Sequence record: MT135025.1
Direction: 5' to 3' (one strand)
Length of the DNA: 64,000 nt
How positions within the stretch are numbered: position 1 is the first letter of the stretch; each line of letters starts with the position of its first letter. The notes beneath the pieces are model-generated. The model was not told the DNA's origin. It ran no database searches and saw only the letters and a program-made list of their open reading frames with translations. The translations under genes and the position numbers were made by a program. Shown one piece after another: positions 1 to 64,000 of the stretch.

Positions 1-1
1 A

Positions 2-214
2 ACTGCACTTCTTCTAACTATGACTTTCTCTGCTGGTGCTTTCGCACACGGCTCAGGCGGTACGCTAGGTGGTAACCTTGGCATCGAAATGTGCAAAATC
101 GGAGCAATCAACTGCGGCTTCCCTAAACAAGAAGTTAAAGTTGAAAAAGAAGCACCAAAAGCTGAAAAGGCTGAGGTGAAAGAAGTTAAGCTGGCAACTG
201 ATCTGACAGCTTAA
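2..214 (+). CDS. 5'-partial small secreted protein
   Basis: Frame open from window start (TALLLTMTFSAGAFA, signal-peptide-like); followed by a terminator. Confidence 0.55.
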   Translation, partial: TALLLTMTFSAGAFAHGSGGTLGGNLGIEMCKIGAINCGFPKQEVKVEKEAPKAEKAEVKEVKLATDLTA

Positions 215-217
215 TTG

Positions 218-246
218 AAATGTGCAGATTCGTCTGCACATTTTGT
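218..246 (+). terminator. Rho-independent terminator
   Basis: aaatgtgcaga-ttcg-tctgcacatttt hairpin plus T run. Confidence 0.8.
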
Positions 247-275
247 TTAATAACGACTCATCGAGACATATACTA
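244..275 (+). promoter_or_regulatory. T4-like early promoter
   Basis: GTTTAA ... TATACT upstream of nadV. Confidence 0.55.
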
Positions 276-313
276 AAGTCTCACACAATCAAGCATAAAA
301 TGGGAGCCATACA

Positions 314-1807
314 ATGCTAAATCTTAATCAAAATATCGCAATCGCAACTGACAGTTACAAAGTTTCACACTGGTCTCAATTCCCTCGTGGTCTAGAGTAC
401 AGCCAATATTACGTCGAAAGCCGGGGTGGTAAGTTCGACAAAATTATGGTCGACGGTATGGCATACATGTGTCGTATTCTCGAAAAAGGTGTTTCGATGA
501 ACGATGTCAAGCGTGCGAAACGTCTGTTCAAAAAGCACTTCGGTTCTGAAGTCTTCAATGACAAGGGTTGGGACATCATCGTTAACGAACTGAAAGGCAA
601 ACTGCCTATTAAGATTCGTGCGGTCAAAGAAGGTACTGTAGTACCAGTTAAACACCCTATCTTGACGATTGAGAACACTGATCCACGTTTTGGTTGGCTG
701 CCTGGCTATCTTGAAACGTTCATCTTGCGTGCTCTTTGGTACCCGACGACTGTAGCAACGATCTCGTTCGAGGTGAAGAAAATCATTCGCCAATTCATGA
801 AGAAAACGGTTGATGATGAACGCATTGCAGAACAAGAGCCATTCAAACTTCACGACTTTGGTTCTCGTGGTGTATCAAGTGGCGAATCTGCGGCTATCGG
901 TGGCTCTGCTCACTTGAAAAACTTCTTGGGTACTGACACTGTAGAAGCACTTGTTGCAGTTGAAGAACTTTACGCTGAAGATGTTGAAGACTTCATTGCA
1001 GGATTCTCAATCCCTGCACGTGAACACTCAACAACTACAATCTACAAAGAAGCTGGTGAAGACCAAGCATTCTTGAACTCTATTGAGCAATGGGGTGCTG
1101 CATTATACGCTTGTGTAATGGACAGCTACGACTACGAAGCAGCAATGAATCGTGTCTCGACTGGTCGCTTCAAAGAGCTAATCATCAGCAAAGGCGGTAC
1201 GTTTGTTGCTCGTCCTGACTCTGGTGTGCCTGTAGATGTAGTAATGAAAGGTCTTGAGATTCTTGGTAAAAACGTTGGTTATACAATCAACAGCAAGGGT
1301 TACAAAGTATTGCACCCTAGCTACCGTATCATTCAAGGTGACGGCGTGAACATCGAAGAAATTCGTCGAATCTTGTCTTACATGGAAAGTAAAGGCTGGT
1401 CGGCAGAAAATATTGCATTCGGCATGGGTGGTGGGTTGCTTCAACAACTTGACCGTGATACTCAACGCTTTGCAATGAAAATGTCAGCGGCAATCATCAA
1501 CGGCGAATACGTTAGCGTGTTCAAAATGCCGAAGACTGATCCGACAAAAGCATCAAAAGCAGGTTTCTTGGATTTGATTGCAGTTGATGCAGACAATCCG
1601 AACCCAGCGGCTCGCGGTTACGTGACGTTCTCTTCTGAAGATTACGACAATCGCGTACACTCGAAAAGCGTGATGCAGACAATCTTCGAAGACGGTGTAA
1701 CAGTTGCCGACTTCTCACTAGAAGAAGCGCGTAAACTGTCTGACGTACAAGCTGATTTCCTGAACGAAGGTGAATGGAAAATCGCGAAAAAGATTCAAAC
1801 TGCGTAA
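314..1807 (+). CDS. nadV: Nicotinamide phosphoribosyltransferase (NAMPT)
   Basis: TDSYKVSH, LHDFGSRG, PAREHST, RPDSG, QGDG, FGMGGGLLQ motifs. Confidence 0.95.
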   Translation: MLNLNQNIAIATDSYKVSHWSQFPRGLEYSQYYVESRGGKFDKIMVDGMAYMCRILEKGVSMNDVKRAKRLFKKHFGSEVFNDKGWDIIVNELKGKLPIKIRAVKEGTVVPVKHPILTIENTDPRFGWLPGYLETFILRALWYPTTVATISFEVKKIIRQFMKKTVDDERIAEQEPFKLHDFGSRGVSSGESAAIGGSAHLKNFLGTDTVEALVAVEELYAEDVEDFIAGFSIPAREHSTTTIYKEAGEDQAFLNSIEQWGAALYACVMDSYDYEAAMNRVSTGRFKELIISKGGTFVARPDSGVPVDVVMKGLEILGKNVGYTINSKGYKVLHPSYRIIQGDGVNIEEIRRILSYMESKGWSAENIAFGMGGGLLQQLDRDTQRFAMKMSAAIINGEYVSVFKMPKTDPTKASKAGFLDLIAVDADNPNPAARGYVTFSSEDYDNRVHSKSVMQTIFEDGVTVADFSLEEARKLSDVQADFLNEGEWKIAKKIQTA

Positions 1808-1839
1808 AACGTGACATTGTTCACTAAAAATCGTAAATT

Positions 1840-1866
1840 TAGGGTTGCTTCGGCAGCCCTTTTTTC
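1840..1866 (+). terminator. Terminator overlapping a sigma70-type promoter
   Basis: agggttgc-ttcg-gcagccct + T6; TTGCTT-N17-TATTAT overlaps it. Confidence 0.75.
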
Positions 1867-1914
1867 GTATTATAGCTACATCGAAACGACATCGACTAAC
1901 AAAGAGAGAATATT

Positions 1915-2244
1915 ATGCAACTAACTACTAACATGACTAAATCGCAAAAAACTAAAGTTGTTGAAGGTTTCAACTTCGAGCGTGAAACAGGTCAAAGTCA
2001 ATACAAATACCGTAACGGTACTTACAACATGGAAGGTGGTGATGTTGCACGTCGTTTCAATCTAATGTCGCAGCTAGTAACCGGTAAGCCAACTATCCCG
2101 GCAGAAGCCACAGTCGCTGATTTTGATAAAATCATTCTTATGCAAACTGTAACAGATCAGTTCTTCACAATGGGCGCGAATCGACGAATCTCTAAAGAAG
2201 AATCTGACGAATTTGGCAAATTAGCACTTGCACACTTCGCTTAA
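1915..2244 (+). CDS. Hypothetical protein
   Basis: ORF with GAGAGAA RBS. Confidence 0.8.
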   Translation: MQLTTNMTKSQKTKVVEGFNFERETGQSQYKYRNGTYNMEGGDVARRFNLMSQLVTGKPTIPAEATVADFDKIILMQTVTDQFFTMGANRRISKEESDEFGKLALAHFA

Positions 2245-2285
2245 TTCGTTTAGAATACTCACATCAACTGAGAAGAGAGAACATT

Positions 2286-2528
2286 ATGAAAGCAACTATC
2301 CCACAACTTAAAAAGAAAATCAATTCACTTGCTGACAAATACGGTTACGCTTTTGATAAAAACGCACCGTACTACGTAAACGACGGTCGCATCAAAGCAA
2401 TCGAAGCTGCCATCATTACTGTCAAAGAAGACGGTGAAGCGAATCCAACTCGTCGCTACGAAATCAGCGAAAAGCAGCTTGTATCATTGAACAATTGGGT
2501 TCGTGATTTGAAACGCAAATATCTTTGA
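2286..2528 (+). CDS. Hypothetical protein
   Basis: ORF with GAGAGAA RBS. Confidence 0.8.
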   Translation: MKATIPQLKKKINSLADKYGYAFDKNAPYYVNDGRIKAIEAAIITVKEDGEANPTRRYEISEKQLVSLNNWVRDLKRKYL

Positions 2529-2534
2529 GGTAGA

Positions 2535-2774
2535 ATGTACGCAATAAAAGCAACAAGTCATTTCGTTCAATTCGTTCTAAAGAGCGTGAGCGTAAATGGC
2601 TTCCCGAAATACGTGCCAATGTATACGTTTAATTTGGGAATCATAACAACATTCGCAACTCTTGAAGAATGTCAAAAGTTCATCGACGAGTACGATCCCA
2701 ACCCCGACGCATGTCTTCCATGGCGTGCATATAAACTACACGAACTTGAAATCGCTCAACTGGAGACAAAATAA
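2535..2774 (+). CDS. Hypothetical protein
   Basis: GAGG RBS, coupled to next gene. Confidence 0.75.
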   Translation: MYAIKATSHFVQFVLKSVSVNGFPKYVPMYTFNLGIITTFATLEECQKFIDEYDPNPDACLPWRAYKLHELEIAQLETK

Positions 2775-4042
2775 TGGGTTCATTTAACACTACTTGCGCA
2801 ATCACTCGTACGCCAATTCAAGAAGGTGGTCTTGCGCGTGTCTTTTTCTTAGAAATGGACGCATTTGCAACAAACTATTACGGTCGTCAAGGTCTGTTTA
2901 AGAACATCATGATGGGATGTGGTTGCTACCCGTGGGATAACTTCAAGATCATCGGTTACCCTTTGCTTGGCAAATATGCTGATTACAACAATTACGAGTT
3001 TGAAGATGCAGATATGGCTAATATGACGCTGGCTGCAATCAACAAACGATACGTACCAAATCGAGTAGCTGAAGGCAAGACGCTTGAAGATTACAATGAA
3101 TATCATGATTACATGGAAATCGACGAGATTTCAGACATGAGTCAGCTTCAAGATATGGAACACAGTGGTTCGCTTCGAGTTAAAGGTGCGCATGGTAATG
3201 TAACTGCGGTTGTTAAAATGGCAATGCATGAAGAAGTGTACCAAATGATGCTTGAAGGTAACGTGACTGAGGGTTGGGGTGATGATGCGAAGACATATTC
3301 ATTTGCCGACGATTTGAAACGTCTCACAGATAAGTATAGTGGTTCAGTATCAGGTTTTGATGCATTAACCGAGCAACAACAGAAGCGAATGAATGACATG
3401 CGTGATGAGCTTTACGCTAAGGCTGACGCGGGCGAAATCAATGAACGCACTGGCGAACCATATACTCGTGAAGAGGCTGATAAGAGCTTCAACCAAATGG
3501 TTGAATGGCTTGCTGAAGACCGTATTGAGCTTGGCGGCGAACGCGCTGAATGGTTTGCACATTCATCACATAACCGAGACATGGCAGATCTTAAAGACAA
3601 TCAAGAACTAGTTCGCAAACTAGCTGAAGCAGTCGTCGGTGCAAAATGGTGTGCTCGTTGGATGATGTGCAATAACTATGAATTCGCGCCAGTGATGACA
3701 TGCGGTCAAGATTACGATACTGCTTCTCATGCGTCGCGTCTTCGTAAGCTTGCAGACATCATTGAATCGAAGAAAAACAAATATCACTACGAAGAGCACG
3801 TTGAACTTGATGTAGTTCGTTATGAGCGCGTTGAACTATCTCTGAGTAATCTGAAAGAGCGTTTTGCTGATTGGTACGATGAAGGTGATGAAGAATACCA
3901 AAATTTACTGTCAGCGATTGAAAGTGTAAAAGAACAATCAAGCTTTGTTTACGGTGATGGTTCTATTTTCGATAAATTCATTGAAGAATACGACGTTCTA
4001 CGTGATGTTGAAGAAAATACACAAATTCATTTCAAAAAGTAG
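2774..4042 (+). CDS. Hypothetical acidic protein
   Basis: 422-aa ORF; N-terminal MGSFNTTCAIT. Confidence 0.85.
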   Translation: MGSFNTTCAITRTPIQEGGLARVFFLEMDAFATNYYGRQGLFKNIMMGCGCYPWDNFKIIGYPLLGKYADYNNYEFEDADMANMTLAAINKRYVPNRVAEGKTLEDYNEYHDYMEIDEISDMSQLQDMEHSGSLRVKGAHGNVTAVVKMAMHEEVYQMMLEGNVTEGWGDDAKTYSFADDLKRLTDKYSGSVSGFDALTEQQQKRMNDMRDELYAKADAGEINERTGEPYTREEADKSFNQMVEWLAEDRIELGGERAEWFAHSSHNRDMADLKDNQELVRKLAEAVVGAKWCARWMMCNNYEFAPVMTCGQDYDTASHASRLRKLADIIESKKNKYHYEEHVELDVVRYERVELSLSNLKERFADWYDEGDEEYQNLLSAIESVKEQSSFVYGDGSIFDKFIEEYDVLRDVEENTQIHFKK

Positions 4043-4102
4043 TTGACAGAGCGTGTGAGTGGCTGTAATATGTCACTCAACGCCTAACGAGAGAACAATA
4101 TT

Positions 4103-4363
4103 ATGAAAGATGAAATTACGCTGCACATTAAGAATCATTGGTTGCACCGTCGCGCATATTTCGTACTTTACAATAAACCGATGAAATTCAGAAAGAAAGC
4201 ATTAGCTGAGTGGGAAGAAAAACGCAGTGAATTCTGGTACGTTGTCAAACGTCTTAATCCTGAGTTTTTCGCACAATGTCCTGACGGTATGCAACCGTAC
4301 TTGACTTGCGTACCAACCCCGCGCAATGGTTCACAATACTTCTACATCAAATTTGACAAATAA
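4103..4363 (+). CDS. Hypothetical protein
   Basis: TTGACA-N17-TAATAT promoter and RBS upstream. Confidence 0.75.
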   Translation: MKDEITLHIKNHWLHRRAYFVLYNKPMKFRKKALAEWEEKRSEFWYVVKRLNPEFFAQCPDGMQPYLTCVPTPRNGSQYFYIKFDK

Positions 4364-4374
4364 GAGAGAACAAC

Positions 4375-5094
4375 ATGAAAAAATTAATCGCAATCGTAGC
4401 ACTAGCAGCATCTGTAGCAATGACTGGCTGTACTGACACCATTGACAATTCAGCAACTGATCAGCTAAAAGCAGCTATGCCAGTTCTTTCTCAAACTGAA
4501 AAAGACATGCTGAACGTATTCGCTGCTCCGAACTTCTTGAGCCGTTACGACAACATGTATGCAGAAGTTGTCAAGAATCGCGTACACTTCGGTCAGAAGC
4601 CGATCCCTCGTGCCGATACAGAAGTTCCTTTCTGTGATGTAATCGACGCTGTAATCGCAGCAGAGCGCGAAAACAATCTAACAGAACGTGATTACTCACT
4701 GAGTAATCAATGGAAGATGAAATACGGCATCACACTTCTTGAGCAATGTAATCAATCAGACCGTGCTCGTATTGAAATGCAGATCGCTAAAGCAAAAGCC
4801 GATGCTGAAGCAGCTAAAGATCGCGTAATCATCGAAGAACAAGAATTCAGCAAGAAAGAAATCAAAGCTGAGAAAATCATCGAAGACACCGTTGTAATCA
4901 AAGATGATGTGCTACTATCACCTGAACTTGTTCGTGAACTACGTGGCTCAGTTAAAGACTGTAATCGCGCTAAAGTCAAGCTAATGAGTGTAGTTGATGC
5001 TGGTGAGCAGCTAACTACAAAGCACTACGACGAAGTTAAAGGTCTAGTTCTACAGTGTGAAATGTTGAAACTAGAAGTCGAACTCAACAAATAA
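4375..5094 (+). CDS. Lipoprotein
   Basis: Signal peptide with lipobox-like VAMTGC. Confidence 0.75.
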   Translation: MKKLIAIVALAASVAMTGCTDTIDNSATDQLKAAMPVLSQTEKDMLNVFAAPNFLSRYDNMYAEVVKNRVHFGQKPIPRADTEVPFCDVIDAVIAAERENNLTERDYSLSNQWKMKYGITLLEQCNQSDRARIEMQIAKAKADAEAAKDRVIIEEQEFSKKEIKAEKIIEDTVVIKDDVLLSPELVRELRGSVKDCNRAKVKLMSVVDAGEQLTTKHYDEVKGLVLQCEMLKLEVELNK

Positions 5095-5105
5095 CATGAC
5101 TTGAA

Positions 5106-5132
5106 TAAAAAAGCCCCAATTAAGGGGCTTTT
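5106..5132. terminator. Bidirectional terminator
   Basis: aaaaaagcccc-aattaa-ggggcttttt between convergent genes. Confidence 0.85.
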
Positions 5133-5137
5133 TCGTT

Positions 5138-6190
5138 TCAGTTTACCATTTTGATTTGAATTTGATTGTCCATGTAAGCCATTTTCTTTTCAAATTCAAC
5201 ATCATATTCTGGTCGATGTTCGTATTCGACTGAAAGCATTTGCTTCAGACAACGGTACAATTCCGACTTGTAATACCCTTCTTTCATTCCCTTCATCTGT
5301 TCATATTGCTTTTTCATAGCAGCTTTGATTATCTTCGGGTCCATGAATTTGATTGACATTTCTCGCGGTGCTTTTACTGTTCCAAAGTCAACAAACACCT
5401 GAGCCTTTTCTGCTACTTGAATGAAGTCATAAATCGTGTCATAACTCATTCGACTTAGCGTGTGGTGCATACAAACATGTTTGCTATGTTCTTTTAGCAA
5501 CGGTACATTTGCAAGCATCAAGTCGTGGTCGATGTTCTGACGAATGTATTCGTTTCGCTCTTTTCCGCCGTCACATGAAATTGTAAACACTAGACGATGT
5601 TTGTACTTTTTACATATGGCTAGAATCTTCTTCGCAAGTGGCGTATGCAACACAGTACCATTTGTCAGAATGTAAACTTCCGCATTTGTTTCTTCCATGA
5701 CTTCAGTCAGAACTTCGACTGTTCTCTTGTCCATGAACGGTTCGCCGCCGTATAGCACAACAGTTTCAACACCCTTCGGGATACTGAAATCGAGTTGTGT
5801 GTAATCGTAGTGGTCGTCAATGTCATACAAGTCCATGTATGTTTTGCTATTCTTGCCATAGCACATTCGACACGCTAGGTTACATTTGTTTGACATCAAT
5901 ATTTGAATTGTTCTAGGATGCTCTTCGAGTGCTTCATATTCGAAGTACTTCTGATCAGACAATTCGCCATAACTCATGCATTCTTTGCAGTATTCTGGTA
6001 AAGTGTCATACTCAAACATTTTGGCACGATGTTCATTGATTATGTCACTGTGCCACCAGTCTTCAACGTTCGGGAATGGTTCACTTAGCTGAGAACAGCA
6101 AATGTGATACCCATCCGGTTTTGCGTCACGTGTATTAAAGGGAGAGCCACAAAGTGGTCTCTTCCCGTCTTTAAATCCGAATTTATCCAT
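5138..6190 (-). CDS. Radical SAM protein with N-terminal Cys-rich (twitch/SPASM-like) region
   Basis: CNLACRMC (CxxxCxxC), GGEPF; N-terminal CGSPF, CC, CKEC. Confidence 0.85.
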   Translation of the reverse strand: MDKFGFKDGKRPLCGSPFNTRDAKPDGYHICCSQLSEPFPNVEDWWHSDIINEHRAKMFEYDTLPEYCKECMSYGELSDQKYFEYEALEEHPRTIQILMSNKCNLACRMCYGKNSKTYMDLYDIDDHYDYTQLDFSIPKGVETVVLYGGEPFMDKRTVEVLTEVMEETNAEVYILTNGTVLHTPLAKKILAICKKYKHRLVFTISCDGGKERNEYIRQNIDHDLMLANVPLLKEHSKHVCMHHTLSRMSYDTIYDFIQVAEKAQVFVDFGTVKAPREMSIKFMDPKIIKAAMKKQYEQMKGMKEGYYKSELYRCLKQMLSVEYEHRPEYDVEFEKKMAYMDNQIQIKMVN

Positions 6191-6462
6191 TAATCTAGCT
6201 CATCAAGAAGTGATTGAAATTCTTCGTCGCGTTCAGCGTCGATTGTACCAGTCATCAACTCTGTTAGAGTCTTCAACGACTTGATCTCTGGTGGTTGAGG
6301 GCGTAGATCTTCGAGAATGTGAATGATTGACTCGACCGGGAGATCGTGATTTACAATCTCGTCTGGCAGGTGGTGTTTGTAAACGCAGTCGTCGCCCCAA
6401 TCAATAACTACTGCATGTTCCCATTTGTCGATTTCTAGTATTTTAAAATTTGGTTTCATCAT
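6190..6462 (-). CDS. Hypothetical protein
   Basis: Translationally coupled between GT and radical SAM genes. Confidence 0.75.
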   Translation of the reverse strand: MMKPNFKILEIDKWEHAVVIDWGDDCVYKHHLPDEIVNHDLPVESIIHILEDLRPQPPEIKSLKTLTELMTGTIDAERDEEFQSLLDELD

Positions 6463-7460
6463 AAGCCCCAGAGTTCTTTCCAATGTGTTTTAGCATCTTG
6501 TCGATACTTCTCAATGTCAAATTTTTGATATTTCTGTTCGATTGCATCATCAATGACGCGGATCAACGTATCATTGTTTATATCAGCACGAATCACTGGG
6601 AAAATAAAATCCCTTGTGTAAGGTGCGTCATGCTGAACAATACAAGGTATGTACTGACATGCTTCTAATAACGCATATGGCATAATCTCGATTCTAGACA
6701 TATGAAGCAAAACTTTACTTTTCATCATATGTGCTATGACTCGCTCACGCCGCTGACAAGTTTCGACTATACAATCAACACCATTCGGGATTCTTATTGA
6801 TTCGGTTGTGAATAGACGAATTTTAAGACCGCTGTATGCAAGCGCGTTTAGCATTTCGGGTATCTGCTTACGTTTGTATGCACCTGACACGATAATCACG
6901 TCAGACTCTTCAGCAGCGTCAATATCAGCTTGTGATATGGACGGAAGCTCAAAAGGTTCAAATGCAGTCACATGTTTGCCACCGATTACTTCTCGACCCC
7001 ATTGTGCAATCCCGTTCGATTGAGCAATGTTAGTGACTAATGACGTTGACATCATGTGTCGCCATTGAGGTAAGTTGTAAATTTGATGAATGTCCATGTA
7101 TTCGCGATATGAATCTGGTACTATCAAGTCACCGAAATGATGTTGGTTGTAACAACGGCGCTTCGCTTCGATACATGCGCGGAGTGCTTCATATGAATGC
7201 GTATAGATAATCGCTTCGCTATCAATCGCGTTGATAACCATTGCGTTTGCCTTGTAGTCTTTATAAGACCGTTTCGTTAAAATGAAGTCACACCCGAAAT
7301 CCCATTTACTCACGTGTGGACACGATTCGTCTCCGAGTACAATAACTTTGACATCACAGTTTAGTGATTGCATTAAACGAACGTGATCTTGAATGAATGT
7401 GTAAATACCGCCGCCAATTCCCAACATAAAGTCAGTTACTACGTAGCGAACTTTTTTCAT
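6459..7460 (-). CDS. GT-B fold glycosyltransferase (family 1/4-like)
   Basis: N-terminal GGG loop; EIMPYALLEA acceptor-side signature. Confidence 0.7.
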   Translation of the reverse strand: MKKVRYVVTDFMLGIGGGIYTFIQDHVRLMQSLNCDVKVIVLGDESCPHVSKWDFGCDFILTKRSYKDYKANAMVINAIDSEAIIYTHSYEALRACIEAKRRCYNQHHFGDLIVPDSYREYMDIHQIYNLPQWRHMMSTSLVTNIAQSNGIAQWGREVIGGKHVTAFEPFELPSISQADIDAAEESDVIIVSGAYKRKQIPEMLNALAYSGLKIRLFTTESIRIPNGVDCIVETCQRRERVIAHMMKSKVLLHMSRIEIMPYALLEACQYIPCIVQHDAPYTRDFIFPVIRADINNDTLIRVIDDAIEQKYQKFDIEKYRQDAKTHWKELWGL

Positions 7461-7529
7461 AAAAAGTGTTGACTCCTACTGTGTTTGTCTGTAGACTAAT
7501 TGTATCTCAAGCAGAATGGGAATTAAACA

Positions 7530-7736
7530 ATGCGACTATTATCTCAAGACTTAGTTCGCTTGCGTGTAGAAGAGCTACCGTTCGTGAATTTAAGTGTTGA
7601 AACGCAGATCAAAATATGCGATTATCTCAACACTCTAGATGATGAGACTATTTACTCGCTTGAGAAGCATACTGAGACACCGCAAGGTGCAAGAAAACTA
7701 TTAAACTTTCTATTAAAGAAGATTGGAGACACATAA
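7530..7736 (+). CDS. Hypothetical protein
   Basis: TTGACT...TAGACT promoter and RBS upstream. Confidence 0.65.
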   Translation: MRLLSQDLVRLRVEELPFVNLSVETQIKICDYLNTLDDETIYSLEKHTETPQGARKLLNFLLKKIGDT

Positions 7737-7737
7737 T

Positions 7738-8214
7738 ATGGCATATGAATCAGTTTTTAACGGTACAAACCGTTACAAAGTTCTACGTGAAGGTCGTGAA
7801 TACATCAACAAAGTTGCACATCGTCATGGAGCAGTTGACAAAGGTATTTACGTCACTATGGACTATCACGTGATTGATCGCATCATGGATCATTCGTTCC
7901 CTGCACGTGTATTTGAAATCATCGTTGGTCGATTGATCAAAAATCACCAAGACGAGATTTTGAAAATCGCGAATATGCCAGCAGAAGAACGACCGAAGCA
8001 CATCAATGTGTACGGCAACAAGCCAGATTCGCCGTACATGGTTGGCATTACAATCAACAAAGCGCAAACAGGTAAAGTTTATGTGAACTTGAGAACGTGC
8101 TATAAAGAACGCAACAGCAAATACCGTCAACGCATCATCGAAGCATACAAGATTCGTGTAAAATCTTCTTCAGAACTTGAAGGCGCAGAAAGTGAGGTTG
8201 ATTCAGATCAATAA
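7738..8214 (+). CDS. Hypothetical protein
   Basis: GGAG RBS before ATG at 7738. Confidence 0.75.
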   Translation: MAYESVFNGTNRYKVLREGREYINKVAHRHGAVDKGIYVTMDYHVIDRIMDHSFPARVFEIIVGRLIKNHQDEILKIANMPAEERPKHINVYGNKPDSPYMVGITINKAQTGKVYVNLRTCYKERNSKYRQRIIEAYKIRVKSSSELEGAESEVDSDQ

Positions 8215-8243
8215 ATAGAAAACAATTAACAAACGAGGGAATT

Positions 8244-10472
8244 TTGATGCTTGTAGTGAAGTCTTCTGGCATTACAGAAGAATTTGAAGAAAGTAAATTG
8301 ATGCGCGTACTTAGTGACGCATGTAAGAATACGACAATTGATCCACATCAATTACTTGCCCGCGTGAAAGCTCAACTTAGCGACGGGATGACGAGCAAAG
8401 ACATTCAAAAGGCAGCGATCAAAATCGCTGCCGATAGCATTTCAGTAGAAGAGCCAGATTATCAATACGTCGCGGCTCGACTGGCTATGTATGGTCTTCG
8501 CAAAGATGTATATGGTCAATTCGACCCTATTCCATTCAAACAACTCATTGAAAGAAACACTGCAATCGAAGTTTACGATTCCGAGATTCTTGAAAAATGG
8601 TCAGACTCAGAACTAGAATACCTGGAATCTCAAGTCAAGCATGAGCGCGACTTTGATTTTGCGTATGCAGGTGTAATGCAATTCAAAGAAAAATACTTGT
8701 GCAAAAACCGTGGTACTGGTGCGATTTACGAAACACCGCAATATGCTTACATGCTCATTGCTATGTGTTTGCACCAAGAAGAGAAATACGACCGATTAAA
8801 GCACGTTATTGACTTTTATAACGCTGTTTCAACTCAAAAACTTTCGCTACCTACACCGATTATGGCAGGCGTTCGTACCCCGACACGTCAATTTAGCTCG
8901 TGTGTGAAAATCGAATCTGGCGATTCGCTGCGTTCGATCAACAAGGTATCTGAAGCTATCGTTGATTACATTAGTAAACGTGCGGGTATTGGCGTAAACG
9001 GTGGTGCAATTCGAGCAGAGGGTTCGGTTGTACGTGCGGGTGAAATTCGTCACACTGGCGTAATTCCTTTCTGGAAACACTTTCAGACTGCGGTTAAATC
9101 GTGTTCTCAAGGTGGTGTACGTGGCGGTGCTGCGACTCTGACTTACCCGATCTGGCACTTAGAAGTAGAAAAGCTTCTTGTTCTGAAGAACAACAAAGGT
9201 GTTGAAGAGAACCGTATTCGTCATCTTGACTACAGCGTATCAATTAACCGATTGATGATGCAACGCCTGGTTAATAACGAGTACATCACGCTATTCAGCC
9301 CCGATGAGCGTCACGGTGCGCTTTACGGTGAGTATCACACAAACCCAGAAGAGTTTGAGCGTCTTTACCTAGAGCTTGAAGCTGATCCGAAAGTGCGCAA
9401 GAAACGCATCAAGGCAACTGAACTATTCAGTATCTTTGGTCAAGAGCGTTCAAGTACGGGTCGTATCTACCCGATCTTCGTAGATAACTTGAATGCACAG
9501 TCACCGTACATCGAAGCGATCAAGCAATCTAACTTGTGTATGGAAATCGCGCTACCGACGTACCCGCTTGGTACTTCATATGAAGAAATCGCACTTTGTA
9601 CGCTTGCTGCTTACAACTTAGGTGCAATCGAATCGCCGAGTGAATTTGCTCGACTGGCGCCAATCGTTATTCGTGCGCTTGATAATCTACTAGATTACCA
9701 AGATTATCCAGTAGAAGCCGCTGAAAAAGCAAAATATCGTCGCGCATTGGGTATCGGTATCACTAACTTTGCATATTTCTTGGCAAAGAACTTCGTTGGA
9801 TACGACTCATCAGCTAAGTATCTCGTGCATGAATGGATGGAAGCAATGTCTTACTACAACATTCAAGCATCAATGATGTTAGCAAAAGAGCGTGGCGCGA
9901 ACAAATGGCATCGTAAGACGCGCTGGGCTAAAGGTCAGTTGCCAATTGACTGGTACAATAAAAATGTTGATAAGCTTGTCAAGCCGAATTATAATCTAGA
10001 CTGGGAAGCACTTCGCGCTGACGTAATTCGTTACGGTATGCGAAATGACACCACTTCAGCTTTCATGCCATGTGAAAGTAGTTCTCAGATTAGCAACAGC
10101 ACGAACGGTATTGAGCCACCACGTGGTCTAGTATCGACTAAGCAATCAAAAGATGGCGTTTTCAACCAAGTTGTGCCTGAAGTTGACTTGCTGAAAGATG
10201 AATACGGACTTGCGTGGAAAGTTTGTGAGAAAGATAACTTTGGTTATCTGACGCTAGTTGCAATCATGCAGAAGTTTGTTGATCAAAGCATTTCAGCGAA
10301 CCAATATTACGATCCTTCTAAATTCCCAAATGGGAAGATTCCGATGGAACGTATTTTTGAAGAACTAGCGTTCTGTAGCCATTACGGTATCAAGACTCTT
10401 TATTATTCTAACACTCGTGACGGTGCTGACGGCACTGAAGACGGGGAAGATTGTGATGGGTGCAAAGTTTAA
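8244..10472 (+). CDS. nrdA: Class Ia ribonucleotide reductase alpha subunit
   Basis: ATP cone, PTPIMAG, QFSSC, QSNLCMEI, TLYY, C-terminal CxxC. Confidence 0.97.
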   Translation: MMLVVKSSGITEEFEESKLMRVLSDACKNTTIDPHQLLARVKAQLSDGMTSKDIQKAAIKIAADSISVEEPDYQYVAARLAMYGLRKDVYGQFDPIPFKQLIERNTAIEVYDSEILEKWSDSELEYLESQVKHERDFDFAYAGVMQFKEKYLCKNRGTGAIYETPQYAYMLIAMCLHQEEKYDRLKHVIDFYNAVSTQKLSLPTPIMAGVRTPTRQFSSCVKIESGDSLRSINKVSEAIVDYISKRAGIGVNGGAIRAEGSVVRAGEIRHTGVIPFWKHFQTAVKSCSQGGVRGGAATLTYPIWHLEVEKLLVLKNNKGVEENRIRHLDYSVSINRLMMQRLVNNEYITLFSPDERHGALYGEYHTNPEEFERLYLELEADPKVRKKRIKATELFSIFGQERSSTGRIYPIFVDNLNAQSPYIEAIKQSNLCMEIALPTYPLGTSYEEIALCTLAAYNLGAIESPSEFARLAPIVIRALDNLLDYQDYPVEAAEKAKYRRALGIGITNFAYFLAKNFVGYDSSAKYLVHEWMEAMSYYNIQASMMLAKERGANKWHRKTRWAKGQLPIDWYNKNVDKLVKPNYNLDWEALRADVIRYGMRNDTTSAFMPCESSSQISNSTNGIEPPRGLVSTKQSKDGVFNQVVPEVDLLKDEYGLAWKVCEKDNFGYLTLVAIMQKFVDQSISANQYYDPSKFPNGKIPMERIFEELAFCSHYGIKTLYYSNTRDGADGTEDGEDCDGCKV

Positions 10473-10481
10473 GGTAGATAC

Positions 10482-11606
10482 ATGTCTAAGACGATTTTCA
10501 ATAAAAATAAGGTTGACCATCTTGGTCAACCTCTTTTCTTGGGCGAAGACCCAAACATTTCACGATTCGAAACGGTAAAACACGGCGTATTCGAACAGCT
10601 TACAGAAAAACAACTTTCATTCTTCTGGCGACCAGAAGAAGTCGATTTGACTCTTGACTCTCAAGAATTTGATCGAATGCCCGAACACTGGAAACACGTG
10701 TTCACGCAAAATCTGAAGTATCAATCACTGCTAGACTCAGTGCAGGGTCGTGCGCCTAATATCGCGTTCTTGCCTATCTGTAGTGACAACTCGCTTGAAA
10801 ACTGGATCACGACGTGGGACTTCAGTGAAACTATTCACAGTCGCTCTTACACGCACATCATGCGCAACTTGTATTCAAACCCGAGTGCGGTGTTTGACGA
10901 AATTGTTCTTGACAAGTCAATCATGGCACGTGCTGAAGCAGTTACCGAGCATTATGACAAGCTAATTGCCGAAACGCAAAAGCTAAATCAGCTCAAAACT
11001 ATGAATCTAGATGAAGCTCACATTCTTATGCAAGAGAGTGCAGTGAAAGAAGCTCTTTATCTGTGTATGCACGCAGTAAATGCTCTTGAAGCTATTCGAT
11101 TCTACGTTTCATTCGCGTGTACGTTCAACTTTGCCGAGCAAGGCATTATGGAAGGTAACGCTAAAGTAATGAAGCTGATTGCCCGTGATGAACAGCTTCA
11201 CTTGAAAGGTACACAAGCGTTAATCAGCATCTGGCAGAACTACAAAGACGATCCAGAAATGGCAGAAATTTCGCTTCGTCTTCAACCAGAAGCCGAAAAG
11301 ATTTTCATGCAAGTCGTTGATCAAGAGAAAGAATGGGCACATTCTCTGTTCTCACAAGGTACAGTTCCAGGTCTAAACGCTCAAATTCTTTGTGAATATG
11401 TTGAATATCTTGCAGATAGTCGTATGCGTTCAGTTGGTTTGAATAGTCCGTACCCTCGACGTAAACATCCACTTCCATGGATTCGTAAGTGGCTAAATAG
11501 TGATTCAGTACAAGTGGCAGCGCAAGAAGCTGAACTTAGTTCGTACCTTGTTGGTCAGATTGACTCGACAGTACGCCCTGAATTCCTAAAAACGTTAGAG
11601 GTGTAA
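10482..11606 (+). CDS. nrdB: Class Ia ribonucleotide reductase beta subunit
   Basis: FFWRPEE, LDSVQGR, SETIHSRSY, IARDEQLH, AAQEAELSSY. Confidence 0.97.
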   Translation: MSKTIFNKNKVDHLGQPLFLGEDPNISRFETVKHGVFEQLTEKQLSFFWRPEEVDLTLDSQEFDRMPEHWKHVFTQNLKYQSLLDSVQGRAPNIAFLPICSDNSLENWITTWDFSETIHSRSYTHIMRNLYSNPSAVFDEIVLDKSIMARAEAVTEHYDKLIAETQKLNQLKTMNLDEAHILMQESAVKEALYLCMHAVNALEAIRFYVSFACTFNFAEQGIMEGNAKVMKLIARDEQLHLKGTQALISIWQNYKDDPEMAEISLRLQPEAEKIFMQVVDQEKEWAHSLFSQGTVPGLNAQILCEYVEYLADSRMRSVGLNSPYPRRKHPLPWIRKWLNSDSVQVAAQEAELSSYLVGQIDSTVRPEFLKTLEV

Positions 11607-11607
11607 T

Positions 11608-11907
11608 TTGGTAGAAATATTTGGTTGGGACGAAAGCGATTTTCGCTGCGTTCCTTGCTTGAAAGCAAAACGACTAGCTGAAACACGCGGCATGATCTTT
11701 GACTTCATCCCGCTTGCAAAAGAAAAGGTAACAGACGCACACAAACACAATCGAGAAGAACTAGAAAGGCGAATGCATGAAATGGGTAAAGAGCTAAAGA
11801 CTCTTCCTCAAGTGTTCTTCGACGGTGTTCATGTGGGTGGTTTTGACGACTTCAAGGCTAAGATACATTCCATTGAAGAAGCTCGTTGGGATGCACGCAT
11901 CAAATAA
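11608..11907 (+). CDS. nrdC: Glutaredoxin (T4 NrdC-like)
   Basis: CVPC, TLPQVF, HVGGFDD; TTG start with GAGGTG RBS. Confidence 0.9.
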   Translation: MVEIFGWDESDFRCVPCLKAKRLAETRGMIFDFIPLAKEKVTDAHKHNREELERRMHEMGKELKTLPQVFFDGVHVGGFDDFKAKIHSIEEARWDARIK

Positions 11908-11981
11908 TTAAAGAAAAGGGTTGACACATGTCAGCCCTTTTTTGTATGCTTCGTTTGCTAAATCGACAAAGAGTGAGAAAT

Positions 11982-12554
11982 ATGAAAAAGCTAATGACAC
12001 TGCTTCTAGCAGTTTGCGCGTTCAATGCATCTGCAAGCAATGTATGTCACGTCAAGTTCAACGGTCAAGAACTATCCGAGAAGCAATGGCACAATGTTCG
12101 TGCTGTGTTCATCAACGGTTGGTACAATGACTTGAGTTGGTCACTTGCTGCTATCGCTATTGTCGAATCTAGTGCTGGTGAGCAAATGATTAACAATCGA
12201 ACGAAAGATTATGGTTTGATGCAAAACAACATCAAAACTGCGACTGCTCGATTGAAACGTTGGGAGAAAGCAGGTCGAGACTTCGGTCCCTATGATCTCA
12301 ACAATCCAGAAGATGTAAAAACAATATTGCTTACTGACCGTACGGTTTCCGTTCAGCTTGCCATTGAAGAGCTTGAATACTGGAAGAAGATACGCGGTAA
12401 AAACAACTGGCGTGAAATCTATGCGAGTTACAATGGGGGTTTTTACAAAGATAAAACATGGGAAGCGCGTGCTGAAAAGTACTCTGAAAAAATCGTAATG
12501 ACTATGCGCAAACTAAAACCTTGCAAAGAGCAACTATTGAGAGGGTTATACTAA
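11982..12554 (+). CDS. Secreted SLT/lysozyme-like transglycosylase (T4 vs.1-like)
   Basis: Signal peptide, AIAIVESS catalytic Glu, GLMQ, YNGG. Confidence 0.8.
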   Translation: MKKLMTLLLAVCAFNASASNVCHVKFNGQELSEKQWHNVRAVFINGWYNDLSWSLAAIAIVESSAGEQMINNRTKDYGLMQNNIKTATARLKRWEKAGRDFGPYDLNNPEDVKTILLTDRTVSVQLAIEELEYWKKIRGKNNWREIYASYNGGFYKDKTWEARAEKYSEKIVMTMRKLKPCKEQLLRGLY

Positions 12555-12739
12555 TGGGACAGATATTAATTTGGGCAACTGCGTGGGCGATTGTGATGAA
12601 CAATCAGTGGATGTTGAAAATCTTTTGTGCGTTTGGTTGGCACACGTGGGAATATACGAAAGGCAGTAAGCGCGTATGTAAGCATTGCCAGAAGCGTCAA
12701 AGCCTAATTCGTGTCGGCAATGACACTGAATGGAAATAA
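12554..12739 (+). CDS. Small hypothetical protein with possible Zn ligands
   Basis: FCAFGWH...CKHC; coupled start. Confidence 0.65.
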   Translation: MGQILIWATAWAIVMNNQWMLKIFCAFGWHTWEYTKGSKRVCKHCQKRQSLIRVGNDTEWK

Positions 12740-12837
12740 ATTAAAAAAATGAAAAAAGTGGTTGCGTTGGTCTCAAAAATCATTAATATAGACGGTGTTG
12801 AAGAGAACAACGCAACTAACTAAAGAGAGAACATTAT

Positions 12838-13842
12838 ATGCAAGCTATCATCACTAACGCACTTTACCGCAACACTGAAATCAACGGCACTTACACTCTA
12901 ATCGAGAAAGTTTGGAATAGCTCAGACGCAGCACCAAAAAATGGTCGTATGAAAATCATGCTTGACGGTGCAGTACGTACTATTCGCGTTAACAAAGAAG
13001 ACGTGCAATACGTTGATGAAGCTGACGCATCACAAACAGCAGTACCTGCACTTGCACCAGTAATTGAAGCTGAAACTGAAGAGCAAATCGCACAACGCAT
13101 CACTGAAGCGTTTGAAGCAATGGACATTTTCACAATCGGTGCTATCGCTGGTCACGTTAAATCACTGATTATCTCTGGTGCAGCAGGTGTTGGTAAGACG
13201 TTCACACTTGAGCGCGAACTAAACAAAGCTCAAGAACGCGGTGACATCAACTTCAAGAAAGTTGCTGGTACATGTTCTGGTATCGGTCTGTTCACTAAGC
13301 TTTGGGAATGTCGCAACCCAGGTGATGTTCTTCTCCTAGATGACGTAGACGTTTTCAAAGACGAAGATCAGCTAAACCTTCTTAAAGCAGCACTAGACAC
13401 TGGTGAAGAGCGTTGGGTTTCTTGGATGAAAGCAAGTTCTTACCTAGAAGAGCAAGGTATCGAACAAGAATTCTTGTTTGAAGGTACAGTAATCTTTATC
13501 TCAAACAAAGACTTTGACCGCGAACTTGATGCAAACACAAAGTTATCACCGCACTTCAGCGCACTGATTTCACGTAGCATCTACCTTGACCTTGGTGTTC
13601 ACACTAAAGAAGAAATCATGGTTCGCATCAAGCAAGTTGTTACAGCAACTACAATGCTCGAAGATCTTGGTCTAAACGGCGAGCAGATTGCTGAAATGCT
13701 AGTGTGGATTGAAAAGCACATGCTTGAACTGCGTACACTATCACTACGCACATGTTTACACATTGCAGACATGATGCTAACATCGCCTACTAAATGGGAA
13801 ATGCTTGCGAAGATGACTATGCTATCTAAGAAGCGTAAATAA
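12838..13842 (+). CDS. AAA+ family ATPase
   Basis: Walker A GAAGVGKT, Walker B LLLDDVD, sensor FISN, SRS Arg finger. Confidence 0.85.
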   Translation: MQAIITNALYRNTEINGTYTLIEKVWNSSDAAPKNGRMKIMLDGAVRTIRVNKEDVQYVDEADASQTAVPALAPVIEAETEEQIAQRITEAFEAMDIFTIGAIAGHVKSLIISGAAGVGKTFTLERELNKAQERGDINFKKVAGTCSGIGLFTKLWECRNPGDVLLLDDVDVFKDEDQLNLLKAALDTGEERWVSWMKASSYLEEQGIEQEFLFEGTVIFISNKDFDRELDANTKLSPHFSALISRSIYLDLGVHTKEEIMVRIKQVVTATTMLEDLGLNGEQIAEMLVWIEKHMLELRTLSLRTCLHIADMMLTSPTKWEMLAKMTMLSKKRK

Positions 13843-13887
13843 ACTCTTTGAGGGGCTGAAAAGCCCCGTTTTTCATATGAGGGATAT

Positions 13888-15174
13888 ATGCAACGTACAC
13901 TATCAAGTATCGTTAATGACGAAGCGTTAGAATACGCTATGTATACCATCGAGAACCGCGCACTGGCAAACGGGATTGATGGACTTAAACCTGTTCAGCG
14001 ATTTGTTCTGTACAACGTGATTAAAGACGCTAGTACATCGTTTGACAAGGTCGCAGCGTTAGGTAGCTCAGTGTCAAAGATTGGTTACAATCACGGTGAG
14101 ACTTCGGCACAAGACGCTCTAGCACTAATGGCAGCAGAATGGCAGAACAATGTCCCGATTGTACAAGGTCGCGGCAACTTCGGTTCTCGAATGGTTAAAG
14201 AGTCGGCTTCTGCTCGTTACGTTTATGCAAAGCTGCATGACAATTTTGATCTGTACTTCAAAGACATTCACTTGTCGCCTGAACATAAAGATCTCGAACA
14301 CGTGCCGCCACAGTTTTATGTGCCTGTACTTCCGATGATTCTCATGAACGGTGTTCAAGGGATTGCGACGGGTTTCGCGTGTAACATTCTACCGCATGAC
14401 CCTGAGTGGGTTAAGAAAGCTGTTCTTGAATATCTAGCGGGTAAAGAAATCAGCGAACCAGTTGTTAAGTTCCCTGAGTTTTACGGCAAGATTGAAAAGC
14501 TCGAACATAACAAATATGCTCAGATTGGTACAGTTGAAATTAGCGGTCTGACTGCGGTTGTTACTGAAATCCCGACAGGATTCGATCACGCGAAATACAT
14601 CATTGAACTTGACAAACTCGTTGAGAAAGGTAAAATCAGTAGCTACGTAGACGAGACTAGCGAAACGTTTCAGTTTCGTGTGCGATTCAAACGTGGCGCG
14701 AAGATGACTGAAGAATCTGTAATCAAGACTCTGAAGCTGCAAAGCACATTCACGCAGAACATCAACGTCATCGACGAGAACTATCAAATTCGTCATTTTG
14801 ACGACGTGAGAGAACTTGTGAAGTGGTTTGTTGATTTTCGCATGTCGTTCTTACCTAAACGCATTCAAGACTCGACAGAGCGCACAGAGAAGCGTGCTTC
14901 TCTAGCAATTGCAAAAGTTGAGTTTATCAAACGTGTTGTTTCGGGTACAATTATATTATTCGGTAAGAAGCGTGCTGAAGTAGCAGCAGAACTTAAAGCC
15001 GATGAAGCATTTTCTGAGCATGTTACAGAGCTTCTAAATATGTCGGTCGACAAAATGACTGACGATGAGATTGCTCGTCTTGAGAAAGATGCCGCAGTAG
15101 CTCAGAAAGAACTTTCCTACTGGCAGAAAACAACTGCACAGAAAGAGTTTATCAAAGACATCAAGGCAATATAA
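13888..15174 (+). CDS. 52: DNA topoisomerase II medium (GyrA-like) subunit
   Basis: IDGLKPVQR, YNHGE, GNFGS, ARY catalytic Tyr. Confidence 0.95.
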   Translation: MQRTLSSIVNDEALEYAMYTIENRALANGIDGLKPVQRFVLYNVIKDASTSFDKVAALGSSVSKIGYNHGETSAQDALALMAAEWQNNVPIVQGRGNFGSRMVKESASARYVYAKLHDNFDLYFKDIHLSPEHKDLEHVPPQFYVPVLPMILMNGVQGIATGFACNILPHDPEWVKKAVLEYLAGKEISEPVVKFPEFYGKIEKLEHNKYAQIGTVEISGLTAVVTEIPTGFDHAKYIIELDKLVEKGKISSYVDETSETFQFRVRFKRGAKMTEESVIKTLKLQSTFTQNINVIDENYQIRHFDDVRELVKWFVDFRMSFLPKRIQDSTERTEKRASLAIAKVEFIKRVVSGTIILFGKKRAEVAAELKADEAFSEHVTELLNMSVDKMTDDEIARLEKDAAVAQKELSYWQKTTAQKEFIKDIKAI

Positions 15175-15416
15175 TGAACATAATCGTCGAAAACGGCAAC
15201 ATTTTGCCGACTGATCAAGCGACGTTATTTGCTGACGAAGAAGTATTGAGAGTGCCTGGCACTTTCAATCTTACTGACTTGGTTTGTCATCTTGGTCTTT
15301 ACAAATCAAAATCACAAGCCAGACAAGCGAATCGTGTCGGTGAAATCCCGACTGGTTACACTGAATTCAAAGGCAATAAGAAAACGCCTTTGTACGTCTG
15401 GAATCCAACAGAGTAA
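15174..15416 (+). CDS. Stand-alone S4-like RNA-binding domain protein
   Basis: DLVCHLGLYKSKSQARQ resembles the TyrRS/S4 motif. Confidence 0.5.
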   Translation: MNIIVENGNILPTDQATLFADEEVLRVPGTFNLTDLVCHLGLYKSKSQARQANRVGEIPTGYTEFKGNKKTPLYVWNPTE

Positions 15417-15424
15417 GGTAAATT

Positions 15425-16306
15425 ATGCAGGTAAGATGGACAGAAATGTTTTACAGCATTCAAGGCGAAGGGAAATACACTGGTCAAGCTAGTTTATTCT
15501 TTCGCTTCTGGGGTTGTAACTTAGAATGTCACGGCTTCGGGCAAGAAGATCCGACGAATAAAGATACATGGGTATTAGACTTCAAAGACTACGACCCGAA
15601 AGCGAACAACGTGACTTCAGTCGAAGATCTGCCTGTATGGACTCGTGGATGTGACTCTTCTTACACGTGGGCTAAAAAGTATGCTCATCTTGCTTCAAAG
15701 TCTGAAGTCGCAGATGTATGCGAAGCAATGCTTGAGAAACTGCCTAATCGAGTTTGGGGAGATATTCATTGGGTAATTACAGGTGGTGAGCCGATGATGA
15801 ATCAAGCTCAAATCATCGAAATGATGAATTACTTCATCAAAATTGACAATTATCCAAAACATGTCACGATTGAAACTAATGGTACGCGAGAACTCAAGCC
15901 AGAATTTGCAGAGCGTTGGGCGCTAATTCAGTGGAATACGCATCGTAATGTTCACTTGAGTTTCAGCGTGTCGGCTAAGTTGTACAACGTAACGGGCGAA
16001 GTGCATGAAAAAGCAATCAAGCCAAAAGTTGTCAACAAGTATGCACGCATCGGAGAAGTCTGGCTCAAGCCAGTCGTCGTAGACAAGGAAGCGTGTTGGG
16101 ACGAGCTTGATGCTGTGATCGCACAGTTCAAAGCAGAACGCAACTTACACAACGTTCCAGTGTATATCATGCCATGTGGTGCTACTCAAGAAGAGCAAGA
16201 ACAAGATGGTTATATGGCGTCAATCGCAGGGAAAGCATTGGCGCGTGGTTACAACGTTTCTGTACGAACTCACGTATGGATTTGGGGTAACGCGGTGGGC
16301 ACGTAA
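15425..16306 (+). CDS. queE: 7-carboxy-7-deazaguanine synthase (radical SAM)
   Basis: FYSIQGEG, FRFWGCNLEC...CDS, TGGEP, ETNGT, C-terminal RTHVWIWG. Confidence 0.9.
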   Translation: MQVRWTEMFYSIQGEGKYTGQASLFFRFWGCNLECHGFGQEDPTNKDTWVLDFKDYDPKANNVTSVEDLPVWTRGCDSSYTWAKKYAHLASKSEVADVCEAMLEKLPNRVWGDIHWVITGGEPMMNQAQIIEMMNYFIKIDNYPKHVTIETNGTRELKPEFAERWALIQWNTHRNVHLSFSVSAKLYNVTGEVHEKAIKPKVVNKYARIGEVWLKPVVVDKEACWDELDAVIAQFKAERNLHNVPVYIMPCGATQEEQEQDGYMASIAGKALARGYNVSVRTHVWIWGNAVGT

Positions 16307-16341
16307 GTGCCCTTTTATTCCCTTTGAAGTGAGAAATTATT

Positions 16342-16596
16342 ATGATTCTATTTGGTCACGTAGTTGGTACAATCGGTATGATTCTAATCTGTCTAGCATT
16401 CTGGATGGTGACGAGTGAAAAATATAAGCCTACCGATGATAAGTACTTGTGGACTAATATGTCGGGTGCTATACTGCTTACGATTAGCTTGCTAATCAAC
16501 TTCAATCTAGGTAGCTTCATGATTGAGCTATTCTGGATTTACATTAGCGGCACCGCGCTATACAAGAACTACAAATTGCGAAAAAACGCTAAATAG
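16342..16596 (+). CDS. Small 3-TM membrane protein (CBU_0592/PQ-loop-like)
   Basis: GTIGMILICLAF...YLWTN...FWIYIS pattern. Confidence 0.65.
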   Translation: MILFGHVVGTIGMILICLAFWMVTSEKYKPTDDKYLWTNMSGAILLTISLLINFNLGSFMIELFWIYISGTALYKNYKLRKNAK

Positions 16597-16661
16597 TAGT
16601 TGATAAGCTTGTCGATTCGTGTATAATCAACTGCGAATCGACAAACAAACTGGAGAATCTA

Positions 16662-16820
16662 ATGTCTAAAAATAAAAAGCCAAGCAATAAGCCACAAAAC
16701 TTCGTTGCAAAGCACATGAATACTTTCAATCATGCTTCAGTTGAAGAAGATAGAAAGAAGAAATCAAAGCGTTTAACTAAGCGCAAAATGAAACACAAAG
16801 GGAAAGCCTATGATGAATGA
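16662..16820 (+). CDS. Small basic protein (T4 30.9-like), below ORF-track cutoff
   Basis: MSKNKKPSNKPQNFVAKHMNTFNHASVEEDRKKK...; GGAG RBS; TTGATA-TATAAT promoter. Confidence 0.65.
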   Translation: MSKNKKPSNKPQNFVAKHMNTFNHASVEEDRKKKSKRLTKRKMKHKGKAYDE

Positions 16821-17109
16821 TGTTTTAGCTGGTATACCCATGCCGCCTCAGAAACCCAAGTTCATCCCAGAATCTGACGACCATCAATTCTTTCACGATT
16901 GTGCTGGGTTTGATTGGTTCTATCAATTCAGTGATGATCACAGCGTATATCTTCGCGGTGAACGTGAATTGTCTAAGCTAAAGTCGCGAATGACAAACGA
17001 ACGCAGAAATAAAATCTATGAAGCGTGGTGTCAGTATATGTTCAGCGGTCCCAATTTCGGGCTAGAGCAACACCCTGAACCAAAGTGGGAAGATTTTAAA
17101 GATGCATAA
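16810..17109 (+). CDS. Hypothetical protein
   Basis: Coupled ORF. Confidence 0.75.
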   Translation: MMNDVLAGIPMPPQKPKFIPESDDHQFFHDCAGFDWFYQFSDDHSVYLRGERELSKLKSRMTNERRNKIYEAWCQYMFSGPNFGLEQHPEPKWEDFKDA

Positions 17110-17371
17110 AGATGTACTCGGCAATGTAATCGAAATGAAAGATATTGTGTTTCGTCTTTCGAAAGAGAGATTATGCGTCGAACCGTGCATCGTAACCGGG
17201 TTTACACAGTACAAAGTGCTGTTAAATGATGGTCTTCAATGCGACCCAAATCGTGTCGTCGTTGTGACCGAACAAATTCAAAATAACGGTATCGACTTGT
17301 GGTCAAACACACTCGAATTCAAATATCGTGAGTATATCATCAAAGGCTATAAACGCCTGCAAAATAAGTGA
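17102..17371 (+). CDS. Hypothetical protein
   Basis: Coupled ORF. Confidence 0.7.
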   Translation: MHKDVLGNVIEMKDIVFRLSKERLCVEPCIVTGFTQYKVLLNDGLQCDPNRVVVVTEQIQNNGIDLWSNTLEFKYREYIIKGYKRLQNK

Positions 17372-17378
17372 GAAAAAC

Positions 17379-17651
17379 ATGACATTCTTTCAAAAACTAG
17401 TAGCAATCTTCACCAACACTCCTCGTCCAACAGAAGACATTCTGGAAGACATGAATCAGAAAGCGAACGAACTTCGCGCACGTGCTCAATTTGACCAAGA
17501 ACAAATTGAAGCAAACGAAGCTGAAGAGCGTCGCGCACGTGAAGAAGTAGAGCGTCGTGCGCAAGAACTAGCAGCGCGAAATGCCGTTCATGCGCAGTCT
17601 AAAGAGCGTGCAGAACGTGTTGCGAAGCGAGTTGAAGAATTCACTGCGTAA
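17379..17651 (+). CDS. Coiled-coil hypothetical protein
   Basis: GAGA RBS before ATG at 17379; E/R/A-rich helix. Confidence 0.7.
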   Translation: MTFFQKLVAIFTNTPRPTEDILEDMNQKANELRARAQFDQEQIEANEAEERRAREEVERRAQELAARNAVHAQSKERAERVAKRVEEFTA

Positions 17652-17765
17652 TGTTCTAGAAACGTAACATAATCCCTAAAAAGCCCCGTTAATGTGCTAA
17701 TTCAGTAACATTATCACGGGGCTTTTTTGTGTCTGTCATAAATACAAATAAAATGTGAGGATGCA

Positions 17766-18884
17766 ATGAAAAATCTAAAATCTTTTATGGAAGAACTTCA
17801 ATCATTGAACGAAGTCTTCATTCGTGGCGGTCGACCACGAAACGGGTCTAAGGTTCTTGCGAACGGCAAGAATATTTGGGTGTGGAATAGCGATAGAGAG
17901 TTCGAACGTCTAGCGCCATTTATCAATCGTGAACTCGGAACCGACTTTGAAGAAGAGTACGATCTAGACTCTTGGTACGAAGAGGGCGCACAAGCGGTAT
18001 ACGCGACGATTGAAAACGGCAAGCTAGATATGCAAGGGCAATCATCTTATCGCCCGTCTGTAGCGTCTGACACGCTTCGCAAGACTATTAAAGCCCTTAA
18101 CCTGAACGGCGTGACTCGTCGAACGCAATCATTTAACCCTGATTACGATGAAGTTGAGCACGATTTCGAGACCGACCGTCGAGAATTCAACAAGAAACTG
18201 TCTCAGAAGACGTTCTATCACGGTACATCGACTACGTTCATCGAATCAATGTTGAAATTTGGTCTGAAACCGAATCCGAATGAAACGCAATTCGATAATA
18301 TTGAACATGCTGATAAAGTCTTTATTACAACAGAACTTGACAAAGCAATGTTCCACGCGACACACTCAGCGAACCGAAACAACTCGTTCCCTGTGATTAT
18401 CGAGCTACGTATTCCAGACGAAAGCAAGCTTGTATCTGATTATGACGTTGTAATTGATGTTCTAGGCGCTAATTCAGAAGAAGCATCCGAGCTTGGGTAT
18501 GCTGACATCTTCTATCAAATGCCACATTCGCGTGGTGACGGTACGAAGTATCACAGAGACGACATCGAAAGTCGATTTGGTAAACGTCTAGGGGGATTGA
18601 GTACTCGCATCGGTATCTTCGGGTACAAAGGTCGAATCCCTGCAAGTCATTTCAATTTCATCTACGCTGACGGTGACGTGATCGAAGAGTCAATGCCAGA
18701 AATGTATTGGGAAATGGACGGCGAATTCGACATGGCAGAAATGCGTACTGAATCAGTCAATCACCGTTCGTTCGACTACTGGGATCAATTCAAACCCACT
18801 AAATTCATTGCTCACTTCGAAGAACTTTGGGATGATCTCAAAGATGAATACGAAGACGAGGAAGAAGACGAAGATTGGGACTAA
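17766..18884 (+). CDS. ADP-ribosyltransferase-fold (KptA/PARP-like) protein with capsid-targeting-like N-terminus
   Basis: FYHGTS...GLKP, VFITT, VIIELRIP; CATAAATA late-type promoter; MKNLKSFMEELQSLNE leader. Confidence 0.6.
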   Translation: MKNLKSFMEELQSLNEVFIRGGRPRNGSKVLANGKNIWVWNSDREFERLAPFINRELGTDFEEEYDLDSWYEEGAQAVYATIENGKLDMQGQSSYRPSVASDTLRKTIKALNLNGVTRRTQSFNPDYDEVEHDFETDRREFNKKLSQKTFYHGTSTTFIESMLKFGLKPNPNETQFDNIEHADKVFITTELDKAMFHATHSANRNNSFPVIIELRIPDESKLVSDYDVVIDVLGANSEEASELGYADIFYQMPHSRGDGTKYHRDDIESRFGKRLGGLSTRIGIFGYKGRIPASHFNFIYADGDVIEESMPEMYWEMDGEFDMAEMRTESVNHRSFDYWDQFKPTKFIAHFEELWDDLKDEYEDEEEDEDWD

Positions 18885-18925
18885 ATACTAGGGAGCAATA
18901 ACGCTCCCTTTTTTAGGACTGAATC

Positions 18926-19411
18926 ATGTATAAATGTAAACATTTCAAAATCCAAGAGCTTGTAACTCCACAAATGCACGCTGCATGGGGTGAAAGATGT
19001 TGGTCACTTTTCGACGACCGTCTATTACGCACGCTAGACGCGCTCAGAGAACGTTTCGGTCCCTGCACCATAAACGATTGGAGTTGGGGCGGATCGTTCA
19101 AATACAGCGGTTTCAGAGACGAAAACTTCTACGGATCGACACAAAAGTACCTTGATAGCCGTTCTCAGCACAAATACGGTCGTGCAGCCGACTGCAAATT
19201 CAGAAATCACACCGCAGATCAAGTGCGTAAATACATCTTAGAGAACCCAGAAGAATTCCCTTATGTGAAATTCATTGAATGTAGCCCGCTTGCAAACGGA
19301 ACATCTATGTCATGGGTTCACATCGACGTACGTAACAGCGAAGATGTTCAATGCTGGTCTCCAAAAGAAGGCTTTATTGATGCTGACGAAGTAATCCGCA
19401 GAAAACTTTAG
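18926..19411 (+). CDS. Peptidase M15 family (endolysin-like)
   Basis: SGFR, SQHKYGRAAD, WVHID Zn-peptidase motifs. Confidence 0.85.
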   Translation: MYKCKHFKIQELVTPQMHAAWGERCWSLFDDRLLRTLDALRERFGPCTINDWSWGGSFKYSGFRDENFYGSTQKYLDSRSQHKYGRAADCKFRNHTADQVRKYILENPEEFPYVKFIECSPLANGTSMSWVHIDVRNSEDVQCWSPKEGFIDADEVIRRKL

Positions 19412-19475
19412 TTTATCTGCCGATACATTGCCGTTACTATAAATCTGTCAAACAACACAACAAAAGGTCTACTAC

Positions 19476-20183
19476 ATGGGCAAAAAGAAGAACTCTGAAG
19501 AACGCACACTACAACGCATCGAGTTACTGACCTTCAACCAAGAGCAATACGCGGCTGCATTGCAGGAAGAAGTCGGTGAAGACGGCTCAGGTGCATTTGT
19601 ATTTGCGATTGGTTCTGCGGGTACAGGTAAGACATGGCTTGCAACGACTCTAGGTGCAGACATGTACTCAGCTTTTGACTACACCGAATTCATCATCTTG
19701 AAGCCGACGCTTTCATGCGGTGAAGAACTCGGTTACTTACCCGGTACTCTTGAAGAAAAGATGGAACCTTGGATTCAAACAGTAACGCAGCCATTGAAAG
19801 ACCGACTAGGCGCAGATAAATTCAAATGCGACTGGAACAAACGCATTCACGCTGAACCTATTCAATTCGTTCGAGGCAAGACATTCGACAACTGTTTTAT
19901 CGTCGTCGATGAAGCTCAGAACTTAACTAAAACTGAAATTCAGACCATCATGACTCGTATCGGCGAGAATACGAAAATGGTTTTCTGTGGTGACTTGAAA
20001 CAAGACGACCACAAGATGATCTATCGTACTGGTCAGAAAGAAATCAGTGGTCTAGCGTGGATGGTCAATGAAATTCGTAATCAGCAACGCTCAGGCATCG
20101 AGATTATTGAGTTCACAAACAAGGACGTAGTTCGTTCTGGTGCTTGTAAGCTTGCTCTTGACATCATCGACAAGGCTCAATAA
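19476..20183 (+). CDS. phoH: PhoH-like ATPase
   Basis: GSAGTGKT, LGYLPG, RGKTF, DEAQN, TRIGE, GDLKQ. Confidence 0.93.
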   Translation: MGKKKNSEERTLQRIELLTFNQEQYAAALQEEVGEDGSGAFVFAIGSAGTGKTWLATTLGADMYSAFDYTEFIILKPTLSCGEELGYLPGTLEEKMEPWIQTVTQPLKDRLGADKFKCDWNKRIHAEPIQFVRGKTFDNCFIVVDEAQNLTKTEIQTIMTRIGENTKMVFCGDLKQDDHKMIYRTGQKEISGLAWMVNEIRNQQRSGIEIIEFTNKDVVRSGACKLALDIIDKAQ

Positions 20184-20491
20184 TGGGAAAAATGATTGTA
20201 AATCAGACTGTGAAAATCACTGATACAGGCAATTTCAATACACTAGTCAAGTACTGGTATGCAGTCGGCGGAACTAACGATTCGGTTGAACTTCAGTTAG
20301 AAGTCGGCGAAATCGTTAATATCAAGACGTTCCAAGACCCGACAGTTCCTGGTGGCGTGTATTCTCACATCACAAAAACTTCGAAGCATTACACGAACGT
20401 GCTCGGCGTTTTAATTCAAGACCGTAATTCACCGGATTACGACATGAAGAAAGACCGACATAGAATTCAGGTAACTTCGAAACTCAATTAA
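20183..20491 (+). CDS. Hypothetical protein
   Basis: Coupled to phoH; terminator follows. Confidence 0.7.
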   Translation: MGKMIVNQTVKITDTGNFNTLVKYWYAVGGTNDSVELQLEVGEIVNIKTFQDPTVPGGVYSHITKTSKHYTNVLGVLIQDRNSPDYDMKKDRHRIQVTSKLN

Positions 20492-20559
20492 CAAAGCGCC
20501 TTCGGGCGCTTTTTTTGTTTAGAACTCCCTAAACTTACATTAAAATATCTAGACGGGAG

Positions 20560-20781
20560 GTGTCGATGAAAGACAAGCAACAATTGAAAGTTCGATGTTC
20601 TATTCATATCGCAGAACAACTAATGCAGTTACCCGAATTTCGTGACATGTCGGTTACGAAAATCTTCCAAACACTATCTACAGATTATCTCAACAGGAGT
20701 GCGTTTCAGCACGTCGGGGCGATTAATGGAAAGAGCAGAAATCATCATTCCTACAAAAAGTGTAAGGAATGCGGGGTATGA
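20560..20781 (+). CDS. Hypothetical protein (possible ribbon-helix-helix)
   Basis: GGAGG RBS, GTG start. Confidence 0.5.
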   Translation: MSMKDKQQLKVRCSIHIAEQLMQLPEFRDMSVTKIFQTLSTDYLNRSAFQHVGAINGKSRNHHSYKKCKECGV

Positions 20782-21457
20782 GTTCGAAGTGATCGATACT
20801 AGCAAACTTGATCACTATCACGTGCGCTGTGTTACAAACACACTGTACGACAATAGAATCAAAGGGTCAAAACTAGATGGTTTCAGAGCAGAAATTACGC
20901 TAATGGACGCGGAATCACTAGTTTTTTTAAACTCGATGAATCTATATGCTAACTTCACTGAATCTAACAGAGCAAACAACGGCATGAAGCGTATCAAATC
21001 GGCAAGATACGACTATCATCATTATTATCAGCAACAAGAAGATTGGTTCAAATCAATATTACGTCAACACAAAATCAAAGTGAAATATCCAAACGGAGAG
21101 ACTCGCGAGAAATTACCGATGTTCTACACGTGCGGGTTGCGACTTTCGAACGTTCGACGTTCAGCGGATAAAGCATGTGCAATGCTCGTTCTAGATGAGA
21201 ATCAAAAGCCGAAGCTGTATGCATTTGCAATAGGTAAACTTAGGTATGTTGTAGACGCTTATGACAAGACTGCTAACCTAAACTGTCCGGCGCAGATCGG
21301 GAAGAAGACGGTTGACGTTATTGAGTGTTTAGACTATAATGATGAAGACGATTGGAATGATGAAAATGAACTCGAAGAAGTTCACAAAAAGATTGTTATT
21401 CCAGATGTATCCGATTTAGATAAAGTATTAATGTCGTTAGACGAAGAAGAGTTTTAA
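20726..21457 (+). CDS. Hypothetical protein
   Basis: ORF with acidic C-terminus. Confidence 0.75.
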   Translation: MERAEIIIPTKSVRNAGYEFEVIDTSKLDHYHVRCVTNTLYDNRIKGSKLDGFRAEITLMDAESLVFLNSMNLYANFTESNRANNGMKRIKSARYDYHHYYQQQEDWFKSILRQHKIKVKYPNGETREKLPMFYTCGLRLSNVRRSADKACAMLVLDENQKPKLYAFAIGKLRYVVDAYDKTANLNCPAQIGKKTVDVIECLDYNDEDDWNDENELEEVHKKIVIPDVSDLDKVLMSLDEEEF

Positions 21458-21460
21458 TTT

Positions 21461-21760
21461 ATGAAAGAAGTATCAACAACAACTTACAAAAGCACTCCAG
21501 AACTGGCTCTTGATATTGCAGCATATGCATCACTGTTAGTCAAGATGGGATATGATGAGTGTGTCACAAATCAGAAACTCTTTGTTGAAATGTGCAATGA
21601 AGCAGGATTTAGAACTACAACGGGCAAAGAATTCACGCAGATGTCGTTTCGACAAATGTTTGCTCGTCTTCCGCAAGGGACTAAGCGCGAAGTTCGTGAA
21701 TCGTTCTCGTGGGGTAATGTCCCGCAAGGTGAATCAATTTTAGAAAGCATTTATGTTTAA
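21461..21760 (+). CDS. Hypothetical protein (recombinase-type DNA-binding motif)
   Basis: NEAGFRTTTGKEFT. Confidence 0.65.
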   Translation: MKEVSTTTYKSTPELALDIAAYASLLVKMGYDECVTNQKLFVEMCNEAGFRTTTGKEFTQMSFRQMFARLPQGTKREVRESFSWGNVPQGESILESIYV

Positions 21761-21768
21761 GGTAAATT

Positions 21769-22065
21769 ATGAATTTTGGAAATGCACTTGAATCTTTAAA
21801 AGCCGGTCGAAAAATATCACGCGAAGGTTGGAATGGTAAGGGTATGTTTATCGTTCTTATGCCAGCACTTTACTTGCCGCCTTTTAACACGCAAGACACA
21901 ATGCGAAAAGTCAATGATCGAACTGCAAAACACATCGGCGAAGATACGCCACTAGACAGTCAACCGTACATTGCAATGTTCACGGCTGAACAGAAATGGC
22001 AACCGGGATGGGTAGCGTCTCAGGCTGATATTTTAGCTGAAGATTGGGTCGTTCACGACGAATAA
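21769..22065 (+). CDS. DUF2829 protein, Tad2-like anti-Thoeris sponge
   Basis: MNFGNALESLKAG.KISREGWNGKGMF ... WVASQADILAEDW. Confidence 0.8.
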   Translation: MNFGNALESLKAGRKISREGWNGKGMFIVLMPALYLPPFNTQDTMRKVNDRTAKHIGEDTPLDSQPYIAMFTAEQKWQPGWVASQADILAEDWVVHDE

Positions 22066-22069
22066 AGAA

Positions 22070-22105
22070 AAGGGAGAGTACAACTGTTACTCTCCCTTTT
22101 TTTTG
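22070..22105. terminator. Bidirectional terminator
   Basis: aaaagggagagta-caactgt-tactctcccttttttt. Confidence 0.85.
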
Positions 22106-22106
22106 G

Positions 22107-22682
22107 TCACTGTACTTTCTTAGTTCGCTTGTCAATCTCGTGAACTTTACTTTCAAGATTGTCAATACGAGTATTAAGCATTTCTCCATCTTTCCCCGTA
22201 AAGCGGTCAGTTGAATCAATGTTAATCAATGTCTCGACTCTGGCTAAATCAGTCTCAATCTTAGAGTAACGTGAGTGGGTACCGTCTATCTTAGTAATAA
22301 TGGCGTTCTGAGTACTTTTAATACTCTCCACTGAGTTTACTAGATTTTTGTCGCCCAACTCCGACGCACTCCTCAATGCTCTTACTTCGCTCTCAAGACT
22401 ACCATAGTTTACAAGCACTTGATCTTGCTTTTTAACGATAAGAGCTTGCGCCCCTTCTAAGCCAATCAGTTGTTGTGCCTGCGTTGCGTTTGTTAGTTTG
22501 ATGTCAGTTATTTCTTGCATGATTTTAGCGTTTTGAGCAACTGCGGTTTTACCTTGTTCTTGGACAACTTGTAATGCTTCTTGCATACTACCGTAGTTTG
22601 TCGCAACGCTCATTGAGGTGATAGCCAGAGGGATAAGAATAGTACCTATAACAGCTAACAAAAATTGCGCCATTTTACTCAT
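22107..22682 (-). CDS. Membrane-anchored coiled-coil protein
   Basis: N-terminal TM, heptad-rich body; TATAAATA late promoter at ~22730. Confidence 0.7.
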   Translation of the reverse strand: MSKMAQFLLAVIGTILIPLAITSMSVATNYGSMQEALQVVQEQGKTAVAQNAKIMQEITDIKLTNATQAQQLIGLEGAQALIVKKQDQVLVNYGSLESEVRALRSASELGDKNLVNSVESIKSTQNAIITKIDGTHSRYSKIETDLARVETLINIDSTDRFTGKDGEMLNTRIDNLESKVHEIDKRTKKVQ

Positions 22683-22732
22683 AGTATTGGTTCCTATGTT
22701 GGTTTATCTTATTCTCTGACTGTCAGGTGTAT

Positions 22733-25700
22733 TTATAAACGAAGCAACTTCTTCCACCATGGGCGTTTAAGCTCTTGTACTTCGTTCTGAAGCGTGTCTA
22801 CTTTTGCATTAAGCTCTTTGATAGCTTCAATCAAAAGACCGTTCATATTGCCGTACGCGACTGATAGAATACGATCTTCGTCGTCACTTTCCATCACTGC
22901 TTCTGGCAGTACTTTTTCCACTTCTTGCGCAATCACACCCGTTTCACGAATATATTCGTCGGAATCGAATGAACTACGCTTGTCATATGTATACCCGTTT
23001 AATTCACCTACTTTATTGAGTGCATTGTCAATAAGCTTGATGTTTTTCTTCAAACGTCGGTCTGAGTACGCTGTCACGTTACCCGGAGCAGTGAAGTTAC
23101 CAGTTGAATACTGAAATGACCACTGCTTAGTCGTTGAGCTATTCAGAGACGATACGATCTGAGCCGTATGCGCTCCCGAAGAACTCAAAATTGCACCGAA
23201 TGAGTGCTGATAACGACCACCCGAGTGGTTAATATCACCTTTCATGAAAGCATGATATTCACTACTACCCGAACTTGATTTGTAGTGATAAAACGGAGCT
23301 TGTGACGTGTAATGCGAAGCATATGCATAAGATGCCGCAGATCCGTAAGCCGTCATCCTACCCGTAGACAACAATGCACTTTGAACTGTTACATCAGTAA
23401 AGTCATTCCCATAGTTGACAATCAAGTTTGACGTTGTACCTACTAATGCTCGCTTATCACGAATCTTGAAATCTTGACCGCCATTTGAGCTAATCAAAGA
23501 AGACCCGAGATAGGTTGCTGTGGTAGCAGTCGTAGCCGATGTCGCCGTCGTAGCGTTGCCACTCAGAGAACCCACGAATGTCGGCGCTGTTACACTATGC
23601 GCAAACACCGCAGTTCCGTTTTCGTTCAATCTGAAATCATCAGATGCACTACCGTTGTATCTAAACGCCATGACACCGTTTTGATGGTCAAGCTGCCAGT
23701 AGTTATCGCTGTACGTACTGTCCATCAAGTTCAACTGAACGTTTGTGTGTCGAATCGTCAACTGTCCATTGATCGTATCCCCTGCTTTGCTAACCGCACC
23801 AATTTCAGCCAATGACCATGCAACGTTAGCAGATCCGTTTACTGATTTGCCAGTATTACCGATTGTCAATGTACGAGCATTAGCCCATGTCGTTGCTGTA
23901 CTTGCATTCCCACTCAGTGGGCCTACAAAGCTACCACTCATAGTCCCACCGATAACTGATATATTACCAGACGAATTGCAGTCTAGGCGAATGTCATAAT
24001 CAGCCGTGCTATTAGTCGTGTGGAAATCAATATATCTCGCAACTTCAAGCACACCAGCAGATGTAACTTTTGCTAGGTATTTGTTAACAATCCCTGCGAA
24101 TGTTTGAGTTGTCGAGAACTCGGAATTTTGTGCAAATCGAGCATCGGATTCAGATTCAGTGTAGTACCGACCATCGTGAGTATGAGAGTCATTTGCCACA
24201 GTAACTGTCATTGTCGCATTTGAGCTACCGTCAAACGAAACTGCGCCACTTACATCGCCGTTTAGCGTCAGCGTACGAGCAGTAGTCCATTTGTCAGCAT
24301 TTGGATGATAACCGTCATGAAACACATTGTTGCTTCCGTATTTCAAAACCCCATCAACTGAAGACAATACCCCGTCAATACCCCAGAAATTTGAGTGATA
24401 GTTGCCGCCCGTATTGACAAACTCATGGTAAACTTCAACAGTATAGTTCGATGTGTGCCATGTCGAAACAGCAGGATCGCCATCTACATCAATGAAGAAA
24501 TTGATTCTATTACTACTTGCCGCAGATTGAGTAGTATTAACAACCGTCCATGCACCGTTGATATTAGTGAATGTCGCGCTAGATGCCGAGTCAGTAGTTC
24601 CAGTGCCCGTAATTACAGCTCGTACACGGATAGAACCTTGCGTAATCGCAGCCCCATTTTGGTCTAACAACTTAGCAGGAGCATTGATGTTTACTGCATA
24701 TTCTCGGCGATACTTGTACATCCCTCCGTAGAAATCACCCGTGATCTCTTTAGCTGTCCATGTTACATTACTCGTACCATCTACTGACTTACCAGTGTTA
24801 CCGATTGTCAACGTCCTTGCAGTTGTCCATTTATCAGCATTCGGGTGATAAGCATCGTGAAACACACGTTGGTTTACTTTCGCGAAAATCTCACCTTCAA
24901 CTTCAAGACCAGCAGGTGATGCAATTGAGCCATTATCACGAATGATCAATGCTTGACCGTTGCCACCAGCCGTGTTAATATCACCGTCAATGATCTCGTG
25001 AATCAACTCAAGGTTTTGACCAGCACTTGTAATCCAGTTGATGCCTGAATTGTTGTTTGCGTAATCAGTTTCATTGAAACTCAAACGCCCGCCAGCTTTG
25101 CTAATTGCAACGTTACCAGTGAACGTATCGCCAGCCACGTTAGCAAAACGAGCATCAGATTCTGTTTCAGTGTAGTAACGACCATCATGCGTGTGTGAAT
25201 CGTTCGCTACAGTCGCTGTAACGGTCACAGTTGCGTTAGCCGACCCATCAATCGTCATAGACGCAGAACCGCTTACATCGCCCGTTAGAGTCGTTGTGAG
25301 CGTGCGTGCAGTTGTCCACTTATCAGCATTTGGATGATAACCGTCGTGAAACACATTGTTATCTTTGTACTTGATCGCAGTTGTATTAACAACAAACCCA
25401 CTTGCAGTCGCTGAACCGACTTGCAACGTACCATCAGTACGAACTAGAGACGAGCCGAAGTATACCCCAGTTGTAAATGCGGCTTGGTCATTGATTCTCA
25501 ACCATGAATCAAATCCGCGAAATGCAGTTTTCGCGTTGATGTCAATGTTCTCAATGCCGAAGTTTGCTGCCGTTGCATCAATACGAAATCGAGTTGTCGC
25601 TGTATCATTTTCACGTAAACTAAAATTACCACCATCGTTGATCAGATACCAACGCTTTGTACCGTCATTATCTTGAAGCAACAGACGCGGAGAACCACCT

Positions 25701-25990
25701 CGAATCTCAATTTCATTCGCCGTATTTGTCAGTTTACCCGTCATCGTATCGCCGATCTTTTGAACGTAGCCACCGCCCGCAATCGGGGCAAATCGAGCAT
25801 CAGATTCAGCTTTTGTAAATGCAGAAGTCGTCCCACCGTTACCTAGTTCGCCTGGCAGTGGTGTGTCGTGTTCTGTGTAAATTTTGTAGCCTTGGTAGCG
25901 GATAGTCTCGCCTTGCGGGTCAAAGCGAAGATTTCCTCCGTGCCAGACTATATTACCACCAATTGCGGTAGTTGATCTTAGTTCTGCCAT
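22733..25990 (-). CDS. Long tail fibre (distal/gp37-like) with peptidase S74 chaperone, paralogue 1
   Basis: C-terminal SDRRLKKNI...GVIAQEVE...VAYGNM; repeated YHPNADKWTTARTL modules. Confidence 0.9.
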   Translation of the reverse strand: MAELRSTTAIGGNIVWHGGNLRFDPQGETIRYQGYKIYTEHDTPLPGELGNGGTTSAFTKAESDARFAPIAGGGYVQKIGDTMTGKLTNTANEIEIRGGSPRLLLQDNDGTKRWYLINDGGNFSLRENDTATTRFRIDATAANFGIENIDINAKTAFRGFDSWLRINDQAAFTTGVYFGSSLVRTDGTLQVGSATASGFVVNTTAIKYKDNNVFHDGYHPNADKWTTARTLTTTLTGDVSGSASMTIDGSANATVTVTATVANDSHTHDGRYYTETESDARFANVAGDTFTGNVAISKAGGRLSFNETDYANNNSGINWITSAGQNLELIHEIIDGDINTAGGNGQALIIRDNGSIASPAGLEVEGEIFAKVNQRVFHDAYHPNADKWTTARTLTIGNTGKSVDGTSNVTWTAKEITGDFYGGMYKYRREYAVNINAPAKLLDQNGAAITQGSIRVRAVITGTGTTDSASSATFTNINGAWTVVNTTQSAASSNRINFFIDVDGDPAVSTWHTSNYTVEVYHEFVNTGGNYHSNFWGIDGVLSSVDGVLKYGSNNVFHDGYHPNADKWTTARTLTLNGDVSGAVSFDGSSNATMTVTVANDSHTHDGRYYTESESDARFAQNSEFSTTQTFAGIVNKYLAKVTSAGVLEVARYIDFHTTNSTADYDIRLDCNSSGNISVIGGTMSGSFVGPLSGNASTATTWANARTLTIGNTGKSVNGSANVAWSLAEIGAVSKAGDTINGQLTIRHTNVQLNLMDSTYSDNYWQLDHQNGVMAFRYNGSASDDFRLNENGTAVFAHSVTAPTFVGSLSGNATTATSATTATTATYLGSSLISSNGGQDFKIRDKRALVGTTSNLIVNYGNDFTDVTVQSALLSTGRMTAYGSAASYAYASHYTSQAPFYHYKSSSGSSEYHAFMKGDINHSGGRYQHSFGAILSSSGAHTAQIVSSLNSSTTKQWSFQYSTGNFTAPGNVTAYSDRRLKKNIKLIDNALNKVGELNGYTYDKRSSFDSDEYIRETGVIAQEVEKVLPEAVMESDDEDRILSVAYGNMNGLLIEAIKELNAKVDTLQNEVQELKRPWWKKLLRL

Positions 25991-26061
25991 GTTATTCTCT
26001 CATTGAGTACGTTTATCATGTATTTATGAAGATACAAAAAAAGCTCCCGAAGGAGCTTTTA

Positions 26062-29000
26062 TTAACTTAGTAGTGCTTCTAGTCTAGCGATTCGTTCTTC
26101 AAGAGCTTCGCGTTTGCGCTTCTCTTCTTTGATACCCTCGATCAATAGACCAACCATATTTCCGTATGCAACTGCATAGTGACCATCAGCATCGCCACCG
26201 GATTCAACAACAGCTTCTGGTAGAACTTCAAGAACTTCTTGAGCAATTACACCAGTTTGTCGCGGACATTCAACGTCTGTACGATCATATGTGTAACCAT
26301 TCAGACGGTCAATCTTCTCAAGCGGATTTGTGATTCGCTCAACGTTAGTCTTGACTCGCGCATCCGAGTATGCTGTAATATTACCAGCAGATTGAATGCT
26401 TTGATAGTAGTAGAAACCACTTGTCGCATCAGTTGAGTTATGAATCCATGATGTATTACGAGCTCCGAAATGCCATGTCTTACCGTTATCAGAACGGAAA
26501 AGCCAGCTACCTTCGTTCGATGAGTTCTGCATGTATCGTGTAGTATCGCCACCCAATGCAATGACGTTCTTAACCATCAGGTTACCGCCAGTCGTCAAAG
26601 ACATTGCCCCATCAGTCGCTGCGTCACCCTCATCACGCCACAAGAATCCACGATCCGTATCGTTGTTCATTGTGAACGTCATTGCGTAGTCATTCAACCA
26701 ACCAAAGGATTGTCCGCTTGCCATGCCGATTGTATATGAACCACTAGACCACACTCGAATCTTATCATAAGAAGAAACACCAGTTGAGATCAATGTCCCA
26801 TTGACTGTGAAGCTTCCATCAGAATGAGTATGATTGTGTGAATCATTCGCAACCGCAACAGATAATGTAACGTTTGCGCTACCGTCGATTGAAGCAGAAC
26901 CACTTACATCGCCGTTCAGAGTCAGAGTACGAGCCGTAGTCCACTTATCTGCCAACGGGTGATAAGATGAGTTGTAGTTCGCACGCCATCCCGGTGAATA
27001 GCTAGACCCATTATCAATGTAGATGAATTCTTGTCTAGTTGTCGCACCAGAAGCAGTTGTCGGTGTAATAACTTTGATTGTGCAGTTTGTAGTTGAAGTA
27101 CCATGAACTTCAATCACAGAACCCGCAGTCCCAAACACACCAAAACCAGTGTCTACCGTCACCTGAGCAGCATATGACCAACTACCACGACATGTCCAAT
27201 ACCAAGTTGAGAACGCGCCTTGTGCAGACAGCAATGAAATAAATTCAGCAGTCGTTACTCGATTATTTGTCCCAAATGAAATTTGACCTGCACCGTTAGT
27301 GCCTGTAACCTCTTGAGGAGACCATGATACGTTAGCTGTACCGTTTACAGACTTGCCAGTTTTCCCGATTGTCAACGTACGAGCAGTTGTCCACTTCGTC
27401 GCTTGTGTAGCTGAAGTCGCAGATGTTGCAGTCGTAGCGTTACCACTCAATGCCCCGATGAATGTCGGTGCTGTGATATTCACAGTCGATGTAATTGAAG
27501 TACTCTTAACTGAAAATTGTTTATTGTCAGCTAGTATACCACCGACGCCAAGAACAACCTCGCCTGCCGTGTTTGAGTTGTGCAAATACACCGCAGTGCG
27601 GTTACCAATCAATCCAAATTTATCAACTTTAACCGTTTCAGATGCAGGAGCCGTATTGCCAGCAGAGTCAGTGATGATCAATGATGAACTCATCGTATCA
27701 CCAGTTTTCTGTACGTAGCCGCCGCCCGCAATAGGTGCGAATCTCGCGTCTGCTTCAGTCTCGGTGTAGTATCGACCATCGTGCGTATGTGAGTCATTAG
27801 CAACCACAACAGACAAGGTAACGTTTGAGCTACCGTCGATTGAAGCAGAACCACTTACATCGCCGTTCAGAGTCAATGTTCTTGCAGTTGTCCACTTATC
27901 AGCCAATGGGTGATATTCATCATCGAAGATCTTCATCCACGCTGAACTAACACCAGACTCTCGACGCTTCCACCATAGGCGATTACTATTCTGACCCATA
28001 GCAAGAGTCATTGCATAACCGTTACCGTTGTTGTGCTCAGTATGAACACCCCACATCCAACCAGTTTCTTCAGCAGGCTTACCCGTGATTGAGCTATTTA
28101 CATCAATGAAACCGCTTCGTTGGTAATCATCAATGTCACCGGAAGATAGCTGCATCGAGCCGATTTTTCCGCCAGATGTTCCACCAAAACCGTAAACCAC
28201 GTTACTTGACTGAGCTTGTGTAGTAGGTACATTCAAGTAACCAGTCATCGTATCGCCAGTCGCGTTTACGAAACGAGCATCAGATTCTGCTTCGGTGTAG
28301 TAACGACCATCGTGAGTATGAGAGTCGTCAGCAACTGTAACTGCGAGTGAAATATTCGAGCTACCATCAAACGAAACTGATCCACTAACATCACCAGATA
28401 ACGTCAACGTTCTTGCAGTTGTCCACTTATCAGCTTCTGGGTGGTAGTCGGTGTGGTACATATAAACCCAGTCTTCCCACACGTCTGCGTATCTCGTACG
28501 AAGTGCAATTGTACCTGAGTTACCGCTTATACCATATGGATAAGCAACTTGAGTCGCGTTAGTAGTCGAACCATATGTCATTGTCTGAGCATACCAGTAA
28601 CCAGTAAACCCAGCAGGTCGATTTAGACCCTGTGACAGCTTGTTGTAAAATCCACCACGATAAAGAGTATCCCAGTCCACTGTAGTATCAACACCCGATA
28701 GAGTACGCCCCGTAGCGATATACTCTGGGTTACTCGCGCTCAGACCGACTTCAGCGTATGTCGTATGATTCGGGACAACTGTACTAATCGTGACGTTTGA
28801 ACTACCATCAATTGAAACTGAACCAGTTACTTCGCCCGATAGAGTAAGCGTTCTTGCAGTCGTCCATTTATCGGCATTTGGGTGATAGTTGTCTGCAAAA
28901 ATTCGCTGCGTTGTGTTTAGATACCCAATACCGTTGATAACAACGTTGTTGTTTGATCTAGAACCGTACATGACAACCGATTCAGAATTCGATTCACGTC

Positions 29001-29337
29001 TGATAATCTGCCATTGATTGACATCACCATCATAGTGATAACGCACACCGTGATTTCCGTTGTCTTCCGTTAGATATAGACTTGCATCGGTGTTTGCAGT
29101 ACTGCTCAAATGCAATTGCGCAGTCGATTTAGCGATTTGCAAATCGCCACTCATGACATCACCAGCACGTTTAACAACAGACTCGGTTAAATCTGTATGA
29201 GGGTCTGGCTTGTCATTTTCTGTATAAAGTTTGTAGCCATTGTAAAGTACTGTTTCTCCTTGCGGATCGAAACGCAAATTACCGCCATGCCAAACTATGT
29301 TACCGCCAATCGCGGTTGTTGAACGTAATTCTGCCAT
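26062..29337 (-). CDS. Long tail fibre (distal/gp37-like) with peptidase S74 chaperone, paralogue 2
   Basis: Same N-terminus MAELRSTTAIGGNIVWHGGNLRFDPQGET; SDARVKTN...GVIAQEV. Confidence 0.9.
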   Translation of the reverse strand: MAELRSTTAIGGNIVWHGGNLRFDPQGETVLYNGYKLYTENDKPDPHTDLTESVVKRAGDVMSGDLQIAKSTAQLHLSSTANTDASLYLTEDNGNHGVRYHYDGDVNQWQIIRRESNSESVVMYGSRSNNNVVINGIGYLNTTQRIFADNYHPNADKWTTARTLTLSGEVTGSVSIDGSSNVTISTVVPNHTTYAEVGLSASNPEYIATGRTLSGVDTTVDWDTLYRGGFYNKLSQGLNRPAGFTGYWYAQTMTYGSTTNATQVAYPYGISGNSGTIALRTRYADVWEDWVYMYHTDYHPEADKWTTARTLTLSGDVSGSVSFDGSSNISLAVTVADDSHTHDGRYYTEAESDARFVNATGDTMTGYLNVPTTQAQSSNVVYGFGGTSGGKIGSMQLSSGDIDDYQRSGFIDVNSSITGKPAEETGWMWGVHTEHNNGNGYAMTLAMGQNSNRLWWKRRESGVSSAWMKIFDDEYHPLADKWTTARTLTLNGDVSGSASIDGSSNVTLSVVVANDSHTHDGRYYTETEADARFAPIAGGGYVQKTGDTMSSSLIITDSAGNTAPASETVKVDKFGLIGNRTAVYLHNSNTAGEVVLGVGGILADNKQFSVKSTSITSTVNITAPTFIGALSGNATTATSATSATQATKWTTARTLTIGKTGKSVNGTANVSWSPQEVTGTNGAGQISFGTNNRVTTAEFISLLSAQGAFSTWYWTCRGSWSYAAQVTVDTGFGVFGTAGSVIEVHGTSTTNCTIKVITPTTASGATTRQEFIYIDNGSSYSPGWRANYNSSYHPLADKWTTARTLTLNGDVSGSASIDGSANVTLSVAVANDSHNHTHSDGSFTVNGTLISTGVSSYDKIRVWSSGSYTIGMASGQSFGWLNDYAMTFTMNNDTDRGFLWRDEGDAATDGAMSLTTGGNLMVKNVIALGGDTTRYMQNSSNEGSWLFRSDNGKTWHFGARNTSWIHNSTDATSGFYYYQSIQSAGNITAYSDARVKTNVERITNPLEKIDRLNGYTYDRTDVECPRQTGVIAQEVLEVLPEAVVESGGDADGHYAVAYGNMVGLLIEGIKEEKRKREALEERIARLEALLS

Positions 29338-29401
29338 TAGTTTCATTCCATTTATTGAAATTTTTCATATGACAGTATTTATTATGCCGTAAAAAAGGGC
29401 G

Positions 29402-29932
29402 CTATTTGCGCCCCTTACGATTTGCCTTATTTGCTTTTCTTTTTGCTCTACGCAATTCTTTGCGTTTTGCGATTTTGTCTGCACGTCTAACTGCATCATA
29501 ATCCGCAGCACACGACGCAGCAAACGCATCAGGCTTGAAAACGGGTTCTTGACCCACGTATCCCAAGATAGTGCCCTTAGCTTCGTTATACGCAACGTGT
29601 GAACGATGGGATGGGTCTGGGTTGATGTCAACGTGAACTTCAAACCCACGAGTACCACACATTGGCTTAACACGCAGGGCGGTTTCACCTGCTTTATAGA
29701 CTTCATTCATCAAACGACTACGAATACCATCTTTACAAGACATGTACGCTGGTTCAGTTTCGATAGATTTGAATACTTGAGCGCCTTTACTACCCTCAAG
29801 GTGAATGATGATTACAGTAGCGTAACTAATCATATCACTCTTACGCTTGCTATCACACCCAACATAAATCGTACTGTTCGGATGACTGTTATTGATAGCT
29901 GTTTCAATTGCTTCCCAATCGAACATTTTCAC
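29402..29932 (-). CDS. RNase H-like YkuK-family protein
   Basis: IYVGCDS, RLMNEV, EVHVDIN, KPDAFAASCAAD. Confidence 0.8.
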   Translation of the reverse strand: MKMFDWEAIETAINNSHPNSTIYVGCDSKRKSDMISYATVIIIHLEGSKGAQVFKSIETEPAYMSCKDGIRSRLMNEVYKAGETALRVKPMCGTRGFEVHVDINPDPSHRSHVAYNEAKGTILGYVGQEPVFKPDAFAASCAADYDAVRRADKIAKRKELRRAKRKANKANRKGRK

Positions 29933-29976
29933 CTCTGTACAAAAAAGGGCAGCACAATGCCGCCCTTATCACTTAT

Positions 29977-31413
29977 TTAAAAGCTGTAGCGATCAACGCC
30001 TACAGTTTTCAGCATGATCTTGACTGGCTCAAGCTCACCACCCAACAATGAAGTCAGGATAGATGGGCTACAACCCGATACCAGTGCAGTACCCGCTTCG
30101 CCAGCTTTAACCGGAACGTTGCCAAGACGACCACGAATGTTCCAGAAGACTAGTTGTGGCATTTCATAGCCAGCACGTGCGTACATAGCTTTGATTGCGT
30201 CGAAGTTTGCACGTTCGCCGCGACCATACCAGCCGCCACCAGTGTTTGCTTGGTCGAATTCCATGTCGCTCATGATAAGCAACTTGGTTGGCATTTCTTC
30301 TTGTGAAAGATTTGCACGTTTCGCACGCTCTAACAGAACGTTAAAGCATTTACCGATGTTTGTGCTCATGTCTTCACCTGAGCGATTCATGTTGTCAAGA
30401 CGCTCTTTTAGTGAGCTACCGCGCAACTGGTGGAAGTGCGGATCGCTTGAGAACGAAATGAACTGATCTTTGAAGATGCCTTCATTGCGTTCAGCAACAT
30501 AGATGCCAAGAGACATTGCAACTTGCTTACAAGTCACACCCGAACGATCTGTACCTGCGTTGATTGGCGTGCTCATAGAGCCAGATACGTCAACAACAGG
30601 GATGATGCGCTCATCAGAGCCTTCCATGTAGTTCGGCAGAGCTTTCCATTGCTCGTTCGCTACAGACGCATTGCCATGACTAACGCTCTTAACGACATCA
30701 TATGGGAACAATGCACCAGCGTTGATCTTCGCTTCACCTTTTTGAAGTGACTCGATGTAGCTTGTGTAACGAGCAGAAGCGTTACGACCGAATGCTTGTT
30801 GATAACGAGCAGACGCTACAGATGGCAACTTACCAAAGTCGATTGCATCCCATTCTTGAGCACACATCTTCTGTTCAACAGTGTCAGACAAAAGTGCTAG
30901 AATCTTACGCCACTGCTTCGCAGTTACACCAAGAGACTTGATTGTGCGCTTGAACACATGACCGTTTTTGCTGTTTTCACGTGGGAACCACTTAGCAGCA
31001 AGACCGTTCTTGTCGTTTACAATCGCGTTTGACCACAATGTGATCGCGTCTTTCTCAAGACTTGTACCGAACGCAGAAATCAAGTCGTCGAAACGACCTA
31101 GTTCTGGAATTTTCGACATTACAGCACGAGCTACGTCAGGCTGCTCATTACAAAGTTTAGTGAATAGAGTACGGAAAGTACCACGTTCACCCGCACCACC
31201 GCGAACATCACGAGACCATAAAAGAATGCGTGTCGCTAGTTCGGGGTTTTCTGCAAACGCACGACCGAACAGTGTTTTAGACTGATCGTTACCACGCATA
31301 GCAGCAATACCGAAGAACAAGTTTAGACACTCGTTACCTGAAGTGCTGTGAGTAACTGCACCGTTTGCTGTACGTGAATCGTTTGATTGCATAGCGTTCA
31401 TAAATGCTGACAT
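29977..31413 (-). CDS. Ro60/TROVE-like DUF2828 protein with C-terminal vWA domain
   Basis: RTANGA..STSGNECLNLF, RDVRGGAGER, GRFDDL, AKWFPRE, VVDVSGSM, SDMEFD, VFWN. Confidence 0.85.
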   Translation of the reverse strand: MSAFMNAMQSNDSRTANGAVTHSTSGNECLNLFFGIAAMRGNDQSKTLFGRAFAENPELATRILLWSRDVRGGAGERGTFRTLFTKLCNEQPDVARAVMSKIPELGRFDDLISAFGTSLEKDAITLWSNAIVNDKNGLAAKWFPRENSKNGHVFKRTIKSLGVTAKQWRKILALLSDTVEQKMCAQEWDAIDFGKLPSVASARYQQAFGRNASARYTSYIESLQKGEAKINAGALFPYDVVKSVSHGNASVANEQWKALPNYMEGSDERIIPVVDVSGSMSTPINAGTDRSGVTCKQVAMSLGIYVAERNEGIFKDQFISFSSDPHFHQLRGSSLKERLDNMNRSGEDMSTNIGKCFNVLLERAKRANLSQEEMPTKLLIMSDMEFDQANTGGGWYGRGERANFDAIKAMYARAGYEMPQLVFWNIRGRLGNVPVKAGEAGTALVSGCSPSILTSLLGGELEPVKIMLKTVGVDRYSF

Positions 31414-31448
31414 TGTTTATTCCTCATATTAAATTGCTGTAAAATGTC
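31409..31448 (-). promoter_or_regulatory. Translation-initiation hairpin of the Ro-like gene carrying the CAGCAA motif
   Basis: RNA GACAUU UUA CAGCAA uuuaauau GAGGA auaaac AAUGUC; helix includes the AUG, SD lies in the loop. Confidence 0.7.
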
Positions 31449-31462
31449 GTTTTGATGTGATG

Positions 31463-31491
31463 ATTATACACGGATTTGAACCCGTGTAAAC
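31463..31491 (-). promoter_or_regulatory. T4-like early promoter for the Ro-like gene
   Basis: GTTTAC-N17-TATAAT. Confidence 0.75.
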
Positions 31492-31504
31492 ACTTTTTTC
31501 AATT

Positions 31505-31819
31505 TTATCGAAAATTCATTCGTGTGAGATTCGTACCGTTTTCGTAAATCTCAACGAGAACACGACCGCCCGTTTCGTAAGACGTGCGAAGAGAACGATA
31601 ACCATGCTCTTCGAAGAATGTACGAATAATAGTCGCACCACGCTTGTCTTTATCAGCAGCGTGAATAGGCACTTTCACGATGATAGGGAAACTAGACCCC
31701 GACTCAACTGCGTGCATGAATTCTTTCTCACATTCGCTCGTGTAATGCTCGGTAAGAATTCGTTTTTCTTCTGCTTCACGAGCGTGAATTTGTTGTTTGA
31801 GTTCATTATGATTAATCAT
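31505..31819 (-). CDS. Hypothetical protein
   Basis: Coupled ORF. Confidence 0.75.
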   Translation of the reverse strand: MINHNELKQQIHAREAEEKRILTEHYTSECEKEFMHAVESGSSFPIIVKVPIHAADKDKRGATIIRTFFEEHGYRSLRTSYETGGRVLVEIYENGTNLTRMNFR

Positions 31820-32151
31820 TGAAACCCCGCTTGTTTGTTTTCTCGAATTGTCAATTTGACAAAAGAATATGAGTAATCTCTCATATCACGCGGATCGCCA
31901 GAGTAATGTCCGAACTGTGCGTCGAAGTTATGAAAACCCTCGCGTCGCATGACGCCTTTGATGAGAGACATCATTTCATCACAACATTCATTGCGGTCAA
32001 CATTCACCTGAATCGTGATTGGAAACTGAAACCCAGCAACGCCACCGATTTTACGTTCGATTGCTTTGCGCATTTCAACTACGAAGAGTTCTTCACGAGT
32101 TGAGCGATTCTGTTTGACTTTTTGAATTAATGTATCGTATAAATTACCCAT
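31816..32151 (-). CDS. Hypothetical protein
   Basis: Start MGNLYD at 32151 with GGA RBS. Confidence 0.75.
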   Translation of the reverse strand: MGNLYDTLIQKVKQNRSTREELFVVEMRKAIERKIGGVAGFQFPITIQVNVDRNECCDEMMSLIKGVMRREGFHNFDAQFGHYSGDPRDMRDYSYSFVKLTIRENKQAGFQ

Positions 32152-32518
32152 CAATATATTCCTTAATCGGCTTAGAAAAGTGACGAATACAAGAACTGTC
32201 AAGTCGTTTACGACCATCACCATCTATATCAGGTAGTGTGTATTCGTCATTAAACGGCTGACCGCTTTCTTTCGCAATCTCATAGGCATCGGCTCGATTG
32301 AAGTATTCACCACAATAGTTGATAAACCCCTGACCGCGATCCCCGAGTTCGTTTCGATGTTCATATGTACAACCTAGTTCTTTCAATAACTTAAAGACTG
32401 ATTGCATGTTTCGACCGAAATGGCAGCTATCAGCAACAACAATGTCGCGCACTTCACCGTTCGGTAGTGTCACTCGAATTGCATTAGCAGCAGACGATAT
32501 TACATTGACGTGCGACAT
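32144..32518 (-). CDS. Conserved phage hypothetical protein
   Basis: QGFIN..GEYFNR.DAY.IA...GQ pattern. Confidence 0.75.
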   Translation of the reverse strand: MSHVNVISSAANAIRVTLPNGEVRDIVVADSCHFGRNMQSVFKLLKELGCTYEHRNELGDRGQGFINYCGEYFNRADAYEIAKESGQPFNDEYTLPDIDGDGRKRLDSSCIRHFSKPIKEYIDG

Positions 32519-32856
32519 GTATCGTACCTCATAAAAATTGAACCAACGCGCTTATACTGTCCAGAGTGAGAAAGCAACCGAGCCATTTTACTATGACCAA
32601 CGGGATTGCTTGTCACTAGAACAACAGTGCGCGGAAAATTACGATGATCAATCGCATGAGAGAGAATATCATACCCCTCTCTACCAACATCATCACCTAG
32701 GTCATTATCCATGAATAGAGTGATGTCAGTTAGATTTGTGTGCTTGACGAAATTCATACCGTATTCGAATGTACGAAGAACTAGCTTTTCATCGTCGCGT
32801 ACGTAATCTGACGTGAACTTATTAATATCACGCAGATCATCAATCATAACGTACAT
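32500..32856 (-). CDS. Cyclic-phosphate-processing receiver-domain protein
   Basis: IDDLR, DNDLG, GYD, TSNPVG motifs. Confidence 0.75.
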   Translation of the reverse strand: MYVMIDDLRDINKFTSDYVRDDEKLVLRTFEYGMNFVKHTNLTDITLFMDNDLGDDVGREGYDILSHAIDHRNFPRTVVLVTSNPVGHSKMARLLSHSGQYKRVGSIFMRYDTCRTSM

Positions 32857-32918
32857 AATATTTCTCTTTCGTTAGTGTTGATAAATACATCATACAGGTT
32901 CAACAAACGGAAGTCAAC

Positions 32919-33290
32919 ATGAACGACGAAAAAATTATTTCTTTTGATGAATATCTAAATGAAGGGTGGTTTGAAAGGCAATGGGCTAGATATAAGGCAG
33001 GTGAAGATGCACGCAGCATAAAGAAACTAGCTAAGATGCATACCAAGCTTCTGCACATCGAACAGAAAGCAAAGCAAAACAAATACCGATACGAAGCCGT
33101 ACGGTTCAACTACGAACACATCAAAATGAATGTGCTCGATGCCAAGAAGATAATTAACAAGCTGCGATACAAGAAAGGAATTAGTCAAGAGCTAGTTCAG
33201 GCAATGGATAAACTAGACATTGAACTCGATAGACTCAACGACTTTGCCGTTGAGGGATTGCATGAGCTAATGATTCAACATAAGCTATAA
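32919..33290 (+). CDS. Putative internal head protein
   Basis: GATAAATA late-type promoter; N-terminus SFDEYLNE. Confidence 0.7.
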   Translation: MNDEKIISFDEYLNEGWFERQWARYKAGEDARSIKKLAKMHTKLLHIEQKAKQNKYRYEAVRFNYEHIKMNVLDAKKIINKLRYKKGISQELVQAMDKLDIELDRLNDFAVEGLHELMIQHKL

Positions 33291-33291
33291 A

Positions 33292-33320
33292 AGAAAAGCC
33301 CCGTTTTTGGGGCTTTTTTG
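33292..33320. terminator. Bidirectional terminator
   Basis: aaaagcccc-gttttt-ggggcttttttg. Confidence 0.8.
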
Positions 33321-33321
33321 T

Positions 33322-33534
33322 TTAATGTGAGTGGCGTAACTTCTTTTCGATCATTCGATCTACAATCGTGGAGTACATAAGATGCTCTTTGTAGTATTTC
33401 TCATCAACTCGGTTGCACTGGAATTGTCGAAAATCTTTGCGTAAGCGGGCAATGAATTTATTAAGTGCTTTGCGCACTTTGCAAACTTCAGACAGTTCCA
33501 TGCTTTTTAGTGTATCTTCAGAAAGTATTTCCAT
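33322..33534 (-). CDS. Hypothetical protein
   Basis: GAGG RBS. Confidence 0.7.
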   Translation of the reverse strand: MEILSEDTLKSMELSEVCKVRKALNKFIARLRKDFRQFQCNRVDEKYYKEHLMYSTIVDRMIEKKLRHSH

Positions 33535-33560
33535 GATTGTTCACCTCTTAGTTAATAGAA

Positions 33561-33609
33561 TACGGGAGACACGGGAATCGAACCCATTGCCTTGACCACA
33601 TATCTCCCA
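33561..33609 (-). ncRNA. Minimal tRNA-like RNA (acceptor + T arm, no anticodon arm)
   Basis: GGGAGAU/GUCUCCC stem, AUGGG-UUCGAUU-CCCGU T arm, 14-nt linker with UGGUCAAGGC. Confidence 0.55.
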
Positions 33610-33632
33610 CTGAGAGTTACGCCAATCTGAGG

Positions 33633-33863
33633 TTAGTGTGCTAGACGCATCAAACGGCGCATACGTTCGCGTTCAGATAAATCTTCCAAATTTTCTTGTT
33701 TCACCTCTTTGATTTCTTCTTCGGGTTCTTCAGCTTCCTTTTTGATTTTTTCAGCATCAGGACCGATGTTTTTCCAAAGCGAAGCATTTCGCCAGTTATC
33801 GTTAAAACCATTACCTAAACCGCGCCCTTCACGCGCATGAGATTTTTGATGAATGTTTTTCAT
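33633..33863 (-). CDS. Hypothetical protein
   Basis: Coupled to upstream gene. Confidence 0.6.
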   Translation of the reverse strand: MKNIHQKSHAREGRGLGNGFNDNWRNASLWKNIGPDAEKIKKEAEEPEEEIKEVKQENLEDLSERERMRRLMRLAH

Positions 33864-34069
33864 TATTCGTTAGATTTCTTTGTTACTTGTCTTGCTACGC
33901 CAACAGCAGCAGCACCAGCAGCTACTTTAGCACCTGTTTTTGCCGCCTTACCGGCTTTTTTAGCGCCCGACTTGATACGATCTTTTACAGAACGTTTCTT
34001 TTTCTTTTTGTCTTCTGGGCGCGACTCTTCGATTTCTGACATGAATTTGTCAAAGGTTTTCTCACTCAT
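33863..34069 (-). CDS. Putative basic internal head protein
   Basis: CTAAATA late-type promoter; MSEKTFDKFMSEIEE leader; K/A-rich body. Confidence 0.7.
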   Translation of the reverse strand: MSEKTFDKFMSEIEESRPEDKKKKKRSVKDRIKSGAKKAGKAAKTGAKVAAGAAAVGVARQVTKKSNE

Positions 34070-34106
34070 GACCTATCTCCAGTTAATTGAGTTCATTTGT
34101 ATTTAG

Positions 34107-34484
34107 TCATGAGAAAATGTGTTTTCGGCTCAACTGCACATCAAATTCATTTTCGAAGCGACAGCGTTCAGTCCCGTAAAGTACATCATCAAGCGTGAAT
34201 CGTTTTCGCTTTCGTGTGTGAAGGTTCATATAACGCTCTAGAGCAGTGTCTGAGTCGAATTCAATACGTTCACAACGTCTTTGTTCGGATGTCTGTGAAT
34301 AATCGCTTACAGTGCGATACAGAAACAATCCGCGTACCACTACTGCGTTAAGTGTATTTGAACTTTTGATTGTCACGCCGTCAATATTTTCATAACGACT
34401 CAAGGTAAAGATTATCTCTGAGTCTGGCATTTCAGCGACGCGCTTCATTTTGGATATTGATGTTCGTTTGTTTGATTTGTACAT
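34107..34484 (-). CDS. Hypothetical protein
   Basis: GAGG RBS before ATG at 34484. Confidence 0.7.
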   Translation of the reverse strand: MYKSNKRTSISKMKRVAEMPDSEIIFTLSRYENIDGVTIKSSNTLNAVVVRGLFLYRTVSDYSQTSEQRRCERIEFDSDTALERYMNLHTRKRKRFTLDDVLYGTERCRFENEFDVQLSRKHIFS

Positions 34485-34530
34485 AGTTATCACCTCATAA
34501 TGACTGTACATGATTTATCATGCGCTATAA

Positions 34531-34557
34531 ACAAAAAAACCTGCTCAAGGCAGGTTC
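34531..34557 (-). terminator. Terminator closing the RNA cluster
   Basis: aacctgc-cttga-gcagg + T8 on the minus strand. Confidence 0.75.
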
Positions 34558-34563
34558 TAATGT

Positions 34564-34824
34564 GCAATACACAGACATTCGAGAAGTGTTTTATCGTCTT
34601 TGCTTAAATCTCAATTGACTATCTCGATGTTTCTCATCGAGAAAATACCCATGATTCGGCATGAGACCTATTTCGTTTTACAGTACGAACACCGTCTTAA
34701 TGGTCATTTCCTACCACGAGAATGCGACAGGCTCACGTCATCACTGAGAAAGCAGCTAGTGCGCCTCATTACTATTAAAGTTTGCTTCTTTGATTAGTAA
34801 TATTGCTGTACAATGTCTTATTGC
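34564..34824 (-). ncRNA. Large structured RNA L1 (261 nt) with terminal helix + CAGCAA
   Basis: 5' GCAAUA-AGACAUU pairs with 3' AAUGUCU-UAUUGC; core shared with L2. Confidence 0.7.
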
Positions 34825-34829
34825 GAATT

Positions 34830-34918
34830 TGGCGGAGATACTGGGAATCGAACCCAGAGAACGCTATTAACGTCCGACACCTTAGCAGGGTGCTGTCATA
34901 CCTTTAGACCATATCTCC
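34830..34918 (-). tRNA. tRNA-Ser(GCU)
   Basis: Cloverleaf with long variable arm, CCA. Confidence 0.92.
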
Positions 34919-34923
34919 GTAGA

Positions 34924-35103
34924 TCATTTCTTACCACGCTCTGCTTTGCTAATCTCGACAGCAGCGATTTGCGCGTTGGCTTCTTTCTCAGTGTCATGAG
35001 TACCAAGTACTCGACCTTTAGATGAAAGAGCAACCCATTTGTCGCCACGCTTCTCGACTTTCTCAACAAGCTTGTGGTATTCATCAAACGTTTTAAGTTT
35101 CAT
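34924..35103 (-). CDS. 59-aa putative internal head protein (missed by ORF track)
   Basis: TATAAATA late promoter, GAGG RBS, MKLKTFDEYHKLVE...GDKW...LGTHDTEKEANAQ. Confidence 0.75.
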   Translation of the reverse strand: MKLKTFDEYHKLVEKVEKRGDKWVALSSKGRVLGTHDTEKEANAQIAAVEISKAERGKK

Positions 35104-35154
35104 TTGTCATCCCTCAGTTAGTTTATTGTATTTATAACTGAACGACTTTTAAAC

Positions 35155-35355
35155 AGTGGCATGCTGCTCTCATGCTCAGACACATATTTGCTCTTATTGC
35201 AGGCGTGTGCCACGCGCAGCGCAGATCCCTTTTGATAATTTAATGACCAGCGGGACTCTTAGCAGGTCTTACACATAGCCTTTCAGCTATATCTTCTTTT
35301 AAGACCATAGTGTCGTACGGTCTAATCACTCTCTTTCGATTCGCGTTGCTAAGTG
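35155..35355 (-). ncRNA. Unidentified multi-hairpin RNA
   Basis: Non-coding; hairpins at 35159-35175, 35275-35290, 35302-35323. Confidence 0.45.
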
Positions 35356-35359
35356 AATT

Positions 35360-35436
35360 TGGTGCCCAACCCGAGATTCGAACTCGGATCATCTAGTGTT
35401 TGAAACTAGCGCCTCTGCCAATTGGACTAGTTGGGC
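35360..35436 (-). tRNA. tRNA-Leu(CAA)
   Basis: Cloverleaf, CCA. Confidence 0.92.
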
Positions 35437-35439
35437 TTG

Positions 35440-35550
35440 AATGAGCTGCCGCAACTCTTTAATCCCTAACGCCTGTCAGCTTTCGCCCGGCTGAGACCGT
35501 TTTCAACGGCGGTAGTCTAGCTTCGTGTAGAACGCGGCTTATGCTAGAGT
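35440..35550 (-). ncRNA. Unidentified GC-rich structured RNA
   Basis: GCCGC/GCGGC closure; CCGUU-GAA-AACGG and UCAGC..GCUGA hairpins. Confidence 0.45.
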
Positions 35551-35551
35551 T

Positions 35552-35628
35552 TGGTACGCACGGGCGGATTCGAACCGCCATCCCTGAGATTTTAAGCCTC
35601 ATGCCTCTGCCAATTGGACCACGTGCGC
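35552..35628 (-). tRNA. tRNA-Leu(UAA)
   Basis: Cloverleaf, CCA. Confidence 0.92.
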
Positions 35629-35630
35629 AG

Positions 35631-35704
35631 TGGAGCCCGAACAGAGAATCGAACTCTGACCGCGGGATTTGCAATCCCTCATACTTCCATTATACGATTC
35701 GGGC
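35631..35704 (-). tRNA. tRNA-Cys(GCA)
   Basis: Cloverleaf, CCA. Confidence 0.9.
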
Positions 35705-35712
35705 AATTTGTT

Positions 35713-35806
35713 AGTGCATTGCATGGACTACTGGCGATCTTAATGGGTATCTCAAGCATTCAGAATTCCCATGCGCTACTACAATGCTTTTTTCGCTAAA
35801 TGCACT
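35713..35806 (-). ncRNA. Unidentified RNA with 8-bp terminal stem
   Basis: AGUGCAUU/AAUGCACU termini; inner AUGGG/CCCAU. Confidence 0.4.
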
Positions 35807-35807
35807 T

Positions 35808-35884
35808 TGGGGTGACAGACGGGGATCGAACCCGCATCTTCCGGAATCACAACCCGGGGGTATTTCCACTTCACCCACTGCCAC
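35808..35884 (-). tRNA. tRNA-His(GUG)
   Basis: Cloverleaf, C discriminator, CCA. Confidence 0.88.
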
Positions 35885-35938
35885 ACCAAAGTACACTTTG
35901 GGATGTTTACGACATCAAACGAATGCGCTCCCTGTGCA

Positions 35939-36178
35939 TTAATCAGTTTTCTTTAAGTAGATACTATCAGGCGATAGCTCTCTCGTAAACATATTTTTGA
36001 AATAAATTTCGATGTCATCAGAAGTTGTTGAAGACTCAATTTCAAGAGCACGTTCTAAAATCTTACCGCGTTTATAACCAGCGCGCCAACAGTCAAACAT
36101 AAGTCTGTCCATGCGTTTCAGTTTTTCAATTTGGTTTTGATTTACGTATTCGTGAGTTTCAAGTAATACAGGCGTCAT
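35939..36178 (-). CDS. Hypothetical protein
   Basis: GAGAAA RBS. Confidence 0.7.
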   Translation of the reverse strand: MTPVLLETHEYVNQNQIEKLKRMDRLMFDCWRAGYKRGKILERALEIESSTTSDDIEIYFKNMFTRELSPDSIYLKKTD

Positions 36179-36201
36179 AATTTATTTCTCATCATAAAGA
36201 A

Positions 36202-36275
36202 TGGTAGTCCCTAGTGGAATCGAGCCACTTCTTTCTCTGTGTAAAAGAGACGTACTGCCATTATACTAAGGGACC
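36202..36275 (-). tRNA. tRNA-Val(UAC)
   Basis: Cloverleaf; T loop CUCGAUU variant. Confidence 0.85.
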
Positions 36276-36280
36276 AAAAT

Positions 36281-36354
36281 TGGAGCGGGTACACGGACTC
36301 GAACCGAGACGAACGACTTGGAAGGACGTCATGCTACCATTACATCATACCCGC
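36281..36354 (-). tRNA. tRNA-Gly(UCC)
   Basis: Cloverleaf, CCA. Confidence 0.88.
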
Positions 36355-36358
36355 ATTG

Positions 36359-36516
36359 TTAATCTGAAGCGTCGAACAAATCACGTATTGCACGCAGATT
36401 CGTAAGCTCTACAGTAAGTGTTCTTATAAAGAACGGGTTGGTCTCTTTCGCGAGACGATTTTCAACACAGCGAATCTTATCGCGTATGTTGCCCTTGCTT
36501 AGTGTAAAGTAGTCAT
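36359..36516 (-). pseudogene. Small gene with an apparent 1-nt frameshift
   Basis: GAGGA RBS + ATG gives MTTLH*; the open frame SKGNIRDKIR... continues in a shifted frame. Confidence 0.4.
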
Positions 36517-36541
36517 GCTTCTTATCCTCTTTGCTTGAATT

Positions 36542-36617
36542 TGGTGGAGACACCGATACTCGAAATCGGATCTAATGGCTTATGAGACCATTGCTCTACC
36601 ACTTGAGCTACATCTCC
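36542..36617 (-). tRNA. tRNA-Met(CAU)
   Basis: Cloverleaf, CCA. Confidence 0.88.
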
Positions 36618-36621
36618 AAAA

Positions 36622-36840
36622 GTAGTAATTAACTCATTTAATCGCACACGGGCTGACACCATATATTCATGGTCTGAGCGAGGAACCACATAGTGGGTAC
36701 TATTACCTCATCTTAGTTTTGATTGTTTTACATGACGATAACTAGAAACGTTCATAATAATGCCACGCGATACTTCCTGTATCACGGCTAACTGAGTTAG
36801 CATATCGTGCCTTTCGGCTGTAGTGTCGTTTCCGACGAAT
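36622..36840 (-). ncRNA. Unidentified multi-hairpin RNA region
   Basis: Hairpins GUCG-GAAA-CGAC, GCC-GAAA-GGC, GCUAAC-UCA-GUUAGC, GAUAC-AGGAA-GUAUC, ACCAU..AUGGU. Confidence 0.45.
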
Positions 36841-36847
36841 TAAGTAC

Positions 36848-37061
36848 AGACAATACCGAAGTGTTTTTTCGTCTTTAACATGAATCGGAGTTGACTATCT
36901 TGTTGCTTCTCAACAAGCAAATATCGTCTGTTTCAGCGACGCGCCTATCTGACTATTTCTAGGCAGAGAGAATCTTTCCTTTCAAGCTGCACCGAAGCAC
37001 TGCCCAGGTTAAGATCATTACCATTTTTAGTAAGATTTTAATTTGTTGCTGTATATTGTCT
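36848..37061 (-). ncRNA. Large structured RNA L2 (214 nt), paralogue of L1
   Basis: AGACAAUA/UAUUGUCU termini + CAGCAA; shared core with compensatory changes. Confidence 0.7.
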
Positions 37062-37122
37062 CTCAAACCATGCTCGTGATATGCCGAAGCAAGTATCATT
37101 CGCCGCATGATAGAGCTTAATC

Positions 37123-37198
37123 TGGCATCCCCAGAGGGATTCGAACCCACAACCCACGACTTAGAAGGTCGTTGCTCTTCCAATTGAGCTATGAGGAC
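37123..37198 (-). tRNA. tRNA-Arg(UCU)
   Basis: Cloverleaf, CCA. Confidence 0.92.
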
Positions 37199-37207
37199 GT
37201 TGAAAAG

Positions 37208-37273
37208 AATTCGATCCATGAGCTATTGCGTAGAAGATGGTAGTAAAGAGACTCTACACTCATGTGATCGAAA
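37208..37273 (-). ncRNA. Long imperfect hairpin RNA
   Basis: UUCGAUC..AUGAG..UAGA / UCUA..CUCAU.GAUCGAA. Confidence 0.4.
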
Positions 37274-37275
37274 TT

Positions 37276-37350
37276 TGGTGGACACGCAGGGAGTCGAACC
37301 CTATCTTCCTCATTGCAAGTGAGGCGCTTTCCCAATTAAGCTAACGGCCC
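37276..37350 (-). tRNA. tRNA-Ala(UGC)
   Basis: Cloverleaf, CCA. Confidence 0.9.
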
Positions 37351-37357
37351 ATAATTA

Positions 37358-37567
37358 TTACAACTGTGTGATTGAAATATGATCCCAGCCGTATAGACCT
37401 TCAAGCTCTTCAATCGGCTCACCAACAATATCAGAAATATATTCAGCAACTTTTGCTTCAATTTCTTCATCAGATAGTTTTTCATCAACGGAAAAAGCAT
37501 CTTCGTTATTGTTGCCACCGAAATAGCCACCAATGTCATATTCACACCATATTGAAATATAGTTCAT
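37358..37567 (-). CDS. Acidic hypothetical protein
   Basis: GAGAA RBS before MNYISIW. Confidence 0.7.
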   Translation of the reverse strand: MNYISIWCEYDIGGYFGGNNNEDAFSVDEKLSDEEIEAKVAEYISDIVGEPIEELEGLYGWDHISITQL

Positions 37568-37592
37568 GTTATTCTCACAGTTGTTTAGAAAA

Positions 37593-37668
37593 TGGTGCCC
37601 TGACACGGATTTGAACCGCGAACCTGCTCATTACAAGTGAGCTGCACTGCCAGTTGTGCTATCAGGGC
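37593..37668 (-). tRNA. tRNA-Thr(UGU)
   Basis: Cloverleaf, CCA. Confidence 0.92.
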
Positions 37669-37674
37669 GTTACT

Positions 37675-37787
37675 GAGTGTTATTACTTGCGTCGTCCAGA
37701 CCAGAGATACCAACTCTGAAAGGGAATCGAACCCCAAACATTTCTTTTCGTAAGAAGAATATTAGTAATTGTTTGCTGAAAACACTC
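37675..37787 (-). ncRNA. YrlA-like Y RNA (permuted tRNA mimic)
   Basis: Order: terminal stem + CAGCAA, T arm (GUUCGAUU), loop-closed acceptor CAGAG/CUCUG, D arm GUC-UGGAC-GAC, 3' strand. Confidence 0.75.
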
Positions 37788-37796
37788 TTCGGTATT

Positions 37797-37870
37797 TGGC
37801 AGGGGATAACGGATTCGAACCGGTACTGCGTGAGTCAAAGTCACGTATGCTGCCTTTACATCAATCCCCT
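37797..37870 (-). tRNA. tRNA-Gln(UUG)
   Basis: Cloverleaf, CCA. Confidence 0.9.
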
Positions 37871-37889
37871 ATTATTCTTAAATTATCTT

Positions 37890-37965
37890 TGGCGGAACCG
37901 ACGGGGCTCGAACCCGCTTCCTTTCCCGTGACAGGGGAATATGCACCCAGTTACACCTCGGCTCC
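37890..37965 (-). tRNA. tRNA-Asp(GUC)
   Basis: Cloverleaf, CCA. Confidence 0.9.
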
Positions 37966-38033
37966 CCAAAGACAACTTAAATTAGTTGCTTTGTTTTTCA
38001 AGTTCACACTTAACGGTAGTGACTCTCCGAATT

Positions 38034-38109
38034 TGGCGCTTCATGTTGGACTCGAACCAACGACTCTCTGATTAACAGTCAGACACTCTACCAACTGAGT
38101 TAATGAAGC
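38034..38109 (-). tRNA. tRNA-Asn(GUU) 1
   Basis: Cloverleaf, CCA. Confidence 0.92.
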
Positions 38110-38110
38110 G

Positions 38111-38185
38111 TGGCGGGCGTGGAGAATTTCGAAATCTCGACCTTCAAGTTAACAGCTTGCTGCTCTGCCTCTGAGCTACACACCC
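38111..38185 (-). tRNA. tRNA-Asn(GUU) 2
   Basis: Cloverleaf, CCA. Confidence 0.88.
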
Positions 38186-38189
38186 TTTA

Positions 38190-38260
38190 AATTAAACAGC
38201 AATCCTTTTCTCTTTTTCCAAATAAAAGTTTTGTATTGTTTGCTGAAAGATTGCTTAATT
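38190..38260 (-). ncRNA. Minimal Y-like RNA Y2
   Basis: AGCAAUC/GAUUGCU stem + UUU CAGCAA; shares UUCAGCAAACAAU with the YrlA-like RNA. Confidence 0.6.
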
Positions 38261-38263
38261 CTG

Positions 38264-38452
38264 TTACAACGTAAACTGCTCGACTTTACAAGAGTCAACA
38301 TCGTCAAACTTTTCGATTCGTCTAGCTAACATTTTAGCCTTTCGCTCAATCGAACGATCTTCGTAACCGAATTCAGATTTGTTATTGTCACAAGCTAATG
38401 CGCTCGACTTGACAACAGTCGAATCATTCATTACCATCACTAGTCTGTACAT
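38264..38452 (-). CDS. Hypothetical protein
   Basis: GAGGTG RBS. Confidence 0.6.
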   Translation of the reverse strand: MYRLVMVMNDSTVVKSSALACDNNKSEFGYEDRSIERKAKMLARRIEKFDDVDSCKVEQFTL

Positions 38453-38468
38453 AAACACCTCTGATAAT

Positions 38469-38542
38469 TGGCAGGGACATAGAGATTCGAACTCTAACGA
38501 ACGGGTTTGGAATCCGTCATGCTGCCTTTACATCATGTCCCT
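38469..38542 (-). tRNA. tRNA-Trp(CCA)
   Basis: Cloverleaf, CCA. Confidence 0.9.
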
Positions 38543-38548
38543 AAAATT

Positions 38549-38622
38549 TGGTAGCCCCAGACAGACTCGAACTGTCAACGTGCGATTATCGGTCGCGTGT
38601 TTTACCGTTAAACTATGGAGCT
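38549..38622 (-). tRNA. tRNA-Ile(GAU)
   Basis: Cloverleaf; loop CCGAUAA (C33). Confidence 0.85.
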
Positions 38623-38686
38623 AAAGTGAGCACATTACAGTGCTCGTGTTAATCGGTTAAGCGACTAAACTTCCCGGTTAACTAAT

Positions 38687-38785
38687 TGGCGGAAGACTAG
38701 GGATTCGAACCCTAACATCACCTCCCGGTGACCGACGGTTTTCAAGACCGTTGCCGCTACCCAGAATCTTTCGGCTAAGCCTTCC
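38687..38785 (-). tRNA. tRNA-Ser(UGA) with enlarged D loop
   Basis: Long variable arm; D loop AAAGAUUCUGGGUA. Confidence 0.85.
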
Positions 38786-38792
38786 ATTAATT

Positions 38793-38869
38793 TGGTTGCG
38801 TGGGGCTGGATTCGAACCAGCGTTCTCCGGCTTATGAGACCGACGAGATGACCACTTCTCTACCCCGCA
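38793..38869 (-). tRNA. tRNA-Met(CAU), initiator-like
   Basis: GCGGGGUAGAGAAG..UCGUCGG body; one bulged acceptor nucleotide. Confidence 0.8.
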
Positions 38870-38879
38870 ATTATTCAAC

Positions 38880-38963
38880 AGCTTGCGTTCTTTGGTCTGT
38901 TTATCGCTGTCTGAGTACTCGTCTAGCGATCAATAGATTAAGTTGAATTGCAGTATGCAAGCT
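38880..38963 (-). ncRNA. Minimal Y-like RNA Y3
   Basis: AGCUUGC/GCAAGCU stem + AUA CUGCAA; inner AUCGCU/AGCGAU helix. Confidence 0.6.
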
Positions 38964-38968
38964 AAAAC

Positions 38969-39054
38969 TGGTGGAGCGTAGAGGAATCGAACCTCTCTAC
39001 CCGTTAAGGGTCAGGGATTTACAGTCCCCTGTCTCACCTTGAGACGTACGCTCC
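38969..39054 (-). tRNA. tRNA-Tyr(GUA)
   Basis: Cloverleaf with variable arm, CCA. Confidence 0.9.
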
Positions 39055-39060
39055 AGAATA

Positions 39061-39135
39061 TGGTTCTCCCGACGAGATTCGAACTCGCGCACTTCACCTT
39101 GAAAGGGTGATGACCTACCGTTAGTCCACGGGAGA
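39061..39135 (-). tRNA. tRNA-Glu(UUC)
   Basis: Cloverleaf, CCA. Confidence 0.92.
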
Positions 39136-39198
39136 ATTAAATTGTATATTGATTTGCAAGCTATTTAACTCGCAAAGCGATACACAATGTATCTAATT

Positions 39199-39275
39199 TG
39201 GTACGCCGCCCTGGACTCGAACCAGACACCTGAGAGTTAAAAGCTCCCTGCTCTTCCATGATGAGCTACCGACGC
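39199..39275 (-). tRNA. tRNA-Lys(UUU) 1
   Basis: Cloverleaf, CCA. Confidence 0.9.
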
Positions 39276-39286
39276 ATTATAAAATC

Positions 39287-39361
39287 TGGTGGGTCGCATG
39301 AGATTCGAACTCACACCGGTCTGGTTAAAAGCCAGATGTACTACCGTTATACGAACGACCC
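39287..39361 (-). tRNA. tRNA-Lys(UUU) 2
   Basis: Cloverleaf, CCA. Confidence 0.9.
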
Positions 39362-39367
39362 AGAATG

Positions 39368-39442
39368 TGGTGCACCCCCTCGGAATCGAACCGAGCACTG
39401 CGGGACTTCAATCCGCCGCTTTTCCTGATAAGCTAAGGGTGC
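39368..39442 (-). tRNA. tRNA-Phe(GAA)
   Basis: Cloverleaf; loop UUGAAGU. Confidence 0.85.
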
Positions 39443-39443
39443 A

Positions 39444-39520
39444 TGGTACGCATGAAGAGATTCGAACTCTTATCATTCGGCTTCTAAGACCGACGCCTCT
39501 GCCAATTGGGCTACATGCGC
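39444..39520 (-). tRNA. tRNA-Leu(UAG)
   Basis: Cloverleaf, CCA. Confidence 0.9.
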
Positions 39521-39545
39521 ATTAAATTTTGTAAACTTCTTTTCT

Positions 39546-39576
39546 TCATTGTACATGATGTTTATATCGTTGTAAA
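39546..39576 (-). promoter_or_regulatory. T4-like early promoter within the RNA cluster
   Basis: GTTTAC-N18-TACAAT. Confidence 0.6.
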
Positions 39577-39739
39577 CATCTTTTTGAAATATTTTGAAGA
39601 ACTTAACGTTTTCATTTCTATGTGTTAATATTAACACTCACTCAAGACATCTTAAACACTAATTTGTGAAAAAGTTCGTTAAATTCTATCATCACGACAG
39701 TACTTAACGAGATACGGTCCTAAGCGTATCATATAAATT

Positions 39740-39863
39740 CAGAATGGTGAGACTTGAACTCACTTCGAGTAATAGCGTAAACTAACAGTTGTTGCCAGAG
39801 GCTATCAATTATTCTCTACCGAGTATGTTGCAACTCTGCATTTCCCCATTTCTAGGCATTCTG
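39740..39863 (-). ncRNA. tRNA-body chimera C1 (expanded anticodon arm, no CCA)
   Basis: CAGAAUG/CAUUCUG acceptor, GUGAG-UUCAAGU-CUCAC T arm, insert with AGAG/CUCU then GGCAAC. Confidence 0.6.
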
Positions 39864-39868
39864 AAATA

Positions 39869-39944
39869 TGGCACCCAATACAAGATTCGAACTTGTAACC
39901 TTCGCCTTCGTAGGGCGCTGCTCTTCCAATTGAGCTAATCGGGC
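39869..39944 (-). tRNA. tRNA-Arg(ACG)
   Basis: Cloverleaf, CCA. Confidence 0.92.
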
Positions 39945-39952
39945 ATTAAAAC

Positions 39953-40029
39953 TGGTCCGTGACAAGCGATTCGAACGCTTAACTTCTCCGCCCCAAACGG
40001 AGTACTCTACCAGATTGAGCTAGTCACGG
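39953..40029 (-). tRNA. tRNA-Pro(UGG) 1
   Basis: Cloverleaf, CCA. Confidence 0.9.
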
Positions 40030-40038
40030 ATTTTAAAT

Positions 40039-40112
40039 TGGTCGGGACGAAGAGACTCGAACTCTTACCACATGCTCCCAAAGCATGAACGCTGCCTTTA
40101 CGCCACGTCCCG
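40039..40112 (-). tRNA. tRNA-Pro(UGG) 2
   Basis: Cloverleaf, CCA. Confidence 0.9.
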
Positions 40113-40187
40113 TTTGTTCTTTAACTTTGTTTATCATACTCTGCATTCAAAGTACGTTAAACAAAATTTTTTGATTTCCTTCGCCCA

Positions 40188-40213
40188 TAAAAAAGGACGC
40201 TACGTGCGTCCTC
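40188..40213 (-). terminator. Terminator
   Basis: aggacgc-acgta-gcgtcct + T6 on the minus strand. Confidence 0.75.
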
Positions 40214-40481
40214 AAGTATACTTCTATGTTATACTATTGGACTACGTTTGTGGAGACCACTCTTGTTTCGCACACGGATTCGCTAGATACACGAATTCTG
40301 AGCGCAGAAAATCGCTGCGTAAAATCATATCAGAATGTGTATTCGAATGTGTCATGGAAACTCTCTAAACGTTAAAATAAAAATGTTTTTGTTTGTATAA
40401 TAGTACTTATAACACCAATTTTGACGATTTGCGGTATTTTCGCAGAAAATTGAAAAAAAAATTCAACTTTCTGCGATTTTC

Positions 40482-40715
40482 TTATCGACCTAGGTGTTTT
40501 CGCTTGTTCATTTCAACAAGAATTTCATCGTTGTAATGGCGGTTCAGTTCAACATACTTCTTGTGTTGATCTGAAGTCAACTCGTTAGTGTCATTCAGAT
40601 GCTTCAAGAACCCAAGAGGTTTGCGAAACGACTTGCGATATTCGTTCAGACGCTCGTCCGTTAGATTATGCAGTTGTTTCGGAGTCAGTAAAGTTTTATT
40701 GATGTCAAAACTCAT
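40482..40715 (-). CDS. Hypothetical protein
   Basis: GAGGT RBS before MSFDINK. Confidence 0.7.
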   Translation of the reverse strand: MSFDINKTLLTPKQLHNLTDERLNEYRKSFRKPLGFLKHLNDTNELTSDQHKKYVELNRHYNDEILVEMNKRKHLGR

Positions 40716-40740
40716 GTTGTACCTCACTTGTTATTAAAAT

Positions 40741-40856
40741 TGGTAGTCGGGGCTGGATTCGAACCAGCGACCACGTGCTTAACAGGCAATTGAAGGAGTG
40801 CTGGAGCGATACTTGTCAGTATCATTCTTCGTGCTCTACCACTGAGCTACCCGACT
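40741..40856 (-). ncRNA. tRNA-Asn(GUU) body with a 41-nt insert in the anticodon stem (C2)
   Basis: Removing the insert gives CGUGC-CUGUUAA-GCACG; insert has GAUACU-GACA-AGUAUC + CAGCAC. Confidence 0.8.
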
Positions 40857-40861
40857 ATGAA

Positions 40862-41383
40862 TTATTTAACTTTGAACTTCAAATTACGCCAGTCAAAGTT
40901 TCGTTTGTTCTTTGTGCTATAGAACGTGCCCCAATCAATAGCAATAGGACAGTTCTTACTCCCCACACGAGCGATAAAGACATCGTGAGTCTCGCTGTAA
41001 CGCTCTCTAAGCTCTTTTACGCGCTTATCGTAGTTAGCGATATACTCTGCACAAGCTTTGTTGTAATCAGCTTTAGAGAAGCGTTCATTGCTTGCAAAGA
41101 CACGCCCGAGGTACGGTCGAATAACACGCACTCGCTCTTTAGACCAGCCCATACTGAAGCTGTTTTCAATCTCGCCAGTGATTTTACCAGTCTTCTTACA
41201 TCTAGCAAGAATAACCCAACAACGCTCACGTCGAAAATCTTTTCGTACGTACACGTTAACGTGCTTGTCAATGTACTCTTGGTAACGAGCGTTATACTCA
41301 GCACGCAGTTTATTGCGTACTTCAGGAGACATTGCAGCGCGTTCTTCTTTCGAAAACGCTTGTGCGAATTTCAATGGTTTCAT
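40862..41383 (-). CDS. Hypothetical basic protein
   Basis: GAGGA RBS before MKPLKF. Confidence 0.8.
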   Translation of the reverse strand: MKPLKFAQAFSKEERAAMSPEVRNKLRAEYNARYQEYIDKHVNVYVRKDFRRERCWVILARCKKTGKITGEIENSFSMGWSKERVRVIRPYLGRVFASNERFSKADYNKACAEYIANYDKRVKELRERYSETHDVFIARVGSKNCPIAIDWGTFYSTKNKRNFDWRNLKFKVK

Positions 41384-41396
41384 TATAATTTCCTCT

Positions 41397-41636
41397 TGGC
41401 GCCGCTCGTGTGAATCGAACACACGTCAAACACAACACCTCGTCCACCCGATTAGAGTTTCGAAGTAAGAGCTAATCAGCATTTCGGAGCAGTCGAGCGT
41501 TATTTCTACGAGTGAGCTTTCGACAACTCACACGCACTTTCTACTCGGTCCCAGTGATTCGGTACCAACACAGGTTGCGAACCTATGTCTGCACTAATGT
41601 TGGGAAAACACTGCGTATTGTACACCAGTTAGCGGC
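41397..41636 (-). ncRNA. 240-nt tmRNA-shaped RNA with tRNA-like ends
   Basis: GCCGCU/AGCGGC acceptor, GUGUG-UUCGAUU-CACAC T arm, G-CCA end; ~190-nt multi-hairpin interior. Confidence 0.7.
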
Positions 41637-41643
41637 ATTTTAT

Positions 41644-41874
41644 TTAAAGATAGCTGTCAAATACATCATCATCAACTTCTTCAATATTGATGTCAGCGTA
41701 ACATTCATTCGCAATTGCTTGAATTTCATCTATTGAAACTGTACCTGAGTACAAAACAACAGCGTCATCCGGAATCACAACATCACACATGTATTTGTTA
41801 AACATTGCAGTTCTGAAATCAGAATCAACAGAGTAACCGTGCATTGATGTGATAACTAGCAATTTATGTGACAT
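41644..41874 (-). CDS. Hypothetical protein
   Basis: TTGACA-N17-TAGTAT promoter, GAGGA RBS. Confidence 0.75.
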   Translation of the reverse strand: MSHKLLVITSMHGYSVDSDFRTAMFNKYMCDVVIPDDAVVLYSGTVSIDEIQAIANECYADINIEEVDDDVFDSYL

Positions 41875-41951
41875 AATGTTTTCCTCGTGTAGTTGATAAT
41901 GTGTATACTACACGTTGATGAAACGCCTGTCAACAACTTTTTCAATTTTTT

Positions 41952-42028
41952 TGGTAGCCCCTCTCGGATTCGAACCGAGAACCTGACGATTATGAGTCGT
42001 CTGCTACTACCGTTACAGCTAAGGGGCT
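41952..42028 (-). tRNA. tRNA(CAU), Ile2-like
   Basis: GCCCCUUAGCU...GACUCAUAAUCG resembles lysidine tRNA-Ile2. Confidence 0.85.
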
Positions 42029-42395
42029 ATCGTTCTAGAAATCGACCGACTTTAGCAGCGAAGATGTTTGCTTCTTCTGCAATCAAAGCAGTTGATTTCA
42101 TTTGATGAAAAGCGTCTTGTTGATGCAGGACATCTAGTTTACCAGCGCATTTCATCAGTTCTTTTACTGATTGCATAATCTCAATGTTATCAATCTGACT
42201 CGTGTCAGGGTGATGGTTGAGACTATCCAAGATAGGGAGTACTTGTTGATAGTAACCCATGCCGATGAAGTTTATCATAAGTCTGTACTGCATTTCAACA
42301 GCAAATGTACAATATTTTCGAAGATTGCGTTTTACAATCTCACAACGATGCAAGATACAATCAAGCTCGTCATTTATGTCATCAAACTTATTCAT
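42027..42395 (-). CDS. Hypothetical protein
   Basis: GAGG RBS before MNKFDD. Confidence 0.7.
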   Translation of the reverse strand: MNKFDDINDELDCILHRCEIVKRNLRKYCTFAVEMQYRLMINFIGMGYYQQVLPILDSLNHHPDTSQIDNIEIMQSVKELMKCAGKLDVLHQQDAFHQMKSTALIAEEANIFAAKVGRFLER

Positions 42396-42409
42396 AAAAC
42401 CTCGAAAAT

Positions 42410-42533
42410 TGGTGGAGAGTGATGGATTTGAACCACCGACCAAAAGATTTACCTAGTTATTAAGGTTTGCAGCATGAATGCTTGTCAGTATTCTTTAACA
42501 TTCTTTTGCTCTACCAGACTGAGCTAACTCTCC
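42410..42533 (-). ncRNA. tRNA-body chimera C3 (anticodon loop replaced by motif domain, CCA present)
   Basis: AAAGA/UCUUU stem encloses GAAU-ACUGACAAGC-AUUC + AUG CUGCAA. Confidence 0.75.
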
Positions 42534-42543
42534 AGAATTTGAG

Positions 42544-42654
42544 GGTGAAGTACAGGACTCGAACCTGCGACCTCCGGCGTGCAATACATGCAGCATGAAA
42601 TCTTAACAGATTTCTTTTTAGGCCGGCATTCTAACCAACTGAACTAACTTCACC
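42544..42654 (-). ncRNA. tRNA-Asp-like body chimera C4
   Basis: CCGGC/GCCGG stem encloses GAAAUCU-GUUA-AGAUUUC + AUG CUGCAU. Confidence 0.75.
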
Positions 42655-42664
42655 AATGTAAAAA

Positions 42665-42802
42665 CATATAGTTGCGGGTGTAGGATTCGAACCTACATCA
42701 CGATCTTATGAATGATATGCGAAATTGGTTGCCGTACAGATTCTTATCAGAATCAGTTTTGTGCTACGTGTGCTACCACTTACACCAACCCGCAACTATA
42801 TG
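42665..42802 (-). ncRNA. tRNA-body chimera C5 (CAU loop retained, extended acceptor stem)
   Basis: Insert GAUUCU-GAUA-AGAAUC + UGUA CGGCAA; ~15-bp terminal helix, no CCA. Confidence 0.75.
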
Positions 42803-42869
42803 CTTTCGGGATGCTTACGCAGGTTCTTCTCTACGTAAGCACAGATCCTCAATGTATATTTTGCCTTAG

Positions 42870-43025
42870 CTAATCACAACACAACCCAATATCGTGCGCT
42901 TTAATTACGGGATTGATGACCCGTTCGCATGTGATTAGCGTAAAAGTATGATTACGCACCTTTTCTTCTTCAATGTCCAAGGCAAAGAGGACTATGAATA
43001 CCAGTGCGAGAAGATATACAATCAA
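42870..43025 (-). CDS. Small membrane protein
   Basis: GAGG RBS + TTG start; N-terminal hydrophobic stretch. Confidence 0.45.
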   Translation of the reverse strand: MIVYLLALVFIVLFALDIEEEKVRNHTFTLITCERVINPVIKAHDIGLCCD

Positions 43026-43048
43026 ATTGCTCACCTCGCTTAATAAGT

Positions 43049-43195
43049 GAGAGTACATTGGTCGAGTGTAACGGAATCGAACCGTTCCCACGATCTCCCT
43101 ATGATATGCGTAAATTGGTTGCTGAATATAATCATGTCTGATTACAGTATGCTACGTGTGCTGCCACTACACCAACACTCGACCAATATACTCTC
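43049..43195 (-). ncRNA. tRNA-body chimera C6 (paralogue of C5, extended acceptor stem)
   Basis: Insert UAAUC..GAUUA + UUCAGCAACCAAUUU; ~20-bp terminal helix. Confidence 0.75.
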
Positions 43196-43200
43196 GATAT

Positions 43201-43344
43201 TTTAAATGTGCGCTACTTGCACGCCGACTGAGCGAATTTTAACTCAGCTAGTTTTTGTTTGAGACATCGTCCGCTAAGACTATTCTCTGCATGCCAGAAC
43301 TTATACTGGCTCTATGTATTCATTTCGGCTAACGCACATTTAAA
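43201..43344 (-). ncRNA. Unidentified ~144-nt structured RNA
   Basis: 12-bp terminal stem UUUAAAUGUGCG/CGCACAUUUAAA; GCCAG..CUGGC and CUGAG..CUCAG hairpins. Confidence 0.55.
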
Positions 43345-43349
43345 ATATT

Positions 43350-43583
43350 ACTCATCTTCAGAGAAGAGACAGAAACGATGAGTCTAGTCTGTTTAATCAA
43401 TGTTGTTCATCTTCAAGAAGAGGCGAGAACGATGAACTTAGCTCGCTTAATCAATTGTGTTAATCTTATCAGCTTCTCAGCGAAAGTCAACATCTTTTTT
43501 CAAATATTTCATCGAGTTGAAAGTTTGTTTTCTGTCTCTCGACTCGATGAAATACATTCTACATCCTTTTCAGATGAAGTCAA
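43350..43583 (-). promoter_or_regulatory. Tandem promoters and structured leader of the RNA operon
   Basis: TTGACT-N16-TAGAAT (43583-43556), TTGACT-N16-TAAGAT (43490-43463); three leader hairpins. Confidence 0.7.
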
Positions 43584-43599
43584 CAACTATTTTAACTTT

Positions 43600-43854
43600 T
43601 TAAACGGAAATGATAATGCCGCTTTCAGTCTCACCTCGTTCAAGCGCAGCGTGCTTGATCTGAAGTTGTGATACTGCTTGCTGAAGTTCAATAATAGCTT
43701 TGTCATAAAGCTTGTTGTTCTCTTTAAGCAAAGCAATCTGATCGGTCTGCATACCAATGATGTACGTTAGTAGAACAACGTTCTCATCAGTCGTCAGCGT
43801 TTCAGGCGCTTCATTGTACTTCTTCAGCACCGCTTCGGTAGATAGATCAGTCAT
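43600..43854 (-). CDS. Coiled-coil hypothetical protein
   Basis: Coupled to 57B. Confidence 0.7.
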   Translation of the reverse strand: MTDLSTEAVLKKYNEAPETLTTDENVVLLTYIIGMQTDQIALLKENNKLYDKAIIELQQAVSQLQIKHAALERGETESGIIISV

Positions 43855-44302
43855 TATTAGCAACCCATTCTAGATCTAATGGTTCGATATATTCATCGAC
43901 AAGGCGAACCTCTGTATTGATGAACATAGGGGTGATTACGTCGTCATAAGACAATGTGACGTGCGGAGTATAGTCAGGGTAATCGTGAGTACCACCGATA
44001 GAGATAAGGTCTTCGTGACGTTCTACAAGAGCAGGACATGACATCTTAGCAACGACCGCGTGTTTACCGTCTTGCGTTTTCCAACAGTCAACTTGTTCAA
44101 CAGTGGCAACGAAAGTGGTATCTACAACAGGCACATCAATTTGCTTACGACTATAAAGCACAGTCACGTGAAATTTATCTGGATCTAACGGATTTTTTAG
44201 ACGAAGCGTTTTTTGCAAGCGAACTAGCTCTTGCTTACTTGCTTCGTCTAATTTGATACCAACGTAAGTTCCCTGACTCTCAAGGAACTTAGATAGTTTC
44301 AT
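43847..44302 (-). CDS. 57B: 2H phosphoesterase gp57B / Acb1-like anti-CBASS nuclease
   Basis: Two HxT motifs (FHVTVLYS, PHVTLSY); T4 synteny. Confidence 0.88.
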   Translation of the reverse strand: MKLSKFLESQGTYVGIKLDEASKQELVRLQKTLRLKNPLDPDKFHVTVLYSRKQIDVPVVDTTFVATVEQVDCWKTQDGKHAVVAKMSCPALVERHEDLISIGGTHDYPDYTPHVTLSYDDVITPMFINTEVRLVDEYIEPLDLEWVANND

Positions 44303-44568
44303 TATTCAGCTTCTTTCTCTTTTTCGCCGTCGCCTTCTACAGGGCGTTCAGCTTTACCGGTTAGATAAGCGACTTCATCAACATAGTTCTGTAGAGAACT
44401 TGCTTTTTCTTGATCGAAGTCTAGCAGTTGAGCTAGTACACCAACGAATTGACCAAATGAATTGCGTTCAGCTTGAAGTGCTTCTTGCAAGTCAAATGTA
44501 CGAACTTTCAGATCTTTGATTTGCGCTTCTTTCTGTTCGATTACTTGTTCTGGAGTTTGTTGTGACAT
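44302..44568 (-). CDS. 57A: Tail-fibre assembly chaperone
   Basis: LKVRTFDLQE coiled coil; synteny between genes 1 and 57B. Confidence 0.75.
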   Translation of the reverse strand: MSQQTPEQVIEQKEAQIKDLKVRTFDLQEALQAERNSFGQFVGVLAQLLDFDQEKASSLQNYVDEVAYLTGKAERPVEGDGEKEKEAE

Positions 44569-44577
44569 TTCTTCACC

Positions 44578-45216
44578 TTAAAATAATTTGTTGATTTGTT
44601 CATGTAGTTCTTCAAGAGAACCATTATTGTCTATTTGAATTGCGCCTTCAATAAAACCCAATTCAGTATCGCTAACGTGATTAGATGCAAGCGAACCTTC
44701 TCGGTTAACTTGAAGCATCGTGCCACCAAGCTCTTGTACCAATTCTAATTCGTTTTGAAAACGAACATCAGTGATTATAAACACCAAATCCGAGTTTTTA
44801 AACACTAGCTCATTGTATTTATTACGTGCGTAATTGATCCAATGTTGATCATCAAGCGAACGTGCAACGTCAGTGCCAGTCATTTGCAGTAAATCACGAA
44901 TGCTGAACAGTTTCGTGTGAGGGAGCAACGTGTAGTAGACATAATCATAATCAGCGTCTACATTCGCGTACTCACAACAAGTCAAAACAAGTTCAATTGC
45001 TTCGTCGAGGGTAAATGTCGGGACTTCTCTATCAAAATTGTTTTGCCCGTCGATGTCTGCATACTCATAGCCATATTCTTTCAATCCAATGTACAAACCC
45101 TCTTTAATCGGGTCTGCAAACTTGTAAATGTAAGCATTATCACTATGAATATCTTGAATGGCTTGAGCTACAGTATCTTTGCCTGAGCGTTTTTGTCCAT
45201 TTATTCCTATTATCAT
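44578..45216 (-). CDS. 1: Deoxynucleoside monophosphate kinase
   Basis: GQKRSGKDT, FADPIK, LLQMTGT, ITDVRFQNE. Confidence 0.92.
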   Translation of the reverse strand: MIIGINGQKRSGKDTVAQAIQDIHSDNAYIYKFADPIKEGLYIGLKEYGYEYADIDGQNNFDREVPTFTLDEAIELVLTCCEYANVDADYDYVYYTLLPHTKLFSIRDLLQMTGTDVARSLDDQHWINYARNKYNELVFKNSDLVFIITDVRFQNELELVQELGGTMLQVNREGSLASNHVSDTELGFIEGAIQIDNNGSLEELHEQINKLF

Positions 45217-45296
45217 AATGAGTTACCAGTCAATAGTGTGTTTCGTCTCTTGATTATACGACGAAAGTGCTATCTTCTAAACATGCACCAGCCATA

Positions 45297-45359
45297 CTAG
45301 TTTCTCTAATATTTCTAATATCCCTAACTTCACTAAAACTACTAATACTACTAAGATGA
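45297..45359. repeat. Seven CTA-started units with exact 9-bp period (iteron-like)
   Basis: CTA at 45297, 45306, 45315, 45324, 45333, 45342, 45351. Confidence 0.75.
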
Positions 45360-45448
45360 TGCCCAATTTTTGGGCCTCAAATCCAAACCTGCCGCTTCGC
45401 TCTAGATTTAGATACAAAAAAGCCCCGAAAGGGGCTTATTGCTTGTGT

Positions 45449-45982
45449 CTAACCCATATAGGGTGTGATGACTTCTTCTTTGCCATCGACTTTATGGATC
45501 ATTTCAAAGTATGAGTATTCAAACTCAACATCACACGTTACAGTTTCAACATCACCTGCTTCAGTGTAGTTCCATTCAATAGCACTTAGAGACTTTGGAA
45601 ACGCATTGACAAAGCGATACGTTGCAACAATCTTGTCTTTGTTATTGTCTAAAACATGAAGCAACATAGTAACTGGAACAATCCCGTCACTTGTACTAGC
45701 ACCAGTTGGGTTATTCATAGTGATTAACCACTTGTATAACTCAGCATAAGTACGCATTTCTTCATCGACCAGAAACTGAATCGACAGGTCATCGTAAGAT
45801 GTACCAGAACCTGCTACATGGTTGTTAGCTAGTTTGGCATATTTGGGACCTCGTGTAATACTTGCAATTTCCATATTAACACCCGGGATAGTGGCAGTTT
45901 GAATCTGCCACTGAAACGTTTGTGTTGCGTTGTTATCTGGGATGTCGATTCGGAAATTATTCTTCATCGTCAAGTTTTTCAT
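45449..45982 (-). CDS. 3: Tail completion / tube terminator
   Basis: NNFRIDIP, TIPG, FLVDEE, LHVLDNNK, EWNYTE match T4 gp3. Confidence 0.85.
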   Translation of the reverse strand: MKNLTMKNNFRIDIPDNNATQTFQWQIQTATIPGVNMEIASITRGPKYAKLANNHVAGSGTSYDDLSIQFLVDEEMRTYAELYKWLITMNNPTGASTSDGIVPVTMLLHVLDNNKDKIVATYRFVNAFPKSLSAIEWNYTEAGDVETVTCDVEFEYSYFEMIHKVDGKEEVITPYMG

Positions 45983-47952
45983 TAGTTCACGTTACCTCTT
46001 GTAGACGGAATCTTAGCTTCACCGCTTGTAGTCAATGGACGAGTGAAGTTGGTTGTATTTTGCACTGAGCTTACAGCGTTGTTGACGAAGTTCGTCCCAA
46101 CTTCTTTTGTTTGCTGTGCTGCTCTGTATGCTGCTTCACGCGCTGCTACAGCTTCTAAGATTACTGAACGCTTAATCTCTTGGAATGGCTTAATCAACCC
46201 TTCTTCAATCATACGTTGTCTCTCAGCAGCAACGATAGCGTCTTCTTGCATTTGCTTCTTCTCAACTTCAGCCGCTAGGAACTTGTCTAGGGATTCAGTT
46301 GAACTTGCTAATGACTCGACAGGTCGTTTGATTGCATCGGCAGCGTTCTTAGCACCGTCTATAACCGCTTGTGCTGTATTCTTAGCACCGTCTACGATCA
46401 TATCCCCTGCTTTCCCTAGATAGTCAGTTTGATAGCGTGCATTGAGTCTGTCCTTGACTTCAGCCTTGCTTGCGTCAATACGCGCTCGGTTGCCTTCGAT
46501 GTCTGCGCCAGCAATGAACTTCTCCATGCCTTCTGACTTCAGAAAATCAGGTAGTGCATTTAATGCATTCACGACGAACTCTTTAACGTTTAACATTAGG
46601 TCATCTATTGCTAACATAAGAAGTCTGAATGAGTCAGGAATTGATAGCCAACTTGCAATGATCTTATTAACCGCATTGACATACATTTGAAACGCACTTC
46701 TAACGAAAGAAGTTACTTTCTCGAAGCCAGATACGATTCCCTCAACTGCGCCTTCTGGTACAGCGTCTTTGATGTTTTCACCAACGATTCCGAACCATTC
46801 ACCAATCCCTCGAACCATATCCGTGAACCAGTTCGAGATTATACTGAATAGCATTGCTCGTTTTTCGGGGTCGCTAAAAATGTTCTTCAGCGCGCCGAAG
46901 ATTCTGTCTAGCTCTTCTTCGAAGATTTTGTAAATACCATAACCTGCAACCATTGCAACTAGAGCCGCTGGGTTTAGCATTATCGCAACCATTCTACCTA
47001 GACCTAAGAATAATTGACGAACAACAGTCCACATCCATCCTTTTATGGTGCCGCTCATATCAGTAGCAAGAGCTTGAACTATATTACCTGTTCCTTTACT
47101 AAACTTACCGAACCCTAGAAGAATGTTAGATGCGATTTTACCGAGCGTTCCGAATTTTGTTGCAGTCGAAGCAGCCATTGCCATTGATGTACTGAATGTC
47201 ACCAATTGACCGCCTAACATTACTAACCCAACACCGACAAGTCTGAATAATTTAGCAATCCAGCCTAGTTTTTCACCAGCAAGGTGATTCGCGATACGTC
47301 GCAGATCACTAGCTTGATTGCGCTGAACTTTCATATTCTCTTTGTAGCGTAGTTGTTCAGTCTTACGATTGCGAGTTTCGGTAACGACTTGATACGCGAA
47401 AATTTTCTTGTACAATGCGCTTATAAAGCCCACAGTCAACGGGGCGTTGTTACCCGCACCGTTCTGTAGAAAACTGTTTAAATCGTCGGCAGCCGTCTTC
47501 TGAAGCCCTATAACGCGCTTCATGTCGTTGACTCTAAAGATCAGACGTTCAAACCAACGATTAAAGCCCTCCTGCATACGTGCGAACTGCATTTTTGCAG
47601 TTAAGCGCATTTCTTGAATGCCACGATCAATACGAGACAAATGTCCTTTAAAGTCAAGAGTAGTCTTGATAATATCCGTTAGTGATATAATCGAAGCACG
47701 AACTTTATTGGAAGTTTGCTCAAAGTTTTCGATAACGCGCTGAAACAGATTCTTTTGCTGCGCCACCGCCTTTTCGTTTGTTTTAAACACCGACTGCATA
47801 GTTTCGAGCATAGACGTGGTCGTAATATCAATGTTGTTGATATGACGAGCGACGCGCTGCATCGTATAAACTTCAGGTCGGTCTTCTTGTTGGAGAATGA
47901 TATGATCTAATCTTCCGATTATCTCATTCATTTTCTTGTCGTCAGCCGCCAT
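45982..47952 (-). CDS. Tape-measure/baseplate hub protein (gp29-like)
   Basis: Long amphipathic helical protein with hydrophobic segments inside the baseplate block. Confidence 0.6.
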   Translation of the reverse strand: MAADDKKMNEIIGRLDHIILQQEDRPEVYTMQRVARHINNIDITTTSMLETMQSVFKTNEKAVAQQKNLFQRVIENFEQTSNKVRASIISLTDIIKTTLDFKGHLSRIDRGIQEMRLTAKMQFARMQEGFNRWFERLIFRVNDMKRVIGLQKTAADDLNSFLQNGAGNNAPLTVGFISALYKKIFAYQVVTETRNRKTEQLRYKENMKVQRNQASDLRRIANHLAGEKLGWIAKLFRLVGVGLVMLGGQLVTFSTSMAMAASTATKFGTLGKIASNILLGFGKFSKGTGNIVQALATDMSGTIKGWMWTVVRQLFLGLGRMVAIMLNPAALVAMVAGYGIYKIFEEELDRIFGALKNIFSDPEKRAMLFSIISNWFTDMVRGIGEWFGIVGENIKDAVPEGAVEGIVSGFEKVTSFVRSAFQMYVNAVNKIIASWLSIPDSFRLLMLAIDDLMLNVKEFVVNALNALPDFLKSEGMEKFIAGADIEGNRARIDASKAEVKDRLNARYQTDYLGKAGDMIVDGAKNTAQAVIDGAKNAADAIKRPVESLASSTESLDKFLAAEVEKKQMQEDAIVAAERQRMIEEGLIKPFQEIKRSVILEAVAAREAAYRAAQQTKEVGTNFVNNAVSSVQNTTNFTRPLTTSGEAKIPSTRGNVN

Positions 47953-48119
47953 TATTGTTGTTCCTTATTCTTTTCTTGAATGTAATGTATAAGCTGTGCG
48001 GCATAGATTTCACGCTCGAATAGAACCATCGTTTCTAAGTCGTGAAGAGAAAAATTGCCATGAGTGATCATGGCAAAGTTTTCCTTGTAATACTCTTCGA
48101 GTGAGTATCTACCGAGCAT
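47952..48119 (-). CDS. 51: Baseplate hub assembly protein (gp51-like, 55 aa; missed by ORF track)
   Basis: YYKENFAMITH..SL..LETMVLFEREIY; coupled at both ends. Confidence 0.75.
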   Translation of the reverse strand: MLGRYSLEEYYKENFAMITHGNFSLHDLETMVLFEREIYAAQLIHYIQEKNKEQQ

Positions 48120-48967
48120 TATACGAAAAAATCTTCGATGCCTCTTAGCGTAACTTTCTCGTGATTACCACACTTAGGACATTTAACGTCAACGTATGTC
48201 GTAATTCGTGGAACTGAATCGACGAATGTCTGAACTTTTTTGAATGCTGCCGTATCAAGTTCGCCCATGATGTTCACAAGCTGACCTTGCTCTTCAAGTT
48301 CTTCTTTGGTGTAAACAGTATCACCAACATGAACTTCTTTAATTGATTCAACCGCAATATTGAACAGACCTTGTGGTGTATTCGGGTCGTTGTTCTCATA
48401 CACTCGAATTGTCGGGTGTTGGAGTTTGATAACAACTTTTGGGTTGACTCGAACTGTATCTTCACCTGTAAATTCAGGCACGAATGCAGCTTTCAAGTCG
48501 ATATTGGTTCTGATACGTTCACCGCATAAGTGCTTCTCAGGTGCAAACACTGCTTCAATCGCTTCTTCGTTTGATTGATTCATAATCTCGGCAAAAATAT
48601 CATCAGCCGATTTAGCCAGTTCAGCCTCTTCTTCTTCAGAAAGCTTTTGAAGTTCTTCTTCTGACTTCGGAGCACAGCAGTTGTATTCTGCTTGAATGTT
48701 AGTCACACCGTTACTGTTCATATACATATGCAGAAACAGATACTCAGAGTCACCAACCGTTAGGTCATCCATTTTGATGTCAGATACAATGCAGTTTTCA
48801 AGACACTGTTCGATTGCGTCAATCTTCTCATCAGATTCATTTGCGATAAGCAATGCTTTATGCTCTTTTGCAAGCATTGCACGCAGTTTAATTTCTTCAC
48901 CAGTTGATGGTAGTTTTACAGTATATTGTGGCGCAGCAAGTACGCTAATATCAAATGCTTTAGTCAT
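48119..48967 (-). CDS. 26: Baseplate hub subunit
   Basis: Y..KLPSTG..I..R; C-terminal KCPKCG...LRGIEDFF. Confidence 0.85.
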   Translation of the reverse strand: MTKAFDISVLAAPQYTVKLPSTGEEIKLRAMLAKEHKALLIANESDEKIDAIEQCLENCIVSDIKMDDLTVGDSEYLFLHMYMNSNGVTNIQAEYNCCAPKSEEELQKLSEEEEAELAKSADDIFAEIMNQSNEEAIEAVFAPEKHLCGERIRTNIDLKAAFVPEFTGEDTVRVNPKVVIKLQHPTIRVYENNDPNTPQGLFNIAVESIKEVHVGDTVYTKEELEEQGQLVNIMGELDTAAFKKVQTFVDSVPRITTYVDVKCPKCGNHEKVTLRGIEDFFV

Positions 48968-48978
48968 GATGTTTTACC

Positions 48979-49725
48979 TTAGAATAGACCTGAAATGGCT
49001 TCAGCGCCTGTATTGAAAAAGCTGTTATATGTTTTCTCGAAGTTTTGAGTAATACCCAGTTTATCCGAGATTGTGCTTGATAGATCTTCAGTCATGTATG
49101 TTGCGCTTTCGTAAACAAACTCGACTTCGAATTCAGCCACTGCGTTGTTATTCTCGTATCCTAACTGAACCCCACCTACTCGAATCGGATACGCATTCTT
49201 CAAGCTAGTCATCGTAACCATTTCTGCGTTACGATTGTATGTGTAAATCTCAATTGTTCGAGCATAGTTCGAGAAGAATCCGACTTGAGCAGAATCATTT
49301 GAATAAATCTGCTTAAACCAACCAAGTAACATTTTACGTTCTGGGTGTGTTGGTGACAGATACAATGACATGGTCACTGTTTCGTCGGTTTTCGCTTTTA
49401 CTACGTGATGTGGCTTACGTCGAGTTTTATCTACGTCAGTTTCGTATGACGACCCTGGGATATTAACTGATTTCACCATCATTCCGATGTTTCGTTCGAA
49501 CTCAAACCCTGAGCCGAAAAGAGAAGCAGTTGACGCAAGGGCATCTTGTACCCCTACGCCTTTGATGTCTGAAAAGTCAGCATTCAAAAATGACTCACCT
49601 GTATTCATCAACTGCTTTGCTGTATCTTGTAGCGATGCAAATCGCACCGCATACAAGTTTTGTCTGGCTAAGTCGTTCTTTGTAATTTGAGATAAGAACT
49701 TCTTAACATCTATTCCGATTGCCAT
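48979..49725 (-). CDS. 54: Baseplate tail-tube initiator (tube fold)
   Basis: DLARQNLY, VNIPG, AYPIRVG, FEVEFVY. Confidence 0.75.
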   Translation of the reverse strand: MAIGIDVKKFLSQITKNDLARQNLYAVRFASLQDTAKQLMNTGESFLNADFSDIKGVGVQDALASTASLFGSGFEFERNIGMMVKSVNIPGSSYETDVDKTRRKPHHVVKAKTDETVTMSLYLSPTHPERKMLLGWFKQIYSNDSAQVGFFSNYARTIEIYTYNRNAEMVTMTSLKNAYPIRVGGVQLGYENNNAVAEFEVEFVYESATYMTEDLSSTISDKLGITQNFEKTYNSFFNTGAEAISGLF

Positions 49726-49728
49726 TCG

Positions 49729-50325
49729 TTATCTCCTTCTATAACGATCATCGTAAGCACGAACAGCAGAAATGTTGCGACCATTTTTAGCAACGAATTG
49801 TTGCAATGGCATGTGAATAACGTTGTACCAGTCATGTGGCTTGACTTCTTCAAGCGACCCTTTAATTCGCTTGAGAATGTATAATTTCACCATATGTTTA
49901 CTGAACTTTATGTTTTTCACTCGACCCCAATCGATCATTAATCGTGTGGAGTTGCTCACTGTTTTCGTGTTAGCATATCTAAGTAATGTGGTTAAAAATT
50001 TCTCGCGATCTTTGGGTGGGATGTAATGCAAGTTCAAGCCTAGCATATAGCCTTTTTGTTGCCCCAAGCAGATGATGCACGGAAATTTATCCCAGTAGGG
50101 TAACTGGTGTTTAGTTTTTGCGTCGTACGCGAAAACATACATGTTGCCTTTGTGAGGAACTTGCACTTTTCGACTACGAATTGCATCATGAACGCGCTTT
50201 TTGAACCACGCCAGTGATTTACGCTGATTCTTTGCAATTGGAGTACGACCAAGCTCGTGCGTTTGAGCTTTGAAGCTGTCAAGAAGACTCTCTTTTTTCT
50301 TCTTTGCTCTTTCTGGTCTAGCCAT
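49729..50325 (-). CDS. 2: DNA end protector protein
   Basis: YDAKTK..LPYWDKFP, GLNLHYIP. Confidence 0.92.
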   Translation of the reverse strand: MARPERAKKKKESLLDSFKAQTHELGRTPIAKNQRKSLAWFKKRVHDAIRSRKVQVPHKGNMYVFAYDAKTKHQLPYWDKFPCIICLGQQKGYMLGLNLHYIPPKDREKFLTTLLRYANTKTVSNSTRLMIDWGRVKNIKFSKHMVKLYILKRIKGSLEEVKPHDWYNVIHMPLQQFVAKNGRNISAVRAYDDRYRRR

Positions 50326-50780
50326 TACACTCTCAGTCCTATTAGTTTACGAAGTCCGACTTCAGTCAAGACTTTGAATTGCCATCCTTTCTGCTTTGCG
50401 AATTTAATCGCAGCAGCCCACTTGTCTTGGTTTACTTGATACGTATATATCTCTTTCAGTAAACGCTTCTTAGCTTTTTCAGTAAGTCTCTGTGGTTTCT
50501 CGGGTGGCAATGTTTCTTTGTTGGGTTTGATCTCGAATATGAATTCTCGACCGTCACTGAACTTCACGTAAAAGTCCATGAAATATCTACGTTTTTTACC
50601 GCCGTCAGCCGAGCTAACATACGGGATAACGATTTCTTCAGAGTTCCAGCGAACTACATGCGGGTTATTGTCACACCAGCGCATGAAAGACAATTCCCAT
50701 GAGCTTCTGTACTCAATTTTCTGATAGTTGCCTTTGTATTTCGATTTGTTTGTTGGAACGTATTTGCCAGAATATGCCAT
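50325..50780 (-). CDS. 4: Head completion nuclease
   Basis: MAYSGKY.P.N..KY.G, YRSSWE, WNSEE, RYFMDF, EIKP. Confidence 0.93.
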   Translation of the reverse strand: MAYSGKYVPTNKSKYKGNYQKIEYRSSWELSFMRWCDNNPHVVRWNSEEIVIPYVSSADGGKKRRYFMDFYVKFSDGREFIFEIKPNKETLPPEKPQRLTEKAKKRLLKEIYTYQVNQDKWAAAIKFAKQKGWQFKVLTEVGLRKLIGLRV

Positions 50781-50846
50781 AAAACGCCTCCTTTCATTTA
50801 TTTAGTATCGAGTCTAAATACAGATATATTTTAAAGGAGATCTAAC

Positions 50847-51986
50847 ATGGGATTTTTAAGTTACGTCGGTCTTAACGGAAAACAAAGTGATACTCTTGAT
50901 CGTGTACTGTCTTTTGATGGGGGCGTTGAAAGTAGCACAACTGAGATTACCCAAGACACAGATCAGGGCAGAGTTAGCACGTCTAATATAGTTGCACTGA
51001 CATATCCGCCCAATCTTGGCGCGAGATCTGGACACTCGAACTTTTTTATTTTTCGAGCGTATGACTTGGCTAGCACAACAAAGCAACATTACACTGACAT
51101 GCGGCAGTCATTCACAGCATCATCGAAAGAATCTAAGCAGGCGTCTGAAATTCCTAGTGAGTTGATGGCAACTATGGCTCTTTACGCGCCAAACTTAGTT
51201 GAAGAAGTTTCGCATGAATATGACAAAACACCGACTTCAGTTTTAAATGACTTCTTAGCCGCAGCCGCTACAGCAGCCGGTGCAGATACTGTTTCTCAGG
51301 GTGTAGAAGCGGGTAAGAAAGCCGTAGCAACCGCAGCCGGTGCTACGTTAGCACAGATCAAGCGTTCATTCATTCAATCAAATGCTGCCGGTCAGCTTGA
51401 GAAGAACAGCAGCGTAGTTACGGATAACGTTACTGTAACTGCATACAAAGGGACCGCTCAACGTCAGCAAACATTGATGTATCAATTTCACCCGAAATCA
51501 CTAGATGAACTGAAGATCGTCGGTGAGGTCATTAAAACATTCTATCGACTTTCTCTACCAGTGAAAGGTCAGATTAGTTCTGATTTGCTGGATACTGGTA
51601 ATGCTGCATTAGGTTCAGGGTTTTCAAATGGCTTTGCGAAGTATGCAACGCTATTGAAAACGCCGCCAGTGTGGATGATTGAAGAAGTTTCAGATGTTGA
51701 CGCGACACGATACACCCCGCGATTCGTTTTCGGACCTGCGGGTATCACGTCAGTGAAATTAAACAGAACACCAGATCAGTATTGGCGCACATTTCGCGGT
51801 ACAGCAGGCGACCCAGCAGGTATTGAACTTGAAGTAACGTTCACTGAGCTTATCCCTATGGATCGTGCAATGTACGAGCGAGATCAAGCAAGTAGCATTC
51901 GTGGTTACGACAATGGTACCACTACTGCAAGTGGTAACCGTAATGATTCTGGTTCATTCTTTGGTGATATTGGGAGTTTATTCTAA
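50847..51986 (+). CDS. 48: Baseplate tail-tube cap
   Basis: Y.G...R...F.F.PKS, PAGITSV, IELEVTFTE. Confidence 0.8.
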   Translation: MGFLSYVGLNGKQSDTLDRVLSFDGGVESSTTEITQDTDQGRVSTSNIVALTYPPNLGARSGHSNFFIFRAYDLASTTKQHYTDMRQSFTASSKESKQASEIPSELMATMALYAPNLVEEVSHEYDKTPTSVLNDFLAAAATAAGADTVSQGVEAGKKAVATAAGATLAQIKRSFIQSNAAGQLEKNSSVVTDNVTVTAYKGTAQRQQTLMYQFHPKSLDELKIVGEVIKTFYRLSLPVKGQISSDLLDTGNAALGSGFSNGFAKYATLLKTPPVWMIEEVSDVDATRYTPRFVFGPAGITSVKLNRTPDQYWRTFRGTAGDPAGIELEVTFTELIPMDRAMYERDQASSIRGYDNGTTTASGNRNDSGSFFGDIGSLF

Positions 51987-52564
51987 TGATTTTCGCGATA
52001 TTTGACAAGACTGAATATCTTGGTGTTGAGACTGCGAATATTTTCAAGAATTTGAATTATTATCATAAGCAGATCATCCCATCATTCACGACTATTCAGT
52101 ACAAAATCAGGGGCGACTATCGCCCTGAACAGATTGCATATGAACTGTATGGCGATACGTCGTTATACTGGTTGATTATGCTTCTAAACGAACGAGTTGA
52201 CCCTTTTTATGATTGGGTTCAGCCCAACGAATCGGTTTCTGAGAACGCTATTTATCGTTATCAGTTTATTGGCGGCAACGAGCAAGTTCATCATCACGTA
52301 GATGAGCAAGGTCGATGGTGGTATGACGTGGTCGAAGACCCAGAAAATCCTCGAAATTGGTACAATAAATTCGATTGGGAAAACAACGCGCCTGAAGAAG
52401 GGCAGGAAGATTATCGTGAGCTTCTATATCACGGCGTGATGATCCCTGTTTCCGTTGACGAATATGAATTCAACCGAAACGAAGAAAATCGCGTAATCAA
52501 TGTACTATCGAGGGATGATGTTAGTACTTACATTAGCACATTCATGAAATTAGCAGGGGTATAA
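51986..52564 (+). CDS. 53: Baseplate wedge subunit
   Basis: LysM-like RPEQIAYELYGD..LYWLIMLLN..DPFYDW. Confidence 0.9.
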   Translation: MIFAIFDKTEYLGVETANIFKNLNYYHKQIIPSFTTIQYKIRGDYRPEQIAYELYGDTSLYWLIMLLNERVDPFYDWVQPNESVSENAIYRYQFIGGNEQVHHHVDEQGRWWYDVVEDPENPRNWYNKFDWENNAPEEGQEDYRELLYHGVMIPVSVDEYEFNRNEENRVINVLSRDDVSTYISTFMKLAGV

Positions 52565-52565
52565 C

Positions 52566-52586
52566 ATGTTTGAAATGCAAATTTAA
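52566..52586 (+). pseudogene. Truncated start of the next structural gene (MFEMQI*) at a sequence discontinuity
   Basis: GGGGT RBS + ATG, immediate stop, then an abrupt AT-rich non-coding block. Confidence 0.5.
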
Positions 52587-52800
52587 ATCTAAATAAATAA
52601 AATATATATATATAATAATAATGTCTTTTAATTTAACTACTATATATATAAGCTTTATTATGAATAATTCCTATGGTTTAGCAAGATATTAGTTTTAACG
52701 GACTAAATGCTAGTTGTGTGCAAAAAACTTGCGCAATTGCGCAAAAAACGACATGACTTTGGGTAACAACTAGTAATAGCAACAATAAGTAACCTTAATT
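52587..52800. other. AT-rich origin-like block X with TGYGCA motifs
   Basis: (TA)n runs, then AGTTGTGTGCAA and TTGCGCAATTGCGCAA. Confidence 0.45.
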
Positions 52801-52855
52801 TCGGACTCATTTTGACAAGTTGTCCGAGATCCAGTACAAAACGGAGTATTGAACT

Positions 52856-53350
52856 ATGCAAGTAGCTATGATTGATTTACATGAGTGTATGCCGGGGGCG
52901 AACCGATATCCGAAAATTCTCCCTGAAACGCCCATCGCCGAAACGCCCTACGCACAAGGTGAAACGCCCTGCAACACTTTGGTGGACTATGAGGTCTATC
53001 CTGAGATGACTTTTCACTTCTACGATGTTAGTTATGAAGAGTTAATGCACAAGGTTGAGCCTTTCGATTACGATCTAATTGAGCGCGAGGATGCTTACGG
53101 TGCAGAAGTTAAGCTTTATGTCCAACCGGAACTTAAAAAGCTTATTGAATGGGAAGTTGATAGGCATACTAATCAATTGGAGTTGCGTTTGTTACAGGAA
53201 CATTCTGCTTACAACTCAAAGTGTGTTGAGCTTGCTAAGTACAAGCAAACAGTTAATCAAATGAAATATTGGTTGTTAGGTCTTAGCGCAGTAGCATCGA
53301 CGTTGGCGATCGCGACGACCACTGTGGTCACAATGCTGCTCTCAAAATAA
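52856..53350 (+). CDS. Hypothetical protein with C-terminal TM
   Basis: GGAG RBS. Confidence 0.75.
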   Translation: MQVAMIDLHECMPGANRYPKILPETPIAETPYAQGETPCNTLVDYEVYPEMTFHFYDVSYEELMHKVEPFDYDLIEREDAYGAEVKLYVQPELKKLIEWEVDRHTNQLELRLLQEHSAYNSKCVELAKYKQTVNQMKYWLLGLSAVASTLAIATTTVVTMLLSK

Positions 53351-53796
53351 AACTGGCGATTAAAAAAACTGGCGGTTCGCTCTAGCCTAGCGAAATTGGC
53401 GATCCGCCAGCATTACCTTTCTTTAGCTGTTTAGATTTATATTTCTTTAGAAGTGTGATGTGCAGCGATATCCCGACCGTTACCCGAAAAGCTGCACATT
53501 GCGAACAGCTTGGCTCGCAAGCTTCCGAGTCGCTGTATGCGCGTGTGCGCGGCGTTGTGCTGCGATCAATACCATTGCATTGGCTAGGGGGTTAAAACGG
53601 CTGTGTGTGCCGTTTAACGTGCTTCATTTGGGTAGCTTTTATATTATATGTATGCGCACGTTGCACAACTAGGCTAACTTTGCAAGCTTTGCCGACAACT
53701 ATTTTACCTTTTTAGTTCACTAATTCATGATAATGTGCAGTAGCGCACACTTTTAAACGGATTGTGACTTTTTTGCTATTTTATTTAAAAATTCGC

Positions 53797-53826
53797 TTTA
53801 CACGTGAGTGAATATTTCGCATTATG
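53797..53826 (+). promoter_or_regulatory. Strong sigma70-type early promoter
   Basis: TTTACA ... TATTAT with A-rich UP region. Confidence 0.65.
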
Positions 53827-53886
53827 TACACACAGCAACGGGGTACAGCAATAAAGCAAAACCCCACTATATAAAAGGTAAATATT

Positions 53887-54156
53887 ATGTCTAAGCTAAC
53901 AACTACTTCAGCAGTAAAAGCACTTCGCGCAGCAGCTAAAGCAGCAGGGGTACAAATTGGTCGCATCGCTATCAACGACCGCGACGCAAGTGGGTTAATC
54001 GACAACAGCACCAAAGTGTGGTCAGGTCGCATTCAGCTGCACTGGTGCAAGGGTAGCGCGGAACTAATGCAGCGTCATTTAGAAAACACTAATTTAGTGT
54101 TAGTAGCTCGACCATGCGCCGACAGCCACTTCTCGGTAAGCGTTAACCTAGCGTAA
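53887..54156 (+). CDS. Hypothetical early protein
   Basis: ORF after promoter. Confidence 0.75.
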   Translation: MSKLTTTSAVKALRAAAKAAGVQIGRIAINDRDASGLIDNSTKVWSGRIQLHWCKGSAELMQRHLENTNLVLVARPCADSHFSVSVNLA

Positions 54157-54234
54157 TAGGGTTGTTATACAGTGCATCGCGTGCGGTGCACTAATAACCA
54201 TCTTATTACTAACTACCTAAAGGGGTATAGCACT

Positions 54235-54693
54235 ATGTCAACTATCAAAACTTACGCAAACAAATCTGGTCTAATCAAAGCTCTTCGTCGTGCGGGTGTT
54301 GCAGACGCTGACCACATGCCGCAGCAAAACGACGAGGGTCGTTGGTTCCAAGGAACTCCGAAGGTTGTCATTCCTAACGTTGTTAACTCGGTTGCTGCGC
54401 TTGCGGGTGTTGCATTACCTTGCGAAGCACCTAAAACGGTGAAACTATTTGGTCGCGGTATCAAAATTGAGAAAAACCGTGAAGAGCGAAATGGCATCAA
54501 ACGACCTAGCATTGGTGGCGCGTGTCGCGCTGTGTGGGACGAATGTGACCGCATCCATGCTGAAACGGGTTTAGTACCAATGCCGAAGCAGCTTAAAGCG
54601 TGGGCGCGTGAAGTGGGTGCTAACGAAAACAACGCAGTCATCGAGCTGTACGTATGGCGCAAGTTCATGGGGTTCACTAAGTCAAAAGCTTAA
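54235..54693 (+). CDS. Conserved phage early protein
   Basis: KIEKNREERNGIKRPSIGGACRAVWDECD motif, which I recall from siphoviruses. Confidence 0.75.
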   Translation: MSTIKTYANKSGLIKALRRAGVADADHMPQQNDEGRWFQGTPKVVIPNVVNSVAALAGVALPCEAPKTVKLFGRGIKIEKNREERNGIKRPSIGGACRAVWDECDRIHAETGLVPMPKQLKAWAREVGANENNAVIELYVWRKFMGFTKSKA

Positions 54694-54809
54694 TGTGCCG
54701 CGTTTTGAAGTGGTTAGTGCTAATCGCTGTACTAGCCACTATAATCCCCGTAGCAGCTTATTTATTCTTAATCCTATTAACAATGGTTCGCAAACCGGAG
54801 TAGCTTATT

Positions 54810-55142
54810 ATGTCAAATATTATTAACATCGAAAACCGCATCGAGGTGCGCAATTGGTTCACCGCACAGCTTAAAGCGCAAGGTATTTCTTATGTTCGCT
54901 TGTACAGCAATAAAGCGAAAAAGCATCCTAAAGCTGTACACGGCTATAGAATGAAGTATTACGCCGTAAAGCGCGACCAACACCGAAACGTGTCGATTGT
55001 CACTCGCTTGGAATTTATTAACGCTAAAGCTAAAGCACTTGGTATACCTTTTGCATTGGAACGCGACCTAAGCCTTAACGGTTACTTGCACACGGTACAA
55101 AGCTTGCGAATTGTCCCTGTAAGCGCTTGTACGAGCGATTGA
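54810..55142 (+). CDS. Hypothetical protein
   Basis: GGAG RBS. Confidence 0.75.
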   Translation: MSNIINIENRIEVRNWFTAQLKAQGISYVRLYSNKAKKHPKAVHGYRMKYYAVKRDQHRNVSIVTRLEFINAKAKALGIPFALERDLSLNGYLHTVQSLRIVPVSACTSD

Positions 55143-55569
55143 CCTTCACCTTGCTCTTAGTATTGATCTTGCGCTAACGTCGCAAATCAACTTATCCACA
55201 GAAGTTCAAGGTGGGCGTACAGCGAATTCCCGTACATGTGGTCATAAGCTGTACGTCCTTGTGGATAACCTGTTTAGAACTCTTCTTACAAAAGTGTGCA
55301 CTAACGCACACTTTTTTCGTTGACATACACCCCATAAATTCATATTATATGTACATACCAAAGGGGGTAAGCAAATGTTCACACTATTGTTCTTTATATT
55401 ATTTTTCCCTGTAGCTGCACTAATTGGTGCAGTGTTCAACCTCGATGAGAAGTGGGGTTAGTATGCCATTCGCTGATTTATTCCATAACATGTACGCGCT
55501 TGCGGGTGTGTTGTTTATCGCTGTTATTGTTGTTTCTGTTATTACTGATTTATTTTAGGAGTTTCTAAT

Positions 55570-55956
55570 ATGCACACTTTTAAACTACAAACCGAAGATT
55601 TTCTAACTTGCGACGCTGCGATATTTGCAGCAGCTGAAAGTAACGAAGTTGTTACAGTGCTTAACATCGAGTTCGATTATGCAACTGGTGAATGTACCGT
55701 ACAGTGTACACACCCCGTTACTATGCGCGAAGCCGATGCGTTCGCACGTCACTGTGTAGCACATGCACCACTTACACGCTATGTTCTAGATAACAATGGT
55801 GATATCACAGATTACTTGTGGTGTGCGCTAGGTAGCAATGACCACGCTGTTATAAACCGCACCACAGGTGAAACTCACTGGTGCTACAATCCCGAAGCTG
55901 TTACACAGTACCTATTCGATAACGATGTATATGCACCATATGCACAGTTCGAATAA
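55570..55956 (+). CDS. Hypothetical protein
   Basis: AGGAG RBS; terminator follows. Confidence 0.75.
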   Translation: MHTFKLQTEDFLTCDAAIFAAAESNEVVTVLNIEFDYATGECTVQCTHPVTMREADAFARHCVAHAPLTRYVLDNNGDITDYLWCALGSNDHAVINRTTGETHWCYNPEAVTQYLFDNDVYAPYAQFE

Positions 55957-56021
55957 GCAATAAGCATACCAGCTAAGCACCCTATCGGGTGCTTTTTATT
56001 TCCCCTTTATATAAGCATTCC

Positions 56022-56111
56022 CTAATAGAACTATTCCTAATAAACACCCACCTAATAAAGCATATACTAATACATCCATTCCTAATATAGTCTTTACTAA
56101 TACATCTTAAT
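56022..56111. repeat. Six CTAATA motifs with exact 15-bp period
   Basis: CTAATA at 56022, 56037, 56052, 56067, 56082, 56097. Confidence 0.85.
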
Positions 56112-56534
56112 GCTGTATGTACAGCTTACGACTCAGTGTACAGCTTTCATGTCATTAATGAACTATTCGCTGCACGTGCCACGAGGGGGTGGGCCATGAT
56201 GGGCGACTTTGATGTCATCGGGAGGATGCCACATCGATTATTTATATCGTCACCTACAGCTCACCCTGTATATACATACAGTATGACGTTGATACAACTT
56301 ATCGATGTATGTACAGCTTTGAGCATGATAACGACCCATTCGCTGCACATTCATCGACATGCCGACCGTGCATCAAACCGCCGGGGGCCCGATGATCGTC
56401 GACAAGATGTGCCGGCCATGATGGTGCTAATTTTATCCGCCGTCCAAAAAGATTTGAGGTTTTAGAATGTTGTCTAGTAATGCGCTACACACTTTGTATA
56501 ATGTACATACTTTCTGCAACAACATAAGGTCTGT

Positions 56535-56927
56535 ATGATGGAAATACCTAACGAAGTAAAACAGGATGTGTTGTCCTACATTGAGTGGTATGAAGCAACA
56601 TACCCTGAATACAATCAGTGGACGTGCACTGCAATTAAAACATGGATCCTTAACAAGTACAACACAGGGCAAGAGAACCTGTCCGTGCACGCGAACCAAT
56701 TCAACCGTGTGCGCACAATGTGGTCATCCCTGCTCAACCAACACTGTGGCAACAAAGGTTACACATTGGACTTCTGTGCACACCCGTTCCTTCACCTGTC
56801 TAAGGCTTATTTCGGCATTGAATTGCTAACCACACCGGAAGATGAGGGCAAGGTTTACGCACGTATTGAGGTGGAGCGTAAAGAATTCATTGAATGGGTT
56901 AAGAAGGAGTTGACCACATGTCCGTAA
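56535..56927 (+). CDS. Hypothetical protein
   Basis: First ORF of an operon. Confidence 0.7.
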   Translation: MMEIPNEVKQDVLSYIEWYEATYPEYNQWTCTAIKTWILNKYNTGQENLSVHANQFNRVRTMWSSLLNQHCGNKGYTLDFCAHPFLHLSKAYFGIELLTTPEDEGKVYARIEVERKEFIEWVKKELTTCP

Positions 56928-57241
56928 TAGTTAATCCCGCTCTTGCTCCTGCGGTGATTGCAGTTGCAAACAATTCATCTAGCAGTGTGCCACCTGAAAT
57001 TGGTATACTGCAATTCTTGGTATTTACGCCACTTATTTGGGTCTGCATCTGGATGATAGGTGCAATGTGTGACCGTTGGTTTTGGCGTTGGTTTTGGCAC
57101 GCAGGGGTTGGATCGCTGAGCTTAATCCTTGCAATTCCATTTTTACTAGCGCTGGACGTGCTAGGTGTACCGCGGGCAATGTGGCTCGCAGAACGAATCG
57201 TTGCAACTTTGGAGATATTACATAATGCACTCTTTACCTAA
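56918..57241 (+). CDS. Membrane protein
   Basis: Two hydrophobic segments. Confidence 0.7.
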   Translation: MSVIVNPALAPAVIAVANNSSSSVPPEIGILQFLVFTPLIWVCIWMIGAMCDRWFWRWFWHAGVGSLSLILAIPFLLALDVLGVPRAMWLAERIVATLEILHNALFT

Positions 57242-57485
57242 AGCAGCTTCCATGTGGAAGAAAGGAAACAAAGAAGAAGCTACTAAAGCAGTTCAAACAA
57301 TGTTTAACCACATTAAGAAAGCTTCTGATTTTACTTACGGCTTTGAATATGCGTTTAAAGGAATGAACGCACGTATCGTACCTTCTGACACGCACTTCAC
57401 TTTGATTTGCGGGTCGGATCGTTGTAGCGTACCCCGTAACCTAGACGCGGGGGTACTTGGTTTCAATCCTAAGAAAGGACGTTAA
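57225..57485 (+). CDS. Hypothetical protein
   Basis: GGAG RBS, overlapping start. Confidence 0.7.
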   Translation: MHSLPKAASMWKKGNKEEATKAVQTMFNHIKKASDFTYGFEYAFKGMNARIVPSDTHFTLICGSDRCSVPRNLDAGVLGFNPKKGR

Positions 57486-57486
57486 A

Positions 57487-57717
57487 ATGGCACTGAGTGT
57501 TTTACAGGTAAAAGTGTCCGTTATGGACACCGAACCAATGAACGAGTTGATCTCAATTATTTGTGGTTGGGATCGTAGTAAGCTTCCAGTTGAGTACAAA
57601 GACCAACTGGAAGGATGGGCAAACAAATTCCTAGATGGAGAACCAGATGAACCTGCAAAGCCTGGAAAAGCTGAACAGCTTGTTGAAGCAGCACGAAGCG
57701 CTTCTACAGAAGATTAA
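57487..57717 (+). CDS. Hypothetical protein
   Basis: AGGA RBS. Confidence 0.6.
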   Translation: MALSVLQVKVSVMDTEPMNELISIICGWDRSKLPVEYKDQLEGWANKFLDGEPDEPAKPGKAEQLVEAARSASTED

Positions 57718-57937
57718 AACCATTCGTGACATGGACATCGAGTTTGGCTTTATTCGACGTATTGATGGGCACGACCATATACACGGCAAACTTCGCAACG
57801 AGCCTAAACTGAAAGACCATGTGGTCAAGTTCTGGCACGACGAAGCTTACGAAATTGAAACTCAACTTGAAGCGTTGGGTTTTGATGTTACTTCGTTAGA
57901 GACCCGTTGCAGCCCACCACCACAACCCACTGAGTAA
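57635..57937 (+). CDS. Hypothetical protein
   Basis: Overlapping ORF; true start uncertain. Confidence 0.6.
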   Translation: MENQMNLQSLEKLNSLLKQHEALLQKIKTIRDMDIEFGFIRRIDGHDHIHGKLRNEPKLKDHVVKFWHDEAYEIETQLEALGFDVTSLETRCSPPPQPTE

Positions 57938-58005
57938 TCTAGCTTTTGAACGTTCTAAGCGGTATATTAACACTATACCGCTTTTATTGTATTTGGAGAT
58001 TAGAA

Positions 58006-58188
58006 ATGGTTAAGTGTGTACATTGTTCATATACTGTTGGTTGGGTTGGAGATGAGCGTCTTGAGCACCCTGAGGGTGAGTTCTACAAGGTGGGTGAAGC
58101 GAACCGCTTCCATGGTGACAAAAACGATATGTTTGTTATGGGTTGTCCTCGCTGTCACAAAATTTTCCTTAGCGAAGAGGATATTTAA
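58006..58188 (+). CDS. Small CxxC...CxxC Zn-ribbon protein
   Basis: CVHC and CPRC; GGAG RBS. Confidence 0.7.
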   Translation: MVKCVHCSYTVGWVGDERLEHPEGEFYKVGEANRFHGDKNDMFVMGCPRCHKIFLSEEDI

Positions 58189-58189
58189 A

Positions 58190-58879
58190 ATGAAAGATCC
58201 AGTTAAGTTATGCGAAGACGAAGTGCTGTTTCAACTTTCGCAGGAAGAAGATAAACTAATGGAAGAGTTCATTCAAGCGAAGCGCGGTGAGATAGATCTA
58301 AACCGTGAAGTGGAACTGGACAAGAAATACCGTGAAAATGTTCGCGTCGGTGCACTTGGTGAGCCAATGGACGCAACCACTCGCGCAATGTTGCTCAACG
58401 GGCAGTTTGGTAAACACGGTTCAATTGATAACAAGTTCTACGAAGAGCTTGCTGAACGTAACAAAATTGCAATTGCACACATCGAGGGTAGTACAGAATC
58501 AGCTGTGCAAGCTTTCCGCTCACTAGCGGGTGCAATGCAGAAGTGCGGGCATGACTTAGCTCAGTTTGCGTATGTTGTGACCACAAGTGCACGCGACAAC
58601 CTTGTGGAGCAGGGTTATTCACCGGATATGTTCATTGTTAGCGACGAGTTCCCTCGCATTGACGAGCTGTTACCCAAGGGTGGTGAAGTTGTCCTTATGG
58701 GTGGTCGTGGTGGCGGTAAGAACACCCTTGCAGCTGAGCTCGTTGAGAGCATTGCAAAAGCGTATATTAAACCTCAACACCGTGGCTGTCATAAACACGC
58801 TGAACTAGGTGGTCGCACAAGTAAGGGAGACCGTCGTCGTAAGCGTCAGCAATGGAACCGCCCTCGAGGTACTAACTAA
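58190..58879 (+). CDS. Hypothetical protein
   Basis: GAGG RBS before MKDPVK; contains GGRGGGKNT (P-loop-like, isolated). Confidence 0.75.
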   Translation: MKDPVKLCEDEVLFQLSQEEDKLMEEFIQAKRGEIDLNREVELDKKYRENVRVGALGEPMDATTRAMLLNGQFGKHGSIDNKFYEELAERNKIAIAHIEGSTESAVQAFRSLAGAMQKCGHDLAQFAYVVTTSARDNLVEQGYSPDMFIVSDEFPRIDELLPKGGEVVLMGGRGGGKNTLAAELVESIAKAYIKPQHRGCHKHAELGGRTSKGDRRRKRQQWNRPRGTN

Positions 58880-59142
58880 TGTTTATGCGGGGTAGCTTAG
58901 AGCATGACGTGTTCTGCACCATTGTCACGCTAAACCGCTTTACATATAGTGAACTTAGCTGTAATATGGGTGTTAGTTCAGCACGTATTAGGCGTGCAAT
59001 TAAGTCCCTTAGACAAAAGGGTGTACTTATTCAAACAACTGGTGGTGGCAAGGGTTCCGGAATGGAACAAGAGCGTTTCCTTGAGTACAAGGGGCATCTA
59101 CCGCCTAAACAAAAGAGAGGATTACATGGCAACCCTAACTGA
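58879..59142 (+). CDS. Winged HTH DNA-binding protein
   Basis: TYSELSCNMGVSSARIRRAIKSLRQKG. Confidence 0.75.
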   Translation: MFMRGSLEHDVFCTIVTLNRFTYSELSCNMGVSSARIRRAIKSLRQKGVLIQTTGGGKGSGMEQERFLEYKGHLPPKQKRGLHGNPN

Positions 59143-59401
59143 ACTTCGTGTAAAGAAATTGCAAGATAAAGTTCTCAACGCGCGAATGGAAATGCAAGCT
59201 GCGGAAGAATCTTTGCAGTACGCGCGCGCAATGGAAGACGGTCAAACCATTAATTTAGGTTCTGCAATTGGTAGCTTTGACATGTCTAAAGAACAGCTTG
59301 TTGCAGCAGCTGAGAAGACTTACAAGGAAAAGAAAGGTTGTTATAACGTAATGTGTAACGGTGTTGATAGTTTCCTAACTGGTATGGGGATTGAATTATA
59401 A
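59126..59401 (+). CDS. Hypothetical protein
   Basis: GAGG RBS before MATLTEL. Confidence 0.75.
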   Translation: MATLTELRVKKLQDKVLNARMEMQAAEESLQYARAMEDGQTINLGSAIGSFDMSKEQLVAAAEKTYKEKKGCYNVMCNGVDSFLTGMGIEL

Positions 59402-59649
59402 TGGCTAAAGTAACCACAATTATCTGTGACGGGTGTGGCGACCCAATCACCAAAGAGAAAGACAATGACAGCCGCGCGTTAATTCGTCTTGTTTACCCTA
59501 GTGACAACCACAACGGTTTCGAAGCAATGGAAACTAACGACCTGTGTTCCGCGTGTTACTGCAAAGCACAAAGCGCGGTACTTGAAATCCTTAAACCTAA
59601 AGCGTGGACCCTTCACCATGATGCGCGTCTCATGCTGGACGTGGAGTAA
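59401..59649 (+). CDS. Zn-finger-like hypothetical protein
   Basis: CDGC ... DLCSAC. Confidence 0.75.
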   Translation: MAKVTTIICDGCGDPITKEKDNDSRALIRLVYPSDNHNGFEAMETNDLCSACYCKAQSAVLEILKPKAWTLHHDARLMLDVE

Positions 59650-59656
59650 TGTGGTC

Positions 59657-59851
59657 ATGCACTTTCCAATTGAAGATTTTATTAAAGCGCGTCGAAAAGA
59701 ACTAGCTGACGGTGAACGTTACGCGGGCAACCAAGGGGTTCGCAAGGGTAAGAAGACGACCAAGAAACAGCGCGAAGCTTTGGAGCAGGGTCAAAAGGCT
59801 TTAGCTGAGAAGCGAAGAATGCAACGGGAAGTTCGCAAGTCGTCTAGCTAA
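59657..59851 (+). CDS. Basic hypothetical protein
   Basis: GGAG RBS before MHFPIEDF. Confidence 0.6.
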   Translation: MHFPIEDFIKARRKELADGERYAGNQGVRKGKKTTKKQREALEQGQKALAEKRRMQREVRKSSS

Positions 59852-60024
59852 CTAACGGAAGGGTGTGTAATATAATTGCATACCCTTTTTATTTGGTGGC
59901 GGTATGGAATTCAAATTGGAAAAGTGGCTCAAAGAGAGTTACAAGTCCCGTAAGCAGGGTCAAGCATACGCAAGGACTAACATTCGGGACAACATGAAGA
60001 ACTATTGGAAACAGGAGAAAAGAA

Positions 60025-60486
60025 ATGGCAATTGTAAACGAAAAGATGAAAAAGGGCTTTGAGGAGCTCTACCGCATTGGTGCAACAGCAAACGTACTTC
60101 AGCAGTTCATGCGTGACGACATTGAGTACACATACAGCATGGAAGATATTCGAGCTATGGGGGAACTCAGCTTGGAGTGTCAAAACGGGTTTAACCTTAT
60201 CAAACTTGGTATGCAGGAAGTGATGGTTGAGCAGGAAGAACATATTGAATTTCTTGGTCGTAAACTAACCAAGAGCGGCGACGTGCGTTTTCCTAACGCG
60301 GAAGCTTTGTTAGTGCGTTTAAACGTTAACAGTGACCGCATTGTGTGGGGCTTAACACCCGATTGTTACTACCGCATGAAAAGCGAATTAGAGTCAAAGG
60401 GTTTCCCGTTTACGATTATCCCTTGCGGAACGGTGGCGGATAATGGTACAACTATTTGCACTAAAGAGGTAAGCGATGAAAAGTAA
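60025..60486 (+). CDS. Hypothetical protein
   Basis: GGAG RBS. Confidence 0.75.
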   Translation: MAIVNEKMKKGFEELYRIGATANVLQQFMRDDIEYTYSMEDIRAMGELSLECQNGFNLIKLGMQEVMVEQEEHIEFLGRKLTKSGDVRFPNAEALLVRLNVNSDRIVWGLTPDCYYRMKSELESKGFPFTIIPCGTVADNGTTICTKEVSDEK

Positions 60487-60895
60487 ACTTATTGACCACA
60501 TTACACAACCGTGCTCAAAGTCGTGCCAATCTGCGTGTATGGCTATGTTGACGGGTCTGCCAGTTGAAAAACTTATTGACCGTCACCACGAAGATTTGAT
60601 TAGTGGTAATAAGCGCTTCCACGAAATCTGTACCAAGTACGGTGTCGAAGTTAGCACACCAGAAGACTTGGAAAACATATTCGCGGGGTCAATCTATGTA
60701 TTGATTGTGTCTAGTGGTTTACTAACCGAATTGCACATGATCATTGTAGACGCCAGAAACGCTGAGGATATCCGCGTTTATGACCCCGCAACCTGCTATC
60801 GTCAATCTATTAATCCAGGAGAGGGTGAGGTCTTACTTCGCTCGTTTGTAGTTCGCTACCGTGTAGACCTAGCTCCACATTTGGGGGTGCTATAA
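60476..60895 (+). CDS. Peptidase C39-like cysteine protease
   Basis: Q-x5-C (QPCSKSCQSACMAM), LHMIIVD, VYDP. Confidence 0.7.
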   Translation: MKSKLIDHITQPCSKSCQSACMAMLTGLPVEKLIDRHHEDLISGNKRFHEICTKYGVEVSTPEDLENIFAGSIYVLIVSSGLLTELHMIIVDARNAEDIRVYDPATCYRQSINPGEGEVLLRSFVVRYRVDLAPHLGVL

Positions 60896-61323
60896 TGGTT
60901 CATGTTGTTAATAAGGGTAAAGAAGGTGAGCGCGAGTTTATCAAATTCCTGCAACCAATGGTTGACGAAGTTTACGAGAAGTTAGGTTTAGAACCTGTTA
61001 AACTATTCCGCAACCAAAACCAATCAGCTTTGGGCGGTTACGATATTGATGGAATTCCTTGGTTAGCTATTGAAATTAAGCGTCAGGAACAGCTTAGTAT
61101 TAATACGTGGTGGAACCAAGTCCTGAAAGCTACTGGTGAACACCAAGTACCGCTTTTGGCATTCCGTCAAAACCGGAAGCAATGGCGCTTTATGGTGTGG
61201 TCACACATCCATACAGGCGGATCCGGTTACGTTCAAGTTCGTTCAGAACTTAACAAGGAAGACTTTGAGCGTTGGTTCAAAGCACGGCTTGCTTATGAAG
61301 CAGTTCAGGAAGGTGGTGTATGA
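60895..61323 (+). CDS. Holliday junction resolvase (Hjc-like PD-(D/E)XK)
   Basis: KGKEGERE, YDI, AIEIKR, P.L.FRQNRKQW. Confidence 0.8.
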   Translation: MVHVVNKGKEGEREFIKFLQPMVDEVYEKLGLEPVKLFRNQNQSALGGYDIDGIPWLAIEIKRQEQLSINTWWNQVLKATGEHQVPLLAFRQNRKQWRFMVWSHIHTGGSGYVQVRSELNKEDFERWFKARLAYEAVQEGGV

Positions 61324-61607
61324 TTAATGTGTGGTATCTGTTCGGTACTTTAGGCGCGTTATTAGCTGTACTCGCTTATTTCCTAGTTGCATCCTCCCTA
61401 TGGAGCGCTACTGGTGAACGTTACAACCTTTGTAACTTAATATCTAGTGTGCTTATGGGGCTGAGTTTGGTTGGCGCTGCTGACCAACGTGCACTAGTTG
61501 TAAGCGTGGGGTGGATGGTGGTGAGCTTGTATATGCTCTATCGCTTGAAGCGTGAAAGGGGTAAGCTGTACGTGTTTGATTGGGTAACACGTTTGCGCCC
61601 AAAATAG
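61320..61607 (+). CDS. Small 3-TM membrane protein (CBU_0592/PQ-loop-like)
   Basis: GTLGALL...AYFL...YNLCNL..S..M...W..VSLY; same pattern as 16342-16596. Confidence 0.65.
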   Translation: MINVWYLFGTLGALLAVLAYFLVASSLWSATGERYNLCNLISSVLMGLSLVGAADQRALVVSVGWMVVSLYMLYRLKRERGKLYVFDWVTRLRPK

Positions 61608-61703
61608 CTAAAATAAGTCTTGCATAGAATTGTTCCTTACATTATTATAAGGGTGTTGCTTCGGTAACACCCTTTTTTATTAATTCTGCAAAGGACATGA
61701 ACT

Positions 61704-62765
61704 ATGTTTAAGCCGATGTTAGCTGCTACAGCACAACTTGATGCACTTAACGAAACATTTCTACAATCTATCAAACTGGAAGGTGTACGCGCACAGTTTA
61801 CACCAGATGAAGGTTTGGTAACACGCCAACTTAAACCTTTCAACAACACAATCATCTATGAGCGCTTTGATGCGGTTGAGCGTTACTGCTATGACCACAA
61901 CATTATGCTTGAGGGTGAATTCTACGTGCACGGTTGGGACTTCAAGCGCATTGATAGCTGTTGTCGCGGTGAGGGTAATATTGACGCCCGTCAAATGGAA
62001 TTCCACGTGTTTGACTGTTGGGATCCAGAGCAACCAGACCTACCTTTTGAACAACGTTACGAGCTTTACAAAACGCACGTTGCGGCGCTGTGTGCACTTG
62101 TGGGCCACATTGTACATGCGGTGCACCAATACCCCTATGTTAGCGAAAACGACGCTATGCAAGCCTATGCGTGGGCTATTGAGCACGGTTACGAGGGTCT
62201 TTGCTTTAAGCGCAAGGATCTAGGGTACAAACTCGGACGCTCTACTGTTAAACAGGGTTACTTCCTACGTATCAAACCGGAAAACCCATATGACGGGATT
62301 GTTCTAGGGTTTATCGAACGACAACACAACCTATGTGAAAGCCAAACGAACGAACTAGGTCATTTGTACAAACCGCAAAACAAAGACATGAAGCGTGCTG
62401 CGGGTATGGTTCAAAATGCTTTGGTGTACACACCTGAGATTGATAAAATTCACAAGGTTGCTATGACACGTGGCTTAACCGACCCTGACCGTGCAATGCT
62501 TTGGGATACGCAAGATCAATATATGGGTTGCGGAATTCAGTGGGTTGGTATTCCAGTTCCAGGACAGGACATCCCACGTTCCCCGCGCTTTGACAAATGG
62601 CGACACGACATTCAACCGACGTTCCTTGCGCATGATAGCGGTTCGCTTATGGTTGAATGGGACGCAGACAAGGTTGCAAGTTACTTGGAAAGCGGTTGCG
62701 ATTCTATTCCATTGACCACATTCTTGGAGCGTGTTGCTAGCGGTGAGTGGCAACTCGGTAAGTAG
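61704..62765 (+). CDS. ATP-dependent DNA ligase
   Basis: Motif I K-L-E-G-V-R, LEGEFY, FHVFD, EGLCFK, LRIKP, OB-fold PRF. Confidence 0.88.
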   Translation: MFKPMLAATAQLDALNETFLQSIKLEGVRAQFTPDEGLVTRQLKPFNNTIIYERFDAVERYCYDHNIMLEGEFYVHGWDFKRIDSCCRGEGNIDARQMEFHVFDCWDPEQPDLPFEQRYELYKTHVAALCALVGHIVHAVHQYPYVSENDAMQAYAWAIEHGYEGLCFKRKDLGYKLGRSTVKQGYFLRIKPENPYDGIVLGFIERQHNLCESQTNELGHLYKPQNKDMKRAAGMVQNALVYTPEIDKIHKVAMTRGLTDPDRAMLWDTQDQYMGCGIQWVGIPVPGQDIPRSPRFDKWRHDIQPTFLAHDSGSLMVEWDADKVASYLESGCDSIPLTTFLERVASGEWQLGK

Positions 62766-63039
62766 AAGTCTAAGGTTTATTAATAGCGTGGTTTATTTGA
62801 ATTAACTTTGCTATTAGTTGCTTATACCACATGAAGCCTTGTTAACTATAGCAAGGCTTTTATTTTGACTTAAAGATGGGTATTGCGCCAAAGCTTAGTT
62901 TTTAAAATTCAAATGTGGCATTATCTAATTGCACTTCATAGACTTATGCTTTGCTATAGTTGAATGTGGTTTAGCAATGCCGGGATGACCCGTATTACGA
63001 ATAATACAAACTTTATTGCAAGAACGCACTGTTGGCAGC

Positions 63040-63400
63040 AATTAAACTTGTGTGTGCACACCAAAAAAGCTATATAAAACAAGGGTTTAGGGGCGAAAAT
63101 GCACAAGTGTGCAAGTGCGCCAGCGAGGTTGGCCTATTTTTGGGGATCCTTTGCTGCGCACTTTGCACACTTGTTTCTGCTTAAACCATTGCAGACATAA
63201 AAGCAACAAATAGTAAAATATAGAATATAAAATAAAAGCTTATAACGTAATATATATAATGTGTGTATTTAATTAATAAAAGTCTATTAGTAGTTGGAAC
63301 TTAAAGTTAATTAGGATAATACTTCTAGTGGTATTAATGGAATGTACAGTTGTGTGCAATTTTCTGGCGCACTTTGGGGTAAGTTGCGCAATGAACGGTT
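63040..63400. other. AT-rich origin-like block Y with clustered TGYGCA/TGCAC motifs
   Basis: Several GTGCA/TGCGCA/TGCAC motifs flank an AT-rich core; shares AGTTGTGTGCAA with block X. Confidence 0.45.
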
Positions 63401-63631
63401 TTGTCTATGCTTTACTGCAAGAAATATGTATAGTAGCAACATAAAGCCTATGGCTTACCCTTAGTAACCGCGAGCCAACATACCGGCAGCGGCACACGGT
63501 GCAGTGTATACACGTGGTCACCGTGTTTACGCAGCCACTTTCGGGGGTGCTACGGGGTTTTAACTAGCGATCGGTGCAGTTGTACCGGCATTATTAACAA
63601 AGCGGCCCACAGGGGCTTACAGGGGTTTAGA

Positions 63632-64000
63632 ATGGTAGCTGTAACATTACAAGAACCAAAGGCAAGTAAAAACATTATTACACTACGTGAAACTATTCAA
63701 TTTGGACGTTTCCGTGGTTGCACTGGTGCGGAACTTATGAAGTCTGGTGAAGGTACTTCTTACCTAGTTTGGATTTTCAACAACACAGACATCCAGATCG
63801 AAGCTCCAATTGTTAACACCTTAGCTGCGCAAGGTCTTGTGAAGTTAGACACAGAGCGTCGCAACCAGAAAGCGGGTGGTGCTCAACTTGATACCAATAA
63901 GGCGATTACACTTGCCGAATGGGGTGGTACAGGTCAAATGATGGTTGACGCTGCTCGCGCTGCTGCACGCTTGGAACATTGCATTAAAGACAGTGTTCCA
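63632..64000 (+). CDS. 3'-partial protein with N-terminal FG(K/R)(Y/F)xG...YLxW motif
   Basis: MVAVTLQEP...IQFGRFRGCTGAELM...SYLVW; open to window end. Confidence 0.65.
   Translation, partial: MVAVTLQEPKASKNIITLRETIQFGRFRGCTGAELMKSGEGTSYLVWIFNNTDIQIEAPIVNTLAAQGLVKLDTERRNQKAGGAQLDTNKAITLAEWGGTGQMMVDAARAAARLEHCIKDSVP

What the first reader, a model, noticed from the sequence alone, without database searches (positions are those of the whole stretch)
29402..43195. Candidate phage Ro60-like RNP system: one Ro/TROVE-vWA protein and about 12 RNAs sharing a helix + CNGCA motif
Seen (minus strand): the same motif, a 6-8 bp helix followed by 2-4 nt and C[A/G/U]GCA[A/C/U], recurs in the Ro-like gene's own leader (GACAUU-UUA-CAGCAA), L1 (AGACAUU-GUA-CAGCAA), L2 (AGACAAUA-UA-CAGCAA), the YrlA-like RNA (GAGUGUU-UU-CAGCAA), Y2 (AGCAAUC-UUU-CAGCAA), Y3 (AGCUUGC-AUA-CUGCAA), and inside the anticodon arms of six tRNA bodies C1-C6 (C1 is the weakest match). 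The helix sequences differ while pairing is kept. Established: Ro60/Rsr proteins (TROVE + vWA) bind Y RNAs; bacterial YrlA RNAs mimic tRNA; Rsr-Y RNA tethers PNPase. Inference: this phage has expanded one Ro-binding site into a set of adaptor RNAs with different effector halves (tRNA mimics, full tRNAs, large RNAs) for tRNA protection/repair, nuclease decoying or enzyme tethering. I do not know of a description of this motif family.
Basis: partly seen in the sequence, partly recalled or inferred. Interest (0 to 1): 0.95.

Follow-up and report, generated by a model that had tools for sequence, protein, structure and literature searches.

The report
Phage Ro-like protein and partner RNAs
This KVP40-type Vibrio phage encodes a Ro60-shaped protein and eleven small RNA sites sharing one short helix-plus-CAGCAA module; the same pairing turns up in many unrelated phages, and the module matches the orphan "Class I" RNAs of Dictyostelium, so it looks like an undescribed, widespread RNA-protein particle.

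Summary
The window is Vibrio phage V07, which is KVP40-like. Gene 29977-31413(-) is a DUF2828/DUF7788 protein. Its model matches only Ro60 structures over its full length.

Eleven of the twelve claimed sites carry one module: A-G-N5 helix strand, 3 nt, C-N-G-C-A-A, a G-poor tail, then AAAC, the partner strand ending in C-U, then G-U.
- Six sites are "open", with the ends of the RNA paired: L1, L2, Yrl, Y2, Y3 and the gene's own leader.
- Five sites are circular permutations inside the anticodon arm of tRNA-like bodies. The hexaloop UGNNAA joins the two former ends.

The bare hexamer occurs at chance frequency. The full module does not.
- The helices covary among orthologues.
- A covariance model finds the module beside DUF2828 genes in Felixounavirus, Aeromonas, Campylobacter, Listeria and mycobacteriophages.
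- It also hits 34 of 79 uncultivated phage loci, with 53 of 55 hits on the gene's strand.
- It finds nothing in the phage T5 tRNA region.
- DUF2828 is the only protein shared by these neighbourhoods.

Unexpectedly, the only Rfam family that touches these RNAs is the Dictyostelium Class I RNA, which has the same stem, CUUACAGCAA motif and CUG(U) end. Binding and function remain untested.

The parts
29977..31413 (-). DUF2828 + DUF7788 protein (478 aa): Ro60-like alpha-helical repeat ring plus vWA domain with MIDAS residues. Orthologue of KVP40.0300, annotated 'RNA-binding protein'.
   Evidence: Pfam PF25043 E 1e-45 and PF11443 E 6e-29. phrog_850. AlphaFold2 model with pLDDT 77.5. The nine best Foldseek PDB hits are all Ro60 or Rsr, full length, TM about 0.5. 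D275-x-S277-x-S279, T351 and D383 are invariant.
29402..29932 (-). PF04308 (RNaseH_like / DUF458) gene directly downstream. A conserved gene pair with the Ro-like gene and a candidate nuclease partner.
   Evidence: Pfam E 6e-17. The same pair occurs in L003, L012, L013 and L014, in L012 in a different genomic context.
31463..31490 (-). Sigma-70 / T4-early-like promoter (TTTACA-16-TATAAT) of the Ro-like gene.
   Evidence: 11 of 12 consensus positions match. Sequence read.
31405..31452 (-). Module in the gene's own 5' leader: CGACAUU-UUA-CAGCAA...AAAC-AAUGUC. The Shine-Dalgarno sequence lies in the loop and the AUG lies inside the 3' strand.
   Evidence: Model R1, 21.9 bits, full length, not in the training set. 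Leaders of L003, L005, L011, L013 and L014 also hit. In L011 the helix has changed to GAAAUU/GAUUUC.
34570..34819 (-). L1: open-form RNA of about 250 nt. It starts just after tRNA-Ser and is followed by a terminator at 34558-34536.
   Evidence: AGACAUU-GUA-CAGCAA ... AAUGUCU-GUG. The 17-nt 5' element is conserved in six related phages while the flanks diverge. Terminator.
36845..37061 (-). L2: open-form RNA of about 217 nt in the tRNA-Arg to tRNA-Met gap.
   Evidence: AGACAAU-AUA-CAGCAA ... AUUGUCU-GUA. Compensatory change to AGGCAAU/AUUGCCU in L014.
37671..37788 (-). Yrl: open-form RNA of about 118 nt that fills the tRNA-Gln to tRNA-Thr spacer. It contains a T-arm-like hairpin (GGGGUUCGAUUCCCU) and a D-like hairpin.
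   Evidence: AGAGUGU-UUU-CAGCAA ... ACACUCA-GUA. The helix covaries to GAGUGAU/AUCACUC in L012. The T-arm-like stem covaries among phages.
38195..38255 (-). Y2: minimal open-form RNA of about 60 nt, just upstream of tRNA-Asn. The best match to the Dictyostelium Class I RNA model.
   Evidence: R1 36.7 bits. Rfam RF01414 27.4 bits against a gathering score of 41.5. The helix AGCAAUC/GAUUGCU becomes AGUAAUC/GAUUACU in L004 and L013, and UGGAUAC/GUAUCCA in L011.
38877..38963 (-). Y3: open-form RNA of about 87 nt that fills the tRNA-Tyr to tRNA-Met spacer.
   Evidence: AGCUUGC-AUA-CUGCAA ... GCAAGCU-GUU. R1 25.1 bits.
40741..40856 (-). E (KVP40 tRNA-Pseudo-3): tRNA body with an encoded CCA end and the permuted module in its anticodon arm (module 40788-40832).
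   Evidence: Rfam tRNA 49.8 bits, 113 nt. GAUAC-UGACAA-GUAUC-GCUC-CAGCAC. R2 40.7 bits.
42410..42533 (-). D (KVP40 tRNA-Pseudo-4): tRNA body with an encoded CCA end and the permuted module at 42457-42501.
   Evidence: Rfam tRNA 55.5 bits, 121 nt. The hairpin covaries in L002 and L003. R2 41.3 bits.
42544..42654 (-). C (KVP40 tRNA-Pseudo-5): tRNA body with the permuted module at 42578-42622.
   Evidence: Rfam tRNA 55.5 bits, 110 nt. GAAAUC-UGUUAA-GAUUUC-AUG-CUGCAU. R2 43.5 bits.
42670..42797 (-). B: tRNA-like RNA with a 10-bp terminal stem, D and T arms, and the permuted module at 42719-42763.
   Evidence: The hairpin changes from GAUUC/GAAUC to GCAAGC/GCUUGU in L003 and L004. R2 47.7 bits.
43059..43185 (-). 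A: paralogue of B with an 11-bp terminal stem and the permuted module at 43109-43153.
   Evidence: The hairpin changes from UAAUC/GAUUA to GCUUAC/GUAAGU in L002. R2 44.7 bits.

Best explanation
The region encodes a Ro60/Y-RNA-like ribonucleoprotein system. Its protein is the DUF2828/DUF7788 family, a distant Ro60-shaped ring with a vWA domain. Its RNAs are an undescribed family that matches the Dictyostelium Class I RNA architecture.

Shown here:
- The RNAs share a compact module. It is a 7-bp helix with a near-invariant G-C pair next to its outer end, and an invariant G directly 3' of that end. At the inner end, the 5' strand continues as NNN-C-N-G-C-A-A plus a G-poor single strand, and the 3' strand is preceded by AAAC.
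- The module occurs in two topologies. In the open form the RNA's own ends form the helix. In the permuted form the helix is capped by U-G-N-N-A-A, and the RNA ends move to the acceptor stem of a tRNA-like body.
- The module combines with different second parts: nothing (Y2), a T-arm-like domain (Yrl), tRNA-like bodies (A-E), large RNAs (L1, L2) and the leader of the protein's own mRNA.
- The module sits next to DUF2828 genes in unrelated phage lineages.

Inferred:
1. The DUF2828 protein binds this module. Helix plus single strand would parallel the way Ro60 holds a Y RNA stem and threads single strands.
2. The open RNAs are released from the polycistronic tRNA transcript by tRNA-end processing, because they fill inter-tRNA spacers.
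3. Binding to the leader closes a helix that contains the AUG, giving translational autoregulation.
4. The second parts act as adaptors or decoys that bring tRNA-handling or RNA-degrading enzymes, possibly the co-conserved DUF458 RNase H-like protein, to the particle, or that divert host nucleases.
5. In Felixounavirus Bas63 the probable orthologue (gp130) counters the Ppl defence system, so an anti-defence or RNA-surveillance role is the most likely biology.
For: Protein:
- Pfam DUF2828 and DUF7788.
- All nine best PDB fold matches are Ro60 or Rsr, including phage phiLo Ro60, aligned over the full length.
- The MIDAS motif and many Arg/Lys residues are invariant.

RNA module:
- Orthologue alignments found by BLAST, not by structure, show hairpin covariation in A-E.
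- The 5' strand plus CAGCAA of L1, L2, Yrl and Y2 is conserved while the flanks diverge.
- There are compensatory helix changes in L011-L014.
- Invariant columns are C14, G16, C17, A18, A19 and G45. 98.3% of cells are paired and 7 of 7 pairs are compensatory.
- For the permuted form, 97.3% of cells are paired and 6 of 7 pairs are compensatory.
- The hexaloop UG..AA and the preceding AAAC reproduce the 3' UG, the 5' AA and the AAAC of the open form.

Association with the gene:
- The module abuts or neighbours the gene in Felixounavirus EC6, Aeromonas phiWae14, Campylobacter CP81, Listeria AG20 and mycobacteriophage MsGreen.
- R1 gives 25 hits with E<0.1 in 330 kb, all on the gene's strand.
- In 79 IMG/VR loci, 53 of 55 hits are on the gene's strand, 34 loci are hit, and 17 of 45 hits lie within 14 nt upstream or 314 nt downstream of the gene.
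- Nothing is found in 40 kb of the phage T5 tRNA region.
- DUF2828 is the only protein family shared by three or more of six lineages' neighbourhoods.

Other support:
- Leader hits that were not in the training set.
- The middle RNA of MsGreen matches Rfam YrlA at 39.3 bits, E 3e-7.
- The literature reports Bas63 gp130 as Ro60-like, directly upstream of tRNA genes and a Ppl counter.
- Canonical phage Ro60 binds adjacent Y-like RNAs.
Against: - No binding, expression or processing data exist for any of these RNAs.
- The fold match to Ro60 is moderate (TM about 0.5, 12-16% identity). Sequence search finds no Ro60 in the PDB.
- The module is not the known Ro60 site, GNCGAA in bacteria or the bulged GGUCCGA helix.
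- In this phage most of the RNAs lie 3-12 kb from the gene.
- In Dictyostelium the one protein shown to bind a Class I RNA directly is an RRM protein, Rnp1A, not a Ro-like protein.
- Only 34 of 79 metagenomic loci gave a hit. Many loci are short, and the model misses long or permuted forms.
- For the open form, my choice of the 3' partner by best pairing inflates the pairing statistics.
- I did not verify by sequence that Bas63 gp130 is a DUF2828 member.
Confidence: 0.7

Rival explanations
1. The module is a processing or stability signal read by a ribonuclease or another RNA-binding protein. Candidates are host RNase E or RNase P, the phage DUF458 RNase H-like protein, or an RRM-type protein as in Dictyostelium. 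On this view the Ro-like gene is only a co-regulated neighbour.
For: The open RNAs fill inter-tRNA spacers, and end-pairing stems are common in spacers that lack the motif. A DUF458 gene is co-conserved in the Schizotequatrovirus-like lineage. The only direct Class I binder known in Dictyostelium is Rnp1A.
Against: In Listeria, Campylobacter and mycobacteriophages the RNAs abut the DUF2828 gene and not tRNAs. DUF458 is not found in those neighbourhoods, and no protein other than DUF2828 is shared. The module also sits in the gene's own leader in many lineages.
Confidence: 0.17
2. The extended 'tRNAs' are intron-containing or decayed tRNA genes, as database annotations imply (tRNA-Pseudo, or tRNA-Asn/Phe/Val/Cys with an insert). 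On this view the shared hexamer is coincidence or common descent among paralogues.
For: KVP40 annotates them as pseudo-tRNAs. phi-Grn1 and 1.081.O annotate them as tRNA-Val, Asn, Phe and Cys of 113-122 nt. C, D and E pass the Rfam tRNA threshold.
Against: The insert is the best-conserved and covarying part of these RNAs. The would-be anticodon loops are not conserved. In D of phage D480, U33 is C. In C the stretch is a variable A-run. The same module occurs outside tRNA bodies and in distant phages. A and B have 10-11 bp terminal stems.
Confidence: 0.05
3. The element acts at the DNA level, as a promoter, a regulator binding site or a homing-endonuclease target, and not as RNA.
For: One copy overlaps a weak promoter-like match at 37062-37035. 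Homing endonuclease genes are frequent in the region.
Against: The paired strand is 50-250 nt away and covaries. Hits are strictly strand-specific. A circularly permuted version keeps the same flanking nucleotides. Spacing to -10-like hexamers is inconsistent (sequence read).
Confidence: 0.03

Closest known systems
Ro60 (Rsr) with Y RNAs / YrlA, including phage phiLo Ro60 with Yrl1 and Yrl2
   Same: A ring-shaped helical-repeat plus vWA protein. Small RNAs are encoded beside the gene, and their 5' and 3' ends pair. A conserved single-stranded motif sits on the 5' side of the loop next to that stem. The second module often mimics tRNA. Several RNAs serve one protein.
   Different: The protein is not a TROVE (PF05731) member by sequence. 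The RNA motif is NNN-CNGCAA plus AAAC, not GNCGAA or CGAA. Rfam YrlA and Y RNA models are not met. Some RNAs are circularly permuted into tRNA bodies. One copy lies in the gene's own leader.
Dictyostelium Class I RNAs (Rfam RF01414)
   Same: A 6-7 bp stem joins the ends and covaries. The motif (C)UUACAGCAA lies directly 3' of the 5' strand. There is a conserved 5' G paired to C, followed by UG(U) at the 3' end. An A-rich stretch precedes the 3' strand. The length is about 55-60 nt.
   Different: Scores of 17-27 bits are below the gathering score of 41.5. The phage RNAs are made within tRNA operons or UTRs, not from DUSE promoters. The phage helix has one extra A-U pair. The phage forms carry extra modules. 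Class I RNAs were reported as unique to Dictyostelia, with the RRM protein Rnp1A as binder. No link to DUF2828 has been reported in the papers I could search.
Felixounavirus Bas63 gp130 (PhageMaP preprint)
   Same: A Ro60-like phage protein directly upstream of the tRNA cluster. The authors guessed that some 'tRNA' genes might be Y RNAs. It counters the Ppl defence system. The relative EC6 has the same gene order and four module-bearing RNAs.
   Different: No RNA partner, motif or structure was identified there. Orthology of gp130 to this protein is inferred from gene order, not checked by sequence here.
Stable non-tRNA RNAs of phage tRNA clusters (T5 RNAI/III/1/2; T4 species 1 and 2)
   Same: Small stable RNAs, some tRNA-like, are co-transcribed with phage tRNAs. 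Their function has been unknown for decades.
   Different: The T5 tRNA region shows no match to either model.

Membership tests
Ro60 / TROVE protein family | Sequence membership in the TROVE domain (PF05731) | tested here: not met
   Pfam reports only DUF2828 and DUF7788. NCBIfam gives no hit. phmmer against PDB sequences finds no Ro60.
Ro60 / TROVE protein family | Fold: a ring of alpha-helical repeats followed by a vWA domain | tested here: met
   The model has pLDDT 77.5. The nine best Foldseek PDB hits are Ro60 or Rsr over 504-561 aligned columns, E 4e-7 to 8e-4, TM 0.35-0.53.
Ro60 / TROVE protein family | MIDAS motif (DxSxS...T...D) in the vWA domain | tested here: met
   D275, S277, S279, T351 and D383 are invariant in 34 homologues.
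Ro60 / TROVE protein family | Binds Y RNAs or misfolded RNAs | not testable with these tools
   Needs EMSA, RIP-seq or a structure.
Bacterial Y RNA / YrlA (RF02553) | Covariance-model score at or above the gathering threshold (69 bits) | tested here: not met
   The best score in the window is 30.4 bits, spanning the junction of two adjacent tRNA-like RNAs. The MsGreen RNA scores 39.3 bits.
Bacterial Y RNA / YrlA (RF02553) | GNCGAAN0-1G Ro-binding motif on the 5' strand | tested here: not met
   The conserved element is NNN-CNGCAA.
Bacterial Y RNA / YrlA (RF02553) | Terminal stem formed by the 5' and 3' ends, plus a tRNA-like domain | tested here: met
   Yrl has a terminal stem and a T-arm-like hairpin with covariation. 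A-E carry the same parts in permuted order.
Dictyostelium Class I RNA (RF01414) | Covariance-model score at or above the gathering threshold (41.5 bits) | tested here: not met
   Y2 27.4 bits, Listeria phage 22.8 and 20.1, EC6 19.7 and 16.9. It is the only Rfam family that hits these RNAs, always over the full model length.
Dictyostelium Class I RNA (RF01414) | Short stem joining the 5' and 3' ends, with structure conserved rather than sequence | tested here: met
   A 7-bp helix, 98.3% paired, with all pairs showing compensatory changes. Definition.
Dictyostelium Class I RNA (RF01414) | 11-nt motif next to the 5' half of the stem, with U3, C6, C9, A10 and A11 invariant (CCUUACAGCAA) | tested here: met
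   The phage consensus is uUA-CAGCAA, with C14, G16, C17, A18 and A19 invariant. Dictyostelium sequences.
Dictyostelium Class I RNA (RF01414) | Invariant 5' G paired to C, followed by UG(U) at the 3' end | tested here: met
   G5-C43 in 33 of 34 sequences, G45 invariant, U46 common. Compare.
Dictyostelium Class I RNA (RF01414) | DUSE promoter about 60 nt upstream; occurrence in Dictyostelia | tested here: not met
   The phage RNAs lie in tRNA operons or UTRs with bacterial promoters.
tRNA (RF00005) | Cloverleaf scoring above threshold | tested here: met
   C, D and E score 55.5, 55.5 and 49.8 bits. A and B give no tRNA hit, not even in the relaxed E-value search.
tRNA (RF00005) | 7-nt anticodon loop with U33 on a 5-bp stem | tested here: not met
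   A 43-52 nt insert replaces the loop. The putative loop residues are not conserved among orthologues. ARAGORN calls none of the five.

The most novel reading that the evidence does not exclude
DUF2828 proteins and 'Class I-type' RNAs form one ancient, horizontally spread ribonucleoprotein family, a sister of Ro60/Y RNA. It would occur in hundreds of phages, possibly in giant viruses, and in eukaryotes. On this reading the abundant Class I RNAs of Dictyostelium, orphan since 2004 and reported as unique to social amoebae, are the eukaryotic members of the RNA family found here, and their unidentified partner is a DUF2828 protein. Phages have in addition permuted the RNA into tRNA bodies and into the protein's own mRNA leader.
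Probability: 0.35. Interest if true: 0.93.

Novelty: new variant of a known kind. Interest (0 to 1): 0.9.

Why it matters
- **A partner for a large orphan family.** DUF2828 has more than 7,700 homologues in the protein search and occurs in 711 phage genomes. This would give the family a defined RNA partner and a testable binding site.
- **An explanation for annotated oddities.** It would explain the long-annotated 'pseudo-tRNAs' of KVP40-like phages and several spurious small ORFs.
- **A handle on anti-defence.** It would give a molecular starting point for the reported anti-Ppl activity of the Felixounavirus homologue.
- **New RNA architecture.** It shows a natural circular permutation of a protein-binding RNA module into a tRNA scaffold, the mirror image of YrlA.
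- **A test for Dictyostelium.** The link to Dictyostelium Class I RNAs would make a twenty-year-old open question directly testable: what these abundant, developmentally regulated RNAs bind and do.

Tried and rejected
- **Hexamer counts.** Counting the hexamer, or a loose helix-plus-hexamer pattern, in the window against shuffles is not significant and cannot carry the claim.
- **Promoter reading.** I considered T4-type early or MotA-like promoters for the intergenic copies. Spacing to -10-like hexamers is inconsistent, and the covarying distal partner argues for RNA.
- **Intron-containing tRNAs.** Rejected. The residues that would form the anticodon loop are not conserved, and the loop 'anticodons' differ between orthologues: B carries GAU, GUU, GUA or GAC in different phages.
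- **Anticodon-loop mimicry by the UGNNAA hexaloop** (a nuclease or TGT decoy). Not supported, because NN is unconstrained. The loop is better explained as the joined former ends (UG + NN + AA).
- **Rfam YrlA hit at 42475-42596.** It spans the 3' half of C and the 5' half of D. It is an artefact of tRNA-likeness in permuted order.
- **Sequence-only HMM of the phage 5' half against Dictyostelium Class I RNAs.** Only 6-10 bits each. 13 of 15 RNAs were recovered against 12 of 2000 shuffles, so this is weak support only.
- **Search for a DUF2828 protein in the Dictyostelium proteome files** attached to the Class I paper. The files are truncated, so the result is inconclusive.
- **Naming the other three Class I-binding proteins (Avesson 2011).** The paper is not held.
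- **Looking up Bas63 by guessed accession.** This failed.
- **A sixth motif-bearing tRNA body.** Not found. Two further tRNA-like RNAs in the region lack the module.

Full report
**What the window is.** The finding region is 100% identical to Vibrio phage V07 and 97% identical to KVP40, a Schizotequatrovirus. All relevant features lie on the minus strand. From low to high window coordinates they are:
- a tail-fibre gene;
- a PF04308 (DUF458, RNase H-like) gene at 29402-29932;
- a DUF2828/DUF7788 gene at 29977-31413;
- small ORFs;
- a cluster of 28 ARAGORN tRNAs between 34830 and 42028.

Rfam adds three over-long 'tRNAs' of 110-121 nt. KVP40's record annotates these as tRNA-Pseudo-3, -4 and -5, and names the protein 'RNA-binding protein'.

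**The protein.**
- Sequence methods place it only in DUF2828/DUF7788 and phrog_850. There is no NCBIfam hit and no Ro60 hit among PDB sequences.
- An AlphaFold2 model built from 34 homologues has pLDDT 77.5 and pTM 0.72.
- Its nine best PDB fold matches are all Ro60 proteins: Thermus phage phiLo, Xenopus, Deinococcus Rsr and human. Each aligns over the whole length, with E from 4e-7 to 8e-4 and TM about 0.5. Only isolated vWA domains follow.
- The MIDAS residues D275, S277, S279, T351 and D383, and a run of Arg/Lys residues in the helical part, are invariant.
- 'Ro60-like fold' is therefore supported. Membership in the TROVE sequence family is not.
- The family is very large. The protein search returned more than 7,700 homologues, and tblastn found it in 711 phage records. 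These include Felixounavirus, mycobacteriophages (where it is already annotated 'Ro-like RNA binding protein'), and Listeria, Staphylococcus, Campylobacter, Bacillus and Aeromonas phages.
- It typically sits beside tRNA clusters.

**The RNAs in the window.** Reading the minus strand confirms all six named non-tRNA sites and five tRNA-like bodies.

In L1, L2, Yrl, Y2, Y3 and the leader, the 7-mer that precedes a 3-nt spacer and CAGCAA/CUGCAA pairs with a strand 50-250 nt downstream. The RNA ends therefore form a terminal stem, with the motif just inside it.
- Yrl, Y2 and Y3 fill the spacers tRNA-Gln/Thr, (ORF)/tRNA-Asn and tRNA-Tyr/Met almost exactly.
- L1 starts after tRNA-Ser and ends at a terminator.

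In A-E the motif follows a 5-6 bp hairpin with hexaloop UGNNAA (AGACAU in A). The hairpin sits in a 43-52 nt insert that replaces the anticodon loop.

**The two forms are one module.** Aligning 34 open-form instances gaplessly gives these features:
- invariant C14, G16, C17, A18 and A19, which is the CNGCAA motif;
- an invariant G directly after the 3' strand;
- a near-invariant G-C pair next to the outer end of the helix;
- a frequent AAAC before the 3' strand.

In the hairpin form, the strand before the loop ends in C. The loop begins UG and ends AA, the next strand begins G, and AAAC precedes the hairpin. The hexaloop is thus the former 3' tail (UG) joined to the former 5' leader (AA). In other words, the hairpin form is a circular permutation in which the RNA's ends have moved to the acceptor stem of a tRNA-like body. 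This is the mirror image of the tRNA-to-YrlA relationship.

**Is it more than chance?** The hexamer alone is not. A loose helix-plus-hexamer descriptor is not either. Other spacers also have end-pairing stems. The evidence comes from comparison.
1. Orthologues of A-E located by BLAST in phages D480, 1.081.O, phi-Grn1 and nt-1 keep the hairpin with different sequences. They keep CNGCA with N varying, while the loop's NN drifts. 97.3% of cells are paired and 6 of 7 pairs are compensatory.
2. The 5' strand plus CAGCAA of L1, L2, Yrl and Y2 is conserved where the flanks have diverged.
3. More distant relatives show compensatory changes:
 - Yrl: GAGUGUU/AACACUC to GAGUGAU/AUCACUC.
 - L2: AGACAAU/AUUGUCU to AGGCAAU/AUUGCCU.
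 - Y2: AGCAAUC/GAUUGCU to AGUAAUC/GAUUACU and UGGAUAC/GUAUCCA.
 - Leader: GACAUU/AAUGUC to GAAAUU/GAUUUC.
4. Pooled, 98.3% of cells pair and all 7 pairs show double changes. The caveat is that I picked the partner strand by best pairing.

**Association with the gene.** The same module lies next to the DUF2828 gene in every distant lineage I fetched:
- four RNAs in the tRNA cluster just downstream in Felixounavirus EC6 (AGACCGU-UUA-CAGCAA...ACGGUCU-GG);
- one open and two permuted copies in Aeromonas phiWae14;
- two copies immediately upstream in Campylobacter CP81;
- three immediately upstream in Listeria AG20;
- three immediately downstream in mycobacteriophage MsGreen.

A covariance model of the open form (R1) gave 25 hits with E<0.1 in 330 kb, all on the gene's strand. 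These include six leaders that were not in the training set.

In 79 IMG/VR loci, with proteins 46-55% identical and 1.25 Mb in total, R1 gave 55 hits with E<=1, and 53 of these were on the gene's strand. Thirty-four loci had a hit with E<0.1. Seventeen of those 45 hits lie within 14 nt upstream or 314 nt downstream of the gene.

The permuted model (R2) finds only T4-like lineages. Neither model hits 40 kb of the T5 tRNA region, which has its own stable RNAs. In an all-against-all comparison of ORFs from six lineages' neighbourhoods, DUF2828 is the only family shared by three or more of them.

**Comparison with known RNA families.**
- The RNAs are not YrlA or Y RNA members. Their scores are far below threshold and the GNCGAA site is absent. 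One MsGreen RNA does contain a YrlA-like tRNA mimic, at 39.3 bits and E 3e-7.
- The only Rfam family that touches the minimal RNAs is the Dictyostelium Class I RNA. It always matches over the full model length. Y2 scores 27.4 bits, the Listeria phage RNAs 22.8 and 20.1, and the EC6 RNAs 19.7 and 16.9, against a gathering score of 41.5.
- Class I RNAs are defined by five features. They have a 6-bp covarying stem joining the ends, an 11-nt motif next to the 5' strand, a conserved 5' G, a 3' CUGU and a length of about 60 nt.
- The published D. discoideum sequences read GUUGAC-CUUA-CAGCAA...AAAAC..GUCAAC-UG. The phage RNAs meet each of these structural definitions.
- Class I RNAs were reported to be unique to Dictyostelia. 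Only one direct binder is named, the RRM protein Rnp1A, plus three unnamed proteins.
- DUF2828 proteins also occur in plants and in mimivirus-like sequences. I could not test whether dictyostelids encode one.

**How it most likely works.**

Shown: a conserved, covarying RNA module in two topologies and several contexts, tightly linked to a Ro60-shaped protein gene.

Inferred:
- The protein binds the helix end and the adjacent single strands.
- The open RNAs are cut out of the tRNA precursor by tRNA-end processing.
- The leader copy gives feedback control, because the AUG lies in the 3' strand and the Shine-Dalgarno sequence lies in the loop.
- The appended tRNA-like or large domains serve as adaptors or decoys, as Y RNAs do for Ro60 and PNPase.
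- The co-conserved DUF458 RNase H-like gene may be an effector.
- A preprint reports that the Ro60-like gp130 of Felixounavirus Bas63, located directly upstream of its tRNA genes, counters the Ppl defence system. The authors speculate that some 'tRNAs' are Y RNAs. The RNAs found here in the relative EC6 are concrete candidates.

**Novelty.** Searches of the held literature found no description of this RNA family, of a DUF2828 RNA partner, or of Class I-like RNAs outside Dictyostelia. Ro60/Y RNA particles, including phage ones, are known. I therefore rate this a new variant of a known kind. It has an unusually wide distribution and an unexpected link to a eukaryotic orphan RNA class.

Noticed in passing
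window 41397-41636 (-): An RNA of about 240 nt with tRNA-like ends: acceptor-like stem GCCGCU/AGCGGC, T-arm GUGUGUUCGAUUCACAC and a 3' GCCA. It has a long structured insert. It is conserved at 68-98% identity in five related phages but lacks the CNGCAA module.
   Followed up: partly
window 39739-39864 (-): A second tRNA-like RNA, in the tRNA-Arg to tRNA-Leu gap: terminal stem UCAGAAUG/CAUUCUGA and T-arm GUGAGUUCAAGUCUCAC. It has no exact module.
   Followed up: no
window 37279-37350 (-): KVP40 'tRNA-Pseudo-1' scores 44.9 bits with Rfam and has a normal-looking anticodon loop, CUUGCAA. It would read as tRNA-Ala(UGC). ARAGORN misses it, and relatives L013 and L014 have a called tRNA-Ala(UGC). 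It is probably a real tRNA.
   Followed up: partly
window 35705-35807 (-): The tRNA-His to tRNA-Cys spacer has a terminal stem AGUGCAUU/AAUGCACU. UAGCGAAAAAAG follows it directly, which is a CGAA element reminiscent of the canonical bacterial Y RNA site.
   Followed up: no
window 29402-29932 (-); L012 11747-12289; L013 11482-12006; L014 11491-12021: The DUF2828 gene is followed by a PF04308 (DUF458, RNase H-like) gene in several lineages. In L012 the surrounding genes are different (T4 replication genes). This looks like a conserved two-gene unit.
   Followed up: partly
L008 8861-8998; L010 10685-10777: Annotated small CDSs coincide with module-bearing RNAs and are probably not genes. They are Campylobacter CP81 ORF140 and mycobacteriophage MsGreen gene 55 (30 aa).
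   Followed up: no
L002 14368-14958 (phage D480): A homing endonuclease gene sits between the upstream genes and the Ro-like gene, and the usual leader is replaced. The new start region reads UUACAGCAAUG, so CAGCAA directly abuts the start codon.
   Followed up: no
L007 12761-12878 (Aeromonas phiWae14): A 118-nt Rfam tRNA hit contains two T-arm-like hairpins in tandem. It lies just upstream of the two module-bearing tRNA-like RNAs.
   Followed up: no
window 40788-40832 and L007 12950-12985: E-type bodies carry a second conserved element, GCCUGUUAAGC, downstream of the module. It looks like an Asn-type anticodon loop (CUGUUAA) on a 2-3 bp stem, and it is shared between Vibrio and Aeromonas phages.
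   Followed up: no
L095 (phage T5, record positions 30284-33083): T5's annotated stable RNAs of unknown function (RNAI, RNAIII, RNA1, RNA2 and others) lie among its tRNAs. They show no match to either model built here.
   Followed up: yes

What the first reader, a model, noticed from the sequence alone, without database searches (positions are those of the whole stretch)
31409..31448. The motif sits over the start codon of the Ro-like gene: likely autogenous translational control
Seen: the leader reads GACAUU UUA CAGCAA uuuaauau GAGGA auaaac AAUGUC. The 5' GACAUU pairs with AAUGUC, which contains the AUG, and the SD lies in the loop. It has the same architecture as Y2/Y3 and its 5' half matches L1 (GACAUU-NUA-CAGCAA). 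Inference: free Ro-like protein binds its own mRNA and represses translation until titrated by the Y-like RNAs. This is the best internal evidence linking motif and protein.
Basis: partly seen in the sequence, partly recalled or inferred. Interest (0 to 1): 0.85.

Follow-up and report, generated by a model that had tools for sequence, protein, structure and literature searches.

The report
Ro-like gene leader mimics its RNAs
The start of a phage gene for a Ro-like RNA-binding protein is wrapped in a small copy of the RNA module carried by the phage's own Y-like non-coding RNAs, which most likely lets the protein shut off its own translation, although no binding or repression has been measured.

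Summary
On the minus strand, 31448..31409 reads GACAUU-UUACAGCAA-N8-GAGGA-N6-AAUGUC. The AUG of the DUF2828/DUF7788 gene lies in the 3' arm and the Shine-Dalgarno sequence lies in the loop.

The window is a KVP40-like Vibrio phage. The predicted fold of the protein matches only Ro60 structures.

The leader element is a bona fide copy of a conserved RNA module: a 6-7 bp closing stem, one linker base, UACAGCAA, an A-rich loop, the 3' arm, then G. Five non-coding RNAs in the adjacent tRNA cluster carry this module. So do RNAs beside DUF2828 genes in Aeromonas, Felix-O1-like, Campylobacter, Listeria and Mycobacterium phages.

A covariance model built only from non-leader copies ranks the leader first in the window (29.7 bits, E about 3e-5).

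Leaders of orthologues down to 58% protein identity keep the module around the ribosome-binding site, with compensatory changes:
- GACAUA/UAUGUC in one leader.
- The 3' arm relocated onto the Shine-Dalgarno end in two others.

The hairpin alone is weak (about -3 kcal/mol), so the evidence is comparative. Autogenous translational repression is the best explanation but is untested. Two homing-endonuclease alleles and one divergent leader lack the stem.

The module also resembles dictyostelid Class I RNAs, below Rfam's threshold.

The parts
31463..31490 (-). T4-type early promoter: -35 (G)TTTACA at 31490..31485, 16-nt spacer, -10 TATAAT at 31468..31463. The predicted transcript start is near 31456-31458, 7-9 nt before the module.
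   Evidence: 11 of 12 consensus matches. GTTTAC and TATAAT are conserved in orthologous leaders. The start site is inferred, not mapped.
31408..31449 (-). Leader module enclosing the ribosome-binding site: CGACAUU (stem 5' arm) - U - UACAGCAA - 19-nt loop - AAUGUCA (stem 3' arm), followed by G at 31407.
   Evidence: Sequence. Best hit of model R1 in the window at 29.7 bits, E 3.2e-5. Descriptor hit.
31443..31448 (-). Stem 5' arm, GACAUU.
   Evidence: Invariant, or changed together with its partner, in orthologous leaders.
31434..31441 (-). Single-stranded motif UACAGCAA. The CAGCA core is invariant in 12 leaders.
   Evidence: Alignment A6. The same motif occurs in all ncRNA modules.
31421..31425 (-). 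Shine-Dalgarno GAGGA, inside the module loop, with 7 nt between it and the AUG.
   Evidence: Sequence. An SD lies in the loop or the 3' arm in the module-bearing orthologous leaders examined.
31409..31414 (-). Stem 3' arm, AAUGUC, containing the start codon AUG (31413..31411) and the first two bases of the Ser codon.
   Evidence: Sequence. There is a compensatory change at the pair involving position -1 in L140.
29977..31413 (-). Ro-like RNA-binding protein gene (DUF2828 + DUF7788, 478 aa).
   Evidence: Pfam. PHROG 850 'RNA-binding protein'. AlphaFold model with pLDDT 78 whose nine best PDB matches are all Ro60, E 1e-7 to 5e-5, TM 0.46-0.56.
29945..29967 (-). Terminator-like hairpin plus U-run directly after the Ro-like gene.
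29402..29932 (-). Downstream DUF458/YkuK RNase-H-like gene, syntenic with the Ro-like gene in relatives.
   Evidence: KVP40 annotation PF04308. PF04308 lies downstream in L137 and L140. PHROG 11311.
38880..38963 (-). Small Y-like RNA M1: AGCUUGC-A-UACUGCAA-61 nt-GCAAGCU-G, between tRNA-Tyr and tRNA-Met.
   Evidence: Conserved in KVP40, VH7D and VS1. RF01414 gives 16.7 bits.
38198..38255 (-). Small Y-like RNA M2: AGCAAUC-U-UUCAGCAA-35 nt-GAUUGCU-G.
   Evidence: R1 gives 25.1 bits. Relatives carry the covarying stem AGUAAUC/GAUUACU. RF01414 gives 27.4 bits, full length.
37674..37788 (-). Y-like RNA M3: AGAGUGU-U-UUCAGCAA ... ACACUCA-G. Its interior has a T-arm-like GGGGUUCGAUUCCCU and a D-arm-like hairpin.
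36848..37061 (-). Large Y-like RNA YB: AGACAAU-A-UACAGCAA ... AUUGUCU-G.
   Evidence: The stem covaries in F86 (AGGCAAU/AUUGCCU) and in 1.081.O (AGAUAAU/AUUAUCU).
34573..34818 (-). AAUGUCU-G, followed by an intrinsic terminator at about 34557..34532. Its stem has the same sequence as the leader stem.

Best explanation
The 5' untranslated region of the Ro-like (DUF2828/DUF7788) gene is a minimal copy of the RNA module that defines the phage's Y-like non-coding RNAs. The module is a 6-7 bp stem joining the two ends, one linker base, the single-stranded motif UACAGCAA, an A-rich loop, and a G after the 3' arm.

In the leader the loop holds the Shine-Dalgarno sequence and the 3' arm holds the AUG. 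On its own the stem is too weak to stay closed, so the mRNA made from the strong early promoter is translated by default.

When the Ro-like protein exceeds the supply of its five ncRNA partners from the tRNA cluster, it binds the leader module and clamps the stem. It then covers positions -36 to +6 and keeps the 30S subunit off. This is autogenous translational repression by ligand mimicry. The ncRNAs, which have a full 7-bp stem, compete for the protein and relieve repression.

Shown here:
- The module exists as a conserved family.
- The leader is a significant member of it.
- The module wraps the RBS.
- It is conserved with compensatory changes.
- The protein has a Ro60-like fold.
- Modules co-occur with DUF2828 genes across distant phages.

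Inferred, not shown:
- The protein binds the module.
- Binding blocks initiation.
- The ncRNAs titrate the protein.
For: 1. Family membership. Model R1, built from 22 non-leader modules of six phage groups, ranks the leader first in the 64-kb window at 29.7 bits, E 3.2e-5. It also finds orthologous leaders: VH7D 32.8 bits, L136 30.5, K575 26.7, 1.081.O 24.9, D479 21.5, L140 19.9.

2. Enrichment. The window has 8 descriptor hits against 1.33 +/- 1.17 in shuffles. The six credible ones are all on the gene strand between 31.4 and 39 kb. Seven-bp hits run at 13.4 per 64 kb in distant DUF2828 loci against 0.95 per 64 kb in 947 kb of control viral contigs.

3. Conservation around the RBS. Twelve distinct leaders keep G-A-N-A-U and CAGCA while the spacers vary in sequence and length.

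4. Compensatory evolution of the leader stem.
- L140 has GACAUA/UAUGUC, where position -1 of the AUG changed together with its partner.
- D479 and L139 have GAAAUU paired with GAUUUC at the end of the SD.
- D479 has lost AUGUC (its Ser codon is AGC), and there the full 7-bp stem with the A-U closing pair is restored.

5. Link between protein and RNA. Modules lie beside DUF2828 genes in several distant phages:
- Aeromonas phage 4_4572: nine copies, five of them in tandem ending 1 nt before the SD.
- Campylobacter CP81: two copies upstream.
- Listeria AG20: two copies upstream.
- Mycobacteriophage MsGreen: one copy downstream.
- Felix-O1-like EC6: four copies downstream.

6. The predicted protein fold matches Ro60 only. 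Ro60 proteins bind Y RNAs through a 5'/3' stem with an adjacent conserved motif, and phage Ro60 genes have Y-like RNAs just upstream (PMC4201824; PMC12135203).

7. The leader stem has only 6 bp, with a mismatched closing pair, against 7 bp in the ncRNAs. This fits a lower-affinity regulatory site.
Against: - There is no binding or expression data of any kind.
- The hairpin alone is about -3 kcal/mol and no better than shuffled sequence.
- The synonymous Ser codon UCU would give a seventh pair but is not used.
- Two homing-endonuclease alleles (D482, CZ01) have lost the promoter and the 5' arm. They keep only UUACAGCAAUG abutting the start codon.
- L137 has a degenerate motif and no clear stem.
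- The F86 leader has UACAGCAU and R1 did not find it.
- In F86 both large ncRNAs have UACUGCAA while the leader has UACAGCA, so the leader does not track the ncRNA motif base by base.
- In Felix-O1-like, Listeria, Campylobacter and Mycobacterium phages the modules do not overlap the RBS. phiWae14 and Kaldavass show no module within 5-6 kb.
- The module set used for the pair counts was selected by a pairing descriptor, so its 99% pairing is partly by construction.
Confidence: 0.55

Rival explanations
1. The Ro-like protein does bind the leader module, but the consequence is not a block of initiation. The module might recruit a 3'-5' exonuclease complex (as Ro60/Y RNA/PNPase does) or the downstream RNase-H-like protein to degrade or process the mRNA. 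It might protect the 5' end. It might nucleate co-translational assembly of the RNP.
For: Ro60/Y RNA complexes tether PNPase in bacteria and in phage phiLo. The module sits at the extreme 5' end of the predicted transcript. A DUF458 RNase-H-like gene is syntenic downstream.
Against: In the KVP40-like clade the module always encloses the SD and/or the AUG, even where the 3' arm has moved. A pure stability or recruitment element at the 5' end would not need that.
Confidence: 0.15
2. The leader element is a decaying remnant of a Y-like RNA gene that once lay directly upstream of the Ro-like gene, as it still does in Aeromonas 4_4572, Campylobacter CP81 and Listeria AG20. It has no regulatory role today.
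For: Modules directly upstream of the gene are the common arrangement in distant phages. The stem is weak and its closing pair is mismatched. The homing-endonuclease alleles and L137 show the stem can be lost.
Against: The motif and stem are kept down to 58% protein identity while the neighbouring spacers change freely. There are two independent compensatory solutions for the stem. The full-length CM match has no indels.
Confidence: 0.15
3. The module is recognised by some other factor, not by the Ro-like protein. Candidates are a processing nuclease that excises these RNAs from tRNA-cluster transcripts, or an RRM-type protein such as the one reported to bind dictyostelid Class I RNAs. The leader copy would then be a processing or regulatory site for that factor.
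For: The ncRNA copies sit between tRNAs and must be cut out of polycistronic transcripts. The flanks are conserved (A/AG before the stem, G/GU after it). In Dictyostelium the only protein shown to bind Class I RNA directly is the RRM protein Rnp1A (PMC7919456).
Against: Modules track DUF2828 genes in phages of hosts from four bacterial phyla, so a shared host factor is unlikely. In MsGreen, CP81 and AG20 the modules are adjacent to the gene rather than interspersed among the tRNA genes, although in CP81 and AG20 a tRNA array lies just upstream. The protein has the fold of a Y-RNA-binding protein.
Confidence: 0.1
4. Chance resemblance: an A/U-rich leader happens to contain the motif and a 6-nt complement that includes the start codon.
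For: The hairpin energy is no better than shuffles. AAUGUC is fixed by the Met-Ser coding sequence, which is also present in an Aeromonas phage that lacks the motif.
Against:: an exact 15-mer match, CM E about 3e-5, 1 of 116 in the chance control, and conservation with compensatory changes.
Confidence: 0.02

Closest known systems
Autogenous translational repression by mimicry of the primary RNA ligand. Examples from textbook knowledge: E. coli ribosomal proteins L1, S8, L20 and S15; ThrRS on the thrS leader; and in T4-type phages gp32, gp43 and RegA.
   Same: An RNA-binding protein's own mRNA carries, over its ribosome-binding site, a reduced and weaker copy of the structure the protein binds in its main RNA partner. 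Excess free protein would close the site.
   Different: The regulator would be a Ro60-fold protein and the ligand a Y-like ncRNA. The papers searched here do not report that combination. Nothing has been measured.
Ro60 / Y RNA ribonucleoproteins, including bacterial Rsr-YrlA and Thermus phage phiLo Ro60-Yrl1/2 (PMC4201824, PMC12135203).
   Same: The protein has a ring-plus-vWA fold by prediction. The ncRNAs are closed by a 5'/3' stem with a conserved motif next to the 5' arm and variable interiors. One RNA has T-arm and D-arm-like pieces (M3). The RNAs are encoded on the same strand near the protein gene, in an RNA-repair and tRNA context.
   Different: The protein matches Pfam DUF2828/DUF7788, not TROVE, and sequence search of the PDB does not find Ro60. 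The motif is UACAGCAA, not GNCGAA(N)G. Neither the Y_RNA nor the YrlA Rfam model matches: the only YrlA hit is 18.6 bits at 38051..38166, over the two tandem tRNA-Asn genes.
Dictyostelid Class I RNAs (Rfam RF01414; PMC7919456).
   Same: The module shares the 6-bp stem joining the 5' and 3' ends, the motif (CC)UUACAGCAA directly after the 5' arm, an A-rich stretch before the 3' arm, an AAG-type start, a CUG(U) end and a length of about 60 nt. RF01414 aligns full length to the phage modules.
   Different: Scores are 17-30 bits, below the gathering score of 41.5. The KVP40-type leader gets no hit at all. Class I RNAs are reported as unique to Dictyostelia, have a DUSE promoter, and their only proven partner is an RRM protein. 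Whether this is homology or convergence is unresolved.

Membership tests
Autogenous translational operator by ligand mimicry | The regulator's own mRNA carries a site resembling its primary RNA ligand. | tested here: met
   A CM built from non-leader modules scores the leader 29.7 bits, E 3.2e-5. The 15-mer is shared with ncRNA YA.
Autogenous translational operator by ligand mimicry | The site overlaps the ribosome-binding site. | tested here: met
   The SD is in the loop and the AUG is in the 3' arm. The same holds in most orthologues. In D479 and L139 the 3' arm lies on the end of the SD.
Autogenous translational operator by ligand mimicry | The protein binds the site and represses translation, and the primary ligand relieves the repression. 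| not testable with these tools
   This needs binding assays, reporter fusions and toeprinting.
Ro60 / TROVE proteins | A HEAT-repeat ring followed by a vWA domain. | tested here: met
   The nine best PDB matches of the AlphaFold model are all Ro60, E 1.1e-7 to 4.7e-5, TM 0.46-0.56, over about 510-560 aligned columns. This rests on a predicted structure only.
Ro60 / TROVE proteins | Sequence-level match to TROVE (Pfam) or to solved Ro60 chains. | tested here: not met
   Pfam gives DUF2828 and DUF7788 only. phmmer against the PDB finds no Ro60.
Y RNA / YrlA (Rfam RF00019, RF02553) | A closing 5'/3' stem with an adjacent conserved protein-binding motif. | tested here: met
   The stem covaries in every copy, and a motif lies next to the 5' arm.
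Y RNA / YrlA (Rfam RF00019, RF02553) | The GNCGAAN0-1G / GGUCCGA-type motif, and an Rfam model score at or above the gathering score. | tested here: not met
   The motif is UACAGCAA. There is no Y_RNA or YrlA hit on any module.
Y RNA / YrlA (Rfam RF00019, RF02553) | At least one RNA with a tRNA-like domain. | tested here: inconclusive
   M3 and EC6 RNA 4 contain T-arm-like and D-arm-like hairpins. L011 3530-3646 is a tRNA-like RNA with the module in its insert. No fold model was tested.
Dictyostelid Class I RNA (RF01414) | A 6-bp 5'/3' stem, an 11-nt motif next to the 5' arm, an AAG start, a CUGU end and a length of about 60 nt. | tested here: met
   The consensus of 22 phage modules is nAAGAnUnC-U-UACAGCAA...CUGUuu. 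The features are as described in PMC7919456. The leader itself has AACG... and ...CAGC at its ends, so it meets the end features only in part.
Dictyostelid Class I RNA (RF01414) | Rfam gathering score of 41.5 bits. | tested here: not met
   The best phage modules score 29.8 bits. M2 scores 27.4 and M1 16.7. The leader gets no hit at E <= 10.
Dictyostelid Class I RNA (RF01414) | A DUSE promoter about 60 nt upstream, and dictyostelid origin. | tested here: not met
   The phage copies are cut from tRNA-cluster transcripts or, for the leader, follow a T4-type early promoter.

The most novel reading that the evidence does not exclude
The stem-UACAGCAA module is the conserved ligand of the very large DUF2828/DUF7788 family of Ro-fold proteins, which has more than 7,700 homologues and occurs in 711 phage records. 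On this reading it is the same kind of RNA as the dictyostelid 'Class I RNAs', which are currently thought to be unique to social amoebae and to lack a defined core partner. The KVP40-type leader would then be the first case of a Ro-type protein controlling its own synthesis through a Y-RNA mimic. It would also point to DUF2828-type proteins as the missing partner of Class I RNAs.
Probability: 0.3. Interest if true: 0.9.

Novelty: new variant of a known kind. Interest (0 to 1): 0.8.

Why it matters
If the mechanism holds, three things follow.

- It gives internal genetic evidence of which RNA feature a huge uncharacterised family of phage Ro-like proteins recognises: a short closing stem plus UACAGCAA.
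- It adds a Ro/Y-RNA system to the classic list of regulators that control their own translation by ligand mimicry. This comes with a natural series of compensatory variants ready for testing.
- It defines an RNA family absent from Rfam that spans phages of Proteobacteria, Campylobacterota, Firmicutes and Actinobacteria. That family looks like dictyostelid Class I RNAs, so the question of what Class I RNAs bind becomes directly testable.

Tried and rejected
- **Collection scan.** An exact-pattern scan of IMG/VR for GACATTNTACAGCAA returned 118 loci that were essentially all chance matches. One apparent hit (L105) had no tRNAs and no module features. I reused these loci as a negative control.
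- **Split-RNA idea.** The leader might have been the 5' half of an ncRNA whose 3' half lies after the operon. No AWUGUCUGU or 3'-domain sequence follows the DUF2828 or DUF458 genes, only terminator hairpins.
- **Second UACAGCAA inside the CDS** (31372..31365). These are the Thr-Ala-Asn codons, and the sequence is not kept at RNA level in VH7D or 1.081.O. Coincidence.
- **MotA-box or promoter reading.** The reverse complement TTGCTGTA resembles a T4 middle-promoter box. I rejected this because of the orientation, the stem covariation and the motif's presence in Listeria and Mycobacterium phages.
- **Thermodynamic support.** There is none.
- **MAFFT alignment of full-length modules.** It split the 3' arm. 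I therefore built the model from modules whose loops were cut to the first 10 and last 9 nt. This favours short loops such as the leader's. The E-value against random sequence still stands, but the ranking above M1 and M2 is inflated.
- **Rfam.** At gathering and E-value thresholds there is no described family for YA, YB or the leader.
- **Literature.** Searches for DUF2828, a Ro-like phage ncRNA or autoregulation found nothing relevant. Two wanted papers (Sim 2020 review, Avesson 2011) are not held.
Full report
**What the window is**

The 2.4 kb around the finding is 100% identical to Vibrio phage V07 and 97.7% identical to KVP40, a T4-like schizo-T4 phage. All genes here are on the minus strand. 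The ORF 29977..31413 (478 aa) matches Pfam DUF7788 (1.2e-45) and DUF2828 (5.9e-29) and PHROG 850 'RNA-binding protein'. A terminator-like hairpin follows it, then a DUF458/YkuK RNase-H-like gene. Upstream lies a cluster of 28 tRNA genes.

**Checking the observation**

The ATG is at 31413..31411. A T4-type early promoter lies just upstream: GTTTACA, a 16-nt spacer, then TATAAT, with 11 of 12 consensus matches. The predicted transcript therefore starts 7-9 nt before GACAUU.

The 15-mer GACATTNTACAGCAA occurs exactly twice in the window. One copy is the leader. The other is at 34817, the 5' end of a 250-nt non-coding RNA (YA). A one-mismatch copy, GACAAU..., is at 37060, the 5' end of a paralogous RNA (YB).

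**The RNA family behind the motif**

YA and YB align with each other and with orthologues in KVP40, VH7D, VS1, nt-1 and K575. RNAalifold closes both with a 7-bp stem, AGACAWU/AWUGUCU. This stem covaries in F86 (AGGCAAU/AUUGCCU) and in 1.081.O (AGAUAAU/AUUAUCU).

I wrote a descriptor for the module: a 7-nt stem, one linker base, WNCHGCAA, a loop, the 3' arm, then G. It finds 8 sites in the window against 1.33 +/- 1.17 in dinucleotide shuffles. The credible sites are all on the gene strand:

| Site | Coordinates (minus strand) |
|---|---|
| M1 | 38963..38880 |
| M2 | 38255..38198 |
| M3 | 37788..37674 |
| YB | 37061..36848 |
| YA | 34818..34573 |
| Leader | 31449..31408 |

The remaining hits lie inside coding sequences and look like chance.

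The same module appears beside DUF2828 genes in very distant phages:

| Phage | Copies | Position relative to the DUF2828 gene |
|---|---|---|
| Aeromonas 4_4572 | 9 | Five in tandem directly upstream; the last ends 1 nt before the SD |
| Felix-O1-like EC6 | 4 | Downstream, among tRNAs |
| Campylobacter CP81 | 2 | Upstream |
| Listeria AG20 | 2 | Upstream |
| Mycobacteriophage MsGreen | 1 | Just downstream |

The stem sequence differs in almost every copy, while U-UACAGCAA and the trailing G stay. Seven-bp descriptor hits run at 13.4 per 64 kb in these loci, against 0.95 per 64 kb in 947 kb of control viral contigs.

No Rfam family reaches threshold on any copy.

**Is the leader a member?**

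I built a covariance model from 22 non-leader modules, with loops trimmed so that the arms align. Searched with filters off, it ranks the leader first in the window: 29.7 bits, E 3.2e-5, full length, no indels. The trimming favours short loops, so the rank above M1 and M2 is inflated. The E-value against random sequence is not.

As an empirical control, I used the 116 chance occurrences of the same 15-mer in unrelated contigs. Only one has a 6-bp partner plus G within 100 nt, and none has one within 40 nt.

**Conservation of the leader**

I read leaders from 12 distinct homing-endonuclease-free relatives spanning 100% to 58% protein identity. The promoter hexamers, G-A-N-A-U and CAGCA are kept. 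The spacers on both sides of the motif change in sequence and in length, and the loop ranges from 12 to 33 nt.

Three different stem solutions exist:

- **GACAUU/AAUGUC** in most leaders.
- **GACAUA/UAUGUC** in L140. This is a double change at the pair that involves position -1 of the start codon.
- **GAAAUU/GAUUUC** in D479 and L139. Here the 3' arm has moved onto the end of the SD. In D479 the Ser codon is AGC, so AUGUC no longer exists.

In the module-bearing leaders examined, the SD is in the loop or in the 3' arm. The model finds eight of these leaders at E <= 1.

There are exceptions:

- L137 has a degenerate motif and no clear stem.
- The F86 leader has UACAGCAU.
- Two alleles, D482 and CZ01, carry a GIY-YIG homing endonuclease inserted divergently upstream. 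They have lost both the promoter and the 5' arm. They retain UUACAGCAAU, which now abuts the AUG.

**Energetics**

The stem is the minimum-free-energy structure in four of six leaders. It is worth only about -3 kcal/mol and is no better than shuffled sequence. It therefore cannot act as a stand-alone structural switch. Any function needs a ligand that clamps it.

**The protein**

An AlphaFold model from a 39-sequence alignment has pLDDT 78 and pTM 0.74. It shows an all-helical N-terminal two-thirds and an alpha/beta C-terminal third. Its nine best PDB matches are all Ro60, at E 1e-7 to 5e-5 and TM 0.46-0.56 over nearly the full length: Thermus phage phiLo, Xenopus and human. vWA domains follow. 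Sequence search alone does not see this relationship.

Ro60 proteins bind Y RNAs through a 5'/3' stem and an adjacent conserved motif. Phage phiLo Ro60 has two Y-like RNAs directly upstream of its gene (PMC4201824, PMC12135203). The genomic context in relatives is RNA repair, with RtcB-type and Rnl ligases and a CCA-adding enzyme.

**Most likely mechanism**

The leader is a reduced, weaker copy of the protein's ncRNA ligand, with 6 bp instead of 7 and a mismatched closing pair. It is wrapped around the ribosome-binding site of the protein's own early mRNA. The best reading is autogenous translational repression by ligand mimicry, relieved when the five ncRNAs of the tRNA cluster take up the protein.

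The module, its significance, its position over the RBS, its conservation with compensatory changes, the Ro-like fold and the gene-RNA co-occurrence are all shown here. Binding, repression and titration are inferred.

Four rivals remain:

- Protein binding has a different outcome, such as mRNA decay, protection or assembly.
- The element is a vestigial upstream Y-like RNA gene.
- A different factor recognises the module.
- The resemblance is chance, which is now very unlikely.

**Comparison with known systems**

The mechanism belongs to the well-known class of autogenous translational operators: ribosomal proteins, ThrRS, and T4 gp32, gp43 and RegA. The RNP resembles Ro60/Y RNA in fold and RNA architecture. 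It fails the sequence-defined membership tests for TROVE, the GNCGAA motif and the Rfam Y_RNA and YrlA models.

Unexpectedly, Rfam's Dictyostelium Class I RNA model (RF01414) aligns full length to seven Aeromonas-phage modules and to M2 and M1 of this window. The model's consensus is GaUcuC-CUUACAGCAA...GagAuC-UG. Scores are 17-30 bits, below the gathering score of 41.5, and the leader gets no hit.

The published Class I features all hold for the phage modules: a 6-bp end-joining stem, an 11-nt motif next to the 5' arm, an AAG start, a CUGU end and a length of about 60 nt. That paper reports the class as unique to Dictyostelia (PMC7919456). Whether this is common descent or convergence could not be tested here.

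**Verdict**

I rate it as a new variant of a known kind of regulation, resting on an RNA family that appears to be undescribed for phages.

Noticed in passing
window 42653..42544, 42533..42413 and 40856..40744 (minus strand): Three tRNA-like RNAs of 110-121 nt score as tRNA in Rfam (50-55 bits) but ARAGORN does not call them. Each has an insert of about 45 nt in the anticodon region. Two of the inserts carry a hairpin followed by a motif-like AUGCUGCAA or GCUCCAGCAC.
   Followed up: partly
L011 (Aeromonas phage 4_4572) 3530-3646: A tRNA-like RNA (Rfam tRNA, 49 bits, 117 nt) whose insert contains UUCCU-UACAGCAA...AGGGAA. This is the module grafted into a tRNA frame, reminiscent of tRNA-like Y RNAs.
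   Followed up: partly
L011 5026-5993; L131 4823-4973; L132 4664-4808; L133 6686-6740; L009 7754-8522: Arrays of stem-UACAGCAA modules lie next to DUF2828 genes in Aeromonas, Campylobacter, Listeria, Mycobacterium and Felix-O1-like phages. Some are annotated as small hypothetical proteins (MsGreen gene 55, CP81 ORF140).
   Followed up: yes
window 38254..38197 and 38962..38879; L011 modules: Sub-threshold, full-length matches to Rfam RF01414 (Dictyostelium Class I RNA). The literature describes that class as restricted to social amoebae.
   Followed up: partly
window 31488..31467: The promoter spacer is a palindrome, CACGGGTTCAAATCCGTG, with a T-loop-like centre. Its arms covary among relatives. 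Read on the plus strand it scores as terminator-like, followed by a T-run.
   Followed up: no
L010 (D482) 9547-10137 and L130 (CZ01) 3053-3646: A GIY-YIG homing endonuclease gene is inserted divergently, immediately upstream of the Ro-like gene, in two different phage lineages. It replaces the promoter and the 5' arm and recodes the N-terminus (MTSLF... instead of MSAF...). UUACAGCAAU is retained next to the AUG.
   Followed up: partly
window 37788..37674 (M3); L009 8397-8522: The longer module RNAs contain a T-arm-like GGGGUUCGAUUCCCU / GAAGGUUCGAUUACUUC followed by a D-arm-like hairpin. This is a permuted tRNA-like interior.
   Followed up: no
window 29402..29932 (minus strand): A DUF458/YkuK RNase-H-like gene directly follows the Ro-like gene. 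It keeps this position, or lies within 1 kb downstream, in relatives down to 58% identity. It may be an enzymatic partner.
   Followed up: partly
window 31372..31365 (minus strand): A second UACAGCAA lies inside the coding sequence (codons Thr-Ala-Asn). It is not kept at RNA level in VH7D or 1.081.O, so it is a coding coincidence.
   Followed up: yes
window 34557..34532 (minus strand): An intrinsic terminator (AACCUGC-CUUGA-GCAGGUU plus a U-run) lies directly after ncRNA YA. YA is therefore the last product of the tRNA-cluster transcript.
   Followed up: no
L008 (phiWae14) and L134 (Kaldavass): These two phages encode DUF2828 proteins, but neither the descriptor nor the covariance model finds a module within 5-6 kb. 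The RNAs may lie elsewhere in these genomes or may be absent.
   Followed up: no

What the first reader, a model, noticed from the sequence alone, without database searches (positions are those of the whole stretch)
34564..37061. Two paralogous large structured RNAs (L1 261 nt at 34564-34824, L2 214 nt at 36848-37061)
Seen: both have a terminal helix + CAGCAA and share a 3' core. On the + strand, gaagtgtttt(a/t)tcgtcttt is 18/19 identical and ttgactatct is 10/10. A 7-bp hairpin CUCGAUG-agaaa-CAUCGAG versus CUUGUUG-agaag-CAACAAG shows two compensatory pair changes. The 5' halves differ, and L1 carries a GUUCG T-loop-like hairpin. Neither has a credible ORF. Inference: an unrecognised ncRNA class with a conserved protein-binding or catalytic core.
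Basis: partly seen in the sequence, partly recalled or inferred. Interest (0 to 1): 0.85.

Follow-up and report, generated by a model that had tools for sequence, protein, structure and literature searches.

The report
Phage partner RNAs of Ro-like protein
The two RNAs are real, conserved, unannotated non-coding RNAs of a KVP40-type vibriophage; they belong to a large phage RNA family that sits beside a Ro60-like protein gene and carries the same end-stem-plus-ACAGCAA signature as the enigmatic 'Class I' RNAs of social amoebae, so they are most likely Y-RNA-like partners of that protein.

Summary
L1 (34571-34819) and L2 (36846-37061) lie on the minus strand inside the tRNA cluster of a KVP40-like vibriophage. 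Both are conserved in all ten relatives examined, and their helices show compensatory changes. Rfam does not match them, and they do not code for protein.

They are not an isolated pair. Their invariant parts are a 6-7 bp terminal stem of free sequence, then NU-ACAGCAA, an A-rich 3' strand, start (A)AG and end CUG(U). These define a family found directly beside genes for the DUF2828/DUF7788 protein: 1.86 matches per kb downstream of the gene against 0.008 per kb elsewhere. The family occurs in marine T4-like phages and in FelixO1, Listeria, Campylobacter and Mycobacterium phages.

In this window that protein (29977-31413) folds like Ro60. The window holds three more members: S1, S2, and the tRNA-like S3. 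A copy of the motif also wraps the start codon of the Ro-like gene itself.

The signature is that of Dictyostelium Class I RNAs (Rfam RF01414, end-to-end but sub-threshold matches).

Best reading: these are Y-RNA-like ligands of a divergent phage Ro60. No binding or expression data exist. I rate it a new variant of a known kind, of high interest.

The parts
34571..34819 (-). L1, about 249 nt. Layout: AAG-ACAUU-GU-ACAGCAA ... AUAGUCAA..GAUU..AAAGACGAUAAAACAC ... AAUGU-CUGU. It is the last gene of the tRNA transcript, just after tRNA-Ser(gct).
   Evidence: descriptor hit 34572-34817; 165 bits with model R1, which was trained on it. Conserved in 10 phages.
34536..34558 (-). Intrinsic terminator directly after L1.
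   Evidence: conserved in the relatives in the alignment.
36846..37061 (-). L2, about 216 nt, paralogue of L1. Layout: (G)AG-ACAAU-AU-ACAGCAA ... GNRA hairpin, 4-bp hairpin, 7-bp hairpin, AUAGUCAA..GAUU..AAAGACGAAAAAACAC ... AUUGU-CUGU. It lies between tRNA-Arg(tct) and tRNA-Met.
   Evidence: (15 of 45 predicted pairs with compensatory changes).
37673..37788 (-). S3, 115 nt. Same terminal stem and UCAGCAA motif, but the insert is a tRNA-like module (T-arm GGGGUUCGAUUCCCU and a D-like arm CAGAGUUGGUAUCUCUG), which gives a YrlA-like architecture. It fills the gap between tRNA-Gln and tRNA-Thr.
   Evidence: conserved in 8 phages with covariation in both arms; E 0.13.
38197..38255 (-). S1, 58 nt, minimal family member: AGCAAUC-UU-UCAGCAAAC...A-rich...GAUUGCU-G.
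   Evidence: stem covaries GCAAUC/GAUUGC, GUAAUC/GAUUAC, GAAUGU/GCAUUC. R1 28.9 bits, E 2.4e-4. RF01414 end-to-end, 27.4 bits against a gathering score of 41.5.
38879..38963 (-). S2, about 85 nt family member: AGCUUGC-AU-ACUGCAA...hairpin...AAAGAAC-GCAAGCU-G. It lies between tRNA-Tyr and tRNA-Met.
   Evidence: (conserved in KVP40, nt-1, ValKK3, pp2 and VH1).
31407..31449 (-). Motif copy in the translation initiation region of the Ro-like gene: GACAUU-UU-ACAGCAA-[loop holding the Shine-Dalgarno GAGGA]-AAUGUC-AG. The start codon (31413-31411) lies inside the 3' strand of the stem. Candidate autoregulatory operator.
   Evidence: R1 21.7 bits, E 0.0069; (conserved in KVP40, pp2, nt-1, 1081O, F86, K566 and metagenome locus L014).
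29977..31413 (-). DUF2828 + DUF7788 protein, 478 aa (KVP40.0300, annotated 'RNA-binding protein'). It is a Ro60-like HEAT-repeat ring plus a vWA domain, and is the proposed protein partner.
   Evidence: Pfam; PHROG 850. AF2 pLDDT 78; the top three Foldseek PDB matches are the TROVE/Ro60 of Thermus phage phiLo, E 1e-6, TM 0.49-0.58 over about 515 columns.
29402..29932 (-). RNaseH_like (PF04308) protein directly downstream of the Ro-like gene. It is a conserved neighbour.
   Evidence: same neighbour in L013 and L014.
32500..32856 (-). cREC_REC (cyclic-phosphate processing receiver) protein upstream of the Ro-like gene. This domain is predicted to belong to RNA repair.
   Evidence: same neighbour in L014; PMC7824862 and PMC9503650.

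Best explanation
L1 and L2 are stable non-coding RNAs cut out of the phage's long tRNA transcript.

Each has two parts. The first is a constant 'handle': a 6-7 bp stem joining the 5' and 3' ends, flanked by AAG and CUGU, which opens into an internal loop with NU-ACAGCAA on the 5' side and an A-rich strand on the 3' side. The second is a large variable 'body' inserted into the loop.

The handle is the binding site for the phage's Ro60-like protein (DUF2828/DUF7788, window 29977-31413). The resulting particles would work like Ro-Y RNA particles. The protein ring would handle damaged or misfolded RNA, and the RNA body would recruit or gate other factors. The body is specific to L1/L2; it is tRNA-like in S3 and absent in S1. 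Candidate factors are the neighbouring RNaseH-like and cREC enzymes, RNA ligase, or host exonucleases.

The likely purpose is quality control or repair of tRNA during infection. The protein would also bind a copy of the handle that covers its own start codon and so limit its own synthesis.

Shown here: the RNAs, their structure and conservation, the family, its genomic linkage to the protein gene, the Ro60-like fold, and the operator-like element. Inferred: expression and processing, binding, autoregulation, and the repair role.
For: 1. The RNAs are real and structured.

2. The columns that never vary among 17 L1/L2 sequences are mainly the handle: A, G, A, U, U, C, GCAA at the 5' end and U..CUG at the 3' end.

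3. A descriptor was taken only from RNAs found just after DUF2828 genes in IMG/VR contigs. It is a 6-bp stem, N, U, [AUG]C[ACU]GCAA, the complement of the stem, Y, G. It occurs 91 times in the 49 kb lying 650 nt or less downstream of 79 such genes (70 of 79 loci). It occurs 7 times in the other 880 kb.

4. In the window the descriptor hits L1, L2, S1, S2 and one antisense-to-ORF site, against 1.3 expected.

5. The same RNAs flank the gene in FelixO1 (4 copies), Listeria LMTA-148 (3), Campylobacter F352 (2) and Mycobacterium phage Lumos (3). The middle Lumos RNA matches Rfam YrlA through its T and D arms (39.3 bits, E 2e-7 locally).

6. A covariance model built only from L1 and L2 was run over 314 kb of other phages. 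Its best hits were these gene-adjacent RNAs: FelixO1 at E 0.0075, 0.0092 and 0.053, and marine L063 at E 0.022. In the window it found S1 (E 2.4e-4), the leader of the Ro-like gene (E 0.0069) and S3.

7. The protein model's only full-length structural matches are the phiLo TROVE/Ro60 entries 9kop and 9l5y. Mycobacteriophage homologues are annotated 'Ro-like RNA binding protein'.

8. The operator-like element places the start codon in the stem and is conserved in 7 phages.

9. Published Ro60 systems have several Y RNAs encoded next to the gene. Each has a 5'-3' stem flanking a loop with a short conserved motif, some have tRNA-like bodies, and some sit in RNA-repair operons (PMC4201824, PMC12135203, PMC7824862). 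Listeria LMTA-148 also has RtcB 1.3 kb downstream.
Against: - There are no expression, processing or binding data for any of these RNAs.
- In KVP40-type phages L1 and L2 are 3.1 and 5.4 kb upstream of the protein gene, not adjacent to it.
- The Ro60 relationship is visible only at fold level (TM 0.49-0.58, pLDDT 78). Pfam does not call TROVE, and sequence profiles do not find Ro60 in the PDB.
- The canonical Ro-binding motif (GNCGAA / CGAA) is absent. ACAGCAA is a different motif.
- Sequence HMMs cannot link the bodies of L1/L2 to the long marine RNAs. The link rests on the handle and on short shared strings such as AAAGACGAAAAAAC.
- The matches of model R1 outside the KVP40 group are modest (18-25 bits), and its E-values are rough.
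Confidence: 0.62

Rival explanations
1. L1 and L2 are functional structured RNAs but do not work with the Ro-like protein. The shared handle would be a processing or stability signal for excision from the tRNA precursor (for example for RNase E, RNase III or RNase P). Alternatively the RNAs could be decoys for host anticodon nucleases or other defence nucleases.
For: - They are embedded between tRNAs on one transcript.
- The conserved AAG start and CUGU end could mark cleavage sites.
- In KVP40-type phages they are several kb from the protein gene.
- T4 has two stable RNAs of unknown function at the same place in its tRNA cluster.
Against: - In about 90% of other loci the same RNAs are next to the DUF2828 gene whether or not tRNAs are nearby. 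For example L016 and L017 have no tRNA in 21 kb.
- T4, which lacks the gene in the 10-kb locus examined, shows no member there.
- A copy of the handle sits on the gene's own start codon. A processing signal does not explain that.
Confidence: 0.2
2. The conserved core is a ribozyme or another self-acting RNA, as in the first reader's 'catalytic core'.
For: - Size of 215-250 nt.
- Several conserved helices and conserved single-stranded strings.
- Possible pseudoknots in the medium-sized marine forms.
Against: - No match to any ribozyme family in Rfam at E<=10.
- Minimal family members (45-60 nt) keep only a stem and an unstructured loop.
- The bodies are freely exchangeable: tRNA-like, L-type or none.
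Confidence: 0.04
3. The repeats are DNA-level elements (miniature mobile elements or homing-endonuclease debris with terminal inverted repeats), or they encode small proteins.
For: - The terminal inverted repeats resemble MITE ends.
- HNH and other homing endonuclease genes are scattered in these tRNA clusters.
- Some annotators called tiny ORFs over them.
Against: - Positions are syntenic in all relatives.
- Stem sequences differ between copies in one genome while pairing is kept, including G-U pairs that would be mismatches on the other strand.
- Indels are not multiples of three, and no ORF is conserved. The only ORFs are a 65-aa TTG ORF on the opposite strand and one that overlaps a tRNA.
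Confidence: 0.03

Closest known systems
Dictyostelid Class I RNAs (Rfam RF01414; Aspegren 2004, Avesson 2011, Kjellin 2021, PMC7919456)
   Same: - A 6-bp stem joins the 5' and 3' ends. Its sequence varies freely and shows compensatory changes.
- A conserved motif lies directly after the 5' strand of the stem: Rfam consensus GaUcuC-CUUACAGCAAU, phage N6-NU-ACAGCAA.
- Start AAG and end CUGU are conserved.
- The rest is variable and A/U-rich.
- There are several paralogues per genome.
- The short phage members are 45-68 nt.
- The Rfam model aligns end-to-end (positions 1-56 of 56) to S1 (27.4 bits) and to RNAs beside DUF2828 genes in L064 (28.8), L024 (25.4), L100 (23.1) and L084 (22.8).
   Different: - All phage matches fall below the gathering score of 41.5.
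- L1 and L2 carry inserts of 150-200 nt and get no match at all.
- The spacer between stem and ACAGCAA is one base shorter.
- The phage RNAs are processed from polycistronic transcripts rather than transcribed from DUSE promoters.
- Class I RNAs were reported as unique to Dictyostelia, and their known direct binder is the RRM protein Rnp1A.
- I could not test whether dictyostelids encode a DUF2828 protein.
Bacterial and phage Y RNAs, YrlA type (Rfam RF02553; Chen 2014, PMC4201824), and Yrl1/Yrl2 of Thermus phage phiLo (PMC12135203)
   Same: - They are encoded near a Ro60-type gene, several per genome.
- A 5'-3' terminal stem flanks a large loop with a short conserved motif used for protein contact.
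- The body is modular and can mimic tRNA (window S3, FelixO1 7422-7546, Lumos 4498-4625).
- The context is RNA repair.
   Different: - The motif is ACAGCAA after the stem, not GNCGAA/CGAA.
- The protein is the DUF2828/DUF7788 lineage, which Pfam does not call TROVE.
- L1 and L2 have a non-tRNA body, and the YrlA model does not match them.
- Binding is untested.
T4 stable RNAs rnaC and rnaD (species 1 and 2)
   Same: They are unexplained stable RNAs at the distal end of a T4-type tRNA cluster. This is the syntenic position of L1.
   Different: No terminal-stem-plus-ACAGCAA signature is present. Neither the descriptor nor model R1 hits them. They are 119-139 nt long.
Translational operators of T4-type phages (RegA, gp32, gp43 autoregulation), recalled from general knowledge
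   Same: An RNA-binding protein would recognise, on its own mRNA, a mimic of its normal ligand that overlaps the start codon. That is the layout at window 31407-31449.
   Different: Here this is purely a sequence inference. The protein family and the RNA motif are different.

Membership tests
Dictyostelium Class I RNA (RF01414) | Short (6 bp) stem joining the 5' and 3' ends, with pairing kept and sequence free. | tested here: met
   L1 and L2 are 100% paired, with 3 covarying pairs. S1 shows three stem variants.
Dictyostelium Class I RNA (RF01414) | Conserved 11-nt motif (C)CUUACAGCAA adjacent to the 5' strand of the stem. | tested here: inconclusive
   L1 has GU-ACAGCAA and L2 has AU-ACAGCAA. 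U.C.GCAA is invariant in 17 sequences. Eight of the 11 positions match, and the spacer is one base shorter.
Dictyostelium Class I RNA (RF01414) | Conserved start AAG and end CUGU. | tested here: met
   L1 is uAAG...CUGU. L2 is gAG...CUGU. S1 is uAAG...CUGU (PMC7919456).
Dictyostelium Class I RNA (RF01414) | Length 42-65 nt and a score at or above the Rfam gathering score (41.5 bits). | tested here: not met
   L1 is about 249 nt and L2 about 216 nt, with no hit. S1 is 58 nt but scores 27.4 bits.
Dictyostelium Class I RNA (RF01414) | DUSE promoter about 60 nt upstream; dictyostelid host. | tested here: not met
   These are phage genes inside a tRNA operon.
YrlA / Y RNA-like (RF02553) | tRNA-like domain with T and D arms. 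| tested here: not met
   Not met for L1 and L2: there is no YrlA hit at E<=10, and the L1 hairpin loop GUUCGU is not a T-loop. Met by the sibling S3.
YrlA / Y RNA-like (RF02553) | GNCGAA / CGAA motif near the 5' end in the terminal stem or loop. | tested here: not met
   ACAGCAA occupies that place.
YrlA / Y RNA-like (RF02553) | Encoded close to a Ro60 (TROVE) gene. | tested here: inconclusive
   The gene is on the same strand, 3.1 kb (L1) and 5.4 kb (L2) away. It is Ro60-like by fold only. In other phages family members directly abut the gene.
Y RNA (functional definition) | Bound by Ro60 in vivo. | not testable with these tools
   This needs RIP/CLIP or EMSA.
Ro60 / TROVE protein (for the partner, window 29977-31413) | HEAT-repeat ring plus a C-terminal vWA domain with a MIDAS site. 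| tested here: met
   The AF2 model has helical repeats at residues 28-258 and a vWA alpha/beta domain at 270-470. Its full-length Foldseek matches are 9kop and 9l5y. The invariant D-x-S-G-S (DVSGS) motif at residues 275-279 is.
Ro60 / TROVE protein (for the partner, window 29977-31413) | Match to Pfam TROVE, or sequence-level similarity to solved Ro60 structures. | tested here: not met
   Pfam reports only DUF2828 and DUF7788. Ro60 is not found by phmmer or by a profile search of the PDB.
T4 rnaC / rnaD | Sequence or structure similarity to T4 species 1 and 2 RNAs. | tested here: not met

The most novel reading that the evidence does not exclude
The terminal-stem-plus-ACAGCAA module may be the ancient recognition element of the DUF2828 branch of the Ro60 superfamily. 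That protein family is found in phages, bacteria and eukaryotes. On this reading, the Class I RNAs of dictyostelids would be the eukaryotic counterparts of these phage RNAs, that is, the 'Y RNAs' of a DUF2828-type protein. Class I RNAs are so far considered unique to social amoebae and are of unknown mechanism. L1 and L2 would be versions in which a large effector domain has been grafted into the loop. The phage protein would additionally use the module as a translational operator on its own mRNA.
Probability: 0.35. Interest if true: 0.9.

Novelty: new variant of a known kind. Interest (0 to 1): 0.8.

Why it matters
1. It assigns an identity and a testable partner to at least five unannotated RNAs in the model vibriophage KVP40 and its relatives. 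It also explains much of the 'empty' space in their tRNA clusters.

2. It defines a simple signature that finds partner RNAs next to DUF2828/'Ro-like' genes. The protein gene is present in 710 cultured-phage records and in thousands of metagenomic contigs. I found the RNAs beside it in 70 of 79 metagenomic viral loci and in four cultured phages: FelixO1, Listeria LMTA-148, Campylobacter F352 and Mycobacterium phage Lumos. The Rfam YrlA model gave only one sub-threshold match, to a Lumos RNA with a tRNA-like body.

3. It suggests that a whole branch of Ro60-like proteins uses a different RNA handle (ACAGCAA instead of CGAA). This makes phage Ro particles accessible to simple binding and genetics experiments in laboratory hosts.

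4. It offers the first mechanistic lead for Dictyostelium Class I RNAs, whose molecular function has been open since 2004.

5. The start-codon copy of the motif is a ready-made reporter for binding.

Tried and rejected
- **Rfam.** At gathering and at permissive thresholds nothing matched L1 or L2. No match was found for the marine RNAs either at E<=0.1.
- **T4 rnaC/rnaD homology.** Rejected.
- **Sequence HMMs.** HMMs of the L1/L2 3' core found only KVP40-type copies. HMMs of the long marine RNAs did not find L1 or L2. Homology of the bodies is therefore unproven, and I rest the family link on the handle.
- **Pattern scan of IMG/VR.** An exact 3'-core pattern returned only KVP40 and VH7D.
- **Alternative pairing.** Pairing of GUACAG with the 3' CUGUAC tail was rejected, because the changes in F86 and 1081O are not compensatory (read).
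- **AAAGACGAA...UUCG hairpin.** Not supported in the L1 copies of the F86 group.
- **L1 'T-loop'.** Rejected.
- **PDB sequence searches for the protein.** These gave only designed armadillo repeats. The fold search was needed.
- **Locus L013** (protein 60% identical). I did not find a convincing member there.
- **Literature.** Searches for DUF2828, PF11443, DDB_G0281243 and the motif string found no prior link.
- **Dictyostelium.** I could not determine whether it encodes a DUF2828 protein. The protein searches list only the best hits, and these were all phage or metagenome proteins.


Full report
**Source and setting.** The window is 100% identical to Vibrio phage V07 and 99% identical to KVP40 (Schizotequatrovirus) over 2.8 kb. 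Positions 34.8-42 kb hold 28 tRNA genes, all on the minus strand.

**Checking the observation.** Every sequence statement is correct.
- The 18/19 and 10/10 identities hold.
- The two 7-bp hairpins differ by two compensatory pairs.
- Each RNA has a terminal helix followed by ACAGCAA.

Three things fix the RNA strand as the minus strand. It is the tRNA strand. Conserved G-U pairs fit it. An intrinsic terminator lies at 34558-34536, immediately after L1.

BLAST finds exactly one L1-type and one L2-type copy at syntenic places in each of ten related phages. Nucleotide identity goes down to about 70%. In alignments the terminal helix is always paired and covaries: AGACAAU/AUUGUCU, AGACAUU/AAUGUCU, AGAUAAU/AUUAUCU, AGGCAAU/AUUGCCU. 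The 7-bp hairpin has changes on both sides at 6 of its 7 pairs. The overall covariation score is twice that of shuffles, with 0 of 500 shuffles reaching it. RNAalifold on the L2 family gives 45 pairs, 15 of them with compensatory changes.

Rfam has no match for either RNA, even at E<=10. There is no credible ORF. The exception is the 'T-loop' of L1: it is a real hairpin, but its 6-nt loop is not a T-loop.

**What else is nearby.** Downstream on the same strand lie three genes:
- a cREC protein (32500-32856);
- a 478-aa DUF2828+DUF7788 protein (29977-31413; PHROG 850 'RNA-binding protein');
- a PF04308 RNaseH-like protein (29402-29932).

An AlphaFold model of the 478-aa protein (pLDDT 78, pTM 0.74) has only three full-length matches in the PDB. 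All three are the TROVE/Ro60 protein of Thermus phage phiLo (9kop, 9l5y; E 1e-6 to 5e-6; TM 0.49-0.58 over about 515 columns). Every other match covers the vWA domain alone. Sequence methods do not see this relationship. Mycobacteriophage members of the same Pfam families are annotated 'Ro-like RNA binding protein'.

**The family.** The protein has thousands of relatives. I fetched 80 IMG/VR loci for a marine relative that is 54% identical. Almost every gene is followed, on the same strand and before a terminator, by one to three RNAs. Each begins with a short stem strand followed by NU-[A/U]CAGCAA and ends with the complementary strand followed by Y-G. These RNAs come in short (45-62 nt), medium (127-176 nt) and long (181-257 nt) forms.

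A strict descriptor of this layout hits 91 times in the 49 kb just downstream of the genes (70 of 79 loci). It hits 7 times in the remaining 880 kb, a 230-fold enrichment.

The same RNAs flank the gene in four cultured phages:
- FelixO1: four, interspersed with the first tRNAs;
- Listeria phage LMTA-148: three;
- Campylobacter phage F352: two;
- Mycobacterium phage Lumos: three.

The middle Lumos RNA and the fourth FelixO1 RNA carry T and D arms. The Lumos RNA is picked up by Rfam YrlA (39.3 bits, below the gathering score).

**Linking L1 and L2 to the family.**
- The columns that never vary among 17 L1/L2 sequences are the family signature: A-G at the start, U.U.C.GCAA, and U..C-U-G at the end.
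- The descriptor was derived without KVP40-type sequences. In the window it hits L1, L2 and three other sites, against 1.3 expected. Two of these are new RNAs in the tRNA cluster: S1 (38197-38255) and S2 (38879-38963). Both are conserved in the relatives, and S1's stem covaries. The fifth site is antisense to an ORF and is probably chance.
- A relaxed scan adds S3 (37673-37788). Its insert is a T-arm plus a D-like arm, conserved with covariation in eight phages.
- A covariance model was built only from L1 and L2 (R1) and run over 314 kb of non-KVP40 loci. Its best hits were the gene-adjacent RNAs: FelixO1 at E 0.0075, 0.0092, 0.053 and 0.19, marine L063 at 0.022, and L033 at 0.09. T4's rnaC and rnaD were not hit.

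What I could not show is homology of the large bodies of L1 and L2 to the long marine forms. HMMs fail in both directions. Only short strings such as AAAGACGAAAAAAC and UAGUC(A/G)A recur.

**An operator-like copy.** In the window, R1 also hits 31403-31451 (E 0.0069). This is the ribosome-binding region of the Ro-like gene: GACAUU-UU-ACAGCAA-UUUAAUAUGAGGAAUAAAC-AAUGUC-AG. The Shine-Dalgarno sequence lies in the loop, and the AUG lies inside the 3' strand of the stem. The stem sequence is the same as in L1. The element is kept in KVP40, pp2, nt-1, 1081O, F86 and K566, and in a metagenomic relative whose protein is only 58% identical. The simplest reading is that the protein recognises this module and represses its own translation. 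That in turn supports the module being its ligand.

**Comparison with the known.**
- Ro60 systems typically encode several Y RNAs next to the gene. Each has a 5'-3' stem next to a loop holding a short contact motif (GNCGAA or CGAA). Some have tRNA-like bodies (PMC4201824, PMC12135203). Phage Ro/TROVE proteins have been placed in RNA-repair contexts (PMC7824862). The present family has the same layout but a different motif and a protein lineage that Pfam does not call TROVE.
- Unexpectedly, the Rfam model for Dictyostelium Class I RNAs (RF01414) aligns end-to-end with S1 (27.4 bits) and with four gene-adjacent short RNAs from other phages (22.8-28.8 bits). All are below the gathering score of 41.5. 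Its consensus, GaUcuC-CUUACAGCAAU...GagAuC-UG, is my descriptor.
- The published definition of Class I RNAs matches point by point: a 6-bp end-joining stem with compensatory changes, a conserved motif next to the 5' strand of the stem, start AAG, end CUGU, and a variable remainder (PMC7919456). That paper found none outside Dictyostelia, and their mechanism is unknown.
- I could not test whether dictyostelids have a DUF2828 protein. One of the four proteins pulled down with a Class I RNA, DDB_G0281243, is uncharacterised (bioRxiv 10.1101/2020.04.05.026054).

**Verdict.** L1 and L2 are genuine, conserved, structured non-coding RNAs. They are the long-insert members of a widespread phage RNA family that is genomically tied to a Ro60-like protein. 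Most likely they form Ro/Y-type particles with it. This is inferred and not shown (confidence about 0.6).

They fail the formal membership tests for both YrlA and Class I RNAs, on score, length and motif. They do share the defining handle of Class I RNAs and the architecture of Y RNAs. I therefore rate them a new variant of a known kind, with high interest. The signature opens many phage Ro-like systems to experiment, and it gives a concrete, testable lead on Class I RNAs.

Noticed in passing
window 42413-42533, 42544-42653, about 42670-42793, about 43060-43180, 40744-40856 (all - strand): These are tRNA-shaped genes of 110-124 nt, annotated 'tRNA-Pseudo' in KVP40, with a long insert at the anticodon position. 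In two of them the insert is a hairpin carrying UUCAGCAACCAAUUU or ACGGCAACCAAUUU, the same CAGCAA motif. They look like circularly permuted relatives of S3/YrlA. Rfam YrlA gives a weak hit at 42475-42596 (30.4 bits). Model R1 hits 42603-42746 (E 0.051) and 43068-43136 (E 1.9).
   Followed up: partly
window 36618-36846 (- strand): A 230-nt unannotated stretch between L2 and tRNA-Met. It is 91-93% conserved in ValKK3 and nt-1 and partly conserved in F86. It has no family motif and no ORF, so it may be another structured RNA.
   Followed up: partly
window 35105-35359, 39521-39868, 40113-40743 (- strand): Further conserved, unannotated gaps in the tRNA cluster. The 39521-39868 gap is conserved down to phage 1081O at 77%. 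Their nature is unknown.
   Followed up: no
L100 (Listeria phage LMTA-148) 1463-2014: A near-threshold ROOL RNA match (90 bits, gathering score 99.1) lies about 1 kb upstream of the Ro-like gene and its three motif RNAs. RtcB ligase genes lie 1.3 kb downstream.
   Followed up: no
L013 818-1886: A metagenomic T4-like contig has a 1-kb non-coding stretch with several T-arm-bearing, tRNA-like sequences that ARAGORN does not call. One starts AGAGUGAUUACAGCAAAC.
   Followed up: no
window 31455-31485 (- strand): A sigma-70-like promoter, TTTACA-16 nt-TATAAT, sits just upstream of the operator-like element of the Ro-like gene. It is conserved in the relatives.
   Followed up: partly
window 59176-59227 (- strand): The fifth descriptor hit. 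It is GC-rich and antisense to a 150-aa ORF, and is most likely a chance match.
   Followed up: yes
L003, L005, L009 (phages D482, F86, K566): The deposited annotations place many 30-40-aa 'hypothetical proteins' over tRNAs and over the L1/L2 cores. These are probably gene-calling artefacts.
   Followed up: no
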